This document shows, piece by piece, positions 1-60,585 of a DNA stretch of 60,585 nt (its first letter is position 1; the number at the start of each line of letters is the position of its first letter). The position numbers were made by a program, and so were the translations under genes. The stretch comes from a virus, in the IMG/VR virus record IMGVR_UViG_3300034069_001005, positions 1-60,585 of that record, one strand, 5' to 3'. The notes under the pieces are model-generated. The model worked only from the letters and a program-made list of their open reading frames with translations, made no database searches and was not told the origin of the DNA.

Positions 1-141
1 CGACGACCTGGCGCGCCTCCAGGCGCTCCTCTCGGGCGTGGTGGACGAGACGCTGGTGGACACCCTGGCGCGCGACATGGGGCGCGTGAAGGCCAAGCTC
101 AATCTGCCGGCCGTCGGCACGCCCTACCGGGAGGACGATTA
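1..141. repeat. Terminal overlap: bases 1-141 are identical to 60445-60585 (circular closure; unique length 60444 bp)
   Basis: Direct comparison of the first and last 141 nt shows identity. An open reading frame crosses the junction in phase (60444 is divisible by 3). Confidence 0.95.
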
Positions 142-1648
142 TCTCGTCTACGACGCAAGCGTGGATGATAACACCTATACCGGGTACAGCTGCAAGATCT
201 CCGAAGGCCTGCGGTTCGGTCCTGAAAATATTAACCAAACGCAGATGGCGGTACTCAACCCCTTTGACAAAAGCGCGGCGGTTTCGGCGGGCGGTATCTT
301 GCTGCCGCCTTACGTTCAGTCCCTCCAGCGCATCGTCAAGGACGGCATCAATTATGTGTCTCTGACTCAGTATGCGTTCCAAACGGTCAGCCTAGTTCAG
401 GCGACGATGAGCGGATCCCGCGTGCGCTACGGCGCCGAGTTCGAGGAGGCGGCTAACTCCTCCTTCTTCGCTGGCGGTAACTACACAGGTAATGCCTCCG
501 GTATCGCGTCCACGTTCCAAAAGGACGGACAGACATTCCAGCTTTATGATACCGGACAGACCAACGCCGAGGGCTACAAGGTCTATCGGGTCTCCAATTA
601 CTGGACGGACTATATCTCAACGCCCTACTGGCAGCGCACGCCGCTCACTGGCTCCGCCCAGGCCTATCCCTGGGCTCAGACCTTTGTCCAGAAGCAATCG
701 GGCTGGGCGGTCGGCATGTCGCCGCGCATTAACATTGTGCCGGCCTCTGGCGCCATCACGTTCGGCATCTGCGGCACGGTCAACGGCCAGCCGGATCTCA
801 CCAATATTCTGACTCAAGTCACCTTGCAGTCGAAGGACGTGGTGCCGATTGCCAAGCTCGGCCAGTGGATCGTTCCGCTGGAGCCGACCTTCCTCCAGGC
901 CGGCCAGCGGTACGCCTATTTCGTCCTGACTCAAGCGGCCTACAGTCACCAGTGCGCCGACATCGCCGAAAACGCGGGCGGGACATGCTTCTACATGATC
1001 GACGGCGGGGTCTGGTATCCGAACCCGAGCCAGAACCTCACCTTCGATCTGGTTTTCGCCTCGTTTCCGACGAGCCAAGTTACCGTCAATCTCGCGCCGC
1101 TGTCGCTCTCGGGCGGCATCGCCTCGATCGACATCCTGGCCAACGCGATCGTCCCCGCAAACACGTTTCTCAACTACGAGATTCAGGTGAACGGGGTCTG
1201 GATCACGCTGGGGGAGACGGATGTCAGCGCGCTCGTGTCGCTGCCGCCGCTGGTGCCGTTCCGCGTGACCTTCGTCGGCACGGCCTATGTGATGCCCGGA
1301 CTTACGCTGTCCGGATCCCAGGTGACGGTGAGCCGGCCGAAGACGGTGCTTAAGCGGGGCGCCAAGCCCTACACGCCCGGGATCAGCTTCTCCAAGGTGA
1401 CGTTGAAAACCACGCTGGTCGACTTCCAGCCCGCGCATCACACCTACACCGGCAAGGTGCTGGCGGGCGGCGCGCTTCGGACGCCCGACATCACCACCGA
1501 TGTCGCCCTTGACGCCCGCACGATCGAGCGGACGCAAGTCTTCAACCTGCCGGCCGCGGCGACGTCTTACGTGGTGGAACAGGATGGTACGGTGGACAGC
1601 GCCGCCAACCTGTTCCACGGCGCATCCCTGTTCGAATTCGTCCAGTAA
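1..1648 (+). CDS. 3' part of wrap-around tail-fibre-module structural gene (starts at ATG 59819; 757 aa across the junction); family uncertain
   Basis: Track ORF 38..1648 is in phase with the stop-free frame opened by ATG 59819. It occupies the gpH-like position right after the gpI-like gene. Confidence 0.75.
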   Translation, partial: DDLARLQALLSGVVDETLVDTLARDMGRVKAKLNLPAVGTPYREDDYLVYDASVDDNTYTGYSCKISEGLRFGPENINQTQMAVLNPFDKSAAVSAGGILLPPYVQSLQRIVKDGINYVSLTQYAFQTVSLVQATMSGSRVRYGAEFEEAANSSFFAGGNYTGNASGIASTFQKDGQTFQLYDTGQTNAEGYKVYRVSNYWTDYISTPYWQRTPLTGSAQAYPWAQTFVQKQSGWAVGMSPRINIVPASGAITFGICGTVNGQPDLTNILTQVTLQSKDVVPIAKLGQWIVPLEPTFLQAGQRYAYFVLTQAAYSHQCADIAENAGGTCFYMIDGGVWYPNPSQNLTFDLVFASFPTSQVTVNLAPLSLSGGIASIDILANAIVPANTFLNYEIQVNGVWITLGETDVSALVSLPPLVPFRVTFVGTAYVMPGLTLSGSQVTVSRPKTVLKRGAKPYTPGISFSKVTLKTTLVDFQPAHHTYTGKVLAGGALRTPDITTDVALDARTIERTQVFNLPAAATSYVVEQDGTVDSAANLFHGASLFEFVQ

Positions 1649-1658
1649 GGAAAACCAG

Positions 1659-1901
1659 ATGAAGATTCAGCGCGGCCCACGGGCCTTGGAGAACCTGGAG
1701 GGCGTGGTGCCCTCCCTGGCGGGGCCCAGCAAGCCGGTGACCGATGTCACCGTGTTCGGGCCCGAGACGCTCTACACGGTTCGGCTCTCGGCCCCGACGC
1801 CATACCGGGGCACGGACATGCCGTCCACCGTGCTACACACGGTCAAAGGCGTCGTGGCGGAGGCGATCCGTCAGAACATCGCCGCTTATATCGAAGCCTG
1901 A
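1659..1901 (+). CDS. Hypothetical protein, 80 aa (fibre module)
   Basis: In-frame ATG inside track ORF 1500..1901, 11 nt after the previous stop, with an AAGGA RBS-like element upstream. No family recognised. Confidence 0.5.
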   Translation: MKIQRGPRALENLEGVVPSLAGPSKPVTDVTVFGPETLYTVRLSAPTPYRGTDMPSTVLHTVKGVVAEAIRQNIAAYIEA

Positions 1902-1911
1902 GAGGTCGGCC

Positions 1912-2970
1912 GTGGGAACCCTAGACAGCGCCTATAAGTGGGGCAAATCCGAAGAACTCACGGCCGAGAACTTCGACAAACGATTCCTGGACATCAATCA
2001 TCGCCTCGGCCCGCTAGAGGCGCTGAACCTCGCCTACGACGTCCTGGTCGGCGAGGTGAACGACACCGTGCTGGCGCGGGTCAACGAAACGATCGACGGT
2101 CTGCGCGTCCAGCTGCAGCAGATCGCGCTCCTGCAATGGCTCACGGGCGTGTCCGGAAGTTCGATCACGCTGACGGAGGGCGCTGACTCTGCTTTGCTGA
2201 TCGTAGATACGGACAGGGAGTTGTTCACCCCTGGCCCGTATTCCGTATTGCAAAGAGTATCGGATGCAAACACCTATGCGATACTGAAAAGTCAGAGTTA
2301 CGACCGCGCCAGTGGTCAATACAATTTCAACATTCAGACCGTATTCGGCACCCCGGGGACATACACGGACTGGAGCGTGGCGGCTGTGGCCGGATCGACG
2401 CTGGCCCAAATCACCCTACTAGCGACGGGTCGTCTGGTCAGGGATGCCGCCATCGCCGCCGCCGCCGCCGCCGCTGCCGATCGCGCTCTTGCGGATGCCG
2501 ATGCCTCCGCCACGGCGTTGGACCGAGCCGCCGTGCATGACGATCGGATTGCGGCGGACGGTAGCGCCTCGGCGGCCGCTACTGCGGCCAGCCAGGCCAA
2601 GGATTTTGCCGCCACCGTCGACAACAGTACCTACGTCAAAAAGACAGGAGCAACGCCTTTCACAGGGGTTCAGCAGGGCGTGGCACCCGCTCCCGGTGAT
2701 AACTCATCGGCTCTGACGACCAGCGCCTGGGTGAGGGCTCTTCTTGCCGGTCTCGTCAATGGATCACCCGCTGTTCTCGACACCCTCAAGGAGCTCGCGG
2801 ACGCAATCGGCGACGATCCAAATTTCGCAATCACGATCTCCTCAGCCCTTGCGAACCGCGTGCGTGTCGATACGCCCCAGGCGGTCGGCGCCCATGCTCA
2901 ACGTCAAGCGCAGCAGAATATAGACGCGCTTTCACCAGGTCAGATCCTGGCTCTCGCTATCGCTAACTGA
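1912..2970 (+). CDS. Tail fibre protein
   Basis: GTG start with a GAGAGG RBS 6 nt upstream. It has an Ala-rich coiled-coil stretch (AAAAAAAADRALADADASATALDRAA) and a C-terminal LDTLKELADAIGDDPNFA motif common in phage tail fibres. Confidence 0.7.
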   Translation: MGTLDSAYKWGKSEELTAENFDKRFLDINHRLGPLEALNLAYDVLVGEVNDTVLARVNETIDGLRVQLQQIALLQWLTGVSGSSITLTEGADSALLIVDTDRELFTPGPYSVLQRVSDANTYAILKSQSYDRASGQYNFNIQTVFGTPGTYTDWSVAAVAGSTLAQITLLATGRLVRDAAIAAAAAAAADRALADADASATALDRAAVHDDRIAADGSASAAATAASQAKDFAATVDNSTYVKKTGATPFTGVQQGVAPAPGDNSSALTTSAWVRALLAGLVNGSPAVLDTLKELADAIGDDPNFAITISSALANRVRVDTPQAVGAHAQRQAQQNIDALSPGQILALAIAN

Positions 2971-2979
2971 GGAACAGGC

Positions 2980-3882
2980 ATGCCCGCGATCTTTAACCGC
3001 AATGAGCGCCCGGCCTATTATTCGCTACCCGCGGCCTTCCGGGCAACGGTCGGCGCCGCGGCTATCACGGCCTTCCCGGCTTCCACCGCCATGTGCGGGG
3101 TCCAGGCGTCGGCCACCATGGCGTTCTCCGCGCAGCCGAACGTCAATTCCACGATCACCATCAACGGCGTGCAGATCACCTTCGTGGCCGCCGGGGCGGC
3201 GAGCCCGGGCTTCTCACTGCGCGGACAGGCGCTCTCGGGCACCATCCTGTCGTCCAGCGGCGTGCCGCTGCCCTATCAGGCCGTGGGGCAGTTCGGCCTG
3301 CAGTGCGAGATCTCGGCGGCGGGGCTCTACGCGACGCTGCTCAACCTCATCGGGCTGTGCCGGTCCTGGCCGGACGAGAACCTGGCGCAGGTCCATCTCC
3401 GGCTCCGTGGCGGCAACACGATCCAGGTCTCGGCGTCGGCGACGGGGACGGGCGGGAACGCTATCCCGATCGCCGCGTCGGCCGGCGCCAATGTCACGCT
3501 CACGGGCGCGACGACAGTGGCCAACAACGTGGCCGGCAACACGACGCTGACCGGCGGCGCGGCGCCGGCCGCCGGCTACGCCGTGCTGGTGGAGCCGCAG
3601 CCTCACCCCGTCGAGATCTCTGCCGCCTGGGGCATCTGCCGGGCGTCCCAGGCCGCCGGCAGCGTGACGCTGTTTGAGAGCGACGGCACGGTCCTGTCGA
3701 AGGTCGATGCCGTCACCTTCGCAGCCGGCAGCACGCTGTCGGCAACGCAAGAGCTGTCGCGCATCCCGTTCTCCAACATCGCGGCCGCCACGGTGCTGGA
3801 ACTCGCGCCGTGGACTGGCCTCTATGCCTACGGGTCGACGACGCAGGTGGTCGACCTCACCGCGTCCGGCGGGGTGTATTGA
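2980..3882 (+). CDS. Hypothetical fibre-module protein, 300 aa
   Basis: ATG with a GAGGA RBS. Ala/Gly/Thr/Ser-rich, beta-rich-looking sequence. TGA overlaps the next start (ATGA-type coupling). Confidence 0.55.
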   Translation: MPAIFNRNERPAYYSLPAAFRATVGAAAITAFPASTAMCGVQASATMAFSAQPNVNSTITINGVQITFVAAGAASPGFSLRGQALSGTILSSSGVPLPYQAVGQFGLQCEISAAGLYATLLNLIGLCRSWPDENLAQVHLRLRGGNTIQVSASATGTGGNAIPIAASAGANVTLTGATTVANNVAGNTTLTGGAAPAAGYAVLVEPQPHPVEISAAWGICRASQAAGSVTLFESDGTVLSKVDAVTFAAGSTLSATQELSRIPFSNIAAATVLELAPWTGLYAYGSTTQVVDLTASGGVY

Positions 3883-4631
3883 TGGTCGGCGCGATCACCG
3901 GCAATGCGTTCGGCGGAGCGCGTCGGGCGGCCGGGGTCCCGCAGCGGACAGGAGGTGCAGCGACGAAGATCTTCCAGATCGTGACTGTCACCGCGTCCGG
4001 GGCGGTGCCAGTGCCGGCCGGTGTGGTCCTCGTCGATATCTACGTCATTGGCGGTGGTGGCGGAGGCAGCGGCTATAACAGCAACAATACAGGGGGTGGT
4101 GGCGGCGCCGGTGGAGAGCTGAACGCCAGCTTCGGGCTGCTGGTAGCTGCAGGTATGGTGCTGAACGTCTCAATCGGTGCCGGTGGTGCCGGAGGCGGCC
4201 TTTATAGTCCTGGCGGCGCAGGCGGGGTAACCACAGTGACGAATGCCCTCGGTGCCACTATGGCATCAGCGGCCGGCGGTCTCGGTGGATCGGTGCGGTC
4301 GGGCGGAAAGGGCCTGAGCTCTCCGGTCGCTGCATCGGGTTTATCCATACCGGGCGGATCGGGTGGTGACGGGACCGGGAACGGCGTCGGAAACCCGGGT
4401 GCGGGGGCAGGCCCCAATAGCGGCGGCGCCGCTACGAACAATGGGTCCTATCCGGCCACAGGCGCTGGAGGCGGTGCATCGGCCGCTATTACAGGTGGCG
4501 GAACGGGTGGCCTTCAGTCCTCGGGTGGCGTCGCTCCGGGCGGAGGTGGAGGTGGCGGCTCGGGAGGCGGCTCGGGCTCAGGTGGAGCAGGCGCCGCTGG
4601 CGGCGTGACATTCATCTTCAGGAGCGCGTGA
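3882..4631 (+). CDS. Glycine-rich domain protein (fibre module)
   Basis: ATG 3882 overlaps the previous TGA. The N-terminal beta-like segment (KIFQIVTVTASGAVPVPAGVVLVDIYVIGGGGGGSG) is followed by GGxGG repeats, as in phage glycine-rich-domain proteins. Confidence 0.6.
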   Translation: MVGAITGNAFGGARRAAGVPQRTGGAATKIFQIVTVTASGAVPVPAGVVLVDIYVIGGGGGGSGYNSNNTGGGGGAGGELNASFGLLVAAGMVLNVSIGAGGAGGGLYSPGGAGGVTTVTNALGATMASAAGGLGGSVRSGGKGLSSPVAASGLSIPGGSGGDGTGNGVGNPGAGAGPNSGGAATNNGSYPATGAGGGASAAITGGGTGGLQSSGGVAPGGGGGGGSGGGSGSGGAGAAGGVTFIFRSA

Positions 4632-5173
4632 TGTATCAGCAGACCCGCCTCTCCGACCTCTCCGCAATTGGCGCGCCCGGCGATCTTCCCGAGGTCATTG
4701 CGACCTGGGGTGACGCGCCCGCGCTCCTGGCCGACCTCACGGGCCACGTCGACCCGCAATTTGGTCTCGACGGAACCGGCTTCTGGCCTGTTGATGTGAC
4801 CACCCCGGCGCACGACCCCAGCACCGAGATTGTGATCCAGCCCACCGTCTGCGAAGCGGTCGACGCCGTCGGCAAACGGTGGGTGGCGACGGCCACGGTC
4901 CGAGCGATGACGGACGACGAGCTCCGGACATTCAACCCGGTGCCTCTCCAGGTCTCAAACCTCCAGGCGCGGCGCGCGCTGCGCGCCAACAGCCTGTTCG
5001 ACAAGGTCGATGCCGCGATCCGCGGCTCCGGGAACGCCGATTATGTCGACGCCTGGGACTACGCGGGCGTGTTCCTGCGCGACGATCCGGTCATTGCGGC
5101 CATGACAGCGCTCCTCGAGCTATCGCCGCGACAGGCCGACGACCTGTTCCGGCAGGCCGCGCTTTACTTGTAG
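4631..5173 (+). CDS. Hypothetical protein, 180 aa (possible fibre assembly/accessory)
   Basis: ATG 4631 (or GTG 4628) overlaps the previous TGA, with an AGGAG RBS 6 nt upstream. No family recognised. Confidence 0.55.
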   Translation: MYQQTRLSDLSAIGAPGDLPEVIATWGDAPALLADLTGHVDPQFGLDGTGFWPVDVTTPAHDPSTEIVIQPTVCEAVDAVGKRWVATATVRAMTDDELRTFNPVPLQVSNLQARRALRANSLFDKVDAAIRGSGNADYVDAWDYAGVFLRDDPVIAAMTALLELSPRQADDLFRQAALYL

Positions 5174-5185
5174 CGGCTGTCGAAT

Positions 5186-5217
5186 GGCGCCGGCCGGCAT
5201 CGTGACCGGCCGGCGCC
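5186..5217 (+). other. Perfect 12-bp GC stem-loop (GGCGCCGGCCGG-N8-CCGGCCGGCGCC) between the fibre module and the sheath gene
   Basis: Read directly. There is no U-tract afterwards, so it may be an attenuator or RNA-processing/stability element rather than a strong intrinsic terminator. Confidence 0.5.
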
Positions 5218-5270
5218 GCTCTGCTATCACATAGCGGCCGGTGAGACCGGACGCATAGGAGTCAAGCGAC

Positions 5271-6824
5271 ATGACGGATCCGGTCTTCGGCCTAAAGATC
5301 ACCCGCGACACGACCGAGTCGATCTCGGTCATCACCTCGGACATGAGCATCACCGCGATCTGGGGCACCGCCCCCGATGCCGACCCCAGCGTGTTCGAGG
5401 AGAACTACCCCGTCCGCATGGCGTCCAACGATGCCAACATGCTGGCGGCGCTCGGCACGGACGGCACGATCCCGGACGCCATCAACGCCATCAACGACGC
5501 GCTCGGCGATTATCAGTCCGCCGCCACGCTGGTGATCATCCGGGTGGCCGAGGGCGCCAACGACTTCGAGACCATCCAGAACATCATCGGCACCGAGGCC
5601 GGCCAGACGGGGCTCTATGCGGCCCCCATCATCGGCGACCTTCTCGGCCTGGTGCCGCGCCTCTGGATCATCCCGGGCTACTGCCATCAGGCCCTCAACC
5701 GCCTCGACAAGCTCACCCCCGCGGTGGCCGGCACCAACTATGTCGACCCGCCCGCGGTCTCGTTCAGCGGCGGCGGCTCCGATCCCAACAAGCGCCTGCC
5801 GGCCGCGCATGCGGTCCTCGGATCTACATCCGCGGGCACGGCCGGCCGTGTGGTGGCCTATATCGTGGACGATCCCGGGACCAACATCACCGGCCCGCTC
5901 GTGGTCACCGTGGCCGCCCCGCCCGCCGCCGCCGACGGCCAGCCGGCCAGCGTGACGGCCACAGCCACCCCGACCATCGACGTGCGCTCCAATGCCGTCG
6001 TGGCGGCCCTGCCGGGCCTCCTGAACCGCTGCATCGCCCACGCGGTGGCCGAGGGCCCCGGGACGACCGAGGCCGATGGTGACGCCTGGCGCGAGACGAT
6101 CAACTGCGACCGCATCATCCCCGTCGATATGTGGTGCAACATCCAGGTCGGCGACACGATCGTGGCGAGGCCTGGCGCGGGCCGGGTTGTGGGCATCGGC
6201 ATCCGCCGGGACTACGAGCGCAACGGCGTCCCGTCCGGCTCCTGGGCGAACCAGCCCGTCAACGGCATCGTCTCGTTCGTCCGCAAGGTGCCCTTCTCCC
6301 TCACCGACGGCGCGCTGGAGGGGCAGCGCCTGCTCCTCAACAACATCGGCGTCGGCGTCCGGGGCGAGCTCGGCGTGGCCACCGCCATCGCCAACAGCGG
6401 CTACATCTTCGTGGGCACCGACGTGGCCACGGACGATCCGCTCTGGCAGTTCTACAGCACCACCCGGATGCGCGATTACATCCACCTCGGCTTCATCCGG
6501 ACGCTGCGGAATTACCTCGGCAAGACGAACATCACCCGCCAGACGGTCCGGGCCATCCTGAACACGATGGACACCTGGCTCAACGACCTCCAGGCGGACG
6601 GCCACATCCTGGGCCACACGGTCGGTTTCGAGGCCGACAAGAACAGCCCGGACAACATCCGGCTGGGCCGCCTCCGCGTGAACTTCCAGGCCGAGGAGTC
6701 GCCCGTCCTCCGTCGGATCGACATCGACTCGCGGCGGTATCGCCCGGCCCTGGACTCCCTGGTGAACGAGATCATCTCCGACGCCTCGAACCCGGGTGCG
6801 TCGGCCGCCGCCGCTTCCACCTGA
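5271..6824 (+). CDS. Contractile tail sheath protein (P2 FI / Mu gpL type)
   Basis: 517 aa, lying immediately upstream of the tube gene. The N-terminal pattern and size fit the tail sheath family. Confidence 0.8.
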   Translation: MTDPVFGLKITRDTTESISVITSDMSITAIWGTAPDADPSVFEENYPVRMASNDANMLAALGTDGTIPDAINAINDALGDYQSAATLVIIRVAEGANDFETIQNIIGTEAGQTGLYAAPIIGDLLGLVPRLWIIPGYCHQALNRLDKLTPAVAGTNYVDPPAVSFSGGGSDPNKRLPAAHAVLGSTSAGTAGRVVAYIVDDPGTNITGPLVVTVAAPPAAADGQPASVTATATPTIDVRSNAVVAALPGLLNRCIAHAVAEGPGTTEADGDAWRETINCDRIIPVDMWCNIQVGDTIVARPGAGRVVGIGIRRDYERNGVPSGSWANQPVNGIVSFVRKVPFSLTDGALEGQRLLLNNIGVGVRGELGVATAIANSGYIFVGTDVATDDPLWQFYSTTRMRDYIHLGFIRTLRNYLGKTNITRQTVRAILNTMDTWLNDLQADGHILGHTVGFEADKNSPDNIRLGRLRVNFQAEESPVLRRIDIDSRRYRPALDSLVNEIISDASNPGASAAAAST

Positions 6825-6861
6825 CGCCATCGCGGCGTTCCCACCGTAAGGATCCAGTGCA

Positions 6862-7392
6862 ATGGCAGCAGATCTCATCATCCTGGAGGCCGTCACGCTC
6901 TACTGCGGAGACGACGACACCACGGACGGCAAGTTCCTCACCCTCAAGACGATCAAGCTCCCGGCCCTGACGGAGACCTTCGTCGACCACAAGCCGGCCG
7001 GCTCGCGCTTCAACGTGAAGCTGGGCATGGGCATGGAGGCGCTGGAGTGCCCCTTCAAGCTGGAGGGCTACGATCCGAAGCTCATGGCCCAGATGGGCCT
7101 CGGCCAGCGCGGCAAACGGAAATATACGGTCCGCGGCAAGCTGGTCGACAAGCTGAACGACATCGACATCCCGCTGGAGGCCATCATGTATGGCAAGCTC
7201 GGCAAGGTGGAGCGTAACGAGTTCCAGCGCGGCGAGCTCAACGGGGCCGACTATTCCATCTCCGAGATCATGCAGTACGAGGAGATCCAGGCCGGGGAGG
7301 AGCTCTACTATTGGGTTTTCCGGACGAACACCTGGCGGGTGGGCGGCATCGACCAGAACGCCTCCGAGAACAGCATCCTCGGCATCTACTGA
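6862..7392 (+). CDS. Tail tube protein (P2 FII type)
   Basis: 176 aa. The N-terminus LEAVTLYCGDDD...KLPALTETFVDHKPAG and the C-terminal GIDQNASENSILGIY pattern are typical of the major tail tube family. The position after the sheath gene fits. Confidence 0.85.
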   Translation: MAADLIILEAVTLYCGDDDTTDGKFLTLKTIKLPALTETFVDHKPAGSRFNVKLGMGMEALECPFKLEGYDPKLMAQMGLGQRGKRKYTVRGKLVDKLNDIDIPLEAIMYGKLGKVERNEFQRGELNGADYSISEIMQYEEIQAGEELYYWVFRTNTWRVGGIDQNASENSILGIY

Positions 7393-7413
7393 CTCCAGCG
7401 CCCGAGAGGGTGG

Positions 7414-7444
7414 GGCCGCTTCGCTGATGCGAGGCGGCCTTTTT
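7414..7444 (+). terminator. Rho-independent terminator after the tube gene
   Basis: 11-bp stem GGCCGCTTCGC/GCGAGGCGGCC with a 4-nt loop, followed by TTTTT. Confidence 0.75.
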
Positions 7445-7497
7445 CGTGCCTATATGCCGGCGGGGCCAGGCGCCCCTAACCGCATCGGAGCACGATA

Positions 7498-7914
7498 ATG
7501 GCCGGATTTGAGACGTACACGCGCACCCTCATCGCGCCGCTGGTGATCGACGGGACCGAGCGGACCGAGATCACGATCCAGGAGCCCACCGTCGACATGC
7601 TCGAGGAGCTCGAGGATGTCGGCTACGGCGTGGGCGTGGTGGACGACAAGGGCGAGCCCGTGCTGAACGACAAGGGCGAGCAGGTGGCGAAGCCGATCGG
7701 GCTGCGCGAGATCCGCCGCTCGATCGAGATCCTGGCGGGCGTCCCCGCGGACTCCCTGCGCGGCATGCACAACCGCGATTTCAAGGCTCTGTCGGAGCAG
7801 GCCGGCCCTTTGCTCGGGCGCTCGGACAGCCCGGACGATCCGCCGAAGTCGGCAGCTCCGTCCGCTTCCGAGATCAGCTCATCGACATCGAGCGTGAGCG
7901 GCGCGACGAGCTAG
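7498..7914 (+). CDS. Tail assembly chaperone (P2 gpE-like, zero-frame product)
   Basis: 138 aa between the tube and tape-measure genes. The C-terminal 35 aa are low complexity and overlap the -1 frame extension. Confidence 0.7.
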   Translation: MAGFETYTRTLIAPLVIDGTERTEITIQEPTVDMLEELEDVGYGVGVVDDKGEPVLNDKGEQVAKPIGLREIRRSIEILAGVPADSLRGMHNRDFKALSEQAGPLLGRSDSPDDPPKSAAPSASEISSSTSSVSGATS

Positions 7915-8042
7915 TCGCCGAGGTCGCGCATCTTCTGCACACGCCATATCCGATGCTCCGCACGCGGCCGATCGGTGAGGTGATGCGGATGCACCAGCAG
8001 GCCGTCCGGATCGGCAAGATCATGGCGAAAAACAAGGGCTGA
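7806..8042 (+). CDS. -1 frame extension giving a gpE+E'-like fusion chaperone (joined to 7498..7812 by programmed -1 frameshift)
   Basis: Slippery heptamer C CCT TTG at 7806-7812 in the zero frame. The -1 frame is open to TGA 8040-8042. It encodes ...DQLIDIERERRDELVAEVAHLLHTPYPMLRTRPIGEVMRMHQQAVRIGKIMAKNKG, filling the otherwise non-coding gap before the tape-measure gene. Confidence 0.55.
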   Translation, partial: PFARALGQPGRSAEVGSSVRFRDQLIDIERERRDELVAEVAHLLHTPYPMLRTRPIGEVMRMHQQAVRIGKIMAKNKG

Positions 8043-8045
8043 CAC

Positions 8046-11000
8046 ATGGCTTCGATGGCCTCCGAACTGATCCTGCGGCTCCGCGACGGCGTCACGGGCC
8101 CGGCCAAGGTGGCCACCGCGGCGATCGAGCGGCTGAACAAGGCCGTGGCCTCCTCGATGAGCAATCGTTCGGGGCTCGGCATGGGCGCGGCATCGGCCGC
8201 CTTGAAGCGCGAGGCGGCCGAGATCGCGCGCTCCGTCAAGACGGTCGAGCACAGCACCCACGCCATGGGGACGGCCCTGGCTGGCCTGGGGATCGGCCAC
8301 GGCTTCGGCGAGTTCATCAAGGCCGGGGCGGACTATCGCAAGGAGCTCATCGCGCTCCAGAACAGCGGCAAGACGTCCGACGAGATCGCCAGGAGCATGA
8401 AGGCCGCGGCCAACATCGCCACGGCGCTCCCGACTCAGACCTTCGCCGACTCCATCAAGATCATCAATGAGACCACGGCCGCCTATGGCGACCTCGGCCA
8501 CGCGCTTGAGAACCTGCAATTCAACAGCAAGTTCGAGAGCAACATGAAGTCGGTCCTCGGCTCCCATGCCGATCCGCATATGCTCCAGAACCTCGTGCGG
8601 GCGCTGGAGATCCGCGGGACCGCCTTCGACCCCCACAAGTATCAGGAGGAGGCCGGGAGGCTCGGCAAGGCGTTTGCATTCTCACGGGGCTCGGTGAACC
8701 CCGAGAACTTCTACGACTTCGCCCGAAACTCGAACCCGGACATCAAGCAGTTCTCGACGCAATTCCTGACGGAGGTCGTGCCGACGCTCATTCAGACGAT
8801 GGGCGCGCCTGGCGCGGGCACGGGCATCAAGGCGTTCGAGAAGGTGTGGCGCGGCGGCCTGACCGACAAGAGCCAGGCGGCGGAGTGGGTCCGCATCGGC
8901 ATGGTGTCGGCCAAGGCCGTCCAGGATAACAAGGGCCAGAGCCCGGGCTGGAAGTCCGGCATGGCGGCCTTCTCGGACCTGGCGAAGGCCAACCCCTACG
9001 AGGCGATGGGCAAGCTCCTCGAGAAGCTGAAAGCCCAGGGGATCGACGTCAACGATCAGAACGTGCTCGGCCGCGAGCTCGACAAGCTGTTCAAGAACTC
9101 CCGGGCCCGGGCCATGGCCTACGAGCTCGGCCAGGCTGTCACCCGCGCGGCGCTCCACAAGGATGCCGGCCTGATCCGCGGCTCCGCCGACATGGATCAG
9201 CAGTACGAGAATAACAAGGACGACATCTACAAGGCGCGGGACGCGGTGAAAGCCGCGTTCGAGAACCTCATGGCCTCAATGTCGGGGCCGCTGGTCACCT
9301 CGGCGGCGCATGGCCTCTGGTCGCTCGCCAAGGGCGTCCAGGGCCTCGCTGGCGTGCTGGCGCGGCATCCCCTCCTGGGCAAGACGGCCGGCATTGCGGT
9401 GAGCCTTGGCGCGGCCGTGGCGGGCGTGGCCGTCCTGCGATCGGGCCTCGCCCTGCTCGGACTCACCGGCATCCGGCCGATTGCCGCGATCCGCGGCGCT
9501 CTGATCTCGGTTCGCCTCGCCGCCATGGCGTCGGCCGCCTGGATGGGTCGCAGCTTCCTCCTGCTCCTCAATCCGCTGGCGCTGGTGCGCGGCGCCGTGC
9601 TGGGCATCGGGCTCGTCATCCGCGGCGTCGCCATGGCGACGGGCATCGGCGCGCTCGTGGCGGCCGGTGCGCTGATCTACCAGAACTGGGACAACATCCG
9701 GGTCGCCGTCGAGGCGTTCCGCGGCGCCTTCATGCGCGCGATCGAGCCGGTGCGGCCGATCCTCCAGCCCATCCTCACCGACCTGTCGACGCTCTGGGAG
9801 ACCATCACGAGTCTCATCCAGCCCACAGGCGACATGGGGGACAACTGGGCCAAGATCGGCATTCACCTCGGCAAGGTGCTCGGCCAGGATCTCGTGCCGT
9901 GGGCCGGGTCGATCCGCAACGCTTACGAGGAGGTCAAGAGCCTCGGCAAGTATTGGGGCGAGGTGGTCACCATCATCACCTCCGACGACCCGATTGGGCG
10001 GGCGGTGACGGCCCTGGCGCCGAAGTTCAATGCCATGGTGGTCGATGCCGGCCGCGCCATCCGCGACTTCGATTGGGGCGGCGCATGGTCGGCGCTCCGC
10101 GAGAAAGCCGATCCGGTCCTAACGGCATTCTTCACCGGATGGGTGGACTACGCAAAGAAGGGCGCCGATGCCCTGATCTCCTACGATTGGGCCGGGCTCG
10201 GCAAGATGATCGTCGAGGCGATCATCAAGGGGATCTCCGACATGGGCTCGGCGCTCGGCGACAAGCTCAAGAGCATGATCCCCGATTGGGTCCCGGGCTT
10301 CGGTGGCGGAGATCATCTGCACGGCGGCGCGGGCGGCGACGACCTCATGGGCGGCGGCGGCGGAGGCGGGGGAATCGGCGGGGGCCGAGCCACGGGCGGC
10401 GGTAGGTCATTCTTCAGCCGCCCGCCGTCGCGCGCTAGCCGCGCGGCAAGCGTCTCTGTGCCGGCCGCCTATCTCAACGGTCCGTCCGATCTCACGAGCG
10501 TCGGCGCGGGTGCCACGGCCGGCATGCGGGCCCGCAATCTCGGCAACATCGGTTGGTTCGGTCAGAAGGGCCCGGGTATTCTGGGCCCGTCGAACTCCCG
10601 CGACGTCGACCATTCCATTGCGCTGTTTCGATCGCAGGAAGACGGCATCCGCGCCGCCGCGGCCCTGGCGCTTCGGAAATACAGCCAAGGGCGCCATTCC
10701 TCGTGGGACCTGATCGCCGCGAAGGGCGGATGGACGCCTGGCGCGCTCGGCCCTGGTGCGTCGGTCAATGTCGCGCGATCAATGGGGATGACGAACCGAG
10801 ATGACCTTCATCTCGACAACCCGACGTTCATGCGGAAATTCCTCCGCGGCTTGGCCGTCCAGGAGCACGGTAAGGCCGGAAATTACTATACGGACGACAT
10901 GATTGATAAGGCGCTGGGCGGGGGCAAAGGCGCCGGAGGGCAAGCTGATGCGCGTGGCGTGGCGCGCGGTCGCGGCGCGGGCCCGGTTCACATCGAGAAC

Positions 11001-11114
11001 CATTTCCACGATGTCGGCCACAAGGACGAGCGCCAGCTGGCCGGTTATGTTGCCGACACCTTCCATCGGTCCGCCCACGCGGGTGCGGCCGGCAACTTCT
11101 CGGACATGGGCTGA
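8046..11114 (+). CDS. Tail tape measure protein
   Basis: 1022 aa directly after the chaperone pair. It is helical and Ala-rich with central hydrophobic segments and a Gly-run (GGDHLHGGAGGDDLMGGGGGGGGIGGG). Confidence 0.85.
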   Translation: MASMASELILRLRDGVTGPAKVATAAIERLNKAVASSMSNRSGLGMGAASAALKREAAEIARSVKTVEHSTHAMGTALAGLGIGHGFGEFIKAGADYRKELIALQNSGKTSDEIARSMKAAANIATALPTQTFADSIKIINETTAAYGDLGHALENLQFNSKFESNMKSVLGSHADPHMLQNLVRALEIRGTAFDPHKYQEEAGRLGKAFAFSRGSVNPENFYDFARNSNPDIKQFSTQFLTEVVPTLIQTMGAPGAGTGIKAFEKVWRGGLTDKSQAAEWVRIGMVSAKAVQDNKGQSPGWKSGMAAFSDLAKANPYEAMGKLLEKLKAQGIDVNDQNVLGRELDKLFKNSRARAMAYELGQAVTRAALHKDAGLIRGSADMDQQYENNKDDIYKARDAVKAAFENLMASMSGPLVTSAAHGLWSLAKGVQGLAGVLARHPLLGKTAGIAVSLGAAVAGVAVLRSGLALLGLTGIRPIAAIRGALISVRLAAMASAAWMGRSFLLLLNPLALVRGAVLGIGLVIRGVAMATGIGALVAAGALIYQNWDNIRVAVEAFRGAFMRAIEPVRPILQPILTDLSTLWETITSLIQPTGDMGDNWAKIGIHLGKVLGQDLVPWAGSIRNAYEEVKSLGKYWGEVVTIITSDDPIGRAVTALAPKFNAMVVDAGRAIRDFDWGGAWSALREKADPVLTAFFTGWVDYAKKGADALISYDWAGLGKMIVEAIIKGISDMGSALGDKLKSMIPDWVPGFGGGDHLHGGAGGDDLMGGGGGGGGIGGGRATGGGRSFFSRPPSRASRAASVSVPAAYLNGPSDLTSVGAGATAGMRARNLGNIGWFGQKGPGILGPSNSRDVDHSIALFRSQEDGIRAAAALALRKYSQGRHSSWDLIAAKGGWTPGALGPGASVNVARSMGMTNRDDLHLDNPTFMRKFLRGLAVQEHGKAGNYYTDDMIDKALGGGKGAGGQADARGVARGRGAGPVHIENHFHDVGHKDERQLAGYVADTFHRSAHAGAAGNFSDMG

Positions 11115-11542
11115 TGGCGATCCTTTACCAAGTCGGCTCCCTCTCGTTCGAGCCCGCGCCCCTTTCCCCCCAGGAGTTCGAGCGCGAGACGGGCGCCGAC
11201 TTCGTGAAGAAGGACATCGTGGGCGCGCAACGCCCCAGCGAGGCCGTGGGGGAGGGCGACGAGACGCTTTCGATCACCGCCGTGCTGTTCCCCTTCGCAT
11301 TCGGCGGCCTGCCGGCCCTGGACGTTCTGGACGCCATGCGAAAGAGCCAGCAATGCCAGCCGGTGATGCGCGGCGACGGGCGATGGATGGGGCTCTATTA
11401 CATCGTCAAGGTCCGCGAGAAGCACACGGACATCGGCGCGTTCGGCGTCGGTCGACAGATTCAGGTGACCATCCAGCTGGACAAGGAGCCCAACCCGACC
11501 GACGACGACCTGGCGCAATTCCTGACGCTGTTCGGAGGCTGA
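11114..11542 (+). CDS. Tail protein gpU-like
   Basis: 142 aa, with ATGA overlap to the tape-measure stop. The pattern MAILYQVGSLSFE...GDETLSITAVLFP...MRGDGRWMGLYYI fits the P2 gpU family. Confidence 0.8.
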   Translation: MAILYQVGSLSFEPAPLSPQEFERETGADFVKKDIVGAQRPSEAVGEGDETLSITAVLFPFAFGGLPALDVLDAMRKSQQCQPVMRGDGRWMGLYYIVKVREKHTDIGAFGVGRQIQVTIQLDKEPNPTDDDLAQFLTLFGG

Positions 11543-11547
11543 CGCCC

Positions 11548-11778
11548 ATGACGATCGAGATCCTGACCGTCAAGCAGGAGGAGACGCCCCTGGACCTCCT
11601 CATCTGGCGCCGCCTGCAGAAGGAATATCCCGGTCTCGTGGACGCCACCTACGAGGCCAACCCCGGGCTGGCCGATCTCGGGACGTTCCTGCCCGTGGGC
11701 ACCAAGGTGAAGCTCACCCTCCCCGACACGACCACCCGCACCACCAAGCGCGTCGTTCGCCTCTGGGGAGGTGGCTGA
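11548..11778 (+). CDS. Tail protein X (P2 gpX-like, LysM-like)
   Basis: 76 aa from an in-frame ATG of track ORF 10903..11778. The sequence is TVKQEETPLDLLIWRRL...ANPGLADLGTFLPVGTKVKLP. Confidence 0.75.
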   Translation: MTIEILTVKQEETPLDLLIWRRLQKEYPGLVDATYEANPGLADLGTFLPVGTKVKLTLPDTTTRTTKRVVRLWGGG

Positions 11779-12911
11779 TGGCCAGGCGCAAGGCCTACTT
11801 CGTCCTCGAGATCGCGGACGAGATCGTCACCGACACGTTCAACCCGATCCTGGATCGGATCACGATCCACCTCTCGGCTGGCAAGTCGGCGGACACCGCC
11901 CAGATCGACCTCGACGACACCGGCGGGTTTCTGATCCTGCCCGGCATTGGCGATACGATCCGGATCTCCCTGGGGTGGGAAGGCGACGATGCCACAGTCG
12001 TGTTCGAGGGGACGATCGACGACGTCGACTCGCTCGACGACCGCGGCTCGGGCGAGACGCTGACGATCTCGGCCAAGTCCGCCGACATCACCAAGTCGAA
12101 GCTCAAGCATCGCCGCCACGTCCACCTCGACAAGTCGACGCTGGGCGATGCCTACCAGAAGTGGGGCAAGGACGCCGGGGTGAAGGTCACGGTCCATCAG
12201 GATCTCGCCTCGATCTCCCGAGACTATTTCGGCATGCACGGCGAGAGCTTCCTGTCCTGGGCGGCCCGCACCGCGGCCGAATATGGCGCGACCTTCAAGG
12301 TCAACGGCACCAACGCGGCGCTCGTGCCCCGCGGCGGCGGCACGGCAGCGGACGGCCAGGCGGTCCCCGCCATCACGGTCTCCAAGGGCGACAACCTCAT
12401 CTCGGCCCGGATCAAGCCGCTGCTCGGTCGGCCGCAGCACAAGACCTTCCACGCCAAATGGTTCGACAAGGACAAGGCGGAGTGGAACGCCGAGAGTGAG
12501 GATGCGGACTACGAGACCGACGCCGAGGCGGAGCACACGGCGCGCCACCCCGAGCCGGACAAGGCCAAGGCCGGCAAGCGGGCGCACAGCCACAAGACGG
12601 AGAGCGGCCGCGACCGTGGAAGCGGGACCATCGAGATGGACGGCAACGCCGCGGTTGAGCCGGACGGCCCGCTCTCGCTCGTCGGCGCCCGCGATGGCGT
12701 GGCTGGCTCCTACGTCATCGACTCCGCCGATCACAGCTACGCGCGGGGCGGCGGCTGGACGACGACGGCCAGCGTGAAGCAACCGTCCGGCTCGGCCGGC
12801 AAGGACAGCCGCAAGGCGTCCTCGCCCAGCACGTCGACACCCGCATCAGAGCCGGCCGCCGCGGCACCCGCTGCGAAACCGATCGGACAAGGCGGAATCG
12901 GGCACGCCTGA
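11778..12911 (+). CDS. Tail/late control protein D (P2 gpD-like)
   Basis: 377 aa with ATGA overlap. The N-terminus YFVLEIADEIVTD...ITIHLSAGKSADTAQIDLDD is typical of the gpD family. Confidence 0.85.
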   Translation: MARRKAYFVLEIADEIVTDTFNPILDRITIHLSAGKSADTAQIDLDDTGGFLILPGIGDTIRISLGWEGDDATVVFEGTIDDVDSLDDRGSGETLTISAKSADITKSKLKHRRHVHLDKSTLGDAYQKWGKDAGVKVTVHQDLASISRDYFGMHGESFLSWAARTAAEYGATFKVNGTNAALVPRGGGTAADGQAVPAITVSKGDNLISARIKPLLGRPQHKTFHAKWFDKDKAEWNAESEDADYETDAEAEHTARHPEPDKAKAGKRAHSHKTESGRDRGSGTIEMDGNAAVEPDGPLSLVGARDGVAGSYVIDSADHSYARGGGWTTTASVKQPSGSAGKDSRKASSPSTSTPASEPAAAAPAAKPIGQGGIGHA

Positions 12912-12973
12912 CGCGGCGACAATCCGCCGGCTCCGCGTTAAGGATCGGGATCTCGATCCGAACGGAGGCGCCG

Positions 12974-13432
12974 ATGGCCCCGGAAATGTCATGGGTTAAG
13001 GACGCGGCCGACATCATCGGCAACGTCGGGTTGCCGGGGTTCTGTGCCTTCCTCCTCTACTTGCTGCGCGAGCAGCGGACGGAGATGAAGTCGCGCGACA
13101 CCGCCTACACGGCCAAGGTCGACGCCTTGAACGCCGAGATGAAGGTGCTCCTCAAGGGCACCACAGAGGTGGCCGAGCGATCGACGGCCGGGCTTACAAA
13201 GGCCGCCGAGGCCAGCGACGAGGCCGCGCGCCGGACGAACGCGGGGATCGAGCTCCTGCGCGTGGTCGCAACGCAAAGCGAGACCAACGGCAGGACGGTC
13301 GAGAAAAACTACGAGCGCCTCGGCCAGATGTCGGACAGGCTCCAGGCTGTCAGCGAAGCGTCAGGGCGGCTTGCGGATCGCGCGGGTCAGATGTTGGATC
13401 GGGCTCTCAGCCTTGGAGGGCGGCCTGCATGA
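12974..13432 (+). CDS. Membrane-anchored coiled-coil protein (lysis-module candidate)
   Basis: 152 aa with a GGAGG RBS. It has one N-terminal hydrophobic helix (IIGNVGLPGFCAFLLYLL) followed by a long helical region. Confidence 0.55.
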   Translation: MAPEMSWVKDAADIIGNVGLPGFCAFLLYLLREQRTEMKSRDTAYTAKVDALNAEMKVLLKGTTEVAERSTAGLTKAAEASDEAARRTNAGIELLRVVATQSETNGRTVEKNYERLGQMSDRLQAVSEASGRLADRAGQMLDRALSLGGRPA

Positions 13433-13689
13433 CACTCCCGAAGTTCATCTCCGATCTGATCGGGCTTGGCTTGCCCCTCGCCCATGTCCACGACCAGGAT
13501 CTCCACGACCTGCGGAACCAGGCGGCGGTGGCGCTGGCCGCCAACCGCTTTGTCGGGCGATCGAAGCTCCAACAGCTTGATGATCTGACACAGCGCAGCA
13601 GAGACGATGAAACTCCGGATCATGCGACCCGAGATGCTACAAGGATGCGAGGCGCGCTGGACGAAGCCATGGAGCGAATGCGGCGATGA
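13429..13689 (+). CDS. Hypothetical protein, 86 aa
   Basis: ATGA overlap with both neighbours. No family recognised. Confidence 0.45.
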   Translation: MTLPKFISDLIGLGLPLAHVHDQDLHDLRNQAAVALAANRFVGRSKLQQLDDLTQRSRDDETPDHATRDATRMRGALDEAMERMRR

Positions 13690-14306
13690 CAATCCTTCAC
13701 AAGATCGCGTGGGACCGCGTGCAGACCATCGTCGTGCTGCCGGCGCTCGTCTGCGCGGTCATCATGGGAGTCACCGACGCCACGCGGTTGATCCCGGCGC
13801 TGATCCTGATGGTGATCTCGATGGCCACCGCGGTGTGCGTCGCCTTCACCCCCAACATGGTCCGGTGCTTCCTCAAGTCGGAGCCGCTGGATTCGTCCGC
13901 GGTCGTGTGCCTGGGCATCTGGCTGGCCTGGGCGGACTACATCTATCGTCCGGCCCTCCAGCTGGCCTACCGGATGTTTCCGAGCCTGAAATGGGTGATC
14001 GACTCGGACCTCAACAGCCTGGGGCTGATCCTCGCGCTGTTCGCCGCGTCGTGCCATCTCATCGCTCCCGCGGTCGTGGGCGGGCGCATTCCCAGCAAGA
14101 AGTGGGCAGGCTTCGGGGCGATTGCGGGGGCGGCAACCCTTGCCGGCCTGACGCTGGGCTACTGGCCCGAGGTCTATCGCATCATCCACAAGTCGGAGCC
14201 GATGGTGCCCACCATCCAGCGGAACGACCTCCCCGACGCTTTCCCCACCCCGCGGCATCTGCTGCTGCGCGGCCTTCCCCCCCAGCATAGGAGCACGAGG
14301 GTATGA
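13686..14306 (+). CDS. Multi-pass membrane protein (holin-like candidate)
   Basis: 206 aa with at least 4 hydrophobic helices, lying immediately upstream of the muramidase gene with a start/stop overlap. Confidence 0.6.
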   Translation: MTILHKIAWDRVQTIVVLPALVCAVIMGVTDATRLIPALILMVISMATAVCVAFTPNMVRCFLKSEPLDSSAVVCLGIWLAWADYIYRPALQLAYRMFPSLKWVIDSDLNSLGLILALFAASCHLIAPAVVGGRIPSKKWAGFGAIAGAATLAGLTLGYWPEVYRIIHKSEPMVPTIQRNDLPDAFPTPRHLLLRGLPPQHRSTRV

Positions 14307-15097
14307 CGATCGTTTTCAAGGGCGCGGCCAAGCCGCTGTCGGAGGGTGGGCTGCTGGCGGCCGCGGCGGGGATCGACGTCTCGGCGCGCGCGCTGCGCGC
14401 CGTGATCCAGGTCGAGACCAACGGCCACGGGTTCGACGACAAGGGCCGGCTCCGGATGCTCTACGAGCCCGCGCAGTTCTACAAGCGCGTCCGCAAGGAC
14501 GGCCAGGCCCGGGCGATCACGCTGGGCCTGGCCAAGGCGAGCATGAAGGGCGCCAGCTATCCGCGCGACAGCTACCCGAGCCTGGCGGGCGCCATGATCA
14601 TCGACGAGACCGCGGCCCTCGAGTCCGCGTCGTTCGGCCTGCCCCAGATCATGGGCTTCAACCACGAGCTCGCGGGCTTCGCCTCGGCCGCCGCGATGAT
14701 CGCGGCCATGGTCGACTCCGAGGACGCCCAGGTGATGGCCATGGCTCGGTTCCTCAAGGGGACCGGGCTGGACAAGGCCCTCCGGAACGGCCAGTGGGCG
14801 ACGTTCGCCAAGGGCTACAACGGTGTGAATTACCGCGACAACGCCTACGACACGAAGCTGGCCGCGGCCTATGCCGCCATCCGCCCGGACGCGGTGCCCC
14901 TGTCGAAGACACCGGCCACGCCCGTTCCCGTCGCCGCGGGCGTGCCGGCCAGCCTGACCGAGCGCCTTGCGGTGGCGGCGCCGTTGCCCGCCATCCCGCC
15001 GAAGGCCGCCCAGGGGCCCGCGCACGGCTTCTGGGCCACGCTCGCCGCGGCCATCACCTCCGCCCTTCACAAGCCCGCACCCGTCACCCCGACCTAA
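14303..15097 (+). CDS. Endolysin, N-acetylmuramidase family (DUF3380 type)
   Basis: The motifs ALRAVIQVETNGHGF...MLYEPAQF...FGLPQIMGFN...FAKGYNG.NY are characteristic of the DUF3380 muramidase family. It has a Pro/Ala-rich tail with a terminal hydrophobic segment. Confidence 0.8.
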   Translation: MTIVFKGAAKPLSEGGLLAAAAGIDVSARALRAVIQVETNGHGFDDKGRLRMLYEPAQFYKRVRKDGQARAITLGLAKASMKGASYPRDSYPSLAGAMIIDETAALESASFGLPQIMGFNHELAGFASAAAMIAAMVDSEDAQVMAMARFLKGTGLDKALRNGQWATFAKGYNGVNYRDNAYDTKLAAAYAAIRPDAVPLSKTPATPVPVAAGVPASLTERLAVAAPLPAIPPKAAQGPAHGFWATLAAAITSALHKPAPVTPT

Positions 15098-15109
15098 AGG
15101 ATCCGAATC

Positions 15110-15781
15110 GTGGCCTTCGACTTCTCCACCCTCGGGCCGCTGATCGCGGCCGCCGAGACCGCGGGGCTCCCGATCGCGGAGAACCTGCTCAAGATGGCGC
15201 TGACGCCCTACACCGGCCCGTTCGCGGGGATGATCGTCAGCGCGGTCGACGTGCTCATCCGCGGCATGAACGCGGCCCTGGGCCTGCCCCTCGATGCCCC
15301 TCCGGACCAGACCGCGGCCAAGATCATGGACGACCCGTCGGACGCCAGCGCGAAGCTCCAGGAGGTCGAGGCGAACAACGCCCACGTCCTCGACATGGCG
15401 AAGGCCGGGATGGATTTCGATCTCCAGGCCCAGGCCCAGCAGACGGCCCTCATCATCGAGGACGGCAAGACGGAGGGCTTCTGGGCTCACATCTACCAGG
15501 CGGGGTGGCGGCCGTTCACGGCCTGGGGCCTCGTGTTCCAGCTGGGCGTCATGATGGTGGCGCCCGACGTCGTATGGCTCGTCGAGGTGACGTCCGGGCG
15601 CGTGCTCACCCCGTTCCCCCAGACCAACTTCGAGCTCATCGTCTCGATGCTCCTGGCGCTGCTCGGCCTCGGCACGATGCGGACCGTGGAGAAGCGGGCC
15701 GGGGTGGCCCCGGGCCAGACGATCAAGGCGGTGCCCGTCAGCGCCGTGGCGGCCAAGCCGGCCGTCAAGGCGAGCCGGTAG
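15110..15781 (+). CDS. Holin of the 3TM gene-transfer-release family (putative)
   Basis: 223 aa with a GTG start. It has an N-terminal soluble part, then Trp-rich hydrophobic helices (WRPFTAWGLVFQLGVMMVAP, ELIVSMLLALLGLG), as in GTA-type 3TM holins of Alphaproteobacteria. Confidence 0.6.
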   Translation: MAFDFSTLGPLIAAAETAGLPIAENLLKMALTPYTGPFAGMIVSAVDVLIRGMNAALGLPLDAPPDQTAAKIMDDPSDASAKLQEVEANNAHVLDMAKAGMDFDLQAQAQQTALIIEDGKTEGFWAHIYQAGWRPFTAWGLVFQLGVMMVAPDVVWLVEVTSGRVLTPFPQTNFELIVSMLLALLGLGTMRTVEKRAGVAPGQTIKAVPVSAVAAKPAVKASR

Positions 15782-15839
15782 ACGCGGCCGCCGCTCTCGG
15801 CTCTACTGCCCTCGCGGGATCACCCCGCGAGGGCTCATC

Positions 15840-16181
15840 ATGACCATGTCCAGGCTACGTCTCGGCGCAATGATCGTCGGCGCCATGTGCGCGCTGGCGC
15901 TCGGATCTCCGTCCACCTCGCATGCCGCCACGGGCGCCCGCGATGCCCCGGTGATCGTCAGCGATGCCGGACCGCCCACCCATCTCCCCTCCGTCATCGC
16001 GCGCCGGGAGGATTCCATCGAGGTCAGGCGCGTCGCCGCCGACGTCGTGGTGTATCGGGAGCAGCGCCTGGATCTCGATCCGATCGTGCGCCGCGCGGGG
16101 CATCGGCGCGAGCCGCGCGGCATGATCGCCGATGCGCCCCCGCCCCTCACGCTCGCCGCCTTGACCGTCCCGGCGGATTGA
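15840..16181 (+). CDS. Secreted protein with Sec-type signal peptide (spanin substitute?)
   Basis: 113 aa starting MTMSRLRLGAMIVGAMCALALGSPSTSHA/AT. There is no clear lipobox. Confidence 0.55.
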   Translation: MTMSRLRLGAMIVGAMCALALGSPSTSHAATGARDAPVIVSDAGPPTHLPSVIARREDSIEVRRVAADVVVYREQRLDLDPIVRRAGHRREPRGMIADAPPPLTLAALTVPAD

Positions 16182-16248
16182 TCCAAGACGGTTATGGCGC
16201 TGCGAGGCGCCGGATCGGCCCCTCGGGGGCGTTTCCTCCCTAGACTTG

Positions 16249-16275
16249 GGCCGCTCCGCAGGGGGCGGCCTTTTT
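16249..16275 (+). terminator. Rho-independent terminator closing the late/lysis operon
   Basis: Stem GGCCGCTCC/GGGGCGGCC followed by TTTTT. It is preceded by a second small hairpin, GCCCC-TCG-GGGGC, at 16218-16230. Confidence 0.75.
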
Positions 16276-16339
16276 CGTTCCGATTGTTCCGCGCCCGCGA
16301 GATGTGCGACTTTGCCGGCCATCTGATCCGGAGGCCAGT

Positions 16340-18577
16340 ATGACGACCAAGGACTTTGTCGTGTTCGACGGAGCGACTCTGCTCCTGGACATCGCGGGCA
16401 GGCCCCGCAAGCCGGGGCAGGTGATTGCCCTGACGCCCTTGGAGGCCGAGTTCGAGCTACTGCGGCGCACGATTACCCCCTATGGAGGTCCCGATGGATC
16501 CACACCACCGGCCGACGGCTCGGAGGGGACCTCTCCTGACGCTGGCGCGGGCGGCGGCGGGGCCGCGGTGATTCCGCACGTCAGTCTCCTCACCGATCTC
16601 GGCCAGGATGTTGACGACGCCGCGGCCCTCGCCACCCTGATTCAGCTTCACAAGCTCGGCCAGATCGTCCTGCAATCGGTCGTCGCCACGCCCACGACAG
16701 GCCATGCCGCTTCGGTCGCGCAGCTGATGCTGGACTATGCCGGACTGACATCCGTGGCCGTTGGCGCTCGCAGGGGATCGGACGTCTCGCAGGCCGATTA
16801 CATGAACGCCGACCTGACCACGTTCTACGGCTATCCCGCGACCAACTCCGATTATCCGGATCCGGTGTCTGTCCTGCGCAAGTCGCTCGCCGCTGCCCCG
16901 GATGGCTCGGCTATCGTGTGCATTGTTGGGCCGATGCCCGACTTCTACGACCTTCTTAACTCATCCGCGGACGACATCGACGGACGCACAGGCAACGCCC
17001 TTGTAAAGGCGAAGTGTCAGAGGATCACATTCCAGGGTGGAGGCGATTACAACGCAAGCGCCGCGACCGTAGTGCAGACCTATGACTTCAACTGGTCCTC
17101 GCGCCCTGATACGGTCGACCCCGTATTCCAGGCGCTTCGGGCAATGCCGATGGAGGTGTGGTGCTCCGAGGGGCGTTGGGGCCAGGATGATGCCTTCTCT
17201 GGGCCGTTGCTTTCAGCGGCGGCGGTCAGCAACCCGCTTAAGAAGGCCTTTGACTTCTACCAGAGCAACAACGGCGCCTCGATCCGCGACACCGCAACGC
17301 GTCGCACACGGGCAAGCTGGGATGTGATCGCGGCCATATCTACGATCGGCCTCGGCGATCGGTTCACCCTGGCCCCGGGGTTCATGAGTTTCGATCAGCC
17401 GCACGACAACACCTCGACCTGGACTCGAGACGAGGCTGGCAATTTCAAATATCTGGTGCCGGCCAAGCCGGTGTCGGATGTCATTTCGGATCTTGAAGCC
17501 CTCTACGACGCCTATGACATCGGCCCGCAGGCTCCCTCCGCGCCCGTCATCACCGTCACCGAGGAGATCCAGGGCTCGGTCAAGATCGCCGTGCCGCCGC
17601 AGTTCTTCACGACCCTGACGTATGCCACCGACGGCGAGAGCTATGCGGCCTTGCCCGCCAGCGGTGTCGTAACGGGGCTCACCCCGGGCCACGCCTACAC
17701 GATCTCGGTCAAGGCCACGCGCTATGGAATGTCGAGCATCGCCACCAAGGCCTACACGACCAAGACTGTCGCCGCCGTCACAGCGATCGAGACGGTGCCG
17801 GGGGTGATCCGCCACTTCGACTTCACGGACAAGGCCTCGATCCTGCCGGCCAACGTCAGCGGCACGGTGCGCCTGACCTCCGTGGCCGACGCCACGGGCT
17901 CCGGTAAAGCCGCCGCGCCGGACGGCACGCAAGGACCCGTCTACGTGACCTCCAGCAGCTTCGGCGCCAACCGACCGGCCATCCGCTCGGTGAACGGCGA
18001 CACCGCTGGCGGCAACGTCGCAGGGGCCTACGCTCGCCTGTTCGGCGATCTTCCGGAGCTCGCCAATGCGACCGACTTTGCCGTGATCCTGACCGCCGCG
18101 GTCAACAATGACCGGAACGACAATGGGCGCATTTTCTCGATCGCCAATGCCGGAAGCCAGGACTGGAGCTCGGCGGGCGGGTTCGTCATCCAGGTGCCGT
18201 CGGCGGACCGGCAGTCGGTGCAGCTATACGGCGATCACCTGACGGGCGGATCGGCCGCGATGGCGCACGATACGCCCATGCTCCTCGGTGTCGTCGTGAA
18301 AGGTGGCTCGGCGCAGCTGCGCGTGGGCGGTGTCGACGTCGGAGATCCCATCGCCATCGGGGCCCTGGGAAGCGCGATGCCACAGTTTGGCTTGCTGCGC
18401 GAGGTCGATACGGACTCCGGCGCCGTCTTCGGTGACGTGGCGGGCCTGGTCATTATGCGGACCGCGCCGTCCCCCGCCAATCTGGCCTACATCGAAGCCA
18501 AACTGGCCTGGGGCGCGACAGGCGACGGGTCGCTGCTCCCCTCGGGGTCGACCTACAAGACGTCAGCCCCGGCCTGA
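16340..18577 (+). CDS. Multidomain moron protein: nucleoside-hydrolase-like (IUNH-like) domain + FN3-like + LamG/ConA-like lectin domain (putative)
   Basis: ATG 16340 with a GGAGG RBS 6 nt upstream, 745 aa. LLTDLGQDVDDAAALATL resembles the DxDxxxDDxxAL motif of inosine-uridine nucleoside hydrolases. The FN3-like segment is APSAPVITV...GLTPGHAYTISVKA. The C-terminal domain is LamG-like. GC3 is lower than in neighbours. Confidence 0.6.
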   Translation: MTTKDFVVFDGATLLLDIAGRPRKPGQVIALTPLEAEFELLRRTITPYGGPDGSTPPADGSEGTSPDAGAGGGGAAVIPHVSLLTDLGQDVDDAAALATLIQLHKLGQIVLQSVVATPTTGHAASVAQLMLDYAGLTSVAVGARRGSDVSQADYMNADLTTFYGYPATNSDYPDPVSVLRKSLAAAPDGSAIVCIVGPMPDFYDLLNSSADDIDGRTGNALVKAKCQRITFQGGGDYNASAATVVQTYDFNWSSRPDTVDPVFQALRAMPMEVWCSEGRWGQDDAFSGPLLSAAAVSNPLKKAFDFYQSNNGASIRDTATRRTRASWDVIAAISTIGLGDRFTLAPGFMSFDQPHDNTSTWTRDEAGNFKYLVPAKPVSDVISDLEALYDAYDIGPQAPSAPVITVTEEIQGSVKIAVPPQFFTTLTYATDGESYAALPASGVVTGLTPGHAYTISVKATRYGMSSIATKAYTTKTVAAVTAIETVPGVIRHFDFTDKASILPANVSGTVRLTSVADATGSGKAAAPDGTQGPVYVTSSSFGANRPAIRSVNGDTAGGNVAGAYARLFGDLPELANATDFAVILTAAVNNDRNDNGRIFSIANAGSQDWSSAGGFVIQVPSADRQSVQLYGDHLTGGSAAMAHDTPMLLGVVVKGGSAQLRVGGVDVGDPIAIGALGSAMPQFGLLREVDTDSGAVFGDVAGLVIMRTAPSPANLAYIEAKLAWGATGDGSLLPSGSTYKTSAPA

Positions 18578-19093
18578 TGCACGGCTCCGATGCGGGGGCC
18601 GCTTGCCCGGGGGCTGCGCCTCCGGGTGGTTCTTGGCCCAGACGCGGACCTGGTCGTAGGTGACGCCCCGAAGCGCCACCCACGCCCGCCGGCATTCCTC
18701 GATGTCGAGCAGCGCAATGTGCATATCCTCGAACGCCAGGCCGAGACGCTCGGCGAGGAAGCGGTAGCAGCGCCGCCGAGCCGTCTTGCTGATGATCGCC
18801 AGGCCCTTTCGATCCTTGGTGCTGTCGGCGTAGGCCTCATGGGCGTGGGCGACCTTCCAGAGCGGATCGAAGCGGCCGTGGAGCAGGATGCGCGCATTGC
18901 GGAGCTCGGGGCTCGCCGCGGTCCCGAGGGGCCTACCGTCCGGGTGCGAGCCGACGCGCGCGCTGCAGGCGGGGCAGCGCCATAGGATCTTGCCGGCCAG
19001 GTCGGGGCCCGCCTGGGGCCAGATGTCGATGCCCTGAACCTCCGCGCATTGGATCTCGCAATGAGCGCACATGCCGGGGGCGAGGCGCGTCAC
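18563..19093 (-). CDS. Zinc-finger protein (DUF3268-like)
   Basis: 176 aa with CAHCEIQC and CPACSARVGSH Cys pairs, then PLGTAASPELRNARILLHGRFDPLW. It is the last gene of the leftward operon and has a 15-nt convergent overlap with 16340..18577. Confidence 0.6.
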   Translation of the reverse strand: MTRLAPGMCAHCEIQCAEVQGIDIWPQAGPDLAGKILWRCPACSARVGSHPDGRPLGTAASPELRNARILLHGRFDPLWKVAHAHEAYADSTKDRKGLAIISKTARRRCYRFLAERLGLAFEDMHIALLDIEECRRAWVALRGVTYDQVRVWAKNHPEAQPPGKRPPHRSRASGRG

Positions 19094-19500
19094 CGGCGCG
19101 TCCCCCGCGTCCGCGCGGCCTGGACGACGTGCTCGCCCATCTCCTCATCGCCGGAGCAGGCGTGGAGCGCCTGGGCCAGGGCCAGGGGGTCGATGCGATG
19201 GCCGAGCCACCAGGCGCGCTCATTGCCGGCATGCTGCGCGTCCGGCGCCTCCCGGTGATGCGGGGCGCACAGGGGCACCGCCCATCGGTCGTCGGGCTTC
19301 ACCCCCATGCCGGCCGTCGTCTTGCCGTAGGCGGGCTCCGCATAGCGGACGTGGGCCGCTTCGACGTGGATCCGCTTGCCGCACACGGCGCAGGGCAGCG
19401 ATCGGACGAAGGCCAGGTGCTTGGCCTCCTCCTGCCGGCCACCCTTGCGCGGCTTGTCGCGGGTGAAGGCCTCGGGATGGCGAGGGATCCGGAAGCCCAT
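19090..19500 (-). CDS. HNH-like zinc-binding protein (DUF968/NinG-like)
   Basis: 136 aa from the internal ATG (MGFRIPRHP...). The Cys/His pattern is LPCAVCG...AAHV...GMGVKPDDRWAVPLCAPHH. Stop/start overlaps on both sides. Confidence 0.55.
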   Translation of the reverse strand: MGFRIPRHPEAFTRDKPRKGGRQEEAKHLAFVRSLPCAVCGKRIHVEAAHVRYAEPAYGKTTAGMGVKPDDRWAVPLCAPHHREAPDAQHAGNERAWWLGHRIDPLALAQALHACSGDEEMGEHVVQAARTRGTRR

Positions 19501-19679
19501 CACGTCCTCCCCAGGATGAAGATCGCCAGGGCCACGCTGGCCAAAGCGATGCCGAGGCGCACCGTGATCCGGCCATCCATACGGGTGCCGCGCTCCACGG
19601 CCATGCCGAGGAGAGACGACGACACGGCCACCAGGAAGATGGCGAGCGCGGTGAGGCCGACGGCCTGGTGATGCGTCAT
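19500..19679 (-). CDS. Small two-helix membrane protein, 59 aa (below the ORF-track cut-off)
   Basis: MTHHQAVGLTALAIFLVAVSSSLLGMAVERGTRMDGRITVRLGIALASVALAIFILGRT. GGAGAAGG RBS. ATGA overlap with the exonuclease stop, and its TGA shares one base with the next ATG. Confidence 0.45.
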   Translation of the reverse strand: MTHHQAVGLTALAIFLVAVSSSLLGMAVERGTRMDGRITVRLGIALASVALAIFILGRT

Positions 19680-20302
19680 GGCCTTCTCCAGGAGGTATCG
19701 AGGACTGGCGGGCGGGCGCTGGGGGCCGGCAGCAGCCCCTCACGCTCCAGGGCTTGCGCGATGCGGGCGGCGGCCATGATGTCCTCCTCCGCATCGTGGC
19801 GCGTGTCGAAGGGCATCTCCGGATAGAACCGGCGGTGCGCCTCCTCGAGGCTGGGAAACTTGAGGCCGAACTGTCCCTTGATCCCGCAGAGGCTCGTGGA
19901 GAGCTCCATTGTGCAGGCCATGGAGGCGCCGCGCTTGCGGAACCACAGATCGTCCGCTCGCAGGCGGCCGAGCTCGGCCGCCACAATGGCGCGGTCGAAC
20001 TCCTGATGGTGGCCGATCAGCTGGAGCGCGTTGGCGGCGAGGCCCTGGAAGCCGGCCAGGGCCACGGCGATCGGCACGCCGAACTTCGCGCATCGCGCCT
20101 CCGAGATGCCGTGGACGGCCTCGGCCTCGCGCTCGATCGACCAGCCGTCGGGCTTGATCAGGGTGATCAGCTTCCCGACGGGCCGCCACTTCATGTCGAA
20201 CAGAATGGCGCCCAGCTGCACCATGTTCGGCTGCGCCTGATCGGCGCCTGGTAGTCCGGGCTTGAGCAAGCCGCTGGTCTCAGTGTCCCATACGAGGCGC
20301 AT
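19676..20302 (-). CDS. DEDDh 3'-5' exonuclease (DnaQ/epsilon-like)
   Basis: Exo I VWDTETSGL, Exo II GHHQEFDRAI and Exo III RHDAEEDIMAAARI motifs. Confidence 0.8.
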   Translation of the reverse strand: MRLVWDTETSGLLKPGLPGADQAQPNMVQLGAILFDMKWRPVGKLITLIKPDGWSIEREAEAVHGISEARCAKFGVPIAVALAGFQGLAANALQLIGHHQEFDRAIVAAELGRLRADDLWFRKRGASMACTMELSTSLCGIKGQFGLKFPSLEEAHRRFYPEMPFDTRHDAEEDIMAAARIAQALEREGLLPAPSARPPVLDTSWRRP

Positions 20303-20305
20303 CGG

Positions 20306-21802
20306 TCAGAGCTTTCCTCGCGCGGCCCGGTATTTCGCGGCCGCCGTGTCGATCAGGCCCATCGCCGTCTTCTGGAAGTCCGGCCCCTTCACCTTGATGG
20401 CCTCGCGGTAGGAGTCCTCGACGTCGCGGACCTCGATCGCCGACTTGGCCTTGCCGAGGTCCCGGACGATGTTGCCGAGGAGTTTCTTCTCGGCGGGCTT
20501 CCAATCGCCCGCCGGGATGCCGGCATCGGCTACAGGTGCAGTTCGTGCTTCCGCACCAGGTCCCGCTCCATCGCTATCTGCTGGAGCGCCGCCACCGGAC
20601 ACGCCGACACCGCCTCCAGCATCACCCGCTGCCGCAGGACCAGCTTCGGGCTGGGGCCCGCGTTCTGCCCCCTGGCTCTCGCCGACTGCCACCGCCGTAT
20701 CACCTTGCGGAGCGTCCTTGCGCGGATCCTCTCCGCCCGCGCGTCCAGATGATCCTTCAACGCTCCCGCCATCGCGTCCATCAGATCCTGCCCCACGAGC
20801 CTTCCCCGGAACGGCATCAGCCGGCGCTCGATTTCCCGCGCCTCCACCAGGCGCTCCGCGCGCCGTGCCGCCTTGCGGTTCTTGGCGCGATACCGTTTCC
20901 CCATTGCTCCTGCCCCCACCCTGGCCGGCTCCCGCCGACTCGCGTCCTGCCTGGACCTTGCTGCCCAGATCTATCGAAGCCCGCTTGGCTGTCACCGACG
21001 GAAGATTGCCGAAAACCTGCCTTTGGGTTGTGTCCCCATCACGAAGGGCCGTCAGTGTCCCGCGCATGATGAGCATGTGTTTCGGTTCGATTTGCTCGGC
21101 ATTGTTGACGCCGAGCATCTCCAGCACAAGCGCCTCCTCGATCCCTATTGCGGCATATGCCTTGAGAGCGGTACGGCGTCTGGCCTCAATGGATTCAAAT
21201 GTTCCCGCAATAAGCGAAGATGCCGCGGCGTAGGCCGGTTTCCATAGTGGCCCGGGGATTCCTTTCAGGATCGCGTTTCGGAGGGCAATCGACATCGCGG
21301 CCGCGCTTGTGACGCCGATCATATCGACGCCGTATCGCTTGCCGGTTGAGGTGACGATCCGACGCTTGACCTCGACCGAGACCGCAATGTTGCGCTCCAG
21401 GTCGTGGAACAGACCCTGCGCCGTCAGAAACTCGGACCCCTCCTCGATCAGCCGGCTCGCATAGCGGCTGTTCCCCCAGCAGGAGCCGACGAGCTCGGCG
21501 AAACGCACCGACGGGCCGACGATCTCGTTATCGGAGCCCTTCCGCTTGGGGAGGGCGTAGATGCACTCCATGGCGGTGTCCTCGTCTGCGATGACCAGGT
21601 TCTTGGTGAGGCCGATGAAACCGCGGACGTCCCGCGGGTACTTCCGAGCGGTGGCGACCTGCTGATTGATCTCCCGCTCGTGGATGAGGAGGTTCGCCTG
21701 GGGCTCGATCGCCGCCAGGATCCCGCCTCCGCCGCTCGCGCCGCCCGCGGGCTGGTCGTAGCCGGCATCATCGAACCGGCCGTCCATCTCGTCGTCCGCC
21801 AT
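20306..21802 (-). CDS. Recombination-module protein (single-strand-annealing candidate) with ~160-aa Gly/Ala/Pro/Arg-rich linker; gene model uncertain
   Basis: 498 aa from ATG 21802 (ATGA overlap with the RecE-like gene). The N-domain (~270 aa) and the C-terminal 66 aa look genuine. The linker (about 20520-20990) has only ~48% GC3 and overlaps an alternative-frame ORF with 88% GC3. Confidence 0.55.
   Translation of the reverse strand: MADDEMDGRFDDAGYDQPAGGASGGGGILAAIEPQANLLIHEREINQQVATARKYPRDVRGFIGLTKNLVIADEDTAMECIYALPKRKGSDNEIVGPSVRFAELVGSCWGNSRYASRLIEEGSEFLTAQGLFHDLERNIAVSVEVKRRIVTSTGKRYGVDMIGVTSAAAMSIALRNAILKGIPGPLWKPAYAAASSLIAGTFESIEARRRTALKAYAAIGIEEALVLEMLGVNNAEQIEPKHMLIMRGTLTALRDGDTTQRQVFGNLPSVTAKRASIDLGSKVQAGRESAGAGQGGGRSNGETVSRQEPQGGTARGAPGGGAGNRAPADAVPGKARGAGSDGRDGGSVEGSSGRAGGEDPRKDAPQGDTAVAVGESQGAERGPQPEAGPAAAGDAGGGVGVSGGGAPADSDGAGPGAEARTAPVADAGIPAGDWKPAEKKLLGNIVRDLGKAKSAIEVRDVEDSYREAIKVKGPDFQKTAMGLIDTAAAKYRAARGKL
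20530..20919 (-). CDS. Alternative-frame ORF nested in the linker of 20306..21802 (129 aa from GTG 20919; 124 aa from ATG 20904)
   Basis: Natural-looking helical sequence (MGKRYRAKNRKAARRAERLVEAREIERRLMPFRGRLVGQDLMDAMAGALKDHL...). By hand count, 109/124 codons end in G/C, against 59/124 for the long frame over the same bases. Confidence 0.45.
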   Translation of the reverse strand: MGAGAMGKRYRAKNRKAARRAERLVEAREIERRLMPFRGRLVGQDLMDAMAGALKDHLDARAERIRARTLRKVIRRWQSARARGQNAGPSPKLVLRQRVMLEAVSACPVAALQQIAMERDLVRKHELHL

Positions 21803-22764
21803 CAGAAGCTCCTTGGGATGGTGCCGCGCTCTATGGCTTCCTCGATCGTCTTGAGGGCATAGGGCCGGCGGTAAACGGGGATCGCATCGTCCGCCTCGTA
21901 GGCGGGCCAGTGCTCGGTGCGGAAGCATTCGGCCGCCAGGTTGATGGCCGCGCGCAGCATCAGGACGGCGCGCTCGACCTCATCGTGGGGGATCGGCGCG
22001 ATGCGGACCGCGTGGGGGCGGTCGTTCTCGACCACGACCAGGACGAAGTCCTCCATGGCGCGGCCCAGGAGATGGCGCATGCCGACCGCGGCGAGCGCCA
22101 TCTGGATGTCGTAGCCGGCATCGTAGATCGACCTGGACAGCGAGTCCGTGTCGCCCGCGCGCAGGCACTTGAGATCGGCCAGGATGTTCGACCCCGTGGG
22201 GATCGCGTCCGGCCGGGACTTGAGCCAGAGCTTGGTCCGCGGGTCGCGCCAGATCAGCGAGAGCTCCAGGTCGCCGTCGAGGATGCCTTGCTCGTAGAGG
22301 GGATGACGGCGGAGCGAGGCGGCGATGCCGGAGACCCGCAGCATCTCCTCGCCCTCCATGACGGTGAACCCCTCGATGGTCATCTCCGCGCGCCAGGCCT
22401 TGGCGGCCGCGGTGCGCCAGCTGTCCCATTGAGGCGGCCGCGTTTTGAACTGCTCCTTGAACAGGTGAGGCTCGAGCAGGAGGGTGTGCGCCGCGCGGCC
22501 GATGCGGAGCGCCTCGCCCTCCACCTCCGGATCGGGCCGGCGGTTGGGGTTGAAGGGGCTCACGTCCCAATAGTGGGCGGGCGTCTTCTTCCAGAGGGTC
22601 CGGAGCCCCGACGAGGACATGCACGGCCCATCGGTGCATGCGTCGTGATACCAGCCGATTGGCATGTCGTAGAGGCCGTCTTCCGTCACGATCTCCCCGT
22701 GACGGATCTTGCGGACCTCGACGGGCCCGCTCTCGCCCTGGACGAATTGCGGGGCGAAGCTCAT
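21802..22764 (-). CDS. PD-(D/E)XK exonuclease, RecE C-terminal/DUF3799-like
   Basis: 320 aa. The pattern SRPDAIPTGSNILADLKC (D...DLK) and surrounding residues fit RecE-like PD-(D/E)XK phage exonucleases. Confidence 0.75.
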   Translation of the reverse strand: MSFAPQFVQGESGPVEVRKIRHGEIVTEDGLYDMPIGWYHDACTDGPCMSSSGLRTLWKKTPAHYWDVSPFNPNRRPDPEVEGEALRIGRAAHTLLLEPHLFKEQFKTRPPQWDSWRTAAAKAWRAEMTIEGFTVMEGEEMLRVSGIAASLRRHPLYEQGILDGDLELSLIWRDPRTKLWLKSRPDAIPTGSNILADLKCLRAGDTDSLSRSIYDAGYDIQMALAAVGMRHLLGRAMEDFVLVVVENDRPHAVRIAPIPHDEVERAVLMLRAAINLAAECFRTEHWPAYEADDAIPVYRRPYALKTIEEAIERGTIPRSF

Positions 22765-22925
22765 GGCTGCGCGCCCGCGAGATAGGCGGCCACGATGGCA
22801 AGCACCATGAGGGCCAAAGATCCGAGCGGCGGCTGTGAGGGCTTCCGCTTCTCCTCCTCGGTTGCCGTCGCCGCGGCGAACAACCCGATCAGGAGCGCAA
22901 GCAGCACGAGGAACGCCCGGGTCAA
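22761..22925 (-). CDS. Small two-helix membrane protein, 54 aa (below the ORF-track cut-off)
   Basis: (TTG)TRAFLVLLALLIGLFAAATATEEEKRKPSQPPLGSLALMVLAIVAAYLAGAQP. GGGGAGGTG RBS 7 nt upstream. Start and stop overlap the flanking genes. Confidence 0.4.
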   Translation of the reverse strand: MTRAFLVLLALLIGLFAAATATEEEKRKPSQPPLGSLALMVLAIVAAYLAGAQP

Positions 22926-24244
22926 GACGCCACCTCCCCGTCGACCATCACGATCGCGTTGGCATCGTGGGGGCTGATGGTCTCCGCCCAGACTTGGAAC
23001 CCCTGCTCGGCCGCGGCCTCGCCGATGATCGCCCAGGCCTCGTCATCCAGCATGGCGCCCTGGCGGACACGGATCACCTTGAGGCGCGGGTTCATGGCCA
23101 TACCGATTGCCATGGAGGTCCGCAGCTGCTCGGCGGTGGAGCCCTGGCTGAAGGGGACGCCCCGGAGCATCACCCGGCCGTCCAGGATCGACAGGCCAGA
23201 GACCGGAAAGTCGGCGCCGCCGATCGCGTCAGCAACGCTCTTGTCGATCGCCGCGATGGCCGCGTCGTAGCGCGCCACGCTGTCGGCGCAGGCCTTGGCC
23301 CGGCGCGCCAGGTCCGCGCGATTGGCGAGCGCCGCGACGGCGCGGTTCGTCTCCGTCGCCTCCGCAATCTGGATCTCGATCCGAGCGCCGTCCGGCTCCG
23401 CCTCGAGCTCGGGCAGGGCCCGGACCTCGTCCTCGATCTCCGCGATCATCTCGCCATGGTCGGCCGCCAAACGATCCAGGCGGTCGGCCTCCTCGCGTAG
23501 ATCCTTGGCCTTCTCGATCCACCGGAGCCGCTCATCCCGCATGACCTCGGCGGAATTGATGCGCGCGGTGCGGGCGGACCGCTCCCGCGCGATGGCGGCC
23601 GTCGTCTCACCGATCGCCCGGAGCTCGGCCACAAGCGCCGCCGTGTCGATCGCCTCGGTGGGCGTCCCGGCCGGCACGTCGACCGCATCCGCGGCCGCCT
23701 GGAGTCGCTTGGCCTCGCGGCGCTCCTCGGTGCGATGATCGAACGCCAGCTTGCGCCCGGCGTCCGCGGCGGCGAAGTCGAAGTCGGGCACCAGGCCGCG
23801 CAGGATGGCCGCCTGCTCGTCATCCTTGGCCCGGCAGAACGCCTCCGGATCGAAGGACATCCCGTTGACGATGCTGTCGAGCAGCGTCTGGGCCCCCTTG
23901 GGCTGGAAGCCGTCGGCATCCTCGACCCGAAGCGTCGTCTTGAACGCGCCATCCTCGCTCGGGCGGAACGTCCTGGTGAGCCGCAGCTGGAGGCCTTCGT
24001 CGTTGCCGAGGTCCATGCGGATCATGGCGTGCTGGACGCCCTCACCCTTGCGGATCGGCTCCCATGGGATCTTCTTGCCGCCGCCAATCGCCATCTCGAT
24101 GGAGTCGAGCAGCGATGTCTTGCCCTGGCGATTGCGGCCAGAAACCTCGACCAGGCCCGTGCCTGGCTGGATGCGGACCACGCGGATCCGCTTGACGTTC
24201 TCGACCTCCAGGCCGAGCACGCGGAGATCGTTGAGCTTACCCAT
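22922..24244 (-). CDS. SMC/Rad50-like ATPase (AAA_23-type)
   Basis: 440 aa. Walker A GRNRQGKTS, a ~200-aa coiled-coil middle, a signature-like FSQGSTAEQL, and Walker B VIRVRQGAMLDDE. Confidence 0.75.
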   Translation of the reverse strand: MGKLNDLRVLGLEVENVKRIRVVRIQPGTGLVEVSGRNRQGKTSLLDSIEMAIGGGKKIPWEPIRKGEGVQHAMIRMDLGNDEGLQLRLTRTFRPSEDGAFKTTLRVEDADGFQPKGAQTLLDSIVNGMSFDPEAFCRAKDDEQAAILRGLVPDFDFAAADAGRKLAFDHRTEERREAKRLQAAADAVDVPAGTPTEAIDTAALVAELRAIGETTAAIARERSARTARINSAEVMRDERLRWIEKAKDLREEADRLDRLAADHGEMIAEIEDEVRALPELEAEPDGARIEIQIAEATETNRAVAALANRADLARRAKACADSVARYDAAIAAIDKSVADAIGGADFPVSGLSILDGRVMLRGVPFSQGSTAEQLRTSMAIGMAMNPRLKVIRVRQGAMLDDEAWAIIGEAAAEQGFQVWAETISPHDANAIVMVDGEVAS

Positions 24245-24488
24245 CGGCCTGTTCCCTCCCCTTGGCAGTGGGACGCGGCCCCTGCCGCTTGTCCGTCTTG
24301 GTTGTCTCCCGGTTCCACCAGGAGCGCGCGGCCCCCAGGGCGACGGGGGCGGTCGCCGCGAAGAACGGCATGCAGACGTCGGCCGCGCCGGCGCGGCGCG
24401 TGATGGTGAGCATCACGAGATGCCGGCGGCCCTCGGCCTGGTCGGGATCATCGGAGGTGAACCCCTCGAAGCGGACGGCCATGGTCAC
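24237..24488 (-). CDS. Hypothetical protein, 83 aa
   Basis: GTG start overlapping the upstream stop (GTGA), and an 8-nt overlap with the ATPase start. Confidence 0.45.
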   Translation of the reverse strand: MTMAVRFEGFTSDDPDQAEGRRHLVMLTITRRAGAADVCMPFFAATAPVALGAARSWWNRETTKTDKRQGPRPTAKGREQADG

Positions 24489-25231
24489 GCCACCGTCTGC
24501 GGGGGCACGTCATAGACGAGCCAGCCGGCCGCGACGCGCATGTCCACGGGTGTGCCGGTCAGGCCGTGGTGGGCCTGCGCCACGATCCACTCCTCCGCCG
24601 CCGATCGCCGGATGAACTCGAATTGCTCGACCTCATTCCAAGGGTACGGGCCCTCGGCCAGCCGGTGAAGCGCGTCGTGCATCCGCTCCAGGTCACCGAC
24701 GGTCGTTTCGTGGTCCGGGCCAGGGCCGGCCGTCCGGGCCGTGTCATTCGCCAGAGCGGCCGTCTTCGCCGCGAGCAACTCGCTCCGCGCCCGGTTCTCG
24801 TCGACACGCGCGCGTGCCGCGGAGGCCGCATGACGGTCGACCTCGCCCTGAAGCGTGACCAGCCGTCGATCACGCTCCTCGATCTCCGCCCGCAGATGCG
24901 CGATCAGCTCGGAGCTATCCTCGACGGCGGCCTCCAGCGTCGCCACGCGCTCACTGATGGCCGCCACGGGGCGCGGGGGCAGCGCGGCCGAGGCGAGCAG
25001 CGCGGCCCGCCAATGCCGGCGCGCTACGTCGACCATCGTCAGAGCGCCGCCGATCGCGTCGGACAACGTGATGTCCTTGCGAGCCTCCAGGATCTCCCGG
25101 ACGGCATAGCGCGTGTCGTCCAGAAGCTCGCGCTCGATGGCCAGGAGGTAGGAGACCTCCTGGGGCGGATAGGCCCCCGGCTGCACGAGATTGGGCGGTG
25201 CCCACGGGTGGGTTTTCGACGGCTCTTGCAT
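24485..25231 (-). CDS. Hypothetical coiled-coil protein, 248 aa (first gene of the leftward operon)
   Basis: Lies 60 nt downstream of the palindrome-containing promoter at 25291-25320 (minus). Central helical heptad-like region. Confidence 0.6.
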   Translation of the reverse strand: MQEPSKTHPWAPPNLVQPGAYPPQEVSYLLAIERELLDDTRYAVREILEARKDITLSDAIGGALTMVDVARRHWRAALLASAALPPRPVAAISERVATLEAAVEDSSELIAHLRAEIEERDRRLVTLQGEVDRHAASAARARVDENRARSELLAAKTAALANDTARTAGPGPDHETTVGDLERMHDALHRLAEGPYPWNEVEQFEFIRRSAAEEWIVAQAHHGLTGTPVDMRVAAGWLVYDVPPQTVA

Positions 25232-25293
25232 GGGAATCGGTCTCGGGATCGGCGGCCGGCGGGCTCATCCCAAACGGCATCGCACCCCGCACC

Positions 25294-25310
25294 ATAACCG
25301 CTGCGGTTAT
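25294..25310. promoter_or_regulatory. 17-bp palindrome copy 1 (ATAACCGCTGCGGTTAT) in the divergent early control region
   Basis: Perfect 8+1+8 palindrome. On the minus strand it sits inside TTGCGT-18-TATGGT (25320-25291), upstream of the leftward operon. Confidence 0.7.
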
Positions 25311-25783
25311 GAAAACGCAAACGGCTTCCCGATAATTCGACGGGCTCGCACTTGCCACCGCGTCGCGGCTCGGCCTACAAACACGAACCCCGCCCCGAGC
25401 GCGAAGCATCGAGGCGGGGTCAATGTCGGTGATCGTCCTTGGCCGGACCACGATCCCCGATACGCGGTGAAGCGCGGGCAAACTGTGCCCGCAACTCCCC
25501 CAGATTGCAAGGTCCGCCGGCCGTCATTCGGCTCCAAAGCGTAACCGCGGCGGAGCTCGCCCGAAGGGGACGGCAACGCGCGGGGATCGAGAGACCTACG
25601 GTGCGCTTCGGGGAAACTGAGGTTGAGGGTGCCGAGAGGTCTCCGTCTTCTGTCCCATGCCCGGCTCGGTCGGAATGGCAGCGGCGTTCGATTCCCCCTC
25701 CTTCTAGGACTCTGTCCTGGGGGGTAAGGGGGGATCTTCGCCTTCGAACCCTACCCTCTCAATCGGAATTTCAGGGAAACCCC

Positions 25784-26017
25784 ATGAGGATGAACAACAA
25801 GAGCGCGCGACTGATCGTGAACCGGATGCTGGTCGAGCAGGGCTGGTCCGCGATCTCCGCCGACCTGGATTATCAGGCATTCGCGGGGCGTCTTAGATCC
25901 ATCACGGCCAGGAAATCGGCGCAGGCAGAGTTCGTCGAGCGCTCAGACGCGGTGGCCTATATCCGGCTCGTCGCGCAAGGGGCGGTCAAGATCCCGCAAT
26001 TGGCCGGGCTACCGTAA
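25784..26017 (+). CDS. Hypothetical protein, 77 aa (first gene of the rightward early operon)
   Basis: In-frame ATG of track ORF 25439..26017 with an AGGGAAA RBS-like element. Acceptable GC3. Confidence 0.5.
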   Translation: MRMNNKSARLIVNRMLVEQGWSAISADLDYQAFAGRLRSITARKSAQAEFVERSDAVAYIRLVAQGAVKIPQLAGLP

Positions 26018-26030
26018 CCGGAATGGTTAT
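26014..26030. promoter_or_regulatory. Palindrome copy 2 (GTAACCGGAATGGTTAT, degenerate)
   Basis: Intergenic, 30 bp upstream of the TTG start at 26060. Confidence 0.5.
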
Positions 26031-26059
26031 GGCAGAATCCGGGAACGGAGGATGAACCC

Positions 26060-26479
26060 TTGACCGCCTACAGCTTCGCCCCGCAATTCGTCGCGCCGAT
26101 CCAGGCCGGCACCAAACGCCAGACGATCCGAGCTCACGGCCGGCGCTCCCACGTCAAGCCGGGCGGCCTGATCCAGCTCTACACGGGGATGCGGACCAAG
26201 TCCTGCCGCAAGATCCGGGACGACGTCGTGTGCTTGCGGCTCCTGCCCGTGACGTTCGATCTCACGGGCGTGGCCAGCCTCAAGGGAGCGCCGCTTCCCG
26301 GCGCCGTCGAGCACGCCCGCCTGCATGTCGACCGCATGTGGTGCGGCCAGGGCTGGGAGGAGGAGTTCGCACGCCGCGACGGGTTTGACAGCTTCGCCGA
26401 GATGGTGGCTTTCTGGATCAAGGCGCACGGCACGATTCGTTTCGAGGGCGTCTGCATCCAATGGGGCGAGCCGGGATAG
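26060..26479 (+). CDS. ASCH (PUA-like) domain protein
   Basis: 139 aa, TTG start with an ACGGAGGA RBS. FAPQFVAPIQAGTKRQTIR...LYTGMR... resembles the ASCH domain N-terminal beta-barrel signature. Confidence 0.65.
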   Translation: MTAYSFAPQFVAPIQAGTKRQTIRAHGRRSHVKPGGLIQLYTGMRTKSCRKIRDDVVCLRLLPVTFDLTGVASLKGAPLPGAVEHARLHVDRMWCGQGWEEEFARRDGFDSFAEMVAFWIKAHGTIRFEGVCIQWGEPG

Positions 26480-26520
26480 GCCCCCAGCCGGATCATCTTC
26501 ACCGAAACGCTTGTGCGGGC

Positions 26521-26537
26521 GTAACCGCTGCGGTTAT
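26521..26537. promoter_or_regulatory. Palindrome copy 3 (GTAACCGCTGCGGTTAT)
   Basis: Sits inside TTGTGC-18-TATGGT (26511-26540, +), 10 bp upstream of ATG 26547. Confidence 0.65.
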
Positions 26538-26546
26538 GGTGATCCC

Positions 26547-26891
26547 ATGCAAATGCTCGAGTGGCTGACCAAAAATCATATGTCGATCAGCGAGGTGGCG
26601 CGCCACTTCGGCGTCGCCCCCATCACGCTGCACCGGAACGTGACCGGCGCGCGGTGGCCGTCCGCGGAGATCATGGTCAGCTGCTATCGGCTCACCAATC
26701 GGCAAGTCGACCTCGTCGACTGGATCGAGACGTGCCGTGACCTCCTCCTGGAGGCCGGCGTCATTCAACCCGGAGATCAATATGGTGGGCCGAAAGAAAG
26801 CAACGGAGACGCCGAAGCCGGAGCCGGAGGTGGCGAAGGCCATGAGCACGCGGGGGACGGGCCGCAAAGCGTCGGAGACGCCGAAGCCTGA
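26547..26891 (+). CDS. Helix-turn-helix DNA-binding protein (regulator candidate)
   Basis: 114 aa. MSISEVARHFGVAPITLHRNVTG is a classic HTH. The last ~35 aa overlap the next gene and look out of frame. Confidence 0.55.
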   Translation: MQMLEWLTKNHMSISEVARHFGVAPITLHRNVTGARWPSAEIMVSCYRLTNRQVDLVDWIETCRDLLLEAGVIQPGDQYGGPKESNGDAEAGAGGGEGHEHAGDGPQSVGDAEA

Positions 26892-27507
26892 TCTCAAGCT
26901 GGTCAGCGGCGCCGGCAAGAATAGCACCTTGAGCGACGTCGAGCAGCAGGCGCTATTCTTCCAGCACAAGAAGAAGTACGAGGTCGCACTTTCGGCCAAG
27001 AAGCTGGCGGACGCGGCGTTGCTCAATGTCGGCAAGCTGGCCAAAGCGGAGCTCGGTGAGCATGCCGTGGCCGACATCAAGGAGTCCCTCAAGCTCGGAT
27101 CGCCCGAGGGCCAGGCCGATCTCAAGGAGCGCATGGAGCGCCAGTATCGCGTCGCGCGGTGGATGGGCATGCCGCTCGGATCGCAATCCGATCTGTTCGG
27201 GCCCGATCGGCGCACCGGAGGCGAGATCGCCCACAGCCTCGGTTTCGAGCACGGGTCGGCGGGCGAGAGCCGCAAGCTCCCGGATCGCTATGCCGCGTCG
27301 TCCCCGGAGGGCCAGGCCTACTTCAAGGGCTGGGACCAGGGCCAGGAGGCCATCTTCAACATCAAGGAGAAGAAGGGCGACGACCTCCTGCGGCCCATCG
27401 CCGACGCGAAGCCCGGGCCGATCCCGCGGACGCCCGAGCCGGATGGTGATGACGGTGACGACGAGAGCGGCGACGCCGAAGAAGGCGACGACACCTCGGT
27501 GCATTGA
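26782..27507 (+). CDS. Hypothetical protein, 241 aa, with acidic C-terminus
   Basis: ATG with a GGAGA RBS. Lys-rich N-terminus, a helical core, and a DGDDGDDESGDAEEGDD tail. Confidence 0.6.
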   Translation: MVGRKKATETPKPEPEVAKAMSTRGTGRKASETPKPDLKLVSGAGKNSTLSDVEQQALFFQHKKKYEVALSAKKLADAALLNVGKLAKAELGEHAVADIKESLKLGSPEGQADLKERMERQYRVARWMGMPLGSQSDLFGPDRRTGGEIAHSLGFEHGSAGESRKLPDRYAASSPEGQAYFKGWDQGQEAIFNIKEKKGDDLLRPIADAKPGPIPRTPEPDGDDGDDESGDAEEGDDTSVH

Positions 27508-27510
27508 TCC

Positions 27511-27747
27511 ATGACGCTGTTCTCCCCGCGCTGTGTGGAGTGTGGGGATCCGGGCGTCTACGGGCAGGGGTGCTCGATCCTCAAGGGTATAAACGGCACC
27601 TGGTGGTGCCTCGATTGCGTGCCGGCCTGGTATCTCCGGGAGCTCCGGGCGCACGATGAAGGGGAAGCACATGCCGATCCGGCCGGAGCGCAAGGCGCTC
27701 TACCCGAAAGACTGGCCAGCGATCAGCCGGCAGATCCGAGCGCGTGA
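27511..27747 (+). CDS. Small Cys-rich protein (zinc-ribbon-like), 78 aa
   Basis: CVECGD...WWCLDCVP. The 3' end overlaps the HNH gene start. Confidence 0.4.
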   Translation: MTLFSPRCVECGDPGVYGQGCSILKGINGTWWCLDCVPAWYLRELRAHDEGEAHADPAGAQGALPERLASDQPADPSA

Positions 27748-27994
27748 GGGGAACCGCTGCGGCGGTTCCCCGGTCTATCCGAACTGCCGGGCCGCCAATG
27801 GCGAGCCGCATCCGGTGACCGGCAGCAAGGTGGTGCTGACGGTCGCCCACCTCGATCACGACGAGACCAGCGCCGATCCGGCCAACCTGCGCGCCATGTG
27901 CCAGCGGTGTCATCTCCGATACGATCGGGAGCATCATGCCGAGACGCGCCGCGCTCGGCGCGCCGCCGCTTCGGGCCAGGAGGCCATGCTGTGA
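27671..27994 (+). CDS. HNH endonuclease (paralogue 1)
   Basis: MPIRPERKALYPKDW...VAHLDHDETSADPANLRAMCQRCHLRYDREHH. GAAGGGGAAG RBS. An alternative ATG lies at 27656. Confidence 0.75.
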   Translation: MPIRPERKALYPKDWPAISRQIRAREGNRCGGSPVYPNCRAANGEPHPVTGSKVVLTVAHLDHDETSADPANLRAMCQRCHLRYDREHHAETRRARRAAASGQEAML

Positions 27995-28626
27995 AAGTCC
28001 TCGCATTCGACCAGGCCACGAGCCTGACCGGCTGGGCGGCCGGCAGCAATCGGACGGAGCGGGGCGGCTTCGACTTCGGCTCCATCCGCGTCCCGAAGCG
28101 CGAGGCCTTCGGCGAGCGCCTGGCCTACCTCCACGGGACGATCGCCAAGCTGATCGAGCGATACCAGCCGGACATGCTGGCGTTCGAGGAGCCGTTCTTC
28201 CCCGTCGCGCGGCATGACGCGGTGAGCGCCCGCGCGCCAGGCGGCCGATCCTTTCTGCCACCCGAGGCGGAGCCGGAGGCCGCGGGTGGCCGCGGGGCGT
28301 CGTTCAACGCCGAGACCGTCAAGCAGCTGCAGATGGTCAAGGGGACGATCATCACCCTGGCCGCGCTCTACAGCATCCCGGCCGAGGGCTATGCCTCCTC
28401 GCAATGGCGCGTGACGCTCCTCGGCTACGGCCGGCCGCCGAAAGGCTCCCCGCCGACGTTCGATTTCAAGCGCGAGGCTAGGAAGCGCGTCCAGGCGCTC
28501 GGCTATGATGTCGACGTGGACGACCAGGCCGAGGCGATCGGCATCCTGATGCACGCGCTCCATGGGCCCCAGGCGGCGGCCCGCGCGCAGGGCGATCTTC
28601 TGTCGATGATCGGCGGCAAGCGATGA
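27991..28626 (+). CDS. RuvC-like Holliday junction resolvase
   Basis: GTG start overlapping the HNH stop (GTGA), with an AGGAGG RBS. The acidic catalytic pattern is VLAFDQATS, LAFEEPFF, DDQAEAIGI. Confidence 0.7.
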   Translation: MKVLAFDQATSLTGWAAGSNRTERGGFDFGSIRVPKREAFGERLAYLHGTIAKLIERYQPDMLAFEEPFFPVARHDAVSARAPGGRSFLPPEAEPEAAGGRGASFNAETVKQLQMVKGTIITLAALYSIPAEGYASSQWRVTLLGYGRPPKGSPPTFDFKREARKRVQALGYDVDVDDQAEAIGILMHALHGPQAAARAQGDLLSMIGGKR

Positions 28627-29612
28627 TCGGCGATCCCTTCTTCATCAGCGGCCCGGCCATCATCAGTTTCAGCGGCGGTCGGACCTCGGCGCTCATGTTG
28701 CGGCGGATCCTCGACGCTCATGGCGGCCAGCTGCCGGCCGATGTCCATGTCGCGTTCGCCAACACGGGCAAGGAGCGCCCCGAAACGCTGCGGTTCGTCC
28801 ACGAGTGCGAGGCGCGCTGGGGTGTCCGCATCCATTGGCTTGAGTGGCGCGCCACGCCTAGCCGCGCGGCGGGAACGGCGTCTCTGGCGTCGTGGCTCAC
28901 CGAGAACGATCCAGAACGTCGCATGGTCGCGGACGCCGGGTTCGAGGAGGTCGGGTTCAATTCGGCGTCACGTCACGGCGAGCCGTTCGCGGCCCTGATC
29001 GCCATGAAACAGCGTCTACCCAACTGGCAGGAGCGATGGTGCACCGAGTTCCTGAAGGTGTGGGTCCTCACCGCTTTCGCGGCCGCCCATGGATGGGCGC
29101 CAGGCTCATATCTGGAAGTGATCGGCCTCCGCGATGATGAGCAGCACCGCATCCTTCGCGCGATGTCCAATGCCGAGTTCCGATGGGATCGTAAGCTGAA
29201 ACACGAGGTCCCCAGGGATCCACCCCGCCGCGTTTTCTTTCCGCTCCAGCGCGCCGGCATCAGGAAGGTTGATGTCCTGACCTTCTGGCTAGGCCCCACG
29301 GAGAACACGGACGCCGGGCATATGCCCCAGGGCTTCGACCTCGGCCTGCGCCCCCACGAGGGGAATTGCGATTGGTGCTTCATGAAAGGCCGCGCGCTGC
29401 GCAAGCGGATCGCGCGCGATGCCCCTTGGGTTCCTGGCTGGTGGGCGCAGCAGGAAGCCGTGGGGGGCCGGTGGTTCGATCGGCGCGACCACGCAAGCGC
29501 GCTGATTGAGGAGGTGCGGCGCGCGCCCGAGCTCTTCGATGCGCCCGATGAGGACGACGAGTTCGACGGGGAATGCGGCACGCATTGCGCGCCGATGGAG
29601 GAGGGCCGGTGA
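28623..29612 (+). CDS. PAPS-reductase-like PP-loop ATPase family protein
   Basis: 329 aa with an SFSGGRTS PP-loop (SGGxDS-like). It also has a C-terminal Cys cluster (NCDWCFMKG...ECGTHC). Confidence 0.75.
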   Translation: MIGDPFFISGPAIISFSGGRTSALMLRRILDAHGGQLPADVHVAFANTGKERPETLRFVHECEARWGVRIHWLEWRATPSRAAGTASLASWLTENDPERRMVADAGFEEVGFNSASRHGEPFAALIAMKQRLPNWQERWCTEFLKVWVLTAFAAAHGWAPGSYLEVIGLRDDEQHRILRAMSNAEFRWDRKLKHEVPRDPPRRVFFPLQRAGIRKVDVLTFWLGPTENTDAGHMPQGFDLGLRPHEGNCDWCFMKGRALRKRIARDAPWVPGWWAQQEAVGGRWFDRRDHASALIEEVRRAPELFDAPDEDDEFDGECGTHCAPMEEGR

Positions 29613-30229
29613 GCGACGACATCCACGCTGATCTCCTTGGCTTGGCCGGTGGCGACTTCAACGTCGTGCTGGCCGATCCCGCCTGGACGTTCAAGGGCAA
29701 CAGCGCCGCGAAGCCCGGCCGCAACGCGGCGCGCCACTACCCGGTGATGACGCTGGCTGAGATCGAGGCGCTGCCGGTCCGCGACGTCGTGGCCAAGGAG
29801 GCGGCGCTGTTCCTCTGGATCACCACGCCGCTGCTCGTGATCGGCGCACACATCCCGATCATGAAGGCCTGGGGCTTCACGCCGACCGCAACCGCATTCA
29901 CATGGGTCAAGCTGCGGCGCGGCCATCCATGGCATCACAAGATCGGGGCCGAGGATCTACATCTGGGCCAGGGGCTCACCACCCGGAAGAACACGGAGGT
30001 GATCGTCCTCGGCAAGCGCGGCCGCTCCCTCCGCGTGGATGCCGGGGTCCAGGAGGTGATCCTGGCGCCCGTGCGAGAGCACAGCCGGAAGCCCGATGAG
30101 AGCTATCGGCGGATCAACCGCTATGTCGGCGAGGGTCGCCGGAAGCTTGAGCTATTCTCCCGGGAGGACCGGTTCGGCTTCCACGGCCTCGGCAATCAAG
30201 CCGGCATGTTCAACGTGGCCGCCGAATGA
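29609..30229 (+). CDS. MT-A70 family N6-adenine DNA methyltransferase
   Basis: GTG overlapping the previous TGA. DPAW catalytic motif (VLADPAWTF), plus FLWITTP and EHSRKPDE motifs. Confidence 0.8.
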   Translation: MSDDIHADLLGLAGGDFNVVLADPAWTFKGNSAAKPGRNAARHYPVMTLAEIEALPVRDVVAKEAALFLWITTPLLVIGAHIPIMKAWGFTPTATAFTWVKLRRGHPWHHKIGAEDLHLGQGLTTRKNTEVIVLGKRGRSLRVDAGVQEVILAPVREHSRKPDESYRRINRYVGEGRRKLELFSREDRFGFHGLGNQAGMFNVAAE

Positions 30230-31356
30230 GGTTCGACGATGCGCTGCTGGCGGAGATCCGCGAGCGATTGCCTGTCGAGGAAATCGCGGCCCGCTATACG
30301 ACCCTCAAGCGGGCCGGGGCGGAGTTCAGGGGCATCTCGCCCTTCAACGCGGAGCGGTCGCCCAGCTTCTACGTGATCCCCCGCAAACGGTTCTGGCATT
30401 GCTTCTCGTCGGGCAAGTCCGGAAACGTCTTCGACCTCCTCATGGAGATGGAAGGCCTCACCTTCCCGCAGGCCGTCGAGGAATGCGCGGCCCTGGCCGG
30501 CATCAGCCTGCCCGAGCGCGGCGGCCCGCGGGATCCGGCCGCGCAGGCCCGAGCGGCCGCCAAGCTGGAGGCGGGCCGCCGCGATCACGCGGCGCGCCAG
30601 GCGGCCAAGGACCGCGAGGAGGCGCGACGGGCTGGCAACGTGCGGGACATGGCCCACGCCATCTGGCTGGCCGCCGTGAGGCTCCCGGGGACGCCCGGGG
30701 AGGCGTATCTACAGAGCCGGGGCGTCGGCTTCGGCGCCCGATGCACCACGCTGCGCTATCATCCCGACCTGGAGCACCGCGATCCGGAGACGGGCCAGGT
30801 GACGCGCTGGCCCGGGCTCGTGGCGGCCGTCCAGGCCCCGTCCAAGCGGTTCCTGGCCATCTGGCGCATCTTCCTCACCCGATCCGGGGACAAGGCGCCT
30901 GTGAGCCCGGCAAAGCAGGGCCTGGGCTCATACACCGGGGAGGGCGGGAGCGTGTGGCTGGGCCCGCCTGGCGAGACGGCGCACGTCTGCGAGGGCATCG
31001 AGACGGGGCTGGGCATCCTCGGGATGCTGGGCGGGGTCGGGGGCGTCCAGGCCGCGCTCTCGACGAGCGGGATGGTCAACTTCATCCCGCCCCCGGCCTG
31101 CAAGCGCACGCTGATCTGGCCCGACGGGGACACGGATCGAATCAAGGTCGACGATCGCCGCGGTGTGGAGCGGCGAACCGACAGCCCGGGCATGAATGCC
31201 GCCCGGAAGCTGATGGCCCGGCTGGCCGATGAGAAGCGGCCTGCCACCATCCAGCCCGCGCCGACGCTCGGCCGGGACTACCTGGACGTCTACAACGCAT
31301 CGAAGGGGAAACTGCGTGACGAACACCAGCACCACGAAACTGCCGCTCGAAAATAG
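30226..31356 (+). CDS. DNA primase (CHC2-like N-domain with degenerate zinc ligands + Toprim-like domain)
   Basis: GISPFNAERSPSFYV...WHCFSSGKSGNVFDLL aligns with the CPFH...CFGCG pattern, but with Ser/Asn at the ligand positions. The Toprim-like part is VCEGIETGLG...WPDGD. Confidence 0.7.
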   Translation: MRFDDALLAEIRERLPVEEIAARYTTLKRAGAEFRGISPFNAERSPSFYVIPRKRFWHCFSSGKSGNVFDLLMEMEGLTFPQAVEECAALAGISLPERGGPRDPAAQARAAAKLEAGRRDHAARQAAKDREEARRAGNVRDMAHAIWLAAVRLPGTPGEAYLQSRGVGFGARCTTLRYHPDLEHRDPETGQVTRWPGLVAAVQAPSKRFLAIWRIFLTRSGDKAPVSPAKQGLGSYTGEGGSVWLGPPGETAHVCEGIETGLGILGMLGGVGGVQAALSTSGMVNFIPPPACKRTLIWPDGDTDRIKVDDRRGVERRTDSPGMNAARKLMARLADEKRPATIQPAPTLGRDYLDVYNASKGKLRDEHQHHETAARK

Positions 31357-32755
31357 GCCAATGGAGCGGGGCGTACTCGGTGCGCTCATCGCCGACACGC
31401 AATCGTTCTGGACGGTGAAGGGGCGATGCAAGCCCGACCTGTTCGTCGTCCCGCTGCACCAGGCCATCGTGGGCGTGATGCACCGGCTGGCCGAGTCCAA
31501 CCGCGAGTTCTCGGTGGCCGCGATCGTGTCGAAGCTTGGCGATGAGGCCACCAGCGACGGCTTCTCTCCCGAGGGCTACCTGGCCACGCTGGTCTCGGAG
31601 GAGGCGGACGCATCCGAGCTCCCGGAGCACTTCGGCGACCTGGAGGATATGTACGCCAGGCGCCAGATGATCCGGCTGGGCGAGGTGCTGATGCGCGGCG
31701 CCAGGGACGACAACGGCCTGTCCGCGCTGGAGCGCCTGGAGGCGGCCAAGGCGGCCGTCGACCAGATCGCGGATCCGCTGGGCGTCGGCTCCCGGACGCT
31801 CTACGAGGTGCAGCAGCGCGTCTTGGCCAAGACGCAAGACGCCAGCAACCGGGAGGCCCCGGTGGGCCTGAACGTGGGCCTAAAATGCGTTCAGGATCTC
31901 ACGGGCCCGCTGATGCCGGGCCGGCTCTACACGCTGGGCGGGCCGCCTGGCTCCGGCAAGTCGGCGCTGGCGTTCCAGCTGGCCACGAACGTCGGCGCGG
32001 ACCTCGATCCCGCCACCGGCCGGCCGCTGGTCGTGAAGTTCGACAGCCTGGAGATGGACGGCGAGGAGCTCGGCGAGCGCGACCTGGCGGGCCGGACGGG
32101 CATCAGCGCGGACAAGATCGAGCGCGCCAGCGTCAACGTCGATGAGCTCGAGCAGCTGTACGAGGCCAGCGAACAGGTGAGGTCGATGGCGCTCCACATC
32201 GACTCCGCGACCCACCAGAGCGCGCAGATGATCCGGTCGAAGGCGATGAGGCTGAAACGGCTGCGCGGCCTCGATCTCCTGGTGATCGACCATCTCCTCT
32301 ACATCGCCCGGCCGGCCAGCCGAAAGCCCGAGCACGAGCAGATCCGGGAGGTAATGCAGTCCATCAAGCAGCTGGCGAAAGACCTCAACATCCCGGTGGT
32401 GCTCCTGGCCCAGCTGAAAAAGGAATACAGCGATATTCCATGGCAGCAGATGAGGCGGCCACGAGCCGGTGACCTCTATGGTGGGTCCTCCGTCGAGCAG
32501 GAGTCGGACGTGGTGATCTTCGTCCACCGCCCGGAATACATCCTCAAGCGGAGCGAGCCGGACAAGGGCTCGAAGGAATGGACGGAATGGGAGGCAGCGG
32601 AGATCAAATGGCGCGGCCTCGCCGAGGTGGTGCTGGCGAAGCGGCGCGGCGGCGCGCAGGGCGGCGTGCGCCGCGCCTGGTTCGATGGGCCGAAAACGAT
32701 GTTCTCCGACACCGCGCCGCGCATCCCCCTATCCGAGCCGGAGACGCTGTTCTAG
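31316..32755 (+). CDS. dnaB: Replicative DNA helicase DnaB
   Basis: N-terminal LPLENRPMERGVLGALI, Walker A GGPPGSGKS, DSLEM, and VIDHLLYI. The GTG 31316 start (AAGGGGA RBS) was chosen over the track start 31229. Confidence 0.85.
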   Translation: MTNTSTTKLPLENRPMERGVLGALIADTQSFWTVKGRCKPDLFVVPLHQAIVGVMHRLAESNREFSVAAIVSKLGDEATSDGFSPEGYLATLVSEEADASELPEHFGDLEDMYARRQMIRLGEVLMRGARDDNGLSALERLEAAKAAVDQIADPLGVGSRTLYEVQQRVLAKTQDASNREAPVGLNVGLKCVQDLTGPLMPGRLYTLGGPPGSGKSALAFQLATNVGADLDPATGRPLVVKFDSLEMDGEELGERDLAGRTGISADKIERASVNVDELEQLYEASEQVRSMALHIDSATHQSAQMIRSKAMRLKRLRGLDLLVIDHLLYIARPASRKPEHEQIREVMQSIKQLAKDLNIPVVLLAQLKKEYSDIPWQQMRRPRAGDLYGGSSVEQESDVVIFVHRPEYILKRSEPDKGSKEWTEWEAAEIKWRGLAEVVLAKRRGGAQGGVRRAWFDGPKTMFSDTAPRIPLSEPETLF

Positions 32756-32918
32756 GCTGCGCGCGCCTTCCCACTCACCCCGCCGTGGGTCACAGCCTGG
32801 TGGTCGTTGCCCGTCGAGGCTCAGAACCGACGCCGGGAAGGCCTTGCATCGGACGTCAACGGGCAAAAGCTGACACCGGCCCTCGGATCTCGATCCGGGG
32901 GCCGCGTCGTTCTTGACC

Positions 32919-32935
32919 ATAACCGCAGCGGTGCT
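32919..32935. promoter_or_regulatory. Palindrome copy 4 (ATAACCGCAGCGGTGCT, right arm degenerate) inside TTGACC-16-TACTGT
   Basis: A sigma70-like promoter at 32913-32940 (+) with no CDS downstream before the terminator at 33131. Confidence 0.55.
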
Positions 32936-33130
32936 ACTGTGCCGCTCGGCGTCCACACGCGCCGCCGGGCCCGCGTCGCTTTTCCCCGAGGGTGACGCGG
33001 ACCCGATCATGCCGGGGCCATTCTGACCCACAAGGCCGCGCCCGACCACAAATCGGCCGCGGGGAATGTCCCCGGCTCCAATTTCCAGCATTCGTCGAGC
33101 CGGGCCAGCTGCCACGGCTCCGAATAGAGC

Positions 33131-33174
33131 GCCGCCCCCGATGTCTGGCCAAACGGCCTCGGGGGCGGCGTTTT
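33131..33174 (+). terminator. Rho-independent terminator (GCCGCCCCCG...CGGGGGCGGC + GTTTT)
   Basis: 10-bp GC arms with an inner GGCC-AAAC-GGCC hairpin and a U-tract. It abuts the stop of minus-strand gene 33178..33699. Confidence 0.65.
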
Positions 33175-33177
33175 CCG

Positions 33178-33699
33178 TTAGAGCGTCACGCGGCGCGGCT
33201 TCCCGGGGCGGCGTCTGGTCTGGAGCGTCTCGCCCGGCTCCAGCATGTGGATCGAGCCCGGCGCGTCATCCGGAAGCTGTGCGGCCTCATTGGCCGCGAA
33301 CAGGGGCGCGGCCTCCTTCTCGACGGCGTCGATCACCTTGGCGGCCTCTCTGGCGGCCTCGATGTCACCCGCGCTGGCCGCGGCGCGCAGGTTGGCGATG
33401 GCCGTTTCCCGGGCGTCCTGGAGCCGCAACAGCTGGGGGTCGTCGATCCTGGTGGTGTCCTCCAGGAGCGCCAGGCGCATCCCCATCACCGCCTCGGTGC
33501 TGGCGGAGATCATGGAGCCGTTCTGTGCGTCCTCCCCCTCGATCGTCAGCGCCACGGGATGCGGGACGAGCGAGCGCAGCTGGATGTAGATGCCACCCTC
33601 CAGCAGGAACTCGACGAAGGCGGCGTCGCCGTTGGCCATGAGATGGTTCTTGGCGCGCTCCAGCTGGGCGTTGGTGAAGTAGGGTCTGGTCATAGGCAT
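33178..33699 (-). CDS. Hypothetical protein, 173 aa
   Basis: GAGGA RBS and high GC3. Last gene of the inverted cassette. Confidence 0.55.
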   Translation of the reverse strand: MPMTRPYFTNAQLERAKNHLMANGDAAFVEFLLEGGIYIQLRSLVPHPVALTIEGEDAQNGSMISASTEAVMGMRLALLEDTTRIDDPQLLRLQDARETAIANLRAAASAGDIEAAREAAKVIDAVEKEAAPLFAANEAAQLPDDAPGSIHMLEPGETLQTRRRPGKPRRVTL

Positions 33700-33769
33700 G
33701 GCGGATCCTCGGTGAGCCGGAAGCGACTCCGACAGGGCACCGGATCACCCGATGCCCTGGCAGCGTCGC

Positions 33770-34042
33770 TCATTGCATGGTGTGGTCGATGCCCTCGATC
33801 ATCGCCGCGCGCTGTGCCGCCTCGATGTCACGGGCCCGCGCCAGGTCCACGAAGCGCGGCATCAGCGCCACCAGGTGCTCCTTGGCCTTGTCGAGCCCCA
33901 TGGTCGACTGCGCCAGGCCCGCCGCGGCCACCATCATGGCGAAAGCCGCGTTGATGCCGGCCTCGTGCCCGCGGTCCTCCATAATGGCCACCAGCTGGCC
34001 CTCGAAAAACGCAATGTCCTCGTCGAGCAGGCTGGGCTTCAC
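33770..34042 (-). CDS. Hypothetical protein, 90 aa
   Basis: GTG start overlapping the upstream TGA (GTGA). Confidence 0.5.
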   Translation of the reverse strand: MKPSLLDEDIAFFEGQLVAIMEDRGHEAGINAAFAMMVAAAGLAQSTMGLDKAKEHLVALMPRFVDLARARDIEAAQRAAMIEGIDHTMQ

Positions 34043-34392
34043 GGCGCCATCCGATCGGCTTCGGCCTGGGCCGCCGAGACGTGGTTGGCGGCACGCGCGC
34101 GCTGCGCGGCCTCCGCGGGCGCGGTGAGGATCAGCGCGGCGGTGAGCGCCGCCATCGCGGCCGACGTCGCCCGGTAGGCGCAGGCGCGCTGCCAGAGGCG
34201 GTCCGCCACGCGGCGGCGCGTCGGGGTGGGCGGCGCGCGAAGCGTCTCCCCGACCGCGACGGCGGCCAGAAAGTCCGCATCATCGGGGGTCTGGATCGTC
34301 TCGACGCATCGCGGGGCAATGTGGATCATGATGGCGGCGGTGAGGTCCGGATCGAGATCCAGGATCGGGAGCGGCATGGTGGCGACTCTCAT
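34039..34392 (-). CDS. Hypothetical protein, 117 aa
   Basis: Trimmed from track ORF 34039..34803 to the first ATG after the DUF932 gene stop. High GC3 downstream of that ATG. Confidence 0.4.
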   Translation of the reverse strand: MRVATMPLPILDLDPDLTAAIMIHIAPRCVETIQTPDDADFLAAVAVGETLRAPPTPTRRRVADRLWQRACAYRATSAAMAALTAALILTAPAEAAQRARAANHVSAAQAEADRMAP

Positions 34393-34447
34393 ACGGGGGA
34401 AGTCCCGCGCGGCTGGCGGCCCGTGAAGGCCGCCACACGCTCGGGGC

Positions 34448-35665
34448 TCACGCCACCACGACACGGTCCAGGATGCGCTTCGCGTCGAGCTCCAGTTCCA
34501 TGCGCGTGTCGGCGTTGGGCTCGTCACGGGCCTGCGCCGTAATGCCCTGGGCCATCGTCCAGGCCGACACCGGCCGGTCGCGCTTGTCGCCCTGGCGCTC
34601 CTCGTCCACGATCCGGTCGAAGATGGCCATGGCGCGCTTGCGGGCGATGTTACGGCCGGCCAGGAAGTCCATCGCGGCCTCCTTGTTGTCGGCCACCACC
34701 AGGCGCTTGGCGCGCTCCACGCCCTCCTTGAGCGCCCGTGCGCTCCCATCGGCGAAGGACTTGAGCGCGGGGCGCGCCTCCTCGAGGAAACGGGCCGGCG
34801 CATACTTCGTGTGCCGCATGGTGAGCTCCTCGAACCGCTCCACGCCCCAAAGGATGCGGTTCTGGCAGACGGCGCGGAGGTACATGGCGCCCAGCTTGAG
34901 CGAGCCCGCGCCCACCTCGGAGTTCGTGACGTAGAAGCCGCGGAACATGAGATCGGGCGACCCGTCGGGCAGCTTGCCGACCTCGACGGGCGCGAGATCC
35001 TGGCAGAGGAAGACGAACAGCGAGCGATCGTTGGCGAACAGCGTGGTGGTGTCCTTGGTCACCTCCACGTCCGGATTGTAGAGGCCCGTCGCCCAATCCA
35101 GGACGCCCGGGACCTTCCAACGGTTGTCGCCGCTCTCCGCGGCCGTCGCCAGGCGGATGGCCTCCGCGACCTCCCAATTGAAGATGCGGCCATAATCCGG
35201 GCCGGTGATCGCCCGCGCCTCCTGGCCATCGGCGAACAGCTTGACCTCATCCTCCCGATTGTAGCGCAGGCCGTAGGAGAGGGCGTCGGCGACAATGGGG
35301 GTGGGCAGCTTCTTGAGGTAGGCGCCAGGCGCGCCCGCCAGCCCGCAGGCCTGGCCAAAGGCCCAATTGGTGGGCGCCACCACGTCACCCGTGGGCAGGC
35401 CGAAAAGCAGCTGCTGGCTTTTGCCGATCGCCACGTCACGGCTGTCGGTGTCCTGGATCTCGGGCGCCAGCACCTCGATGCCGCGCGGCTTGATCGTCAT
35501 CTCCCGGGTCGCATCGGCGCGGGCCTTGAGCGAGGCCTGGAGATCCTCGAGCGACAGAAACCGCTCGTCGGCCGACCGGCTCATCCATTGGCGGGACAGG
35601 ATGTCCATGGACGTGCCGGCGGAGGTGGAAACCTTGTAGGCGGAGGGCTTGGTGATCGCGTTCAT
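34448..35665 (-). CDS. DUF932 (phage/plasmid-like) family protein
   Basis: 405 aa from ATG 35665 with an AGGAGC RBS. The motifs ...FANDRSLFVFL...MFRGFYVTNSEVGAGSLKLGAMYLRAVCQNRILWG... are typical of DUF932. Confidence 0.7.
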   Translation of the reverse strand: MNAITKPSAYKVSTSAGTSMDILSRQWMSRSADERFLSLEDLQASLKARADATREMTIKPRGIEVLAPEIQDTDSRDVAIGKSQQLLFGLPTGDVVAPTNWAFGQACGLAGAPGAYLKKLPTPIVADALSYGLRYNREDEVKLFADGQEARAITGPDYGRIFNWEVAEAIRLATAAESGDNRWKVPGVLDWATGLYNPDVEVTKDTTTLFANDRSLFVFLCQDLAPVEVGKLPDGSPDLMFRGFYVTNSEVGAGSLKLGAMYLRAVCQNRILWGVERFEELTMRHTKYAPARFLEEARPALKSFADGSARALKEGVERAKRLVVADNKEAAMDFLAGRNIARKRAMAIFDRIVDEERQGDKRDRPVSAWTMAQGITAQARDEPNADTRMELELDAKRILDRVVVA

Positions 35666-35733
35666 CGGTTGCTCCTGGCGGCGAGAGGATCCCGCGTGCA
35701 TGCCGCCCCGGGTGGAGCGGCATAGGCTCGGGA

Positions 35734-35979
35734 TCAGGGGGAGGACGGAAGGGGGGCGCGCATCGCCGCGCGGACGTTGCGGCGTTTCTTAGCCTCTGTA
35801 GGCGCAGGGACGCTGGTGATCAGCAGATGGTGAGCGGGGACACCGGCGGCGAGCCGGGCGTCATGCGCGATGCTAATGTCCGAAGCGGCGTAGGATCCCG
35901 CCTCGAACGACCAGGCGGAGGCGCCATTGAAGCCGCAGGCCTCAAGCAGAACGTGGTAGGTGCGAGGCGCGGTGGCCAT
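35734..35979 (-). CDS. Hypothetical protein, 81 aa (first gene of the inverted cassette)
   Basis: AGGAGA RBS. Lies downstream of the minus-strand promoter TTGCTC-16-TATGTT (36054-36027). Confidence 0.5.
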   Translation of the reverse strand: MATAPRTYHVLLEACGFNGASAWSFEAGSYAASDISIAHDARLAAGVPAHHLLITSVPAPTEAKKRRNVRAAMRAPLPSSP

Positions 35980-36029
35980 GTCGATCTCTCCTGCGGGGCG
36001 CTAGGTCAACCGCGCCCTGTCCAATCAAC

Positions 36030-36046
36030 ATAACCGCTGCGGTTAT
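36030..36046. promoter_or_regulatory. Palindrome copy 5 (ATAACCGCTGCGGTTAT, identical to copy 1) in a divergent promoter region
   Basis: Lies between 35979(-) and 36082(+). The minus-strand architecture TTGCTC-gc-palindrome with -10 TATGTT was read directly. Confidence 0.7.
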
Positions 36047-36081
36047 GCGAGCAAGGGCACGAAGCCCGAACGGAGCGAATA

Positions 36082-36705
36082 ATGCGGGTCCCCGTCCAGA
36101 TCGAAATGCTCCAGCAGGGCCAGGTGCTCAAACGGTTTGAAAACCAGATCGCCGCGCTGGGCGACACCCGAGCGCGCATCGCCATGTCACGCGCGATCAA
36201 TCGCGCCACCAGGACCACCTACACCGCGGTGACGCGGGCCCTCCAGATGCAGACCAGCGCGCCCCGGGCGGTGATCCGCCGGGAGGTCGGCATGACGCTA
36301 TCGGCCCAGCAGGGTGCGGGCGCCTTGCAGGGCGTGATCTGGTCTCACGGCAAGGAGCTCCCGCTGTCGGTTTTCAATCCGAGCCAGTTCAGCTACGGCG
36401 TCCGCGCCAAGGTGTGGGGCCGCATGCAGCGGTTCGAGCATGCGTTCATCTTCAAGGGCTCATGGCGGACAGGCGATCCCATCGCGCAGGGCTCCGGAGG
36501 GGCGCACGTCTTCATCCGCAACGGCCGCTTCACCGGCAATAAGGCCAAGGGCGAGAACCGAAACAACGGCTTCGCGGAGATGTTCGGGCCCAGCCTGCCG
36601 AAGGAGATGGTCAAGGACGCTACCCTGGCCGCGTTCCACAAGGTGGCCAGGCAACAGCTGGAGGCGCGCCTACAGCACGAGCTCGGGCGCATGCTCGGGG
36701 TTTGA
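36082..36705 (+). CDS. Lambda gpZ-like minor tail / tail-completion protein (putative)
   Basis: 207 aa. AMSRAINRATRTTYTAVTRAL...ELPLSVF...HAFIF...HVFIRNG...LPKEM follows the conserved spacing of the Minor_tail_Z family. Confidence 0.5.
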   Translation: MRVPVQIEMLQQGQVLKRFENQIAALGDTRARIAMSRAINRATRTTYTAVTRALQMQTSAPRAVIRREVGMTLSAQQGAGALQGVIWSHGKELPLSVFNPSQFSYGVRAKVWGRMQRFEHAFIFKGSWRTGDPIAQGSGGAHVFIRNGRFTGNKAKGENRNNGFAEMFGPSLPKEMVKDATLAAFHKVARQQLEARLQHELGRMLGV

Positions 36706-36739
36706 CGGCGGTCTGAGAAAGCCTACAGTCCGGGTCTCC

Positions 36740-36756
36740 ATAACCGATCCGGATAT
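36740..36756. promoter_or_regulatory. Palindrome copy 6 (ATAACCGATCCGGATAT)
   Basis: 6 bp upstream of ATG 36762. The terminal TAT begins TATGAT. Confidence 0.5.
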
Positions 36757-36761
36757 GATCC

Positions 36762-37457
36762 ATGACCTTGTCGAGCGCCGATCGCGCGGAAGTCCGCGCC
36801 GCTGTCAGGCAGGAGCTTGCGATATACCTCGGGCCGGTTGTCGATCGCGTCGACCACCTCATCAGGCTGGTGGAGCGCGGAAACAAGATGGGCGCGGAAG
36901 TCCGCGGCCTGATCGTCCACGAGCAGGAAAGCATCGATTCCATGAAGCAGCAGACCCAGGATCTCCTCAACAGCGTCGCCGACGTTTCGACCACCCTCAC
37001 GGAGTTCGAGGCCAAGTACGACGCCCACCTGGCGGATCTCCAGGCGGCCCAGGACAGCGGCGACAGCGACGGCATCGACCAGGCCATCGCGGGGCTTCGC
37101 TCGATCAAGTCCGGCCTCTCGGACAAGATCACCGCCATGGGCAGCAAGGCCGACGCGGTGGCGGTGCTCACGCCCAGCCTGCCCGACAGTCCGGCCATCA
37201 CGTCGCTCGGCACGGCCTCCAACGCCACGGCCAACCCGGCCAGCGCCGACCCGAACGCCAAGCCCTTCGACGCGAGCCAGGTCCCCGGTGATTCCCTCGG
37301 CGCCCAGGCCGTCGGCGCCGCCAGCAGCGACGGCAAGCCGGTGGACGGCCACACGGTCGACGACAACCCGGGCCAGGTCCCCACGCCGATCGGCTCGCCC
37401 GCGGTGGTCGATCCGGCCAGCCAGGGCGCGGCCCCGGCCGAGGAACAGGGTTCGTAA
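36762..37457 (+). CDS. Hypothetical coiled-coil protein, 231 aa
   Basis: Helical N-half and a Pro/Ala/Ser-rich C-half. Confidence 0.55.
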   Translation: MTLSSADRAEVRAAVRQELAIYLGPVVDRVDHLIRLVERGNKMGAEVRGLIVHEQESIDSMKQQTQDLLNSVADVSTTLTEFEAKYDAHLADLQAAQDSGDSDGIDQAIAGLRSIKSGLSDKITAMGSKADAVAVLTPSLPDSPAITSLGTASNATANPASADPNAKPFDASQVPGDSLGAQAVGAASSDGKPVDGHTVDDNPGQVPTPIGSPAVVDPASQGAAPAEEQGS

Positions 37458-37491
37458 TCGAACCCCCGGACTTAGATCCAGAGGAATAGGC

Positions 37492-37528
37492 GGCGGCCCG
37501 TGGGAACACGGACCGCCGTTTTCAGTTT
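37492..37528 (+). terminator. Rho-independent terminator
   Basis: Stem GGCGGCCCGTG/CACGGACCGCC (one mismatch), loop GGAA, then GTTTTCAGTTT. Confidence 0.65.
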
Positions 37529-37587
37529 CGATGAAGCGAAAGGTTATTGCGACTTCGCGCCGGACTTAATAACGGTTGTGCCGATAG

Positions 37588-37950
37588 ATGAAACGCTATC
37601 GAGTCGGCGATAACGGGATGTGGGCCATGAATGAGAACATAGAAGGAACGCGGGAGGATCGAGACCTTGCCCTCGACCTCAAGCGGTTCTTGGATCTCGG
37701 CCAGAATGAGAAGTCCATTGCTAGGCTGCACGGCATCCCTCTGGCCCGCGTCAAAGCACTGTTGAAGCTGGTCGACGATCCCAAACGCCCCGTCCGTAAA
37801 GAGGGCACGCCCGAGCCCGCCTCTTGGAACGCCGCTCTGCGCAAGGCAAAGCAGATCATCCGCGAGATCGACATGGCATCCAATCTCCGCACGGGCCACG
37901 ACGTCGCGCTACTCGCCGCTAAGCGTATTGATCAGGAAATGATGCGCTGA
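37588..37950 (+). CDS. HTH-containing small protein, low-GC gene (regulator candidate)
   Basis: 120 aa. NEKSIARLHGIPLARVKALL is HTH-like. GC3 is clearly lower than the genome norm. It is preceded by everted half-sites GGTTAT/ATAACGG. Confidence 0.5.
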   Translation: MKRYRVGDNGMWAMNENIEGTREDRDLALDLKRFLDLGQNEKSIARLHGIPLARVKALLKLVDDPKRPVRKEGTPEPASWNAALRKAKQIIREIDMASNLRTGHDVALLAAKRIDQEMMR

Positions 37951-37984
37951 TGTTTGCGGCCTCGCCGGTTTGGGGCTTGCTTCC

Positions 37985-38001
37985 GTAACCGGCGCGGTTA
38001 T
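37985..38001. promoter_or_regulatory. Palindrome copy 7 (GTAACCGGCGCGGTTAT) inside TTGCTT-16-TATATT
   Basis: The best sigma70-like promoter of the family (37977-38004, +). It lies upstream of the 48-aa ORF and the ParB-like gene. Confidence 0.7.
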
Positions 38002-38054
38002 ATTTCATCTCGTGAGGCGGTTCTAACAGCCCGCTCCGCACGGAGATCGAGATC

Positions 38055-38201
38055 GTGACCTACTTCATCACCGCCCACGTCAACGCCCGCACCCTGGTGA
38101 TCGTCAGCGAAAGCCGCACCACGGACGCCGCAGTGGCCGACATCATCGCCGCGCACCTCAAGGCCCAGGGCCACCACGTCACGCGCCGCCAGGAAGGGTG
38201 A
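38055..38201 (+). CDS. Small protein, 48 aa (below the ORF-track cut-off)
   Basis: GTG start with a GGAGA RBS 8 nt upstream. (M)TYFITAHVNARTLVIVSESRTTDAAVADIIAAHLKAQGHHVTRRQEG. High GC3. Confidence 0.4.
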   Translation: MTYFITAHVNARTLVIVSESRTTDAAVADIIAAHLKAQGHHVTRRQEG

Positions 38202-38269
38202 GCCCATCTGCATGCCGGCGCGCGCCGCCGGCATTCACGCGGGCTTTTCCGTCAACCGAGAGCGATGCC

Positions 38270-39244
38270 ATGAACGCCCAGATCGACCTGGAGGACGACG
38301 TCCTCGACCAGGACACCACCGCCGCCTCCCCGAAGAAGAAGCCGCAGGGCGGCCTCAAGGACATCGCGCTCGGCAAGTCCGACGTGTTCAAGGTCGACCC
38401 GCGCAAGATCCGCGTGAAGGAAGGCTGGAACAGCCGCGATCCCAACGACCCCAGCAACGCCGAGCACATCGACCAGCTGGCCATGTCGATCGCCGAATAT
38501 GGCGTGCAGACGCCCCTGACGATCTTCTGGGAAAACGACGCCCCCGTGGTGGTCGACGGCCATTGCCGCCTAGCGGCCACCATGCTGGCCATCAGCCGCG
38601 GCACGGACGTGGTCTCCGTGCCCTGCATCGTGACGCCGCGCCACCACAATGAGGTGGACCGGATCTTCGCCCAGATCGTCAAGAACATGGGCAAGAAGCT
38701 CGAGCCCATCGAGGCGGCCCGGGTCTACAAGCGCCTGCTCGACCTCGGCGCCGACGAGAAGACGATCGCGGCCAAGTCCGGCATCACGGTGCATCGGCTC
38801 CAGGAGCTCATCCGCCTCCAGGCGGCGCCCTGGAAGGTGACCGACATGGTCACCCGCAAGAAGATCTCGGCCGACCTGGCATCCAAGACGATCCGCGCCC
38901 ACAAGGGCGACGCCGAGGCGGCCACCTCCACCCTGGAGACCGCCGTGGCCAAGGCCGAGGCCGAGGGGCGCTCCAAGGCCACCCTCAAGGATCTCGCACC
39001 GATCCCCGATCGTCAGATGGACATCCTGGCCGACGCCGCGGCGGAGCGCGACGCGAACCAGGTGCAGCAGCCGGCCGGCCGCCATCCGGCATGGATCCAG
39101 GGCATGAAGGATGCGGCCGAGCTCATCCTGGGCGCCGCGATCGGCGATGATGACCTCCGCCTCCAGCTGGTGGCCATGATCGAGGAGCGGGCTGGCCTCA
39201 AGGCCGCGGAGACCACCGAGGCCCCAGAGGCCGACGCGGCCTGA
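38270..39244 (+). CDS. parB: ParB/KorB-family DNA-binding protein
   Basis: 324 aa from an in-frame ATG. ParB N-domain (VDPRKIRV...NSRD...VVVDGHCRLAA) and HTH (LEPIEAARVYKRLLDLGADEKTIAAKSGITVHRLQELIRL). No ParA nearby. Confidence 0.75.
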   Translation: MNAQIDLEDDVLDQDTTAASPKKKPQGGLKDIALGKSDVFKVDPRKIRVKEGWNSRDPNDPSNAEHIDQLAMSIAEYGVQTPLTIFWENDAPVVVDGHCRLAATMLAISRGTDVVSVPCIVTPRHHNEVDRIFAQIVKNMGKKLEPIEAARVYKRLLDLGADEKTIAAKSGITVHRLQELIRLQAAPWKVTDMVTRKKISADLASKTIRAHKGDAEAATSTLETAVAKAEAEGRSKATLKDLAPIPDRQMDILADAAAERDANQVQQPAGRHPAWIQGMKDAAELILGAAIGDDDLRLQLVAMIEERAGLKAAETTEAPEADAA

Positions 39245-39253
39245 ACCCACAAT

Positions 39254-39280
39254 GCCGCCCCCGCGCTGATCGGGGGCGGC
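39254..39280 (+). other. Perfect 10-bp GC hairpin (GCCGCCCCCG-N7-CGGGGGCGGC) after the parB-like gene
   Basis: The arms are the same as in the terminator at 33131. There is no U-tract. Confidence 0.5.
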
Positions 39281-39363
39281 GGGCCAAAGTGACAACCCCG
39301 TGCGATGCTGCTCGATCTGGGCCGGAAACGACCGCCCAGATTTTGCATTTCGGGGGTCAGAAT

Positions 39364-39693
39364 ATGCGCGCCATCATGTTGGCGGCCCTGGTGGCCGTCC
39401 TCCCCGCGTCCGCGAGCTCCGCCGACCTCCCCGAGTGGCAGGCGGTCCGGACGTGCTTCGATCACACGCTGGCCGAGCTCCTGCCGGCGCGTGAGACGGC
39501 CGAGAGCCTGTTCCGCGCGGCCCGCGCCACATGCCGGCCGCAGCTGGACGCCGCGATGGTCGCCATGGCGGCATCGGTTCAGCCCACCCCGTCGGCCGTC
39601 GACATGGCCGTGGTCGGCAAGCAGATCGACGATGGGCTGTTCGCCTACGTGGTCCGCTTCAAGGCCGCTGGGGGGATCCCACCCACGCCATAG
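39364..39693 (+). CDS. Secreted protein, 109 aa (signal peptide)
   Basis: MRAIMLAALVAVLPASASSA/DLPEW. In-frame ATG of track ORF 39289..39693. Confidence 0.55.
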   Translation: MRAIMLAALVAVLPASASSADLPEWQAVRTCFDHTLAELLPARETAESLFRAARATCRPQLDAAMVAMAASVQPTPSAVDMAVVGKQIDDGLFAYVVRFKAAGGIPPTP

Positions 39694-40319
39694 GGCGAGG
39701 CCCAATCCGTTCCGGAATACACACGGGGCGGTGGGCCGCACCAGAGGCGGGCGCCACCTGGTCCCCACCTGGCCTGGTCACCGAATGCAGGGGGGCCAAT
39801 AGCTCACCCTCTCGCCGGGTGATCCCTGCGGGGTGATCCCCGCGCGCCTGGTGCCGCGGCCTATGTGCACGCGCCCGGCGCCGCGCCCCACCACCAGGGC
39901 CGCACCCACCGACCCCCCACCCCCATGCCCTGGCCCGATCCATCCGAGAATGCGGACTCGTGGCCTGCCTCGCCGCATGTCCTGCGCCCCCTGCGCGTGT
40001 GCCCCTCTGTGCGGGCCACACACAGGCCTGCGCTCCACCACGTAGCGGGCACCACGCCAACGCCACGAGCCCGCACACCGGCCCTCTCGCAGGCCCTGTC
40101 GACCGCACCGCGACCAGGCGCGCCCACCCCCCGAGGCCCGCGCGAGGCGGAGGCCCCCCACCCCCGGGGGGGTCTAGGGACCGTAAGGATCGGCAGACGT
40201 CATGCGCAGACGCAGCAGCCCGAGATTCGGCTGTGTTTCCATTTTCCGCATTTCCATGTCGCGTCGCGGGAGGGGCTTGTCGCCACGCGGGCGCGCGAGC
40301 CATATGGATCGGCCACGGC

Positions 40320-40336
40320 ATAACCGCGGCGGTTAC
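40320..40336. promoter_or_regulatory. Palindrome copy 8 (ATAACCGCGGCGGTTAC)
   Basis: 21 bp upstream of ATG 40357, at the end of the C-rich non-coding region. Confidence 0.6.
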
Positions 40337-40356
40337 GAAACGGGGAGACAGCACAC

Positions 40357-40599
40357 ATGGGACAGCCAAAGGTCGGAGGGTGGTTTCTCCACCTCGGCGG
40401 GGAGCCGGTCGAGCTCGACAGCGTCCAGATCCCGGAGGTCCAGGGCGATGATCTGGGCACGCTCACGCTGGAGGCCATCCCGCCGATCCGCATCGAGCTA
40501 CGCGGGCCGGCTCGCCCGTTGTCGCCGCTCCAGCGGATCCAGCGCCCCAGCCGGGCGGGCTTCCTGTCCTCGGCATGCTTCAACAGGAGGGTCGGATGA
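40357..40599 (+). CDS. Hypothetical protein, 80 aa
   Basis: GGGGAGA RBS and high GC3 throughout. ATGA overlap with the next gene. Confidence 0.5.
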   Translation: MGQPKVGGWFLHLGGEPVELDSVQIPEVQGDDLGTLTLEAIPPIRIELRGPARPLSPLQRIQRPSRAGFLSSACFNRRVG

Positions 40600-41372
40600 G
40601 CGGAAAGGTGCTGGCGGCGCTGCGCGCTGTCGAGTGGTTGCCGGGGGAGGAGCCGTTCGAGGCGGAGCTCTGGTGCCCCATCTGCCGGGGCGGAAAATAC
40701 GGCAATGAGGCTGGGCGCCCGCCTGGCCATCAGCCCGGATGCGTCGTCGCGGCCGCGATCATAGAGGCCGGCGGCGAGACCGGCCCGGAGGAGATCGCGC
40801 GGCTCAAGGCGGAGGTGGCGCGGCATCTGCCGAGCGCGACGGAGCATGTCCTGCCCGAGCAAAACGGGATGTTCGTGGTGCTCGATCACGCCACGTCGCC
40901 CCAGCAGGAGCTCGGATCCGGGTGGACCGACCTGGAGGCGTGGCGCGCGGCGCTGATGACGATCGAGCGACGGGCGTACATTGCCGGCGATCCTCCCGAG
41001 CCGCTCCGTGGGCGGGTCGATTGGTCAGGTAAGACGCTGCGCGAGATCCTGGACGGGCCCGGTTGGCCGGCCGCGATGTCGGAGTCGGCCCGGATGGAAG
41101 TGGTAGTCGAGGCCTATGACGCCCATTGCCGGGGCGAGCGCGCCAAGGCGGAGGCCGGCCAGACTCGGGAGGAGCGCGACGCCGAGGTGGACCGCGCGTT
41201 TGACCTGGTCGACGTCGAGGCGGAGGCCTGGCGCCTGGCGCAGCTGGCTGTCCAGATGATGGGGGTAGCCTGGCACGAAGCGCCCTCGCCCGTCGATTGG
41301 TCAGACGCGATGGGCGACGCCGCCGGTCTCATGGCCGCGGCCCGGGCCAAGGCAAGGGAGACCGGCCGATGA
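40596..41372 (+). CDS. Hypothetical protein, 258 aa
   Basis: ATG 40596 with an AGGAGGG RBS. CPICRGG...GC Cys motif near the N-terminus. Confidence 0.6.
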   Translation: MSGKVLAALRAVEWLPGEEPFEAELWCPICRGGKYGNEAGRPPGHQPGCVVAAAIIEAGGETGPEEIARLKAEVARHLPSATEHVLPEQNGMFVVLDHATSPQQELGSGWTDLEAWRAALMTIERRAYIAGDPPEPLRGRVDWSGKTLREILDGPGWPAAMSESARMEVVVEAYDAHCRGERAKAEAGQTREERDAEVDRAFDLVDVEAEAWRLAQLAVQMMGVAWHEAPSPVDWSDAMGDAAGLMAAARAKARETGR

Positions 41373-41653
41373 CGCCGCACCCCTCGATTCGTCGGATGCA
41401 CAAGCTCCGCGCGGGGATGCGCCGGCTATCCGATGCCCGGTTGGATGCCGCGATCGTGGGCGCCGAGGCGAAGTTCGCCCAGATCAAGCTTCGTGACACT
41501 GGCGACGCGGCCCACCATCTCGCCGTTCTCATCTGGGATTTGAGAGGGGAGCGGTCGGATCGCGCCAATCGCGACAACCCGATTTCGGGCCGACCTGGCC
41601 ATCCCGGCTATGAGCGGTTCCGGGCGATTGCCGAAAGCTGGGGCTACTCGTGA
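41369..41653 (+). CDS. Hypothetical protein, 94 aa
   Basis: ATGA overlap with the previous gene. Confidence 0.5.
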   Translation: MTPHPSIRRMHKLRAGMRRLSDARLDAAIVGAEAKFAQIKLRDTGDAAHHLAVLIWDLRGERSDRANRDNPISGRPGHPGYERFRAIAESWGYS

Positions 41654-41748
41654 GGCCCTCGAGCATTTGACACTGGAGGCCCGAATGGGCGTGATGGGCG
41701 ATGCCCGTCTCGATTCGGGCCAGGAGATTCACTGCCGCCCAGGACGCT

Positions 41749-41817
41749 GAAACGAAAAGACCCCCAGGCTTGCCGGCCCAGGGGTCTCTAAACGGATAGC
41801 TCATCCGATCCACTCGC
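41749..41817 (-). ncRNA. Candidate ~70-nt small RNA (antisense to the 41654-41916 leader)
   Basis: The minus strand has TTGACA (41852-41847), a 17-nt spacer and CATCTT (41829-41824). This is followed by a GC hairpin (41758-41787) and TTTTCGTTT. Confidence 0.2.
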
Positions 41818-41916
41818 AAGGGGAAGATGGGCGAGACACCTTGAGGTGTCAACGGGGAAGTGCCGAGCCCCGATCGCCGTCGTTCGCCCCGAAGCGGCCC
41901 GACAAGGGCCAGACGT

Positions 41917-42621
41917 ATGCAATCCGACCATTTCCGGCGCGCCATAGAGGCGGCGCCACGGGTGAAGCTCATCGAGCTCGCCTCCGCGCTCTGGAAAGCG
42001 CACGCCCTCGGCCATCTGGACGATGCCGAGACACAATGTCTCGCCGAGCTCATCGAGGTCCGGAAGGCGCTGCCGATCCCCCCGAAGCCGGCCCGCCGCA
42101 CGGGCTCCCGGGCCCGATCCCCGGCCAGCGTGGAGCGTCGCCGCCGCTGGGCGGGCTCCGGCTACATGCCGCCGGCCCTGGCGGCCAGGTTTACGACCTC
42201 CGAGCACGCGGTCCTGGCGGTGATCGCCGCCGAAGTGGTCCAGCGCGGCCTCTGCCGCATGCCCCTGGGCCAGATCGCCGCTCTGGCGGGCGTGTGCCGC
42301 ACCACCGTGAAGAACACGCTCCGCGAGGCCCGCGCGATCGGCCTGGTGACGTCCGAGGAATGGCGGATCCAGGCCTTCCGCAATGCGCCGAACACGGTCC
42401 GCATCGTCTCGCCGGAGTGGCGCGCCTGGCTGCGAACCCGCGCCCGCAAGGTGGCCGCCGAGAGCCCGCGGACGGCGGAACAGGGTGGGGGCAAATCTGC
42501 GCCCACCACGAACAACCATCTATTTACCAAGGGAATCGAGGTTGAGAGCGGAGGAGATCGGGGAAGGAAGACGGTTGCCAGCTGGCGACCCGCGGCGCCA
42601 TATGCTCGGGCGATAGCGTAA
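41917..42621 (+). CDS. Winged-helix DNA-binding protein (regulator or replication-initiator candidate)
   Basis: 234 aa from an in-frame ATG. LCRMPLGQIAALAGVCRTTVKNTLREARAIGLV is wHTH-like. Confidence 0.6.
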   Translation: MQSDHFRRAIEAAPRVKLIELASALWKAHALGHLDDAETQCLAELIEVRKALPIPPKPARRTGSRARSPASVERRRRWAGSGYMPPALAARFTTSEHAVLAVIAAEVVQRGLCRMPLGQIAALAGVCRTTVKNTLREARAIGLVTSEEWRIQAFRNAPNTVRIVSPEWRAWLRTRARKVAAESPRTAEQGGGKSAPTTNNHLFTKGIEVESGGDRGRKTVASWRPAAPYARAIA

Positions 42622-42634
42622 CCGCCCCGGTTAT
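42618..42634. promoter_or_regulatory. Palindrome copy 9 (GTAACCGCCCCGGTTAT)
   Basis: Overlaps the stop region of 41917..42621, 20 bp upstream of ATG 42654. Confidence 0.6.
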
Positions 42635-42653
42635 GCCGAGAGAGGCCGAAACG

Positions 42654-43070
42654 ATGCGATCACCCGACGACGCGCGGGCCCAGGACGGGCATCTGCCGCA
42701 AGGGCTCCTGCTGGGGGGCATGAACCGGGCGGACAGGCGGCGGGCCGCGCGCCTGGCCGCTCGAGTCCCCGTGACCGAGCCACAGGCGGCGCCGCAGGCG
42801 AGCCCCGGGATCCTGGAGGCCTCGATGATGCACCGCGAGATGCTCAACGGGATCCGCAAGGTCGAGGGCCCAGACGCGGGGGACCGGAACGCGCTGGCCA
42901 CCATGATCGGCATGTTCGCCTATCTGGTCGACCACCACGGGATCGAGGATGCCGAGGCCAGGATCAAGGGCGCGCTGTCCGACATGGTGAGCCAGGCGCT
43001 GCTCAAGCGGGCCAAGGACATCCAGGCCGGCCGGCGGCCGCCGATGCCGACGGGGGAGGGCACCCGCTGA
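42654..43070 (+). CDS. Hypothetical protein, 138 aa
   Basis: ATG with an AGAGAGG RBS, in frame with track ORF 42633..43070. Confidence 0.5.
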   Translation: MRSPDDARAQDGHLPQGLLLGGMNRADRRRAARLAARVPVTEPQAAPQASPGILEASMMHREMLNGIRKVEGPDAGDRNALATMIGMFAYLVDHHGIEDAEARIKGALSDMVSQALLKRAKDIQAGRRPPMPTGEGTR

Positions 43071-43264
43071 TGGCCGCCTCGCGCAAGGAGCATCCGGCCG
43101 TGAAAGCGGTGCGGGTGGCGCTCAAGGAGCATGGCGACCTAGTCGCGGAGGTCCGGGGGCTCAAGGGGGAGCTGGCACGCGCGAATAGGACATCGGCCGC
43201 GCTCGCGCGGGAGGTCTCGGCGCTCAAGGCGAAGGGCAAGGCGCCCGCGAAGGTGGCAAGATGA
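43070..43264 (+). CDS. Hypothetical coiled-coil protein, 64 aa
   Basis: The start shares a base with the previous TGA. Confidence 0.5.
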   Translation: MAASRKEHPAVKAVRVALKEHGDLVAEVRGLKGELARANRTSAALAREVSALKAKGKAPAKVAR

Positions 43265-43392
43265 TGGGCCAGCAGAGCGGGGCGGTGCCGGCGGGGGGTC
43301 TGGTGTGCTCCCGCTGCGGCAACAGGCGATACGTCGAATGGTGCCCCTATTGCGACAGCGGAGCGGTGCCGGCTGGGACGGAGACGCCTTGA
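43261..43392 (+). CDS. Zinc-ribbon mini-protein, 43 aa (below the ORF-track cut-off)
   Basis: MMGQQSGAVPAGGLVCSRCGNRRYVEWCPYCDSGAVPAGTETP (CxxC-N8-CxxC). ATGA overlap upstream and TGATG junction downstream. Confidence 0.4.
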   Translation: MMGQQSGAVPAGGLVCSRCGNRRYVEWCPYCDSGAVPAGTETP

Positions 43393-43772
43393 TGCGCGGC
43401 CACGCTCTCATCCCCCTGTCGGTCGCGCCGCATCCGGACGGCGGGTGGACCTTTCGCATCGAAGACACCCCCGCCGGCCGGCGCCTGGCCGAGGATCTGA
43501 TGCACACGACCTATGGCGGCGCGGCGCTCCTGGTGGTGCCTCACATCGCGGGCGCGCGCGATGCTCTGGAGCCGGTGGGCGAGTGGCCGGACCCATTCGT
43601 GGGCCCAGGCTGCGCATCATGCAGCGGGCGAGCTTTCGTCGCCGTCGAGGTGGAGGGCGGGTTCGGAGACGCGCCGTGCCAGTCCTGCGACGAGGGCCGT
43701 GCGCTGGCCGCGCGCTACGGCCAAAGTCGACGGCGGCGGGCCTCTGGTGGCGATCTCCGCCCCGCGTTATGA
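43392..43772 (+). CDS. Hypothetical Cys-containing protein, 126 aa
   Basis: In-frame ATG of track ORF 43305..43772, translationally coupled. Motif CASCSG...CQSC. Confidence 0.5.
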   Translation: MRGHALIPLSVAPHPDGGWTFRIEDTPAGRRLAEDLMHTTYGGAALLVVPHIAGARDALEPVGEWPDPFVGPGCASCSGRAFVAVEVEGGFGDAPCQSCDEGRALAARYGQSRRRRASGGDLRPAL

Positions 43773-43827
43773 TGCAGGACCAGGGGCGGGGGAGTCGTCG
43801 TTCCAGACCCCGCCCATTTGCCTTCGC

Positions 43828-43841
43828 GTAACCACCGTTAT
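43828..43841. promoter_or_regulatory. Palindrome copy 10 (GTAACCACCGTTAT, spacer 3 bp shorter) inside TTTGCC-16-TATGGA
   Basis: Intergenic. It would direct + strand transcription antisense to the HNH gene 43926..44354. Confidence 0.45.
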
Positions 43842-43925
43842 GGAACTTCGGCGTCATTTCGGCGACCCCGCCAGAATGATGGCCAGGGCCCCCGGAAAAG
43901 CCCGCCAGGCGGCATCGGCCGCTGA

Positions 43926-44354
43926 TCAGGCCGGGTATGGGCCCTCGAACAGGTCCCCGGCGGCGCGGCGCCCCAAGATCGTCAGCCGGCGCCGCCGCGC
44001 ATGCTCCTCCCGATCGTTGATCAGGTGACATCGCTGGCACAGGGCGGCCAGGTTGGCCGGATCGTTGTGGGTCGGGTCGTGATCGAGGTGGGCCGTGGCC
44101 AGGACCACCCATGTCCGCCGCAGTCGCACGGCGATCTCCGACGGATCCGGCGCCACGATCGCGCGGCCGGCATCATCGCGCCAGGTCCGCGCATCCTCAT
44201 CCCACCAGCGGCCGTCCCCGAGATGGCGCACCAGGCGCCCGTGCGGCCGGCCGCAATCCTCGCATCGGCCTCGGGCTCGGAGGAATCGGACGGCGGCCGA
44301 GACCTCCCGCCAGTCGGTGGGATAGAGCCGGCGATGGGCGGGGCGGATTGGCAT
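43926..44354 (-). CDS. HNH endonuclease (paralogue 2)
   Basis: MPIRPAHRRLYPTDW...ATAHLDHDPTHNDPANLAALCQRCHLINDREEH. It shares its motifs with 27671..27994 but has a ~35-aa insertion. Confidence 0.75.
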   Translation of the reverse strand: MPIRPAHRRLYPTDWREVSAAVRFLRARGRCEDCGRPHGRLVRHLGDGRWWDEDARTWRDDAGRAIVAPDPSEIAVRLRRTWVVLATAHLDHDPTHNDPANLAALCQRCHLINDREEHARRRRLTILGRRAAGDLFEGPYPA

Positions 44355-44445
44355 GACCGAATCATGCACCCCCGCGAGTCCGGCCGCCAACGAAAAAGGG
44401 CGGCCAGCCGGCCGCCCTTCCGACTGTTGCAGAAATTGCAACAGT

Positions 44446-45120
44446 TCAGGCTTCGCCCTGCTCCTTGGCCTGGTAGACGATCCCGTCGGCGGTGCTCCGG
44501 CTGGTGATGCGCGCGATGGCGTCGCGCTCGAACCGGCGGACGTGGCTCATCACGTCATGGATTCCGGTCGTCAGGCGGAGCTCCTGCTCGGTCGCGCCCT
44601 CCTTGAGCTTGTGCCACAGGGTGGCAATCTCGCCCGAGAAGACGTGGCCCGTCTTCGTGGTCGCGGTCGGCGTGACGGCCGGCGCCGGAACGCCCGGGTC
44701 AGTCTCGTCGATCGCCCCGACCGAGGCGGGGCCCGGGGCGGGCGCGACAGGCTGGGCGGCCAGGTCCGCCATCGGCACGCCGAGGTAGGTGTCAGCGGCC
44801 GGCGCGGTAGCCGACGCCGGCAGGGTCCCGCTGATCTCGGCCGCGGCGGCCTGGCCCTTCTCGGCCTCGACGATCTCGGCGTGCTTGACCTCATCCTGGG
44901 CCGCGGCCGCCATGGCGCGGGTGGTGTCCTCGGTGCTGGCCTTGGCCAGGTCGATCGAGCCCGGCACCGCCTCGATCGGCTTCGGCTGCTCGACGACCGT
45001 TTCCGCGCCGGCCGGCGACGGGGAGGCGCCCGCATTGCCCAGCGGCGCGGCCAGGGCGGTCTCGGTAGCCTGGCTTCCGACGTTCCCGGCCGGCGCCTTA
45101 TCGTTCGTCTTCGTAACCAT
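44446..45120 (-). CDS. Hypothetical protein, 224 aa (Ala/Pro-rich N-half, folded C-domain)
   Basis: The ATG lies in the centre of palindrome copy 11. AGGAG RBS 10 nt upstream. Confidence 0.55.
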   Translation of the reverse strand: MVTKTNDKAPAGNVGSQATETALAAPLGNAGASPSPAGAETVVEQPKPIEAVPGSIDLAKASTEDTTRAMAAAAQDEVKHAEIVEAEKGQAAAAEISGTLPASATAPAADTYLGVPMADLAAQPVAPAPGPASVGAIDETDPGVPAPAVTPTATTKTGHVFSGEIATLWHKLKEGATEQELRLTTGIHDVMSHVRRFERDAIARITSRSTADGIVYQAKEQGEA

Positions 45121-45129
45121 GGCGGTTAA
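45113..45129. promoter_or_regulatory. Palindrome copy 11 (GTAACCATGGCGGTTAA) at the head of the late block
   Basis: On the + strand, TTCGTC-17-TAAACT. It overlaps the start codon of 44446..45120(-) and lies 73 bp upstream of ATG 45202. Confidence 0.6.
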
Positions 45130-45201
45130 ACTCCTGTTGCGCGAACGCGCGCGCCGTCACCATATGGCGGCCCAGCCCACATGCACCAGAGGTGATGCGC
45201 G

Positions 45202-45798
45202 ATGACGACCCGGAGGCGGCCGCGGGCCGTCAAGACAGCCCCGACGCACTGGCCCGCCGCGGCCATCGAGATGCGATCGGCGGCGAGCCTCATCCCCTAC
45301 GCGCGCAACGCGCGAGTCCACAGCCCGGAACAGGTCGACCAGATCGCGGCCTCCATGCGCGAGTTCGGCTTCACGATGCCCATCCTCATCGACGAGGGCG
45401 GCGAGATCATCGCGGGCCACGGGCGGCTCATGGCGGCCCAGAAGATCGGCATGGAGGACGTGCCGTGCATGATGGCCAAGGGCTGGTCGGAGGAGAAGCG
45501 GCGCGCCTACGTGATCGCCGACAACCGGCTGGCGGAGAACGCCACCTGGGACGAGTCCCTCCTCAAGCTGGAGTTCGGCGGCCTGCGGGATGCCGGATTC
45601 GACGTCGCCCTGACGGGCTTCTCCGCCAAGGCCGTGGACGCCATGTTCGCGCCCACCGATGGCATCGAGGACGCACCCGCCACCAATTACAAACAGCAGT
45701 ATGGCGTGATCGTCATCTGTAAGGACGAAAAGGAGCAACAGAAAGAGTTCGAGGCGCTGACCAAGGCTGGAAAAAAGGTGAAGATCGTCGTCACATGA
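45202..45798 (+). CDS. ParB N-terminal (nuclease-like) domain protein
   Basis: 198 aa: LIPYARNARVHSPEQVDQIAASMREFGFTMPILIDEGGEIIAGHGRLMAA. GAGGTG RBS. Confidence 0.7.
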   Translation: MTTRRRPRAVKTAPTHWPAAAIEMRSAASLIPYARNARVHSPEQVDQIAASMREFGFTMPILIDEGGEIIAGHGRLMAAQKIGMEDVPCMMAKGWSEEKRRAYVIADNRLAENATWDESLLKLEFGGLRDAGFDVALTGFSAKAVDAMFAPTDGIEDAPATNYKQQYGVIVICKDEKEQQKEFEALTKAGKKVKIVVT

Positions 45799-46976
45799 AA
45801 ATCGAGGTCAGGAATACTTGCGCGGAGGCCACGTCCTACCGCGCCGCACGGGTAAAAAGCCTGTTCAACGCCGAGAGCGGCGCCAACTTCTCCCTCGATG
45901 CGGAGCTCCCGATCGAGGACATGCAATGGCGGATCGGGGTGGTGGTCGGCCCGTCGGGGTCCGGCAAGACGTCGATCGGCCGGCTGATCTTCCCGGAGGC
46001 GGGCGAGTCCGCGTTCTGGAGCCCCACCTGGCCCGATGCGCCGCTGATCGAGGCCATCGGCCCGGAGCAGGACTTCGACGACGTGACGGCCGCCCTCGGC
46101 TCCGTCGGGCTCGGATCGGTGCCGACCTGGCTGCGGCCCTATGGGGCGCTGTCCAACGGCGAGCGGTTCCGCGCGGATCTGGCGCGCCTGGTGATCGACG
46201 CACCGCCCTGCGCCGTGGTCGACGAGTTCACCTCCGTGGTTGACCGGCAGATTGCCCGGTTCGGCGCGCTGGCCTTCGCCAAGGCCTGGCGGCGCGGCAC
46301 CGGCCAGGTGGTCCTCCTGACGCCCCACTACGACGTCCTCGAATGGCTCGAGCCCGATTGGATCTACGACACAGCAAAGCACAGCTTTGCGAGGGGGTCC
46401 CTTCGGCGACCCAAGTTCACTCTCGACGTCTGGAAGACGGACTCCAGTTATTGGCGTCACTTTGAGCCCCATCATTATCTGAAACTGCCGCTGATGGTGG
46501 GCGCCCATTACTATGTCGGCGCGGTCGAGGGCGAGCTTGCCTGCCACCTGGCCGTCGGATCCATCAACAAAGGCAAGAAGGTCGAGGCACGGGCGTGCCG
46601 CCTCGTGGTGATGCCCGAATGGCAGGGCGCGGGCGTGGGGCTCCGGTTCCTCAACGCCATATGCGAGATGCAGGCCCAGGGTGATCCCGCCTCGCGCCTG
46701 GCGGGCCGGCCCACCACGACCATCTTCCACACGAGCCACCCCCAGCTGTGCGCGGCCCTGCGGCGCGATAAACGATGGCGCCAGATCACAGCGACGTTGC
46801 ATGGCGTCACCAAGGTCGCGGGGGGCGCGACCATCCGAGTGTCGCAGCGAGCCAAGAGCACCAGCTTCGGCGTCGTGGGCGCGAGCTCGGGCTACGGCGG
46901 CCATTTCCGGGCCGTCCAGGGCTTTCGGTACTATGGGGCCGCCGGCATCCAGGCGGCAGAGGAGGGGCGGCGGTGA
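45795..46976 (+). CDS. ABC-type ATPase fused to a GNAT-like acyltransferase domain
   Basis: Walker A GPSGSGKTS, signature-like LSNGERFR, Walker B AVVDEFTS, H-loop LLTPHYD. The C-terminal RLVVMPEWQGAGVGLRFLNAI matches GNAT motif A. ATGA overlap upstream. Confidence 0.7.
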   Translation: MKIEVRNTCAEATSYRAARVKSLFNAESGANFSLDAELPIEDMQWRIGVVVGPSGSGKTSIGRLIFPEAGESAFWSPTWPDAPLIEAIGPEQDFDDVTAALGSVGLGSVPTWLRPYGALSNGERFRADLARLVIDAPPCAVVDEFTSVVDRQIARFGALAFAKAWRRGTGQVVLLTPHYDVLEWLEPDWIYDTAKHSFARGSLRRPKFTLDVWKTDSSYWRHFEPHHYLKLPLMVGAHYYVGAVEGELACHLAVGSINKGKKVEARACRLVVMPEWQGAGVGLRFLNAICEMQAQGDPASRLAGRPTTTIFHTSHPQLCAALRRDKRWRQITATLHGVTKVAGGATIRVSQRAKSTSFGVVGASSGYGGHFRAVQGFRYYGAAGIQAAEEGRR

Positions 46977-47644
46977 GGATCTATCTCGCGGGGCAGAGGG
47001 CGTTCGGCGCCATGGTGTTCGACATGATCCTGGAGGCCGGCCACGAGATCGTCGGCGTCTCGGCGCCGTTCGGGCGCGACGCGCCGGGCGGGTGGCGCAA
47101 CGACGCCCTGGCCATGTCGGCCGAGCGGCGGAACATCCCATGGCTCGAGTCCGGGCTGCTGCGCGCCGAGACGCTCCCGCCGGATGTCGATCTGATCGTG
47201 GCGGCCCATTCCCACGACTTCATCGGATCGAAGACGCGCCTGCGCGCCCGGCTGGGCGGCATCGGCTATCACCCGAGCCTCCTGCCCCGTCACCGCGGCC
47301 GCGACGCCATCCGGTGGGCGCTGCACATGGGCGACGCCATCACGGGCGGCTCCGTCTACTGGCTGTCCGACACGATGGACGGGGGCGACATCGCGGCCGC
47401 GCAACACGTCTTCATCGAGCCCGGGGAGACCGTCGATTCCCTCTGGCGCGACAAGCTGGCGCCGCTCGGGGTCGAGCTCCTCGCCCGCGTGCTATCGGAT
47501 CTCGATCGCGGCGTGATGCGCCGGCATCCCCAGGAGCGCGCGGCCGTGACGTGGGAGCCGTCATGGGAGCGCGCCCCGCGTCCCCGGCCTGACCTTGAGC
47601 TCCTCGGCGCGGCTCCGGCCGGCCTCCGGGTGGAGCGGTTCTGA
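46973..47644 (+). CDS. Formyltransferase-fold protein (Fmt/PurN/ArnA-N-like)
   Basis: GTG overlapping the previous TGA, GGAGG RBS. GYHPSLLPRHRGRDAI and SDTMDGGDI match the formyl-transferase N-domain catalytic motifs. Confidence 0.75.
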   Translation: MRIYLAGQRAFGAMVFDMILEAGHEIVGVSAPFGRDAPGGWRNDALAMSAERRNIPWLESGLLRAETLPPDVDLIVAAHSHDFIGSKTRLRARLGGIGYHPSLLPRHRGRDAIRWALHMGDAITGGSVYWLSDTMDGGDIAAAQHVFIEPGETVDSLWRDKLAPLGVELLARVLSDLDRGVMRRHPQERAAVTWEPSWERAPRPRPDLELLGAAPAGLRVERF

Positions 47645-48147
47645 TGGCCAGGGAGCCCGCGGCCGGCACCATTGCGGCGGCGGATGCCGCCGAGCTCCTG
47701 ATGATCGACAAACGCCAGGTGCAGCGCCTGGCCAAGGAGGGCTTCTATCCGCCGTCCGTCCGGGGCCGCTACCAGACGGTCCTCCTGGTCAGAGGCTATA
47801 TCCGGTCCCTGAAAGAGAGCCGCAAGGAGGACACGCGCATCTCGGCGGAGAACCGCGTCCGCGACGCTCGGGCCCGCGATTTCGAGGTGCGGACGGCCAG
47901 GGCCGCCCGGGAGCTCGCGCCGATCGCGGAGCTCGAGGCGGTCCTGGATGAGGTCGTGGGGGAGTTGCGTGCCGAACTCATCGGTCTAGGGTCCGAAATT
48001 ACCCGGGACCTAGATTTGAGGCGCAAAATTGACTCCGCAGTGGACGCCAAGTTCACCCGAGCTTGCCAGGCTATTGTCAAAAAAGCGTCGGCTCTTGCTG
48101 CGCACGGCGAAGCTCTGGAGGCCGACACCGAGGCAGAACCCGGATGA
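47644..48147 (+). CDS. Terminase small subunit (lambda Nu1-like)
   Basis: 167 aa. N-terminal HTH (AAELLMIDKRQVQRLAKEGF) followed by a helical region. The start shares a base with the formyltransferase TGA. Confidence 0.75.
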   Translation: MAREPAAGTIAAADAAELLMIDKRQVQRLAKEGFYPPSVRGRYQTVLLVRGYIRSLKESRKEDTRISAENRVRDARARDFEVRTARAARELAPIAELEAVLDEVVGELRAELIGLGSEITRDLDLRRKIDSAVDAKFTRACQAIVKKASALAAHGEALEADTEAEPG

Positions 48148-50149
48148 GTGGGCGGCCTCCAACATCGTCTATCCCGCGAGCTCCGGCGTTCCTGGAGCCC
48201 GCGACGTCCGCCTGACGCCCTATTGCATCCCGTTCCAGCGCGAGACCGTGTCGGGCCGCTGGCGGCGCACCGTGATGGTGTGCGGCGCCCAGATGGGCAA
48301 GACGGCGTCCTTCCTCGACATCATCGGCGAGCGCCTGGACAACCGGCCGGCCCCGATCCTCTACGTCGGCCCCACGGAGCAGTTCATCGAGGAGCAGCTG
48401 GCGCCGCGCGTCACCGAGCTATTCGAGACTTCCAAGAGCCTCGGCGCCAAGGTGAGCCGGGCCAAGCGCCAGCGGCAGGCGCTCCGCTACGTGGCGGGCG
48501 TGAAGCTCCGCTTGGCCCACGGCGGATCGTCCTCCGCCCTCAAGTCCGATCCTGCCTCCGTCGGCTTCGTGGATGAATACGACGAGATGTTGGCCTCGGT
48601 GAAAGGCCAGGGCGATCCCCTGGGCCTGGTCCAGGCGCGCGGGTTCACTTACGCGGATTTCCTCACGGTGGTCGCATCGACCCCAGGCCTCGGGATTGCA
48701 GACGTGGAACGAGACGACGCGAGCGGTCTGGAGTTCTGGCGCCGCTCCGATCCGGACGACATCCAGTCGCCGATCTGGGCGCTGTTCCAGACGGGCACCA
48801 TGCACCATTGGGCCTGGCCCTGCCCCCATTGCGGCGCCTATTTCGTCCCGCGGATGAAGAACCTGGATTTCAATCCGGAGGCCCGGCCGGCCCAGGTGCG
48901 CCGCGACACGGTGATGATCTGCCCGAACCCGACCTGCAAGGGCCGCATCATCGACAGCGAGCACAAGGCGGAGATGAACGCCCGGGGCCTGTTCGTGGCC
49001 TACGGTCAATGGATCGAGAATGGCGTGGTCGTGGGCGAGCCCGAGGACACCGACACGTTTTCGGTCTGGATCTCCGGCCTGTGCTCCCCGTTCCAGTCCT
49101 TCGGCGACCGCGCGGCCGAGCTCGTCGAACAGATGCAGAACGGGACGCCCTCCAAGGTCCAGACGGCCACGAACGCAGGCTTCGGGGAGCTCTACAGCCC
49201 CGGCGGCGGCGAGGTGCCGGAATGGCAGGCCGTGCAGCAGCTGAAACGCCCCTACAGCCCGATGACATGCCCCGCGGGCGTGATGGTCCTGACGGCGGCG
49301 GCCGACGTCCACAAGCGCCGCATCAACGTAGTGGTCCGGGGCTGGGGCAAGCGGGGGACTTCGTGGAAGATCTACTCCGTCGCGCTCGAGGGCGACACGC
49401 TGGAGCCCGACATCTGGCGGGAGCTTGAGGAGGTGCTGATGCTGCGCTTCCCGGTCCTCGACGACAGCGGCCGGACGCTCCCCATCAAGATCGCGTTCGT
49501 CGACTCCGGCTATCGGCCGGGCAAGCCGGAGATCGTGCCCGAGAACATGGTCTATGACTTCTGCCGGCGCCATCGGCGCTTCGTGTTCCCCACCAAGGGC
49601 GCCAGCCGGCCGCAGCGGACCGGCCTGGTCAAGTCGAACATCGAGGTCAACTACAAGGCCCAGGGCGACAAGTATGGGCTGGAGCTCATCACCTTGGACA
49701 CTGACGTGTGGAAGCGGTGGGTCCACGAGCGCATCCGCTGGGATCCGACGCGGCCCGGCGCGTGGTTCCTGGACGGCGAGTCCGACGAGGACTATGCGCG
49801 CCAGCTGGTGAGCGAAGCGCGGGTCAAGGGCGCGAACGGCAAATGGACGTGGGTGCCGCGCAGCAAGAAGAACCATTGGTTCGATTGCGAGACCATGAAC
49901 GCCGCGGCCGGCTACCTCTTGGGCGTCCAGCGCATCGGTCTGCGCCAGGGCGAGGATCCGGAGGAGGACCCGACGGACGACGAGCGGGGCGACGCGCCCG
50001 TGACGCCCGCCCCGGCGCCGGTGCCGGTGTCCGCCCCGGTGCCCCCCCTGGCGCCCGCCCCGGTGCCGGGCAAGACGCCGGGGCCGGCGGGGGACAATCC
50101 AACGGCGAACAAGTTTGCTATGCTGAGCGCGCGCATGAACAAGAGGTGA
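48029..50149 (+). CDS. Terminase large subunit (lambda gpA-like)
   Basis: LWRPTPRQNPDEWAASNIVYP parallels lambda gpA LFRPEPQTAVEWADANYYLP. Walker A-like CGAQMGKT. TTG start with a GAGG RBS. 119-nt overlap with terS. Confidence 0.9.
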   Translation: MTPQWTPSSPELARLLSKKRRLLLRTAKLWRPTPRQNPDEWAASNIVYPASSGVPGARDVRLTPYCIPFQRETVSGRWRRTVMVCGAQMGKTASFLDIIGERLDNRPAPILYVGPTEQFIEEQLAPRVTELFETSKSLGAKVSRAKRQRQALRYVAGVKLRLAHGGSSSALKSDPASVGFVDEYDEMLASVKGQGDPLGLVQARGFTYADFLTVVASTPGLGIADVERDDASGLEFWRRSDPDDIQSPIWALFQTGTMHHWAWPCPHCGAYFVPRMKNLDFNPEARPAQVRRDTVMICPNPTCKGRIIDSEHKAEMNARGLFVAYGQWIENGVVVGEPEDTDTFSVWISGLCSPFQSFGDRAAELVEQMQNGTPSKVQTATNAGFGELYSPGGGEVPEWQAVQQLKRPYSPMTCPAGVMVLTAAADVHKRRINVVVRGWGKRGTSWKIYSVALEGDTLEPDIWRELEEVLMLRFPVLDDSGRTLPIKIAFVDSGYRPGKPEIVPENMVYDFCRRHRRFVFPTKGASRPQRTGLVKSNIEVNYKAQGDKYGLELITLDTDVWKRWVHERIRWDPTRPGAWFLDGESDEDYARQLVSEARVKGANGKWTWVPRSKKNHWFDCETMNAAAGYLLGVQRIGLRQGEDPEEDPTDDERGDAPVTPAPAPVPVSAPVPPLAPAPVPGKTPGPAGDNPTANKFAMLSARMNKR

Positions 50150-50156
50150 TCCGCCG

Positions 50157-51950
50157 ATGTCGGCTCTGCAGAAGGTGAAAGCCGCATTCCGGGGCGGGAA
50201 GTCGGTCCCGTCTATCTCCCCGGCGTCCCGGGGGGCGGCCCTCCTCCGCGCGCTGAAAGACCGGGGCGTCCTCGGGCGGGGCGGGACGGCCGGCGCCTAC
50301 TTCATGCGCGAAGACAGCGGCTCGAACAGCCGCTTTCTGGCCGGGTGGCGCCCGGTGCTGCGCGACAGCCAGGACGTCGTGCGGTCCTCCTATGTCACGG
50401 CCACCGCCCGCGCGAGCGAGGCCATCGCCAACAGCGGATGGCTGGCGGGTGGCGTCCAGCAGGCCATCTCGTCGATCATGGGCGCAGGGCTCCGCCTCAA
50501 CGCGCGGCCCGACACGACGGTGATCGACTTCGACGGTCTCACGAACGACAAGGGCGAGGCGATCGACGCCGACGGCTGGGCGCGGTTCGTGGAGCGGCGG
50601 TGGGAGGTGTGGTCGAACACGCCGCGCGAATGCGACGCGGTCGGCCGCCAGACCATCAACCAGATGTGCAAGGCCGCCCTCAAGCAGTGGTTCCGGAGCG
50701 GGGAGATCTGCGCGATCATCCCGCACCGGAAGCTCCCTGGGGGCATTTCCGGCACCAAGGTGATGCTGATGCAGTCGCATCGGCTGTCGCAGCGGACCAA
50801 CGGGCTGGAGAACCTGGTCCAGGGCGTCCGGATGGACGCCTATGGCGTGCCGATCGCCTACGTGTTCGAGGAGCGCGCCTTCGGCTCATTCATGATCACC
50901 TACCAGGAGGTCAAGGCGGTCGACGCGATCGGCCGGCCCCAGGTGATCCATGTCTTCGAAGGCGGCCCGGGTGAGGTCCGCGGGATCTCGCCGCTGACTC
51001 CGGTGATCGCCGTCACCCGGCAATATGACCAGCTGTCGAACGCCACCCTGACGGCCGCGATCATTCAGACCATCTTCGCCGCCACGGTCGAGTCCGAGGT
51101 CCCGACCGCCGATTTCCTCCAGTCGCTCAAGTCGGGCGCCGAGCAGGGCCTGGACGGCGCCAACCTGGAGGCCTTCCTGGAGGCGACCAAGGGCTGGGCG
51201 TCCGGGACGCAATTCGATCTGGCCGAGGCCGGCAAGATCAATCACCTATTCCCGGGCGAGAAGCTCAGGTTCAACAAGTCGGAGCACCCGAACGGCAATT
51301 ATGAGGCCTTCGCCAAGTTCCTGCTGCGGGAGGAGGCGCGATGCCTCGGCCTGACCTTTGAGGAGTTTACCGGAGATTATACGGGCGCGACCTACTCCAG
51401 CGTCCGCATGTCGACCGCGCAGAACCACCAGATCACGCTCGATCGCCGCAAGAACATCGCGGGCGGCTTCCTCCAGCCGGTCTACGAGGCCTGGCTGGAG
51501 GAGGAGATCGAGGAAGGCCGGATCAAGTTTCCCGGCGGCCTTGAGGGGTTCCTGGCGGTGCGTGCCTCCGCGGCACGGGCGGACTGGCGCGGCCCGCCGA
51601 AGCCCCAGGCCGACGACGTCAAGATGGCCAATACGCATCGGCTCTACAAGCAGATGGGCATCATGCCCGACGAGCTCATCGCTGCGGATCTCGGCCTCGA
51701 CATCGAGGACGTCTACGAGGCCCTGCGCCGCGAGCAGCTGATGCGCGACAAGAACGGGATCGACATCCAGCTGTCCCCGGCCAGCATGGGCATCCCGGGC
51801 GCCCCGCCCATCCAGGGCTCGGCCCCCGGTGGAAAGCCCGACGACGGGGACGGCGGCGCCCCCGACGACAAGCCCGTCAAGCCCCCCGCCAAGCCCGGCG
51901 GCGGCGGGCCGGGCGCCCTCGACGATCTCCCCGACCTCCCGGAGGCATGA
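50157..51950 (+). CDS. Portal protein (lambda gpB family)
   Basis: 597 aa directly after terL. The size and conserved core pattern are those of lambda-family portals. Confidence 0.9.
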   Translation: MSALQKVKAAFRGGKSVPSISPASRGAALLRALKDRGVLGRGGTAGAYFMREDSGSNSRFLAGWRPVLRDSQDVVRSSYVTATARASEAIANSGWLAGGVQQAISSIMGAGLRLNARPDTTVIDFDGLTNDKGEAIDADGWARFVERRWEVWSNTPRECDAVGRQTINQMCKAALKQWFRSGEICAIIPHRKLPGGISGTKVMLMQSHRLSQRTNGLENLVQGVRMDAYGVPIAYVFEERAFGSFMITYQEVKAVDAIGRPQVIHVFEGGPGEVRGISPLTPVIAVTRQYDQLSNATLTAAIIQTIFAATVESEVPTADFLQSLKSGAEQGLDGANLEAFLEATKGWASGTQFDLAEAGKINHLFPGEKLRFNKSEHPNGNYEAFAKFLLREEARCLGLTFEEFTGDYTGATYSSVRMSTAQNHQITLDRRKNIAGGFLQPVYEAWLEEEIEEGRIKFPGGLEGFLAVRASAARADWRGPPKPQADDVKMANTHRLYKQMGIMPDELIAADLGLDIEDVYEALRREQLMRDKNGIDIQLSPASMGIPGAPPIQGSAPGGKPDDGDGGAPDDKPVKPPAKPGGGGPGALDDLPDLPEA

Positions 51951-51952
51951 CC

Positions 51953-52276
51953 ATGGCTGACGTCCCGACGACCCCCCCGGCGCTGTCCCGGGTCAACCCC
52001 GACAGCGTCTACGATTGGTGCGCCGCCTATAGCCGGCTGCGCGACGCCTACCAGACCGTCATCTCGGGCGGCACGGTCCGCAAGGTCCGCTTCCACAACG
52101 CGGGCGAGGAGAGAGAAACGGATTTCGAGCCCGGCAATGCGGAGGAGCTCCGCATGGCGATGGTGCAAGCCCGGGAGAATTGCGCCAAGCAGTGCAACGG
52201 CGGCCGCGGGACGCGGTTCGCTATGCAGGGGGGGCAGACCTTCGCCCCCCTGCGCGGGCGCGGAGGATGGTGCTGA
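51953..52276 (+). CDS. gpW-like head-tail joining protein (putative)
   Basis: YSRLRDAYQTVISGGTVRKVRFHNAGEERETDFEPGNAEELRMAMVQAR parallels lambda gpW ([36 protein letters not shown]). ATG 51953 has better RBS spacing than 51947. Confidence 0.45.
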   Translation: MADVPTTPPALSRVNPDSVYDWCAAYSRLRDAYQTVISGGTVRKVRFHNAGEERETDFEPGNAEELRMAMVQARENCAKQCNGGRGTRFAMQGGQTFAPLRGRGGWC

Positions 52277-53586
52277 TGGCCGACGAGATCGACCCCCCCG
52301 CGGCGGGCGAGCGCCGCCCGGTCCCCCACGTCCGGGATGCCGTGAAGGCGGCCACCTGGGCGATCACCGAGGAGGCCATGGCGACGATCGTGGCCATCGT
52401 CGAGCGCGAGAACACGCCCACCCTCGAGGCCCTGGAGGCCTATCGCGCCAAGCGCGTGGCCGGATCGGACACGATGTCGATCCGAGATGGCGTCGCCATC
52501 ATCAACGTGGCCGGGCCGCTGATGCGCTACGCTGACTTCTTCTCGGCGATCAGCGGCGCGACCTCATACGAGGAGCTGCGGACGGACCTGGCCATGGCGG
52601 TCGACAAGCCCGACGTCCGCGCCATCCTGCTGAACATCGATTCCCCCGGCGGCATGGTCAACGGCGCCAACGAACTGGCCGACGCGATCCGCGCCGCCTC
52701 CGCGGTGAAGCCCGTCGAGGCCTACGTGGGCCACCAGGCGGCGAGCGCGGCCTATTGGGTCGCGGCCGCCACCGGCAAGATCACCATGGAGGCCTCGGCC
52801 ATGGTCGGATCCATCGGCGTCATCCAGGGGATTCGGGACACGAGCGAGCGCGACGCCAAGAGCGGCGTCAAGACGGTGCAGTTCGTGTCCTCGCAGTCGC
52901 CGAACAAGGTGATTGACCACAACGCGCCCGCCGGCCAGAAGAAAATCCAGAAAATGGTTGACGATCTGGCCGCCGTGTTCGTCTCCTCGGTTGCGAAGCA
53001 CCGGGGCATCACGCCAGAGGCGGTGATCGACAAGTTCGGCGGCGGCGGCATCAAGGTCGGCGCCGAGGCGGTACAGGCCGGAATGGCGGACGCCATCGGC
53101 TCGTTCGAGGGTACGCTCAAGGCCCTGGCGTCCTCCTCCATCACATCAGGCCAGGCACGAGGATTTAGATCCATGTCCGACGACAAGACGCACACGAAGG
53201 CCGAGCTCGACACGGCCGCCACCACCGCGCAGGCCACCGGCCGCGCCGAGGCCCAGGCCCGGATCAAGGACATCCTGGCGCTCGACGAGGCCAAGGGCCG
53301 CCGCGAGCAGGCCGAGCACCTGGCCTTCGACACCGACCTGACCGTCGCCCAGGCCAAGGGCATCCTGGCCAGGGGCCACAAGGAGCCCGACGCGGCGCCC
53401 ACGGGTGGCCGCGCCGCCCCGGCGGGTGGCGATGCCCAGGGCCGCGCCAAGGACGCGGCTGGCGGGCTCGCCATGGCGGGCTTCACCACCGAGCAGCAGG
53501 GCCAGGGCCAGGGCGAGAAGAAGCCCGAGCCGAAGGCGATCAGCCACACGTCGATCTACGGCAAGATGAACGAGAACGTCCGCTGA
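52276..53586 (+). CDS. S49-family prohead protease with C-terminal scaffold-like region (lambda gpC/Nu3 arrangement)
   Basis: ILLNIDSPGGMV...KPVEAYVGHQAASAAYWVAAA...MVGSIGV are S49/SppA motifs. The C-terminal ~130 aa are helical and Ala/Glu/Lys-rich. ATG 52276 overlaps the previous TGA. Confidence 0.85.
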   Translation: MADEIDPPAAGERRPVPHVRDAVKAATWAITEEAMATIVAIVERENTPTLEALEAYRAKRVAGSDTMSIRDGVAIINVAGPLMRYADFFSAISGATSYEELRTDLAMAVDKPDVRAILLNIDSPGGMVNGANELADAIRAASAVKPVEAYVGHQAASAAYWVAAATGKITMEASAMVGSIGVIQGIRDTSERDAKSGVKTVQFVSSQSPNKVIDHNAPAGQKKIQKMVDDLAAVFVSSVAKHRGITPEAVIDKFGGGGIKVGAEAVQAGMADAIGSFEGTLKALASSSITSGQARGFRSMSDDKTHTKAELDTAATTAQATGRAEAQARIKDILALDEAKGRREQAEHLAFDTDLTVAQAKGILARGHKEPDAAPTGGRAAPAGGDAQGRAKDAAGGLAMAGFTTEQQGQGQGEKKPEPKAISHTSIYGKMNENVR

Positions 53587-53626
53587 TCGGCGCCGCCGCC
53601 CCGTAACTCCTCCAAGGTGATCCACC

Positions 53627-53995
53627 ATGTCCAACTTCCGCTACGAGGGCCTTCACCCGGGCTCGTTCATCCTCCGGGAGTCCGAAGGCACGCTGAGCCG
53701 CGACAACGCCACGATCTCGGGCGGCACCGTCGTGCAGACCGGCCAGGTGCTCGGCCAGATCACGGCCACGGGGAGCTTCGTCCCGTGGAACCCGGCCGCC
53801 AACGACGGCTCGCAGAACGCCTGTGCCCTGCCCGTCTACAAGTATGACGTGGTCGCGGGCGACGTGAAGGGCGTGATCCTGGCGCGCAACTGCTCCGTGA
53901 TCGCGGACCAGATCGTGTGGCCGGTGGGCGTCTCTCCCGCCGACAAGGCGGCCGCCATCGCCGCTCTGAAGAAGCTCAATATCCTGGTCCGCTGA
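53627..53995 (+). CDS. Head decoration protein (lambda gpD-like)
   Basis: 122 aa between the protease and the major capsid gene. The pattern is ...GQVLGQITATGSFVPWNPAANDGSQNA...GVILA. Confidence 0.75.
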   Translation: MSNFRYEGLHPGSFILRESEGTLSRDNATISGGTVVQTGQVLGQITATGSFVPWNPAANDGSQNACALPVYKYDVVAGDVKGVILARNCSVIADQIVWPVGVSPADKAAAIAALKKLNILVR

Positions 53996-54033
53996 TCGCA
54001 ATCCGGCCGGCCTGAACTCAAAGGAGAGCCACC

Positions 54034-55071
54034 GTGCTCGACATCTTTAACGACGACGCGTTCACGTTGATCTCGCTCACCGGCCGGATCAACGACCTCC
54101 CCTATCGGCCCGGCCAGATCAGCGCCTCCGGCCTGTTCCACAGCGACGGCATCGACACCACGATTGTCGCTCTGGAGAAGCGCCAGAATGACATCGGCCT
54201 CGTTGGCCTGACGCCGCGCGGCGGCCCGGGCGAGACGATCGGCATCAAGGACGACGCGCTGCTCTACTTCCCGGTGCCGCATTTCCAGCGCGACGACGCG
54301 ATGATGGCCGACGAGGTTCAGGGCCGCCGCGCCTTCGGCACCAATGAGCTCGACACGATCCTGAATCGCCTGGACCGCAAGGTTCAGCGGCATCTCGGCG
54401 ACTTCGACACCACCCTGGAGCACCAGCGGGTGGGCGCCATCAAGGGCTACGTGACCGACAAGTTCGGGAACATCTACCTCAACCTGTTCCAGACCTTCGG
54501 CATCGCGCCCCCCGAGCCGATCGTCTTCCCCTTCTCGGTCGCGGCGGCCCGGACGTCCGCCATCTATGGCGACATCGCCAAGGCGGCCCGCGCCCTGCGG
54601 ATCCGGATGGAGGATTCGATCGACATCACCTACACGGGTGTCGACGCCTGGTGCGGCGCGAGCTTCTTCCAGGCGCTCATCGACCTCCCCGAGGTCCGGG
54701 GCACCTATCTGAACCAGACCGCGGCGGCCGAGCTCCGCGGGGCCCGCAACATCGACGCGGCCGACACCCTCGACTATGGCTCGATCGTCTGGCACCGCTA
54801 CCGCACGGGCCGCAAGGCCACCGCGGCCAACGGCAACAGCCCGTTCATCGGCGACACGGAGGCCCGCCTGGTCATTCGCGCGACCCAGCCGATCTTCGAG
54901 ACCCGCTTCGCCCCGGCGGACTACAACGAGACCGTGAACACCATCGGCCTGCCCCGCTACATGCGGATGCGGCCGCGGCGTGACGACAAGGGCATGGAGA
55001 TCGAAGTCCAGATGAATTCCATCTCCTACTGCACCCGGCCCGAGACGCTGTTCTCGGTCACGATGGGCTGA
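54034..55071 (+). CDS. Major capsid protein (lambda gpE family)
   Basis: 345 aa, GTG start with an AAGGAGA RBS. The N-terminus MLDIFNDDAFTLISLTGRINDLPYRPGQI is typical of the gpE family. Confidence 0.85.
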   Translation: MLDIFNDDAFTLISLTGRINDLPYRPGQISASGLFHSDGIDTTIVALEKRQNDIGLVGLTPRGGPGETIGIKDDALLYFPVPHFQRDDAMMADEVQGRRAFGTNELDTILNRLDRKVQRHLGDFDTTLEHQRVGAIKGYVTDKFGNIYLNLFQTFGIAPPEPIVFPFSVAAARTSAIYGDIAKAARALRIRMEDSIDITYTGVDAWCGASFFQALIDLPEVRGTYLNQTAAAELRGARNIDAADTLDYGSIVWHRYRTGRKATAANGNSPFIGDTEARLVIRATQPIFETRFAPADYNETVNTIGLPRYMRMRPRRDDKGMEIEVQMNSISYCTRPETLFSVTMG

Positions 55072-55078
55072 TACCGTC

Positions 55079-55098
55079 GCCCCCTCAACCGAGGGGGC
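55079..55098 (+). other. 8-bp GC hairpin (GCCCCCTC-AACC-GAGGGGGC) just after the capsid gene
   Basis: Read directly. It is followed by TT and the next ATG. It may be a partial terminator or mRNA stabiliser boosting capsid transcript levels. Confidence 0.5.
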
Positions 55099-55102
55099 TT
55101 CC

Positions 55103-55498
55103 ATGTCCGACGATCCTTTCACCGCCGCCGATGCGAAAAGCTCGGCGGCGGTTGATTTATGTATGGGCAAGGCGATGACGCTGCTGCCCTGGGAAAAGCA
55201 GACGCGCATGCGCCAGGCTGGGCCCGACGTCACCCGGCCCGCCGTCCCGTTCCGCGGCACCTATGGCGGCGCCATGGGCCAGCAGAAGGCCGGCGGCGAC
55301 AGGGCCGGCAACGACATGGAAGGCCGCGTGCAGACCAAGCAGCGCAGCGTGACGTGCGACTTTCGCTCCTGGCCGACGAGCGGCACCAAAGGCGATCGCA
55401 TCCGAGTCGACGGGGTCCTGGGCGCGCCCACCATCGAGATCGTCCAGATCGACAACGACGGCGTGAACCGCGTCATCGTGAAGGGAGTCCTCGTATGA
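55103..55498 (+). CDS. Head-tail joining protein (lambda FII-like, putative)
   Basis: 131 aa. The C-terminal KGDRIRVDGVLGAPTIEIVQIDNDGVNRVIVKGVL parallels lambda FII RGDTLTIGEENFWVDRVSPDDGGSCHLWL. Confidence 0.5.
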   Translation: MSDDPFTAADAKSSAAVDLCMGKAMTLLPWEKQTRMRQAGPDVTRPAVPFRGTYGGAMGQQKAGGDRAGNDMEGRVQTKQRSVTCDFRSWPTSGTKGDRIRVDGVLGAPTIEIVQIDNDGVNRVIVKGVLV

Positions 55499-56328
55499 GC
55501 CTGTCCCGAATGTTCCTCCGGATGATCACGGCCAAGGCGCTGTCCGGGAAGACGCTCGCCGCCGATCGCGTCCGGGACTCAGACGTCTCCGACCTCTCCG
55601 AGCTCATGACGGCGGAGGCCGCGCCCATGATCGTCATCTACACGGACGACCAGGTGGCGGAATACGACGCCAAGGAGCTCTTCAACCCGAAGGGCCACAT
55701 CCTCCTCACCGTCCAGATCTCGATTGCGGGCGCCACGCAAGGCGAGATCGGGCCCGATAACCAGGTGGTGGCCACGGCGGCGGGCGATGAGGCGCCATCG
55801 CGCTTCTACGTCCCCTCCACCTCGTCTGGGCTGGAGGCCATGATCGACATCATCGAGGCCCAGATCAAAGCCGCCCTGACCGACAAGGACAGCGTGTGGG
55901 CCGAGATCTGGGCGGACTACGTCACGAAATACAGGCGGAGCCAGAGCTTCCGGGGCGCCTCCGATCAGCAGGGGACGCGCTTCGCGGTGCGCCAGTTCAA
56001 CATCGAGGTCGAGGTGCGAAGCGAGCCGACACCCGGGCGCGGCGTCACCCCCACCTATGCGCGGATCCTGGCGGCGCTCAAGGACGACGCCGACGAGACC
56101 TACGCCGACCTCGTGCCGCTCCTCACCGCCGTCATGGTCGGCAAGCCCCTCCAGCCATTCGAGCTCGAGGCGCGCCAGGCGGGCATCTCCATGGCCACGC
56201 GCGCCATCATGGGCGAGCAGCCGCTACCTGGCGCCGCCCCGGGCCAGGCCGTCTCCGACATCATCGTGGACCCCATGGGGCTGTCCGCGACCGACACCGA
56301 GGCCGTGCCGGCCGGGAGCAAGTCATGA
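55495..56328 (+). CDS. Hypothetical virion protein, 277 aa
   Basis: In-frame ATG of track ORF 55159..56328 with ATGA overlap. No family recognised. Confidence 0.55.
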   Translation: MSLSRMFLRMITAKALSGKTLAADRVRDSDVSDLSELMTAEAAPMIVIYTDDQVAEYDAKELFNPKGHILLTVQISIAGATQGEIGPDNQVVATAAGDEAPSRFYVPSTSSGLEAMIDIIEAQIKAALTDKDSVWAEIWADYVTKYRRSQSFRGASDQQGTRFAVRQFNIEVEVRSEPTPGRGVTPTYARILAALKDDADETYADLVPLLTAVMVGKPLQPFELEARQAGISMATRAIMGEQPLPGAAPGQAVSDIIVDPMGLSATDTEAVPAGSKS

Positions 56329-56951
56329 CGCGCCGCCGAGGATCCGGATCTCCCGCGCTCGCGGAGGCGCGCGTCCGCCAGTTCGTCGACCGGATCGGCC
56401 GGCTGGAGGCCGACCTGGCCGAGACGAACCGGCGCATGGAGAACATGCTGCGCCCCGGCGCCGTGACGGATGTCGATCCGCAGAAGCGCCAATACCGCCA
56501 GGAGATCGGGCGGGACACGGACGGCACGGTCCAGAAGTCGGGCTGGATCCGGTACGCGCAGCATGCGGGCGCTCTCAAGGGGCACACCCCGCCGATCGTG
56601 GGGCAATCCATGCTGGTCCTGTCGCCGAGCGGCGACCTGGAGCAAGGGATCGGGATCCCGTTCGGCTGGAACAACGCCAACCCCGCGCCGGGCGACAGCG
56701 CGGATCACGTCTTCACCTACCTGTCCAAGATCAAACTGGAGATCTCGGACGGCAAGCTGGTGGCCACGATCCCGGACACCACCTTCAAGGTCGACGACGA
56801 TCACAGCTTCACGCTCGACAGCAGCGGCATGACGCACACGGGCCCGGTCAAGGCGCGGCCGAACAAGGACTCGCCCGCCAAGGCGATCGATGCCAGCCAC
56901 AAGCACGGCGGCGTGACCCCCGGTGGCGCGACCACGGATGTTCCGGCATAG
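56325..56951 (+). CDS. Baseplate assembly protein V / spike (P2 gpV, Mu gp45 type)
   Basis: LRPGAVTDVDPQKRQYR...PPIVGQSMLVLSPSGDLEQGIGIPFGW matches the gpV OB-fold pattern. ATGA overlap. Confidence 0.8.
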   Translation: MTRRRGSGSPALAEARVRQFVDRIGRLEADLAETNRRMENMLRPGAVTDVDPQKRQYRQEIGRDTDGTVQKSGWIRYAQHAGALKGHTPPIVGQSMLVLSPSGDLEQGIGIPFGWNNANPAPGDSADHVFTYLSKIKLEISDGKLVATIPDTTFKVDDDHSFTLDSSGMTHTGPVKARPNKDSPAKAIDASHKHGGVTPGGATTDVPA

Positions 56952-56986
56952 TCCGCCGGCATCATGCACCAGCCAGGAGCAACGCC

Positions 56987-57205
56987 ATGGCCACCGACAA
57001 CTCCGCCACCTCGCCCTATGTCGTCACCAGCGTGGGCGGCGGCCGCCCCACGGTGGCCGGCCGCCTCCGGACGCCCGGCACCACCATCATGCTGACCGAC
57101 GAGCAGGCGCGGTGGGAGCGCAGCCGCAAGACAGTCGTCACCCCGGGCGAGTGGGAGGAGATGCACCCGCCCGCGGAGGCGAGCAGCGGCAGCGAGAAGG
57201 CCTGA
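56987..57205 (+). CDS. Hypothetical protein, 72 aa
   Basis: AGGAG RBS. Lies between the gpV-like and gpW-like genes. Confidence 0.45.
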   Translation: MATDNSATSPYVVTSVGGGRPTVAGRLRTPGTTIMLTDEQARWERSRKTVVTPGEWEEMHPPAEASSGSEKA

Positions 57206-57207
57206 CC

Positions 57208-57615
57208 ATGCCCGGCGTCGATGCACAGACGGGCCGCGCTCTGGGGGGCTTCCCCCACGTCATCCAGACCGTTGGCTTCATCTTCTCGACGCCGCGCGGC
57301 TCGCGGGTCCGCCGCCGATCGCTGGGCACCTTCGTGCCCAACCTGTTCGGCCAAAGCCTGAACGAGCAGACGATCCAGAGCTATCGCATCGCGGTCTGCT
57401 GCGGGATCACCCTGTACGAAAAGCGCCTGCTCATCGTCCGAACCCAGATCCTCCGGGCGGACAATACGCCCGAGAAGCTGCGGGCCGGGGAGTTCGCCTT
57501 CGGCATCAAGGCGCTTTACCGGCCGCGGGCGCTCCTGGGCGATTACACCGTGGAGCCTGGGGAACGGACAATCTATATCGGGCAGGGCGCATCCGATGGG
57601 GTGCTCGTGATCTAG
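57208..57615 (+). CDS. Baseplate protein W (GPW/gp25 family)
   Basis: GGFPHVIQTVGFIFSTPRGSRVRRRSLGTFVPNLFGQ matches the gp25-like lysozyme-fold baseplate family. Confidence 0.8.
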   Translation: MPGVDAQTGRALGGFPHVIQTVGFIFSTPRGSRVRRRSLGTFVPNLFGQSLNEQTIQSYRIAVCCGITLYEKRLLIVRTQILRADNTPEKLRAGEFAFGIKALYRPRALLGDYTVEPGERTIYIGQGASDGVLVI

Positions 57616-57624
57616 GACACCACC

Positions 57625-58581
57625 ATGGCGTTGAGCGCGGTTCTTTCCCTCGATCTCCTCCCCGCGTTCCAACTCGTGGAGGTGGACTTCGATGCCGAGC
57701 GAGCGGCGCTCTTGGCCGGGTTCATCGAGCGTTGCAAGGCCAACGGCTTCGATTACGACGTGAGCGCCAGCGATTTCGATCCGGTGATTCCGCTGATCGA
57801 GGAGTTCGCCGATCGGCGCTGCCGCGGCCTCGAGGCGCTCAACGATGCCGGCAAGCGACTATCCTTGGCGACGGCCTATGGCGCGGCCCTCGATCACATC
57901 GCGGCGACCTACTATGCGGACGTGGGCGTGGCGCGCCAGGCGATCGTCGCCAACCCCCGCCCCTATCTGCTGTTCCCGCAGGACTGGGAGAGCGACGACC
58001 GCTTCCGACGCCGCATCCAGCTGGCGCCAGACGCCCGCACGGCCGGCACGCTCGGGTCCTATGAATATCACGCGCTCACCGCCGCCCCGTTTCTCATCGA
58101 CGCGCAGGCGTTCAACTATGCGTCCGGGCTCTGCCGGCCGGGCGAAGTGCTGGTGGTGGTCCTCGGCAAGGACCCGAACCCTGATCCGAACCTCGACGTC
58201 CCGGCGCAAGACGAGGCCGCCCAGCTGGCGCTCGCGCAGAACGCCCTCCTGGATCGTGACATCAAGGAGGCAACGGACATCGTCCGAGTCATCCCGGCGA
58301 CCCGCGTCCCCGTGACCATCTCGGCGGTGCTCGGCCTTCCCCCGGGCCCGGATCCCGCCGTGATTGTGAGCGCGGCACGCTCCGCGGTTTCGACCTATGC
58401 CGCGGACGCCGCGGCCCACATCGCGCGGGAGATGACCGAGTCCGGCCAGAAGGCGGCGCTCTACGTCGGCGGCGTCAGGCGGGTGCGCCTCATCGGCACG
58501 CCCGAGGATGTCGATCCGGGACCCACGGGGGTGCTGGTGCCCACCATCGGCTCGATCACCACCGAGATCTTCAATGGCTGA
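57625..58581 (+). CDS. Baseplate protein J
   Basis: 318 aa after gpW. The pattern DFDAERAALLAGF...DPVIPLIEEFA...ATAYGAALDHIAA is that of Baseplate_J. Confidence 0.8.
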   Translation: MALSAVLSLDLLPAFQLVEVDFDAERAALLAGFIERCKANGFDYDVSASDFDPVIPLIEEFADRRCRGLEALNDAGKRLSLATAYGAALDHIAATYYADVGVARQAIVANPRPYLLFPQDWESDDRFRRRIQLAPDARTAGTLGSYEYHALTAAPFLIDAQAFNYASGLCRPGEVLVVVLGKDPNPDPNLDVPAQDEAAQLALAQNALLDRDIKEATDIVRVIPATRVPVTISAVLGLPPGPDPAVIVSAARSAVSTYAADAAAHIAREMTESGQKAALYVGGVRRVRLIGTPEDVDPGPTGVLVPTIGSITTEIFNG

Positions 58582-59818
58582 CCTCACGGGCGAGGCCGAC
58601 TCCTCGCTGCTCCTCGCCAACCCGACGCCATGGATGCGCTCGGTCTCCGAGGCCGTCGCGGCCTGGGCGCCGATGCCGACGCGGGCGCTCGATACGCTAT
58701 GGGACCCGCGCACATGCCCGGCCGACGTCCTGCCCTATCTGGCCTGGGCGGTGCGGTTGCCTCTCTGGTCGGAAGCCTGGTCGGTCAACAAGCGGCGCTC
58801 CGTGATCGCGGCCTGGATCGAGATCTCGCGCATCCGGGGCACGCGAGAGGCGTTCCGGCGGTGCCTGGAGATCGTGAACGCCACCCTGGTCGATTGGGTG
58901 GTGCCTCCCGCCATCTGCGCGCCCAGGGCGTCCCGCACGGCCGCGGAGCGCGACGCCTACCGGGCACAGTTCCCAGAGGCCCGCGTCTACCTGTTCGCCG
59001 AGCGCGCGGTGCGCGTGGGGCTGCTCACCGTGGGCCGGCCCTGGGGCGGGGCGGCCAGGGCGCCTCAAGCCTCCACCGCCTATCTCCGGCGCGCCTATCG
59101 CGCCGAATATGTCGACGGCGGCGTGACGACGCCGCTCCATGTCCATGCCCTGTCTCCGGAGCAGTTCGCGTCCGGCTCGTTCGAGCTCGATCTACCCGAT
59201 ACGGGCCGGAAGCTCATCCCGGGCGTGCCCTGGGGCGGCTCACGAAAGGCGCCTCTGGCATCCACGGCTCTGGACCGCGTGTTCCGGTTCACGCAAGGCG
59301 GCGGCCGGCCTGACCTTCTCTGGCCCGGCCTGACGCCCTTCTCGCTCCAGCCCGAGCGGGTCGCCCAGGCGCACCCCCTCACGGCGCGCTTGACGCCTGG
59401 TCGGCCCTGGGGCGGCGCGCGCCGCGTGCCGCTGGCCTCGATCGCCGATCAATTCGTCTATCAGTCGATCCGCCTCTACGACCCGAACCGCAGCGTGAAG
59501 GTCAGCGCGTCGAAGCCTGGCGGGTGGATCCTCGGCCGAAGCCAGCTGGGGACCGATCGTTTCCGGATCGACATCGTCGCGGACACCTCCTACCGCGCCC
59601 CGGGCCGGCGCTTCATGCCGGGCCATGTGCTACGAGGGACACCCACGGAGCACGACCCGACGCGCATCAACGACGTCTGCGCCGCGCTCAACGCGGCCAA
59701 GATCGGCAGGGACCGGGTTCTGCTCCGGACCGGCCTCTACCGGCGGGTCTCCGCCGCTGATAACCTCCCACCCACCGGGGCCTACACCGCAGGCCAGATC
59801 ATCAGGACGGATCCGTAG
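58574..59818 (+). CDS. Tail protein I (P2 gpI-like) with C-terminal extension carrying three PWGG repeats
   Basis: LWDPRTCPADVLPYLAWAVRLPLWSEAWSVNKRRSVIAAWIEISRIRGT is the gpI signature. The extension contains GRPWGGAARAPQAS / GVPWGGSRKAPLAS / GRPWGGARRVPLAS. Confidence 0.75.
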   Translation: MADLTGEADSSLLLANPTPWMRSVSEAVAAWAPMPTRALDTLWDPRTCPADVLPYLAWAVRLPLWSEAWSVNKRRSVIAAWIEISRIRGTREAFRRCLEIVNATLVDWVVPPAICAPRASRTAAERDAYRAQFPEARVYLFAERAVRVGLLTVGRPWGGAARAPQASTAYLRRAYRAEYVDGGVTTPLHVHALSPEQFASGSFELDLPDTGRKLIPGVPWGGSRKAPLASTALDRVFRFTQGGGRPDLLWPGLTPFSLQPERVAQAHPLTARLTPGRPWGGARRVPLASIADQFVYQSIRLYDPNRSVKVSASKPGGWILGRSQLGTDRFRIDIVADTSYRAPGRRFMPGHVLRGTPTEHDPTRINDVCAALNAAKIGRDRVLLRTGLYRRVSAADNLPPTGAYTAGQIIRTDP

Positions 59819-60585
59819 ATGCCCGAGCAGACCATCATCTTCCGCAACCGGTACGAGGTCACCGAAGACGACCTCAACGGCATGCAGACCAACCGCCAGG
59901 ATGCGCTCGATCATGTCGTGGGCGACACGATCGACGCGGGCAACGGCTATACCGGATTCGTTGTCACCAAGGGCACGACCACGTCCCTGCTGATCGGCCC
60001 GGGTCGGCTGTATTTCGGCGGCCCGGTCTACTTCAACGATACGGCGCCCGGCACCGAGCTCTCGCTCCTCAAGTATCTGCCCACCACGCAAAGCAAGATC
60101 ATCGCCGTGGTGGTCGTGCCCAAGCTCCAGAGCGTGGACCTCCAGCAGCGTGACTACGAGGTCGACACCACCACGCAGACTTATGAGCCGCAGGACGTGG
60201 CCGTGACCTCGCAGCGCTGGGCGGAGATCCAGGGCGTCGCGGGCGTCGAGGCCGTGCAGCCCTCCAATCCGGTCCTGCCGTCCTCCGTGGTCGTGATCGC
60301 CTACGTCACAATGACGACGGACGGCATCACCCGGATCGACCAAGTGCTCGAGAACATCGAGCCCAACTTGCGCCTGGTCGACGGGCGGACCACGGCGGTC
60401 GAGCTCGAACTGGCCTCCGTGCTCCCGCGCATCAATACGATCGCCGACGACCTGGCGCGCCTCCAGGCGCTCCTCTCGGGCGTGGTGGACGAGACGCTGG
60501 TGGACACCCTGGCGCGCGACATGGGGCGCGTGAAGGCCAAGCTCAATCTGCCGGCCGTCGGCACGCCCTACCGGGAGGACGATTA
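59819..60585 (+). CDS. 5' part of the wrap-around tail-fibre-module structural gene (continues at position 1..1648)
   Basis: ATG 59819 lies immediately after TAG 59816-59818. The frame is stop-free to the window end and in phase with 38..1648 after removing the 141-bp overlap. Confidence 0.75.
   Translation, partial: MPEQTIIFRNRYEVTEDDLNGMQTNRQDALDHVVGDTIDAGNGYTGFVVTKGTTTSLLIGPGRLYFGGPVYFNDTAPGTELSLLKYLPTTQSKIIAVVVVPKLQSVDLQQRDYEVDTTTQTYEPQDVAVTSQRWAEIQGVAGVEAVQPSNPVLPSSVVVIAYVTMTTDGITRIDQVLENIEPNLRLVDGRTTAVELELASVLPRINTIADDLARLQALLSGVVDETLVDTLARDMGRVKAKLNLPAVGTPYREDD
60445..60585. repeat. Terminal overlap, second copy (identical to 1-141)
   Basis: See the first copy. Confidence 0.95.

Follow-up and report, generated by a model that had tools for sequence, protein, structure and literature searches.

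The palindrome c-RTAACC-N5-GGTTAY-g, which recurs in the early region of the genome analysed here, is probably the operator of a dimeric helix-turn-helix (HTH) repressor encoded by the phage itself, and, judging from the sequence, the best candidate for this repressor is the product of 26547-26891, a protein of the Cro/C1 type. Its most likely function would be a Cro-like shut-off of early transcription. The window, i.e., the whole 60,585-nucleotide stretch that was analysed, is the complete circular genome (60.4 kb) of a newly seen alphaproteobacterial myophage, and the ten full palindrome sites span 25.3-45.1 kb of it (Table 1). The palindrome is a real feature, yet it belongs to an ordinary kind of phage gene control.

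Table 1. Operators (O1-O10), associated promoters and genes, and imperfect matches in the window
Feature	Coordinates	Strand	Sequence	Position and neighbours
O1	25294..25310	-	ATAACCGCTGCGGTTAT	Spacer of leftward early promoter
O1 promoter	-35 25320-25315; -10 25296-25291	-	TTGCGT; TATGGT	Minus-strand start 25231 lies 62 nt downstream of O1 and heads recombination/exonuclease operon (25231 to 18563)
Weak match	25541..25557	.	GTAACCGCGGCGGAGCT	11.2 bits; left arm intact, right arm lost
O2	26014..26030	+	GTAACCGGAATGGTTAT	Between small gene 25790-26017 (stop overlapped) and gene 26060-26479
O3	26521-26537	+	GTAACCGCTGCGGTTAT	At about -26..-10
O3 promoter	26511..26540	+	TTGTGC-18-TATGGT
Candidate regulator gene	26547..26891	+		114-aa protein; Cro/C1-type (XRE) HTH
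O4	32919-32935	+	ATAACCGCAGCGGTGCT	Fills spacer
O4 promoter	32913..32940	+	TTGACC-16-TACTGT
O5	36030..36046	-	ATAACCGCTGCGGTTAT	Spacer of leftward promoter
O5 promoter	-35 36054-36049; -10 36032-36027	-	TTGCTC; TATGTT	Targets DUF932 operon (35979/35665 to 33178); plus-strand gene 36082 starts 35 nt from O5
O6	36740..36756	+	ATAACCGATCCGGATAT	About +5..+21; ends 5 nt before ATG 36762
O6 promoter	36702-36729	+	TTGACG-16-TACAGT	Operator begins 10 nt past -10
O7	37985-38001	+	GTAACCGGCGCGGTTAT	At -26..-10
O7 promoter	37977..38004	+	TTGCTT-16-TATATT	Targets downstream small gene 38055-38201 and ParB-like gene
ParB-like protein	38270..39244	+		HTH_ParB, phrog_1033; behind O7 promoter
O8	40320-40336	+	ATAACCGCGGCGGTTAC	About +8..+24; ends 20 nt before ATG 40357
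O8 promoter	40277-40306	+	TTGTCG-18-CATATG	Operator 13 nt further downstream
O9	42618-42634	+	GTAACCGCCCCGGTTAT	Overlaps stop codon 42621; ends 19 nt before ATG 42654
O9 promoter	42575-42604	+	TTGCCA-18-CATATG	Operator 13 nt further downstream
Short copy	43828..43841	.	GTAACCACCGTTAT	3 bp too short; half-sites out of register
O10	45113..45129	.	GTAACCATGGCGGTTAA	16.5 bits; covers start codon 45120 of minus-strand gene 44446-45120
Third CATATG promoter	45137-45142; 45161-45166		TTGCGC; CATATG	O10 lies 7 nt upstream of its -35

The initial annotation described a dispersed inverted repeat of the form RTAACCG-N3-CGGTTAY, and ten full 17-bp copies were verified with their coordinates and sequences. 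Six sites (25294, 26521, 36030, 37985, 40320 and 42618) match the pattern without mismatches, sites 26014 and 36740 deviate from it at one position and sites 32919 and 45113 at two. With up to three mismatches, the pattern has 14 matches, compared to 2.7 +/- 1.6 (largest 6) in 100 dinucleotide-preserving shuffles. A symmetrised position weight matrix separates the ten sites (16.5-29.8 bits) from the next match (11.2 bits), and a check proposed earlier, the comparison of such a scan with dinucleotide shuffles, came out in favour of the motif: ten sites with at least 16 bits are present, while sites with at least 12 bits occur with a mean of 0.35 per genome in 200 shuffles. As claimed, all ten full copies are intergenic or at gene ends, within the 17.6% of the genome that is non-coding according to codon-usage gene calls; at three sites, a gene end is overlapped by 4-8 nt (stops 26017 and 42621 and the minus-strand start 45120). 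The initial annotation also listed imperfect elements, and all of them are present: the short copy 43828-43841, one-arm pieces at 7477, 16189 and 25541, and an everted pair, GGTTAT/ATAACGG. They score at most 11 bits or are unscorable. The short copy is probably a decayed operator or a chance occurrence, the same is possibly true for the 25541 match, and the one-arm pieces and the everted pair may likewise be chance or decayed sites.

The proposed 8+1+8 geometry had to be replaced by arms of 5-6 bp separated by 5 bp, the full palindrome reaching 19 bp. In the 16 copies formed by the window sites together with those of a sister contig (L032/L033), the preceding C is present in 16 and the following G in 12; the invariant core is TAACC-N5-GGTTA, with G and C merely preferred at positions 7 and 11. 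The sister contig, whose HTH and ParB-like proteins are 73% and 67% identical to those of the window over aligned lengths (68% and 72% by BLASTP), has retained the motif in six orthologous intergenic locations, which provides the occurrence in a related phage that the initial annotation had suggested looking for. Overall, the arms of the sister sites are conserved while flanks and central bases drift: O5 retains 17 of 17 bases between flanks that are about 50% identical, and O3 retains its arms with the central five bases changed from GCTGC to ACAAC. O2 is found at the same position (L032 159), and the promoter/operator arrangement of O3 is the same (L032 700). The sister O5 promoter, TTGCGA-16-TATGAT, has the geometry seen in the window, and the O7 counterpart is TTGCCA-16-TATATT with GTAACCGCAGTGGTTAT (L033 9937). 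At O4, the promoter is kept and the palindrome is shifted by 6 bp (TTGACCGCTGCGGTTAT), upstream of a tRNA-Met gene.

Four sites, 25294 (-), 26521 (+), 36030 (-) and 37985 (+), share the arrangement TTGNNN-16/18-TATNNT, in which the palindrome occupies -26..-10 and its TAT starts the -10 element; genome-wide, only 1.3% of TAT triplets are in such a setting (binomial p = 1.3e-5). The fifth site, 32919, has a degenerate right arm and lies in the spacer of a promoter just preceded by a terminator hairpin (32877-32904). At three sites (36740, 40320 and 42618), a separate -10 (TACAGT or CATATG) is located 10-13 nt upstream, and sites 40320 and 42618 each follow TTGNCN-18-CATATG by exactly 13 nt; the third CATATG promoter faces packaging and structural genes starting at 45202. 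Sites 26014 and 45113 match neither placement and are without a clear promoter relationship, no convincing promoter hexamers being present in the flanks of the former. Thus, the idea that the palindrome is built into sigma70-like promoters holds for four to five of the ten sites, with TAT as the -10, and not in this form for the other five, and a single phage-specific promoter family does not agree with the differing placements. What is supported by the sequence is one operator at varying positions on ordinary host-type promoters. The promoter hexamers at the sites are weak by E. coli standards, and a generic sigma70 scan returned only two sites in the region, not above shuffles; we infer that the hexamers flanking the sites are promoters.

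The candidate regulator consists of an HTH domain (first ~70 residues) and a tail rich in acidic residues and Gly, the coding sequence of which overlaps the next gene. Its gene heads a rightward operon followed by the 26782 gene and genes for HNH, RuvC, PAPS-reductase-like, MT-A70 methylase, primase and DnaB proteins, and its mRNA looks leaderless because the -10 of the O3 promoter ends 6 nt before ATG 26547. The protein itself scores below every Pfam threshold; among 20 family members, 15 match HTH_3, seven match HTH_26 (Cro/C1-type) and seven match YdaS. An AlphaFold2 model built with 20 homologues has a pLDDT of 98 for the HTH, and its Foldseek matches include HigA, YdaS, ClgR, Xfaso-1 Cro, DdrO, SinR and 434 repressor (probability about 1, TM 0.55-0.69).

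The assignment of the palindrome to this protein is suggested by more distant homologues (40-47% identity), which sit in syntenic early modules of phage contigs, seen in part (20 kb of L058; L061-L064 are contigs of 1-10 kb). Palindromes there keep the CC-N5-GG geometry and the position. In L058, L063 and L064, TTGCC-N5-GGCAA is located about 11 nt before the ATG of the homologue; L058 has a second, inverted copy at a divergent leftward promoter, the two being the sites in its 20 kb. The recognition helix is APITL(H/Q)R in the 26547 protein and its sister homologue and (A/S)(P/V)ST(L/I)SR in the homologues from these three contigs, so that the outer arm bases change together with the helix: TAACC occurs with ITL(H/Q)R and TTGCC with ST(L/I)SR. 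The L064 palindrome was predicted from the helix sequence before its DNA was read, and the predicted palindrome was found. L062 has the variant ATTTCCGCTGCGGCAAT, and in L061 GTRMCC..GGTAC is fused to the -10 at both divergent promoters. In total, the site or a variant is attached directly to the HTH gene promoter in seven of seven contexts examined. Of the regulators considered in the initial annotation, the 26547 HTH is thus the one favoured by co-variation, and the proposal of an operator for one dimeric regulator in sigma70-like early promoters gains support from the sister footprint, the site-promoter geometry and this co-variation taken together.

Alternatively, the palindrome could be the binding site of the ParB-like protein, a KorB-like global regulator that would possibly load at the sites and silence nearby promoters. 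Palindromes of 13-16 bp are the targets of ParB and KorB proteins, and in RK2 some 12 dispersed sites are under the control of KorB (PMC11790492). The window protein has a ParB-type HTH (Pfam HTH_ParB, E = 1.2e-5; phrog_1033, E = 1e-44), O7 precedes its operon, and the window/sister pair cannot separate it from the Cro-type candidate since both are equally conserved where the motif is kept and both are behind operator-bearing promoters. However, in L058, L063 and L064 the palindrome tracks the Cro-type HTH gene and its arms follow the recognition helix of that protein, whereas no recurring palindrome was found within 10 kb on either side of ParB homologues (46-49% identity) in four other phage contigs. 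Moreover, Pfam does not detect the ParBc N-terminal domain in the window protein, and its CTP-binding motif, usually GERRxRA, reads GHCRLAA. Sites that fill the -35/-10 spacer, as they do here, are typical of small steric repressors like KorA and not of KorB, and KorA and KorB have a separate operator each, while the window contains one motif class only. We therefore consider the ParB-like protein, with the KorB analogy drawn initially, an unlikely binder and less likely than the Cro-type HTH.

With a similarly low probability, the binder may be a host transcription factor or a different phage protein (e.g., 37588-37950 or 41860-42621), and the Cro-type gene would then merely be one of its targets. 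Several small proteins in the region are without family assignment, the co-variation of arms and helix comes from only three or four independent lineages, and the binder might, though improbably, be a host factor that differs from host to host. Yet the arms differ (TAACC vs TTGCC) between closely syntenic phages, in step with the phage HTH, the attachment to the Cro-type gene promoter is seen in every context examined, and a literature search with the half-sites and the words "operator" and "repressor" returned no matching regulator. Finally, the post-transcriptional role once suggested is very hard to sustain. In this reading, the palindrome would act on stability, processing or translation as an RNA hairpin located between cistrons or at the 5' ends of mRNAs. 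Transcripts would include three or four of the sites (36740, 40320, 42618 and possibly 26014) at a distance of 5-30 nt from a start codon, and a 6-7 bp stem could form. However, four to five sites are upstream of the predicted transcription start within the promoter spacer, the stems have low predicted stability (-1.4 to -5.6 kcal/mol), neither Rfam matches nor T-tracts are present at the sites, and the sole match of a terminator scan at a site (37985) has three GC pairs. Moreover, single changes without compensation (G.T, A.C, G.A) disrupt positions 7/11 in 6 of 16 copies, whereas the bases of the outer arms are the same in all copies; this pattern points to base-specific protein contacts and not to pairing.

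If the 26547 protein is the repressor, the binding, its repressive effect and its timing may be envisioned as follows. The rightward early operon, with 26547 as its first gene, would be transcribed from a host sigma70-type promoter, the -35/-10 spacer of which is filled by the operator. With increasing amounts of the protein, single operators in two kinds of position would become occupied. At four to five early promoters, the protein bound over -26..-10 would block RNA polymerase binding, affecting the leftward recombination operon, the operon of the repressor itself, the DUF932 and ParB-like operons and, at 32.9 kb, a small non-coding unit, while the protein bound 10-13 nt past the -10 (36.7, 40.3 and 42.6 kb) would block initiation or promoter escape. 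The outcome would be negative autoregulation and a coordinated turn-down of the entire early region (18.5-45 kb). No operator is present inside or downstream of a promoter of the packaging, head, tail and lysis genes, which extend from 45.2 kb across the circle junction to 18.5 kb.

Metagenome contig L044 provides a comparison with a classical switch. There, a homologue with 30% identity takes the place of cro in a divergent cI(XRE+S24)/cro switch. Between cI and cro lie three operators of the AACC-N5-GGTT type, one of them exact and the others with one mismatch each, at intervals of 23 bp, and two further ones are located 3 kb away; since CI would share these operators, L044 gives no preference to the Cro-like protein. 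No cI-type repressor or homologue was found anywhere in the window genome, and no integrase was found among the 40 ORFs (most of the total) searched in PHROGs. The circuit described here therefore looks like a "Cro-only" temporal switch and not like a lysis/lysogeny switch.

Allowing up to three mismatches, the palindrome RTAACCG-N3-CGGTTAY is matched 14 times in the window, compared with 2.7 ± 1.6 times in shuffled sequences. A symmetrised position weight matrix separates its ten full copies (operators O1-O10; 16.5-29.8 bits) from everything else in the genome, which scores at most 11.2 bits, while shuffled genomes contain 0.35 sites of at least 12 bits. All ten copies are found within 25.3-45.1 kb and in the non-coding 17.6% of the genome, as delimited by a self-trained codon-usage gene call, with three of them overlapping a gene end by 4-8 nt; none is present among the 34 kb of structural and lysis genes. 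The initial annotation, which described a recurrent motif located between genes or at their ends, was thus correct on both points. When the copies from the window and from the sister contig (L032/L033, a close relative) are considered together, the palindrome extends to 19 bp, with a preceding C in 16 of 16 copies and a following G in 12 of 16. There is essentially no variation at T2, A3, A4, C5 and C6, G7 and C11 are preferred but not fixed, and the three central bases are free. The operator can be written as TAACC-N5-GGTTA, a two-fold symmetric sequence with arm centres 10 bp apart.

A literature search with the half-site strings revealed no matching regulator. The consensus sequences of CtrA, LexA and DnaA boxes differ from TAACC-N5-GGTTA and these candidates were rejected since none of them fits; a restriction or methylation target was rejected because the sites are confined to promoters. 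The exact motif is present in 31 IMG/VR contigs, once in each, and these contigs are mostly low in GC and unrelated; tblastn of the candidate regulators against them found nothing, and the matches were treated as due to chance. An unrelated IMG/VR contig with 63% GC (L029) contains two pairs of GTAACC-N5-GGTTAC at 3804-3867 and 7327-7377, 34-47 bp apart. None of its proteins is homologous to the candidate regulators of the window, and its sites may reflect convergent use of the same operator sequence.

Operator copies in the window and their placement relative to putative promoters
Operator	Start	Class	Strand	Placement
O1	25294	A	-	toward recombination operon
O2	26014			no convincing promoter nearby
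O3	26521	A	+	toward HTH gene
O4	32919			in spacer of near-consensus TTGACC-16-TACTGT, right after strong terminator hairpin
O5	36030	A	-	toward DUF932 operon
O6	36740	B		10 nt after TTGACG-16-TACAGT
O7	37985	A	+	toward ParB-like operon
O8	40320	B		exactly 13 nt after TTGNCN-18-CATATG (40277-40306)
O9	42618	B		exactly 13 nt after TTGNCN-18-CATATG (42575-42604)
O10	45113			just upstream of -35 of third CATATG promoter (45137-45166); covers start codon of divergent gene 44446-45120

The four class A sites share one geometry, TTGNNN-16/18-TATNNT, in which the final three bases of the palindrome are the first three of the -10 hexamer and the operator spans approximately -26 to -10. Such a partner is found for five of the 386 TAT triplets of the genome, and four of these five are at palindrome ends; 4 of the 12 palindrome ends that read TAT have it (p = 1.3e-5). 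The three corresponding sites of the sister contig have the same geometry. It was initially proposed that the terminal TAT of the palindrome, in its better copies, serves as the start of a -10 element within a single phage-specific promoter family. The first part of this proposal stands for about half of the sites, including the four of class A, but not for O6, O8 and O9, which lie downstream of a separate -10, or for O2. The second part had to be abandoned, as the unifying feature is the operator and not one promoter design. The hexamers themselves are putative promoters recognized by sequence; they predict transcript starts close to 25284 (-), 26547 (+, leaderless), 32947 (+), 36020 (-), 36736, 38011, 40313, 42611 and 45173 (the last five all +). 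A generic scan for E. coli-type sigma70 promoters was uninformative at 68% GC. Activation of the MerR type from the spacer was rejected because the spacers are 16-18 bp long, not 19-20.

The form TTGNCN-18-CATATG is common to three places, the third of which faces the packaging genes and has no operator downstream. The hexamer CATATG occurs eight times in the genome, four times inside gene calls (one of these being the promoter copy at 42599) and four times outside. This hexamer is palindromic and does not end in the T that is conserved in -10 elements, and promoters of this type may therefore need an extra factor or form a distinct middle or late class. In the sister contig (L032 7998-8173), the putative promoter TTGACC-16-TACTGT drives a tRNA-Met gene. 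In the window (32913-33172, +), the same promoter is followed by ~230 nt devoid of an ORF or tRNA, up to a strong bidirectional terminator at 33137-33172, and an sRNA or a transcript antisense to the convergent operon may be produced here. A conserved non-coding block separates the leftward early promoter from the HTH operon (window ~25575-25775, +; ~9700-9900 in L058 and ~3200-3440 in L061, both contigs with distant homologues of the HTH protein); strings common to it include CCTACGGTGC, GGGAAACTGAGG, TCTGTCCCA and CTTCGAACCC. No Rfam family matches this block, and RNAalifold on the three sequences gave a weak, unconvincing consensus (-14.9 kcal/mol, 11 pairs with double changes); a structured RNA or an origin of replication may lie here.

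The candidate regulators have one close relative each among 5.8 billion proteins, and both relatives are encoded on one 14.3-kb Logan contig, the sister contig. The recurrence of the motif in a related genome, suggested as a check in the initial annotation, was observed there at six intergenic positions orthologous to O2-O7. The O5 site is the same in 17 of 17 bases although its flanks have diverged (the alignment is 75% identical overall). The O3 counterpart retains the arms but has ACAAC in place of the central GCTGC, while the O6 and O4 sites are shifted by 6-20 bp relative to nearby landmarks, yet are still there. Kept arms with a free centre are what one would expect at a site bound by a protein that contacts specific bases in the arms.

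The protein most likely to bind this site is the 114-aa product of the gene starting at 26547, to which O3 belongs. Its ORF begins 6 nt past the -10 of the O3 promoter and has no Shine-Dalgarno sequence, as in the sister contig, so that the mRNA appears to be leaderless; O3 occupies positions -26 to -10 of this promoter, and the same arrangement is found in six homologue contexts. A word-indexed search with the protein returned the sister protein only, while an exhaustive HMMER search revealed 28 distant homologues with a common N-terminus, M-Q/K-L-x-D/E-W/Y-L. The AlphaFold2 model built with a 20-sequence alignment has a pLDDT of 98 and five to six helices, and its best PDB matches in Foldseek are HigA, YdaS, ClgR, Xfaso-1 Cro, DdrO, SinR and 434 repressor; it supersedes a first model from a 2-sequence alignment (pLDDT 66), which gave meaningless Foldseek matches. 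The window protein on its own is below Pfam thresholds, and among 20 family members HTH_3 is detected in 15 and Cro/C1-type HTH_26 in seven. The 26547 protein is thus a small single-domain protein with the Cro/C1-type (XRE) HTH fold, with a symmetric operator at its own promoter whose half-sites are ~10 bp apart.

Genomic contexts were examined for five distant homologues (L058, L061, L062, L063 and L064). Four of them (all except L062) are syntenic with the early module of the window (HTH, homologue of the 26782 product, RuvC; 35-67% identity), and in the longer contigs, L058 and L061, synteny extends via the methylase to DnaB. L058, L063 and L064 carry TTGCC-N5-GGCAA 11 nt before the ATG of the HTH gene, in a cassette composed of TTGCNN, 4-5 nt, the palindrome and CGTCG, and L058 has a second, inverted copy at the divergent leftward promoter. 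In L061, both divergent promoters have GTRMCC..GGTAC joined to a TACTTT -10, and the L062 site reads ATTTCCGCTGCGGCAAT. The invariant part in every context is CC-N5-GG at fixed spacing, attached to the promoter of the HTH gene, which makes the 26547 protein the best candidate. Moreover, the arms change together with the recognition helix: TAACC arms go with APITL(H/Q)R and TTGCC arms with (A/S)(P/V)ST(L/I)SR. For the homologue P0080, TTGCC was predicted from the helix ahead of reading the DNA and was found there. Another homologue, P0079, should bind TTTGCCGCTGGGGCAAC and not the window operator, with the reverse being true for the window protein. Of the regulators listed in the initial annotation, the 26547 protein is the best supported, since the palindrome tracks the promoters of its homologues and the arms co-vary with the helix; this makes it the candidate for the protein that binds the operator and represses.

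A more distant relative, 30% identical, is found in the cro position (5332-5556) of a metagenome contig (L044, VFQT010000508.1). The cI gene of this contig (XRE+S24, minus strand, start 5248) is divergent from the cro-like gene, and three operators of the AACC-N5-GGTT type are located between the two genes, 23 bp apart (5307, exact; 5261 and 5284, one mismatch each; span 5261-5320), with two further operators 3 kb away (2015-2060, 32 bp apart). Judging by this layout, the region is a textbook lambdoid immunity region. L044 also has a second paired palindrome, TGCTTGC-N4-GCAAGCA, at 2125 and 2157.

Alternatively, the palindrome may be bound by the ParB-like product of 38270-39244, which is as conserved in the sister contig as the HTH protein and is encoded behind O7. 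We consider this unlikely: no recurrent palindrome was found within 10 kb on either side of the ParB homologues in four contigs of unrelated phages (L034-L037; 46-49% identity), and Pfam detects no ParBc domain in the window protein, a ParB-like HTH protein in which the position of the GERR motif reads GHCR, while a single recurrent palindrome class is present in the window. The window encodes two distinct ParB-family proteins. In the 38270-39244 product, the ParB HTH alone is detectable and GHCRLAA is at the place of the CTP-binding GERRxRA, and 45202-45798 encodes a protein with a ParB-like nuclease domain directly upstream of the packaging genes, as in L039, L041, L045 and L049.

Less probable still, and very doubtful in our opinion, are two readings that give the regulator a wider role. 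The Cro-type and ParB-like proteins might act as a KorA-KorB-like pair, with the operator-bound small HTH protein capturing or positioning the ParB-family protein for genome-wide silencing of early genes. In a related possibility, the same regulator represses early promoters and activates the late packaging and structural operon from O10, which is centred at about -52 of the CATATG promoter at 45161. If either were true, the timing of gene expression in a virulent phage would be controlled by one protein alone. Finally, a role of the motif as an RNA hairpin, also raised initially, is disfavoured by the location of half of the sites within a promoter spacer, by weak predicted stems (-1.4 to -5.6 kcal/mol), by uncompensated disruption of the inner pair in 6 of 16 copies, and by the absence of a T-tract or an Rfam match at any of the sites. 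The preferred reading remains that of a DNA operator bound by the Cro-type protein.

The 26547 protein would operate in a phage whose genome is complete: an exact direct repeat of 141 bp at the ends of the window (1-141 = 60445-60585) implies that the contig is circularly closed, with a genome of ~60.4 kb, and a tail gene at 59819 runs on across the circle junction. The G+C content is 68%. By gene content the phage is a myophage (portal, head protease, tail sheath, baseplate, tail fibres, endolysin, holin), and the early region (18.5-45 kb) encodes exonucleases, an AAA ATPase, RuvC, an MT-A70 methylase, primase, DnaB, a DUF932 protein and the ParB-like protein. Neither an integrase nor a cI-type repressor was found among the ORFs searched. 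Megablast of the 25-45 kb region against 50,697 deposited phages produced no matches, and the closest relatives of the portal and ParB proteins (35-47% identity) belong to phages of Alphaproteobacteria. Scans of GTDB genomes with the HTH protein and with the 36082 protein returned no matches, which leaves no prophage relative and no host assignment; a viral-contig scan with the ParB-like protein alone and a metagenome scan with the HTH protein were also empty, and a metagenome scan with the 36082 protein revealed 18 loci, with the HTH homologue present in L044 only. An Rfam suhB/mmgR match (RF00519; 54.5 bits against a gathering score of 41, E = 1.8e-8) is located at 16211-16285 (+), with the lysis genes on one side, the tail-fibre gene 16340-18577 on the other and a single CGGTTATGG half-site ~16 nt upstream; a phage-borne copy of a regulatory sRNA of this alphaproteobacterial host family (mmgR) points to an alphaproteobacterial host. 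Homologues of the 36082-36705 gene (phrog_27, neck/tail-completion) in L039, L041, L042, L044 and L045 directly precede the ParB-nuclease and terminase genes. An intervening stretch of ~9 kb, made up of early-type genes with operators O6-O10, keeps them apart in the window and the sister contig, which suggests insertion of this stretch at the beginning of the late operon.

Host RNA polymerase would transcribe the early units from sigma70-type promoters, and the Cro-type protein would be made at once from its leaderless message. Its dimer would occupy the single operators, occluding the -10 and spacer at class A promoters and blocking initiation or escape at promoters with a downstream operator. 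In this way the protein would limit its own synthesis and turn down the entire early region. The operon that runs from 45.2 kb across the circle junction to 18.5 kb would escape repression because its promoter, although also of the CATATG type, has no operator downstream. A role in lysogeny maintenance is unlikely, as RuvC, primase and DnaB share a transcription unit with the regulator and the ORFs searched include no cI or integrase.

The regulon is real and tidy. The phage lineage it belongs to is poorly sampled and nearly devoid of sequenced relatives, with one close sister contig in public data. The regulon provides a testable regulatory map of about ten predicted early promoters with a common operator and a named candidate repressor, while the current understanding of phage regulation is unchanged by these findings. 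The homologues form a natural specificity series (TAACC with ITL(H/Q)R, TTGCC with ST(L/I)SR, and AACCA in the lambdoid relative) which could be useful for studying or engineering the specificity with which Cro-type proteins bind DNA. They also bear on circuit evolution, as the same Cro-type protein and operator geometry are found in a cI/cro switch (L044) and in a cI-less phage, where single copies of the operator have spread over many promoters.

Regulation through many dispersed sites (10-30 per system, stoperators included) at or near transcription-unit starts is also characteristic of the C1 operators of phage P1 and the conserved inverted repeats of phiC31. The window resembles these systems in having one regulator with sites dispersed in this manner. 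The P1 C1 operators, however, are asymmetric, unlike the window site. The stoperators of Cluster A mycobacteriophages are likewise numerous dispersed sites of one phage regulator (PMC9283540, PMC6550527), but they are asymmetric, 13-14 bp long, orientation-dependent and bound by a monomeric two-domain repressor (PMC9283540). They stop elongation, whereas the window site is symmetric, lies mostly inside core promoters and has a single-domain XRE HTH protein as its candidate regulator. In all three systems the regulators are lysogeny repressors of temperate phages; the candidate regulator of the window shares a transcription unit with replication genes, and no module for lysogeny was detected. 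KorA of the IncP-1 plasmid RK2 is a small HTH dimer whose palindromic operator covers the -10 of several dispersed promoters, including its own, with the ParB-family KorB encoded nearby (PMC11790492). The resemblance to the KorA/KorB regulon pointed out in the initial annotation holds for KorA, as the window has dispersed single sites over core promoters, including that of the candidate regulator itself, and a ParB-family protein encoded nearby. As to differences, the window is a phage and not a plasmid, its ParB-like protein is without a detectable ParBc domain, and a single operator class was found, where KorA and the CTP-dependent clamp KorB each have their own.

The closest parallel is with lambdoid Cro/CI (lambda, P22, 434; YdaS of the Rac and CP-933P prophages), although there are clear differences. 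The window has no cI partner (the L044 CI has no homologue there, best tblastn E = 1.6), no tandem OR1-3 or OL arrays, no detected integrase and no lambdoid bistable switch; the cro-like gene and the gene preceding it are on one strand, all sites are single and are distributed over about ten separate promoters in 20 kb, and the cro-like mRNA is apparently leaderless. The likeness lies in a small all-alpha Cro/C1-type HTH protein, in an operator of ~17 bp that has two-fold symmetry and half-sites separated by one helical turn, in the overlap of this operator with the core promoter of its own early operon, which implies negative autoregulation and early-gene turn-down, and in the distant homologue that is part of a divergent cI/cro switch with three operators 23 bp apart. 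Judged by its predicted fold, the symmetry of its operator and its probable autoregulation, the 26547 protein would work like lambdoid Cro.

Follow-up and report, generated by a model that had tools for sequence, protein, structure and literature searches.

A phage ABC–GNAT gene module upstream of the terminase genes as a candidate system for acylation of phage DNA

In a prophage locus within the window analysed here (the whole 60,585-nucleotide stretch of virus record IMGVR_UViG_3300034069_001005), three overlapping genes lie directly upstream of the DNA-packaging genes, and we read them, with a probability of roughly one in two, as a late-expressed, ParB-assisted, ATP-dependent DNA acyltransferase that uses acyl-CoA and is supplied with formyl-CoA by its own formyltransferase. 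Such a module would most likely place an acyl mark, probably a formyl group, on the phage's own DNA after replication and before packaging; if true, this would be a chemistry so far undescribed for DNA. The module is very widespread among phages and uncharacterised: we found no paper in the literature that describes it, nor a modified nucleoside, phenotype, or biochemical assay for any of its members.

All three genes lie on the plus strand and comprise a 198-aa ORF for a ParB N-terminal (ParB-N) domain with a C-terminal mini-domain (45202–45798), a 393-aa ORF for an ABC-type ATPase fused to a GNAT domain (ABC–GNAT; 45795–46976), and a 223-aa ORF with a GTG start for a formyltransferase-fold protein (46973–47644). 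Reading the sequence directly, we found that the first two genes overlap in ATGA at 45795–45798 and the second and third in GTGA at 46973–46976, while the stop codon of the formyltransferase gene (47642–47644) shares one base with the ATG of terS (47644–47646) as TGATG. The chain into terS and terL that an earlier note on this DNA had described was verified in its ORF coordinates, its overlaps, and all of its quoted motifs, and the three genes showed a coding signal, with a GC3 of 0.87–0.90 against a GC2 of 0.45–0.52. The downstream terS (47644–48147, plus strand) matched the terminase small subunit family phrog_57 (1.9e-13) and, weakly, HTH_17. The terminase large subunit gene terL (48029–50149, plus strand, as the longest ORF) is of the lambda gpA type, with Pfam matches to GpA_ATPase (7e-40) and GpA_nuclease (3e-54) and a match to phrog_15 (2.8e-152); translation probably begins somewhere between 48029 and about 48180. 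An HNH endonuclease gene is found directly upstream of the module on the opposite strand.

The linkage of these genes does not reflect chance: of 139 related loci that could be evaluated, 104 share the 4-nt overlap that joins the ABC–GNAT gene to the gene before it. A formyltransferase gene directly follows ABC–GNAT in 119 of 135 loci, and all 62 loci that were seeded with the formyltransferase carry ABC–GNAT upstream; about 12% of loci are without a formyltransferase, which counts against our reading. Strong conservation of the linkage and of the catalytic motifs speaks for the idea of the earlier note, which had named the lack of either as a refutation. The conserved trio differs in one member from the one proposed in the earlier note: ABC–GNAT and the formyltransferase are retained, but the partner conserved throughout is the mini-domain rather than ParB-N. 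This C-terminal β-α-β mini-domain (YGVIVICKDEKEQQKEFEALTKAGKKVKIVVT; 45685–45798, plus strand, the last ~37 residues of the 198-aa protein) was found in 142 of 156 loci, with the consensus Yk.qyGViViC.dE.eQ..vy..L...G...KVV.V over 138 loci and a match to phrog_28816 (5e-9), and the distant Jace, Streptococcus, Oenococcus, and SL25 subfamilies carry it as well. In about 70% of loci it is a stand-alone protein of 40–60 aa, such as phiE255 gp28 or a Porphyromonas 'acr candidate', in about 30% it is fused to ParB-N, and in at least eight cluster representatives ParB-N, mini-domain, and ABC–GNAT form a single chain. We suggest that the ABC–GNAT enzyme may depend on it as a subunit or adaptor.

A small upstream ORF with a 4-nt overlap recalls a toxin–antitoxin layout, and we considered whether the module is a GNAT toxin–antitoxin pair acting on aminoacyl-tRNA, or a metabolic moron that acylates a polyamine, nucleotide, signalling molecule, or antibiotic, as would suit its typical moron slot in phiE255 and Porphyromonas phages and the presence of SpeG and other small-molecule GNATs among the fold matches. 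This reading appears very unlikely, however, because the mini-domain, unlike antitoxins, is conserved to the same degree as the ABC–GNAT enzyme and occurs in fusions with ParB or with that enzyme, because an ABC ATPase is unexpected for the acylation of small molecules, and because late expression in a packaging operon argues against a translation-blocking toxin. Moreover, no known GNAT toxin occurred among the top 50 fold matches, and PADLOC returned no matches beyond generic ParB-MTase and ABC.

The remainder of the first protein (45202–45684, plus strand, residues 1–161 of 198) consists of a ParB/Srx N-terminal domain of NTP-binding fold, a helical segment, and an acidic linker; no HTH DNA-binding domain was found in the 198-aa protein. 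It passes the Pfam ParB_N threshold (1.7e-6; 28.4 bits against a cut-off of 26.3) and matches phrog_620 (3e-52), and its nearest flavours are the ParB domains fused to DNA methyltransferases (phrog_498, 1.6e-51; PADLOC MTase_II, 3.8e-40). The domain scores under the cut-off of the partition ParB family TIGR00180, and the description 'nuclease-like', previously applied to this protein, is a historical label of the ParB/Srx fold, with no sign of nuclease activity in the protein. ParB-N is encoded upstream of ABC–GNAT in 43 of 144 related loci (~30%) and is an accessory of the module, not a conserved partner; with ParB-N absent from ~70% of the loci of this subfamily, DNA targeting via ParB cannot be essential, a point against our reading.

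Where ParB-N is present, the company that it keeps points to DNA as the substrate. The window's domain is 60% identical over 135 aa to protein P0339, encoded directly ahead of a Mom gene, and in all three contexts examined the genes for ParB-N homologues that carry other tails overlap a Mom-family gene, with terminase genes next in line. One contig (L182) encodes ParB-N with the mini-domain next to ABC–GNAT and, further on, a near-identical ParB-N copy that forms part of an N6/N4 methyltransferase fusion. Prophage fusions of ParB-N to N6/N4 DNA methyltransferases (PF02195 + PF01555) were surveyed by Kaljevic et al. 2025 (PMC12704722); they carry the same ParB-N flavour in the same slot upstream of terS/terL, but their link is a covalent fusion without a mini-domain, and they perform SAM-dependent methylation without an ATPase. 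A further argument for a DNA target comes from phage ParBs of the same NBD–linker–CTD layout that activate a DNA-modifying enzyme: ParB176, encoded beside the post-replicative thymine dioxygenase 5mYOX176, is needed for the activity of that enzyme on dsDNA, with both NBD and CTD required (O'Toole et al. 2026, PMC13229309). Like the window protein, ParB176 combines an NTP-binding domain, a helical segment, an unstructured linker, and a small C-terminal domain without an HTH. The likeness is one of layout; the partner of ParB176 is an Fe/2OG dioxygenase instead of ABC–GNAT, and the C-terminal mini-domain alone suffices in most ABC–GNAT loci. We suggest that fusion of the mini-domain to the ParB/Srx N-domain would tether a ParB-type loader or activator for dsDNA to the enzyme, a use of ParB that may be common to the phage T-dioxygenases, the ParB–methyltransferase fusions, and the ParB–Mom pairs.

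The 393-aa protein matches phrog_11143 ('unknown function') over its full length (2.5e-131) and, in Pfam, ABC_tran/AAA_16 and, weakly, Acetyltransf_7. Its ABC-type ATPase domain (45795–46385, plus strand, residues 1–197) has a complete catalytic motif set, with Walker A at G52–S60, the signature L119-S120-x-G122-E123, Walker B at D143-E144, and the H-loop at H178, as well as a conserved N-terminal SYRAARVKSLFN element. The ABC and GNAT-loop motifs quoted in the earlier note proved invariant or nearly so among 14–39 homologues; in the homologue alignment the D-loop is likewise invariant, and no invariant Q-loop Gln was found. Full motif set and fold (AF2 model, pLDDT 79.8; best Foldseek matches ABC nucleotide-binding domains, E about 1e-8) are common to ABC transporter NBDs and the COG 'ABC-type ATPase with predicted acetyltransferase domain', whereas the window's domain, fused to a GNAT, lacks a conserved Q-loop Gln, and no gene for a membrane partner occurred in any neighbourhood examined. 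We infer that the ABC domain would dimerise on ATP and use its energy to clamp or remodel the polymer substrate, although the modelled fold resembles transporter and ABC-F domains and not DNA-clamp ABC ATPases, a point against our reading.

The GNAT domain (46386–46976, plus strand, residues 198–393) contains the CoA-pyrophosphate loop Q277-G278-A279-G280-x-G282, in which Q277xxG280xG282 is invariant in homologue alignments. It is very basic (median pI 10.4, net charge +17 among 39 homologues; the ABC domain is acidic, with a median pI of 5.0), which argues for a DNA target but would suit RNA as well. Its AF2 model (pLDDT 80.2) retrieved generic GNATs with Foldseek (CBU0801, RimI, Naa50/60, and SpeG; E 4e-6 to 1e-4). 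With RimI and the N-terminal acetyltransferases Naa10/50/60 among the nearest structures, and with co-expression with terminase and head genes suiting modification of a morphogenetic protein, the target could be a structural or packaging protein of the phage, or a host defence protein, that is N-acylated or formylated. Although the generic nature of the modelled fold matches does weigh against a DNA substrate, we regard a protein target as quite improbable, as these matches reach a TM of 0.45–0.65 at ≤16% identity, as a module that adjoins at least four unrelated terminase families and follows tail genes in phiE255 and Porphyromonas phages has no conserved phage protein partner, and as the net charge of +17, the link to ParB, and the fusions with ParB in a single chain fit nucleic acid better as the substrate.

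RNA is the other polymer to be weighed, and the architecture of TmcA is likewise an ATPase joined to a GNAT. TmcA and NAT10, the ATP-dependent N4-acetyltransferases of tRNA and rRNA cytidine, fuse a P-loop ATPase to a GNAT that uses acyl-CoA on the exocyclic amine of a polymer nucleobase, and TmcA is named as a precedent in PMC13219725. A corresponding N-acyl-cytidine or N-acyl-adenosine writer on tRNA or rRNA, tuning or protecting late translation, would also fit the very basic GNAT, the ABC-F and EttA ribosome-binding ATPases among the ABC matches, and the 50–70% identity across phyla, which a universal RNA target could explain. Streptococcus and Oenococcus phages encode an ASCH-domain protein downstream of ABC–GNAT, and ASCH proteins strip N4-acetylcytidine from tRNA according to a 2026 preprint (10.64898/2026.02.27.708502), but this adjacency was seen in only these two Firmicute phage lineages. 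In TmcA/NAT10, however, the ATPase is a RecD-like helicase module and not an ABC domain, and the window module adds a ParB/mini-domain partner, a formyltransferase, and a phage late-operon context. No Pfam match to the TmcA family was obtained, and DUF1726, the RecD-like helicase, tRNA_bind_2, and GNAT_acetyltr_2 were not found in the 393-aa protein; its GNAT domain is not a member of the TmcA family, which the earlier note had named as a precedent. Together with a partner ParB-N flavour that is elsewhere attached to DNA methyltransferases and Mom, and with a slot by the packaging genes, or in mom's position in Mu, that is typical for DNA-modifying genes, this makes an RNA target rather unlikely.

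For a DNA acyltransferase, the donor would be made by the third protein (46973–47644, plus strand), an FDH-hydrolase/HypX-like member of the formyltransferase fold (Formyl_trans_N 3.4e-19 in Pfam; phrog_9240, 1.7e-48), whose GTG start is supported by the alignment of FDH and Fmt N-termini from residue 1. Its best PDB match is the N-terminal hydrolase domain of FDH (2bw0, 2.4e-23), ahead of Fmt (7.5e-15), and HypX was matched too; all NCBIfam equivalogs stayed under their cut-offs (fmt, 1.2e-18). His100-Ser102-Asp136 is kept, and among 64 members H100, P101, S102, L104, P105, G109, D136, and G138 are invariant, while N is absent at position 98, where G, I, or A occurs instead. The N-x-H of E. 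coli Fmt and PurN is replaced by G-Y-H in the window protein, which hence lacks the canonical catalytic Asn, as does FDH. The hydrolase domain of FDH moves formyl to a phosphopantetheine thiol, and HypX has been proposed to make formyl-CoA, direct experimental proof being absent (PMC6802093). Both FDH (10-formyl-THF dehydrogenase, ALDH1L1) and the N-domain of HypX share the His-Ser-Asp arrangement; the phage proteins, free-standing at 160–350 aa, are without the Fmt-like OB subdomain and the carrier, ALDH, and enoyl-CoA-hydratase-like domains. By sequence, the protein resembles these formyl-to-thiol transferases more than the amine formyltransferases, and its probable task is to provide the acyl donor, not to modify nucleic acid directly. 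The formyltransferase fold assigned in the earlier note was thus confirmed, while a direct role in nucleic-acid modification became less likely; a 7-deazaguanine pathway gained no support, as neither DpdA nor Que genes turned up in the ORFs scanned. On the basis of homology only, we propose that formyl is transferred from 10-formyl-tetrahydrofolate to the CoA thiol, yielding formyl-CoA, a donor for which cells have no regular supply, and that the GNAT, binding acyl-CoA through its Q-x-x-G-x-G loop, may pass the acyl group to the exocyclic amine of a base in dsDNA. Silva et al. 2026 (PMC13219725) report that adenine does not hold simple N6-acyl groups stably; this narrows the choice of bases that could carry a stable formyl group and counts against our reading.

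Among the closest DNA-modifying systems known is Mom of phage Mu (Pfam PF25680), which acts on N6 of adenine in dsDNA: like ABC–GNAT, it is GNAT-fold and late-expressed, occurs at the late-operon end or just before the terminase genes, and in metagenomic phages has an overlapping upstream ParB-N protein of the window's flavour. Mom uses Gly-tRNA(Gly) as donor (PMC13219725) and needs no ATPase, whereas the window GNAT is joined in one chain to an ABC ATPase, is paired with a formyltransferase of its own, and keeps the CoA loop. One could envisage a two-step scheme in which the GNAT loads a DNA base with an amino acid taken from aminoacyl-tRNA or some other amino-acyl donor and the formyltransferase caps its α-amine, as Fmt does on Met-tRNA, giving an N-formyl-aminoacyl adduct. 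The pairing of window-flavour ParB-N proteins with Mom genes and the rank of Fmt as second-best structural relative of the formyltransferase would suit this scheme, and a cap could stabilise an otherwise labile adduct. We nevertheless hold it to be unlikely, since the CoA loop, invariant in ABC–GNAT, is missing in the tRNA-using Mom homologues, which also argues for an acyl-CoA donor, and since the formyltransferase lacks both the Asn of amine formyltransferases and the C-terminal tRNA-binding domain of Fmt. The GNAT itself had no Pfam match to the Mom family and an hhalign probability of 0.6% against Mom homologues; the Mom precedent of the earlier note proved apt through the ParB-N context, but the GNAT is not a member of the Mom family. 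In a sister subfamily, the equivalent accessory slot encodes an aspartate decarboxylase (PanD, 2e-33) and a CoA-transferase-III-like protein (2e-8), plausibly another route of acyl-CoA supply, and this variant again suggests CoA thioesters.

Genome context further favours DNA acylation. In every context examined, ABC–GNAT is encoded only in late regions of phages or prophages: directly before terS/terL of four different terminase families, after tail genes in Porphyromonas phages, or, in the Mu-like phiE255, at the late-operon end after the tail-fibre genes, the slot that mom holds in Mu. An anti-restriction role of Mom is described in PMC13219725 and PMC7261163. By analogy, acylated DNA, once packaged, may be shielded from restriction or other DNA-sensing defences. 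The translational coupling to terS/terL and the nearby HNH gene on the other strand would suit a packaging accessory, in which the ParB-like protein and the ABC ATPase aid terminase on concatemeric DNA and the transferase domains are vestigial. This is highly improbable given that neither the CoA loop of the GNAT nor His/Ser/Asp of the formyltransferase (64 members) varies, that the module accompanies four terminase families and also lies away from terminase genes, and that ParB-N is dispensable in about 70% of loci. The functional importance of the module is apparent from its 50–70% identity across at least 11 phyla, its 783 clusters (50% identity clusters, E ≤ 1e-30), and the inteins that sit in the ABC signature motif of some members. 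C-terminal extensions gave weak winged-helix matches under the Pfam cut-offs, and databases name the family members 'ABC transporter ATP-binding protein' or 'GNAT family N-acetyltransferase'.

The three-gene module opens the rightward late operon of a prophage that spans ~19 kb to past 58 kb of the window, a 60.6-kb contig with 68% GC. An ORF scan returned its genes, all on the plus strand, exactly where the earlier note had placed them: a ParB-N + mini-domain gene at 45202-45798 (Pfam and PHROG matches), an ABC–GNAT gene at 45795-46976 (PHROG match) that shares an ATGA overlap with the gene before it, and a formyltransferase gene at 46973-47644 (Pfam match), whose GTG start lies in a GTGA overlap with the ABC–GNAT gene. 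A TGATG overlap chains the last of these into terS (47644-48147, +), which is followed by a gpA-type terL. Because the three ORFs combine a GC3 of 0.87-0.90 with strong family matches, we take them to be real genes. Divergent from the module, on the minus strand, lie genes for an Ala/Pro-rich 224-aa protein that matches no family (44446-45120) and an HNH endonuclease (43926-44441; phrog_1571, 1.5e-24), and we therefore read the 81-nt gap at 45121-45201 as a divergent control region. A promoter and terminator scan of 44300-48300 found neither element, and no sigma-70-like promoter within this gap, although at 68% GC such a scan is uninformative. The prophage further encodes an RNase_T-like exonuclease, a DUF3799 PDDEXK protein, a RecN/SbcC-like AAA_23 protein, a RuvC-like protein, DnaB, a DUF932 protein, and an HTH_ParB protein. 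Its early region also holds an MT-A70 adenine methyltransferase gene (29573-30229, +; 9.8e-25), the start of which is overlapped by a PAPS-reductase-like gene (28623-29612, +; Pfam, 2.3e-5); the two may form a second, separate DNA-modification pair.

A full-length match (2.5e-131) links the 393-aa ABC–GNAT protein to phrog_11143, of 'unknown function'. Its N-terminal half has the complete motif set of Walker A, signature, Walker B-Glu, D-loop, and H-loop, and upon aligning 14 and 39 homologues we found GPSGSGKT, LSNGE, VVDEF, SVVD, and H178 to be invariant or nearly so, which places this half in the ABC ATPase superfamily and bears out the ABC motifs quoted in the earlier note. No invariant Gln that could mark a Q-loop was seen between Walker A and the signature motif in the homologue alignment. 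The AF2 model of the protein (pLDDT 79.8) found its best Foldseek matches among ABC nucleotide-binding domains. The databases' name, ABC transporter, was rejected, as a permease gene appeared in none of the annotated or Pfam-labelled neighbourhoods. Since the ABC half dominated the full-length Foldseek search, and a sequence search of the GNAT domain against the PDB gave a single marginal match, the GNAT domain was modelled separately. With this model (pLDDT 80.2), 113 PDB structures matched at E ≤ 1e-3. The listed ones are GNATs, which assigns the domain to the GNAT superfamily; they are generic, for example RimI, Naa50/60, and SpeG. The acyl-CoA pyrophosphate loop Q277-G-A-G280-V-G282 is invariant in the homologues, and the GNAT domain is strongly basic (median pI of 10.4 and net charge of +17 in 39 homologues) beside an acidic ABC domain. 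We also considered whether the protein is a TmcA/NAT10 enzyme and rejected this identity, as Pfam gave only ABC_tran/AAA_16 and Acetyltransf_7 in the 393 residues, and TmcA/NAT10 structures were absent from the best 50 fold matches. An RNA target, acylated in the manner of TmcA by an ATPase coupled to a GNAT domain, receives a low probability.

The third protein scored 69.7 bits against Formyl_trans_N (PF00551; cut-off 26.1; 3.4e-19), with H100, S102, L104, P105, G109, and D136 invariant in 64 members, among them the folate-site His, Ser, and Asp. Its best PDB match was the N-terminal hydrolase domain of 10-formyl-THF dehydrogenase (FDH; 2bw0, 2.4e-23), followed by Fmt (7.5e-15) and HypX (3.5e-4), and His106, Ser108, and Asp142 of FDH align with its H100, S102, and D136. 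An amine formyltransferase of the Fmt/PurN/ArnA kind was rejected, because position 98 is G, I, or A in 62 of the 64 members listed and N in none; E. coli Fmt and PurN carry the N two residues ahead of the His (N-x-H). FDH likewise lacks this Asn, and the phage protein keeps the His-Ser-Asp triad of FDH. Fmt is rejected also by the end of the protein at residue 223, without the C-terminal tRNA-binding domain of Fmt, and the NCBIfam equivalog scores stayed below their cut-offs for fmt (67.3 < 201.5), PurN (41.6 < 150.1), and ArnA (44.1 < 777). The FDH hydrolase domain moves the formyl group of 10-formyl-THF onto a 4'-phosphopantetheine thiol via His106, Ser108, and Asp142, and CoA formylation has been proposed for the homologous HypX N-domain (Muraki et al. 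2019, PMC6802093). The triad and the closest similarity hence point to a formyl-to-thiol transferase with a putative thiol acceptor, and we suggest that it provides formyl-CoA, a suggestion weakened by the HypX formyl-CoA step being itself a proposal. Lower-identity matches (<~35%) in the phage collection come in part from Salmonella, Staphylococcus, Listeria, and Enterococcus records; the single match inspected (H55, Salmonella) was a host fmt gene in a bacterial record rather than a phage paralogue.

In a set of 160 loci taken from IMG/VR and GTDB genomes, the formyltransferase gene lay directly downstream of the ABC–GNAT gene in 119 of the 135 with enough flank, and all 62 loci seeded from formyltransferase family members alone had an ABC–GNAT gene just upstream, confirming the conserved linkage. 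The earlier note had treated the trio as a unit, which holds for the ABC–GNAT and formyltransferase genes but fails for the ParB N-domain as a constant partner: ParB-N preceded ABC–GNAT in only 43 of 144 loci, whereas the last ~37 residues of the window ParB protein were found in 142 of 156. These residues form a β-α-β mini-domain with the consensus Yk.qyGViViC.dE.eQ..vy..L...G...KVV.V, which is mostly encoded as a separate 40-60 aa protein (for example phiE255 gp28, a Porphyromonas phage 'acr candidate', and phrog_28816) and whose stop has a 4-nt overlap with the start of the ABC–GNAT gene in 104 of 139 loci. A sister ABC–GNAT subfamily, which shares ~35% identity with the window protein and counts at least 7,684 members, is carried by Gordonia/Rhodococcus phage Jace, Streptococcus 315.4, Oenococcus phages, and Pseudoalteromonas SL25; there too, the preceding ParB proteins end in the mini-domain. 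Furthermore, at least 8 cluster representatives hold ParB-N, mini-domain, and ABC–GNAT in a single polypeptide, Rosetta-stone evidence that the three function together. We propose that the mini-domain would act as an obligatory subunit or adaptor of the ABC–GNAT enzyme; the dispensability of ParB-N in most loci is a weakness of the ParB-assisted model given below.

The gene that follows ABC–GNAT varies in a way that bears on the acyl donor. Where the window has its formyltransferase, the sister subfamily encodes an aspartate decarboxylase (2e-33) and, after it, a protein of 227-229 aa that matches the CoA-binding N-terminus of family III CoA-transferases (2e-8). This variant follows the ABC–GNAT gene in Jace (gp87-gp88; L086:5065-6176) and in two metagenomic contigs (L172:5095-6140 and L173:4613-5658), and within the phage collection in Jace only. 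The pair could make β-alanyl-CoA, and ABC–GNAT members without an accessory gene could use acetyl-CoA. Taken together, the FDH-like formyltransferase, the kept CoA loop of the GNAT domain, and the decarboxylase/CoA-transferase variant point to acyl-donor supply, as opposed to action on the polymer, as the role of the accessory gene. The earlier note had also thought of formyltransferases in 7-deazaguanine pathways, an idea that we dropped after finding neither DpdA nor Que genes among the window ORFs scanned. Two phages have ABC and GNAT genes annotated separately, with an ASCH-domain gene behind them: in Streptococcus phage 315.4 (L084:3869-4938) the two are divided by a gap and encode 225 aa and 89 aa, and the GNAT part of this lineage looks truncated or decayed, and in an Oenococcus phage (L085:3989-5049) they encode 225 aa and 128 aa. 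ASCH proteins are described as N4-acetylcytidine erasers in a 2026 preprint (10.64898/2026.02.27.708502), and together with their adjacency here this hints, by analogy, that cytosine N4 may be the modified position.

The window ParB-N protein resembles the accessory ParBs of phage DNA-modifying enzymes. It scored 28.4 bits against the ParB/Srx N-terminal domain (PF02195; cut-off 26.3), the matches align its GxxR box (G72-H-G-R75) with the ParB box, and its closest relatives are N-terminal ParB modules of phage DNA methyltransferases (phrog_498, 1.6e-51; PADLOC MTase_II, 3.8e-40). A partition ParB was rejected (TIGR00180, 31.7 < 58.45); neither HTH_ParB nor PF23552 matched within the 198 residues, and no ParA gene is adjacent. 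Read from the sequence, its layout is a ParB-N without HTH, a linker, and a small C-terminal domain, and a ParB-N of this kind, adjoining or fused to an enzyme in the late region, is the layout of ParB-assisted phage DNA-modification modules. Contig L182 (L182:52-2767) carries a ParB-N + mini-domain gene followed by an ABC–GNAT gene that is split by an assembly gap, as well as a second protein in which a near-identical ParB-N is fused to an N6/N4 DNA methyltransferase ahead of terS/terL. Among the best 120 homologues of the window ParB protein, most end in the β-α-β mini-domain and the others have different tails. Three of the latter were looked up, and all three overlap a Mom-family gene that is followed by terminase; beside one of them, the Mom gene matched Pfam at 7.8e-41, and its ParB-N is 60% identical to that of the window over 135 aa (2e-64). 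These ParB-N–Mom loci (L184:1085-2261, L185:3501-4752, and L186:3501-4932), all upstream of terminase, have ParB-N tails that are either zinc-ribbon-like (CPHC…WDLREHG) or of the form …NALARICEVFNG. Their Mom homologues (alignment A6) are just 36% identical overall yet share an almost invariant C-terminal tail, KQATTDDQSAGRxGSTDPHAPN. As ParB occurs 0 times in a 2026 Mom paper (PMC13219725), the ParB–Mom partnership may be undescribed so far.

Mom itself is a GNAT that works on dsDNA with Gly-tRNA(Gly) (Silva et al. 2026, PMC13219725), which brings up a Mom-like route in two steps, where the formyltransferase would cap an aminoacyl adduct. We consider this route unlikely. The shared ParB-N flavour speaks for it, whereas the GNAT domain gave no Pfam Mom match at E ≤ 0.01 (PF25680), so that Mom family identity was rejected, and hhalign of its alignment against three Mom homologues returned a probability of 0.6%. 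Moreover, Mom homologues lack the CoA loop that the window GNAT keeps in canonical form, and this conservation favours an acyl-CoA donor over an aminoacyl-tRNA.

We find DNA to be the most likely substrate, because the window ParB-N is of a flavour shared with DNA-modifying enzymes, the GNAT domain is basic, and the literature offers precedents. Phage ParBs that lack a DNA-binding domain and consist of an NBD, helices, an unstructured linker, and a small CTD activate T-dioxygenases, and do so specifically on dsDNA; both NBD and CTD are needed for this (O'Toole et al. 2026, PMC13229309), and prophages are enriched in ParB-fold–methyltransferase fusions (Kaljevic et al. 2025, PMC12704722). The same pointers to DNA weigh against a protein target, which the generic GNAT matches would accommodate and which we hold to be improbable. 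A small-molecule or toxin function appears quite improbable to us. We favour, with a probability of roughly 0.5, a late-expressed, ParB-assisted, ATP-dependent, acyl-CoA-using acyltransferase that would mark phage DNA before packaging, with the formyltransferase supplying formyl-CoA, the mini-domain as an obligatory part, and restriction evasion as the likely role of the mark. Gene anatomy, motifs, folds, linkage counts, natural fusions, and the common ParB-N flavour are direct observations, and from them we infer the role of ATP and the biological function along with the substrate and the formyl-CoA intermediate. Generic GNAT and ABC fold matches count against this DNA acyltransferase model, as does the reported instability of N6-acyl-adenine (Silva et al. 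2026, PMC13219725).

The module can be grouped with the known ParB-assisted post-replicative phage DNA modifications. What sets it apart is a new enzyme architecture (mini-domain plus ABC ATPase::GNAT), a donor-supply step of its own, as proposed here, and a candidate mark so far undescribed; full-text searches of the literature found no description of the module. More speculatively, it could be the first enzymatic system to N-acylate DNA bases from CoA thioesters, an ATP-driven ABC–GNAT writer with an obligatory mini-subunit and interchangeable donor cassettes that give new DNA marks, a claim that we put forward tentatively; that the chemistry is categorically new for DNA has, in our view, a similarly modest but realistic chance. 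In such a system, the FDH/HypX-like formyltransferase cassette would yield formyl-CoA and N-formyl bases, the aspartate decarboxylase and CoA-transferase cassette β-alanyl-CoA and β-alanyl bases, and cassette-free members would draw on acetyl-CoA to make, e.g., N4-acetyl-dC, with the adjoining ASCH proteins perhaps serving as readers or erasers. If true, this would reveal a family of unseen DNA marks in thousands of phages across at least 11 bacterial phyla and would add formyl, acetyl, and β-alanyl marks to the few post-replicative modifications of phage DNA. It would likewise give a first function to many thousands of proteins mislabelled as ABC transporters, provide a second biological use of formyl-CoA from a formyltransferase fold, and extend to ABC–GNAT the emerging ParB-fold loader/activator rule of methyltransferases, T-dioxygenases, and Mom. 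Such marks would bear on restriction evasion, the interpretation of sequencing signals, and phage engineering, and the enzymes might become tools for site-directed DNA acylation.

The ABC–GNAT family is large and widely spread. A word-indexed search found at least 5,400 related proteins, and a profile search of 1.84 billion representatives gave 783 clusters at 50% identity with E ≤ 1e-30. Proteins 50-70% identical to one another occur in phages of Pseudomonadota, Planctomycetota, Acidobacteriota, Chloroflexota, Verrucomicrobiota, Bacteroidota, Bacillota, Gemmatimonadota, Desulfobacterota, Campylobacterota, Binatia, and Actinomycetota, and cultured carriers of the module include Gordonia Sourvirus, Burkholderia phiE255, Pseudomonas Komp_PAO1_1, and Porphyromonas phages. 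Databases name its proteins 'ABC transporter ATP-binding protein', 'GNAT family N-acetyltransferase', 'tRNA-methyltransferase', or 'phosphoribosylglycinamide formyltransferase'; PHROGs lists ABC–GNAT and the mini-protein as unknown, NCBIfam had no model at or above cut-off, and a PADLOC defence-system scan returned only generic ParB-MTase and ABC (mad3) matches. In all Pfam-labelled contexts, terS/terL come directly after the module, with four terminase families represented (GpA, TerL_ATPase, Terminase_6, and Terminase_3), and genes 1-3 of Gordonia Sourvirus phages are the trio, with terminase next. This position would suit a packaging accessory, which we nonetheless regard as very improbable: in the Mu-like phiE255 the module ends the late operon behind the tail-fibre genes, the place that mom occupies at the end of the late operon in Mu, and in Porphyromonas phages it sits at the far right end of the record.

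Some ABC–GNAT relatives carry additional segments. The C-terminal ~90 aa of four of them (P0392, P0412, P0423, and P0510) weakly match HTH_24, MarR_2, HTH_IclR, and HTH_20, all below the Pfam cut-offs, a hint of winged-helix extensions. Three others (P0431, P0465, and P0500) contain inteins with Hint and LAGLIDADG homing endonuclease domains. Inteins usually occupy essential, highly conserved sites, and that of P0465 sits exactly between the L and S of the ABC signature LSNGE.
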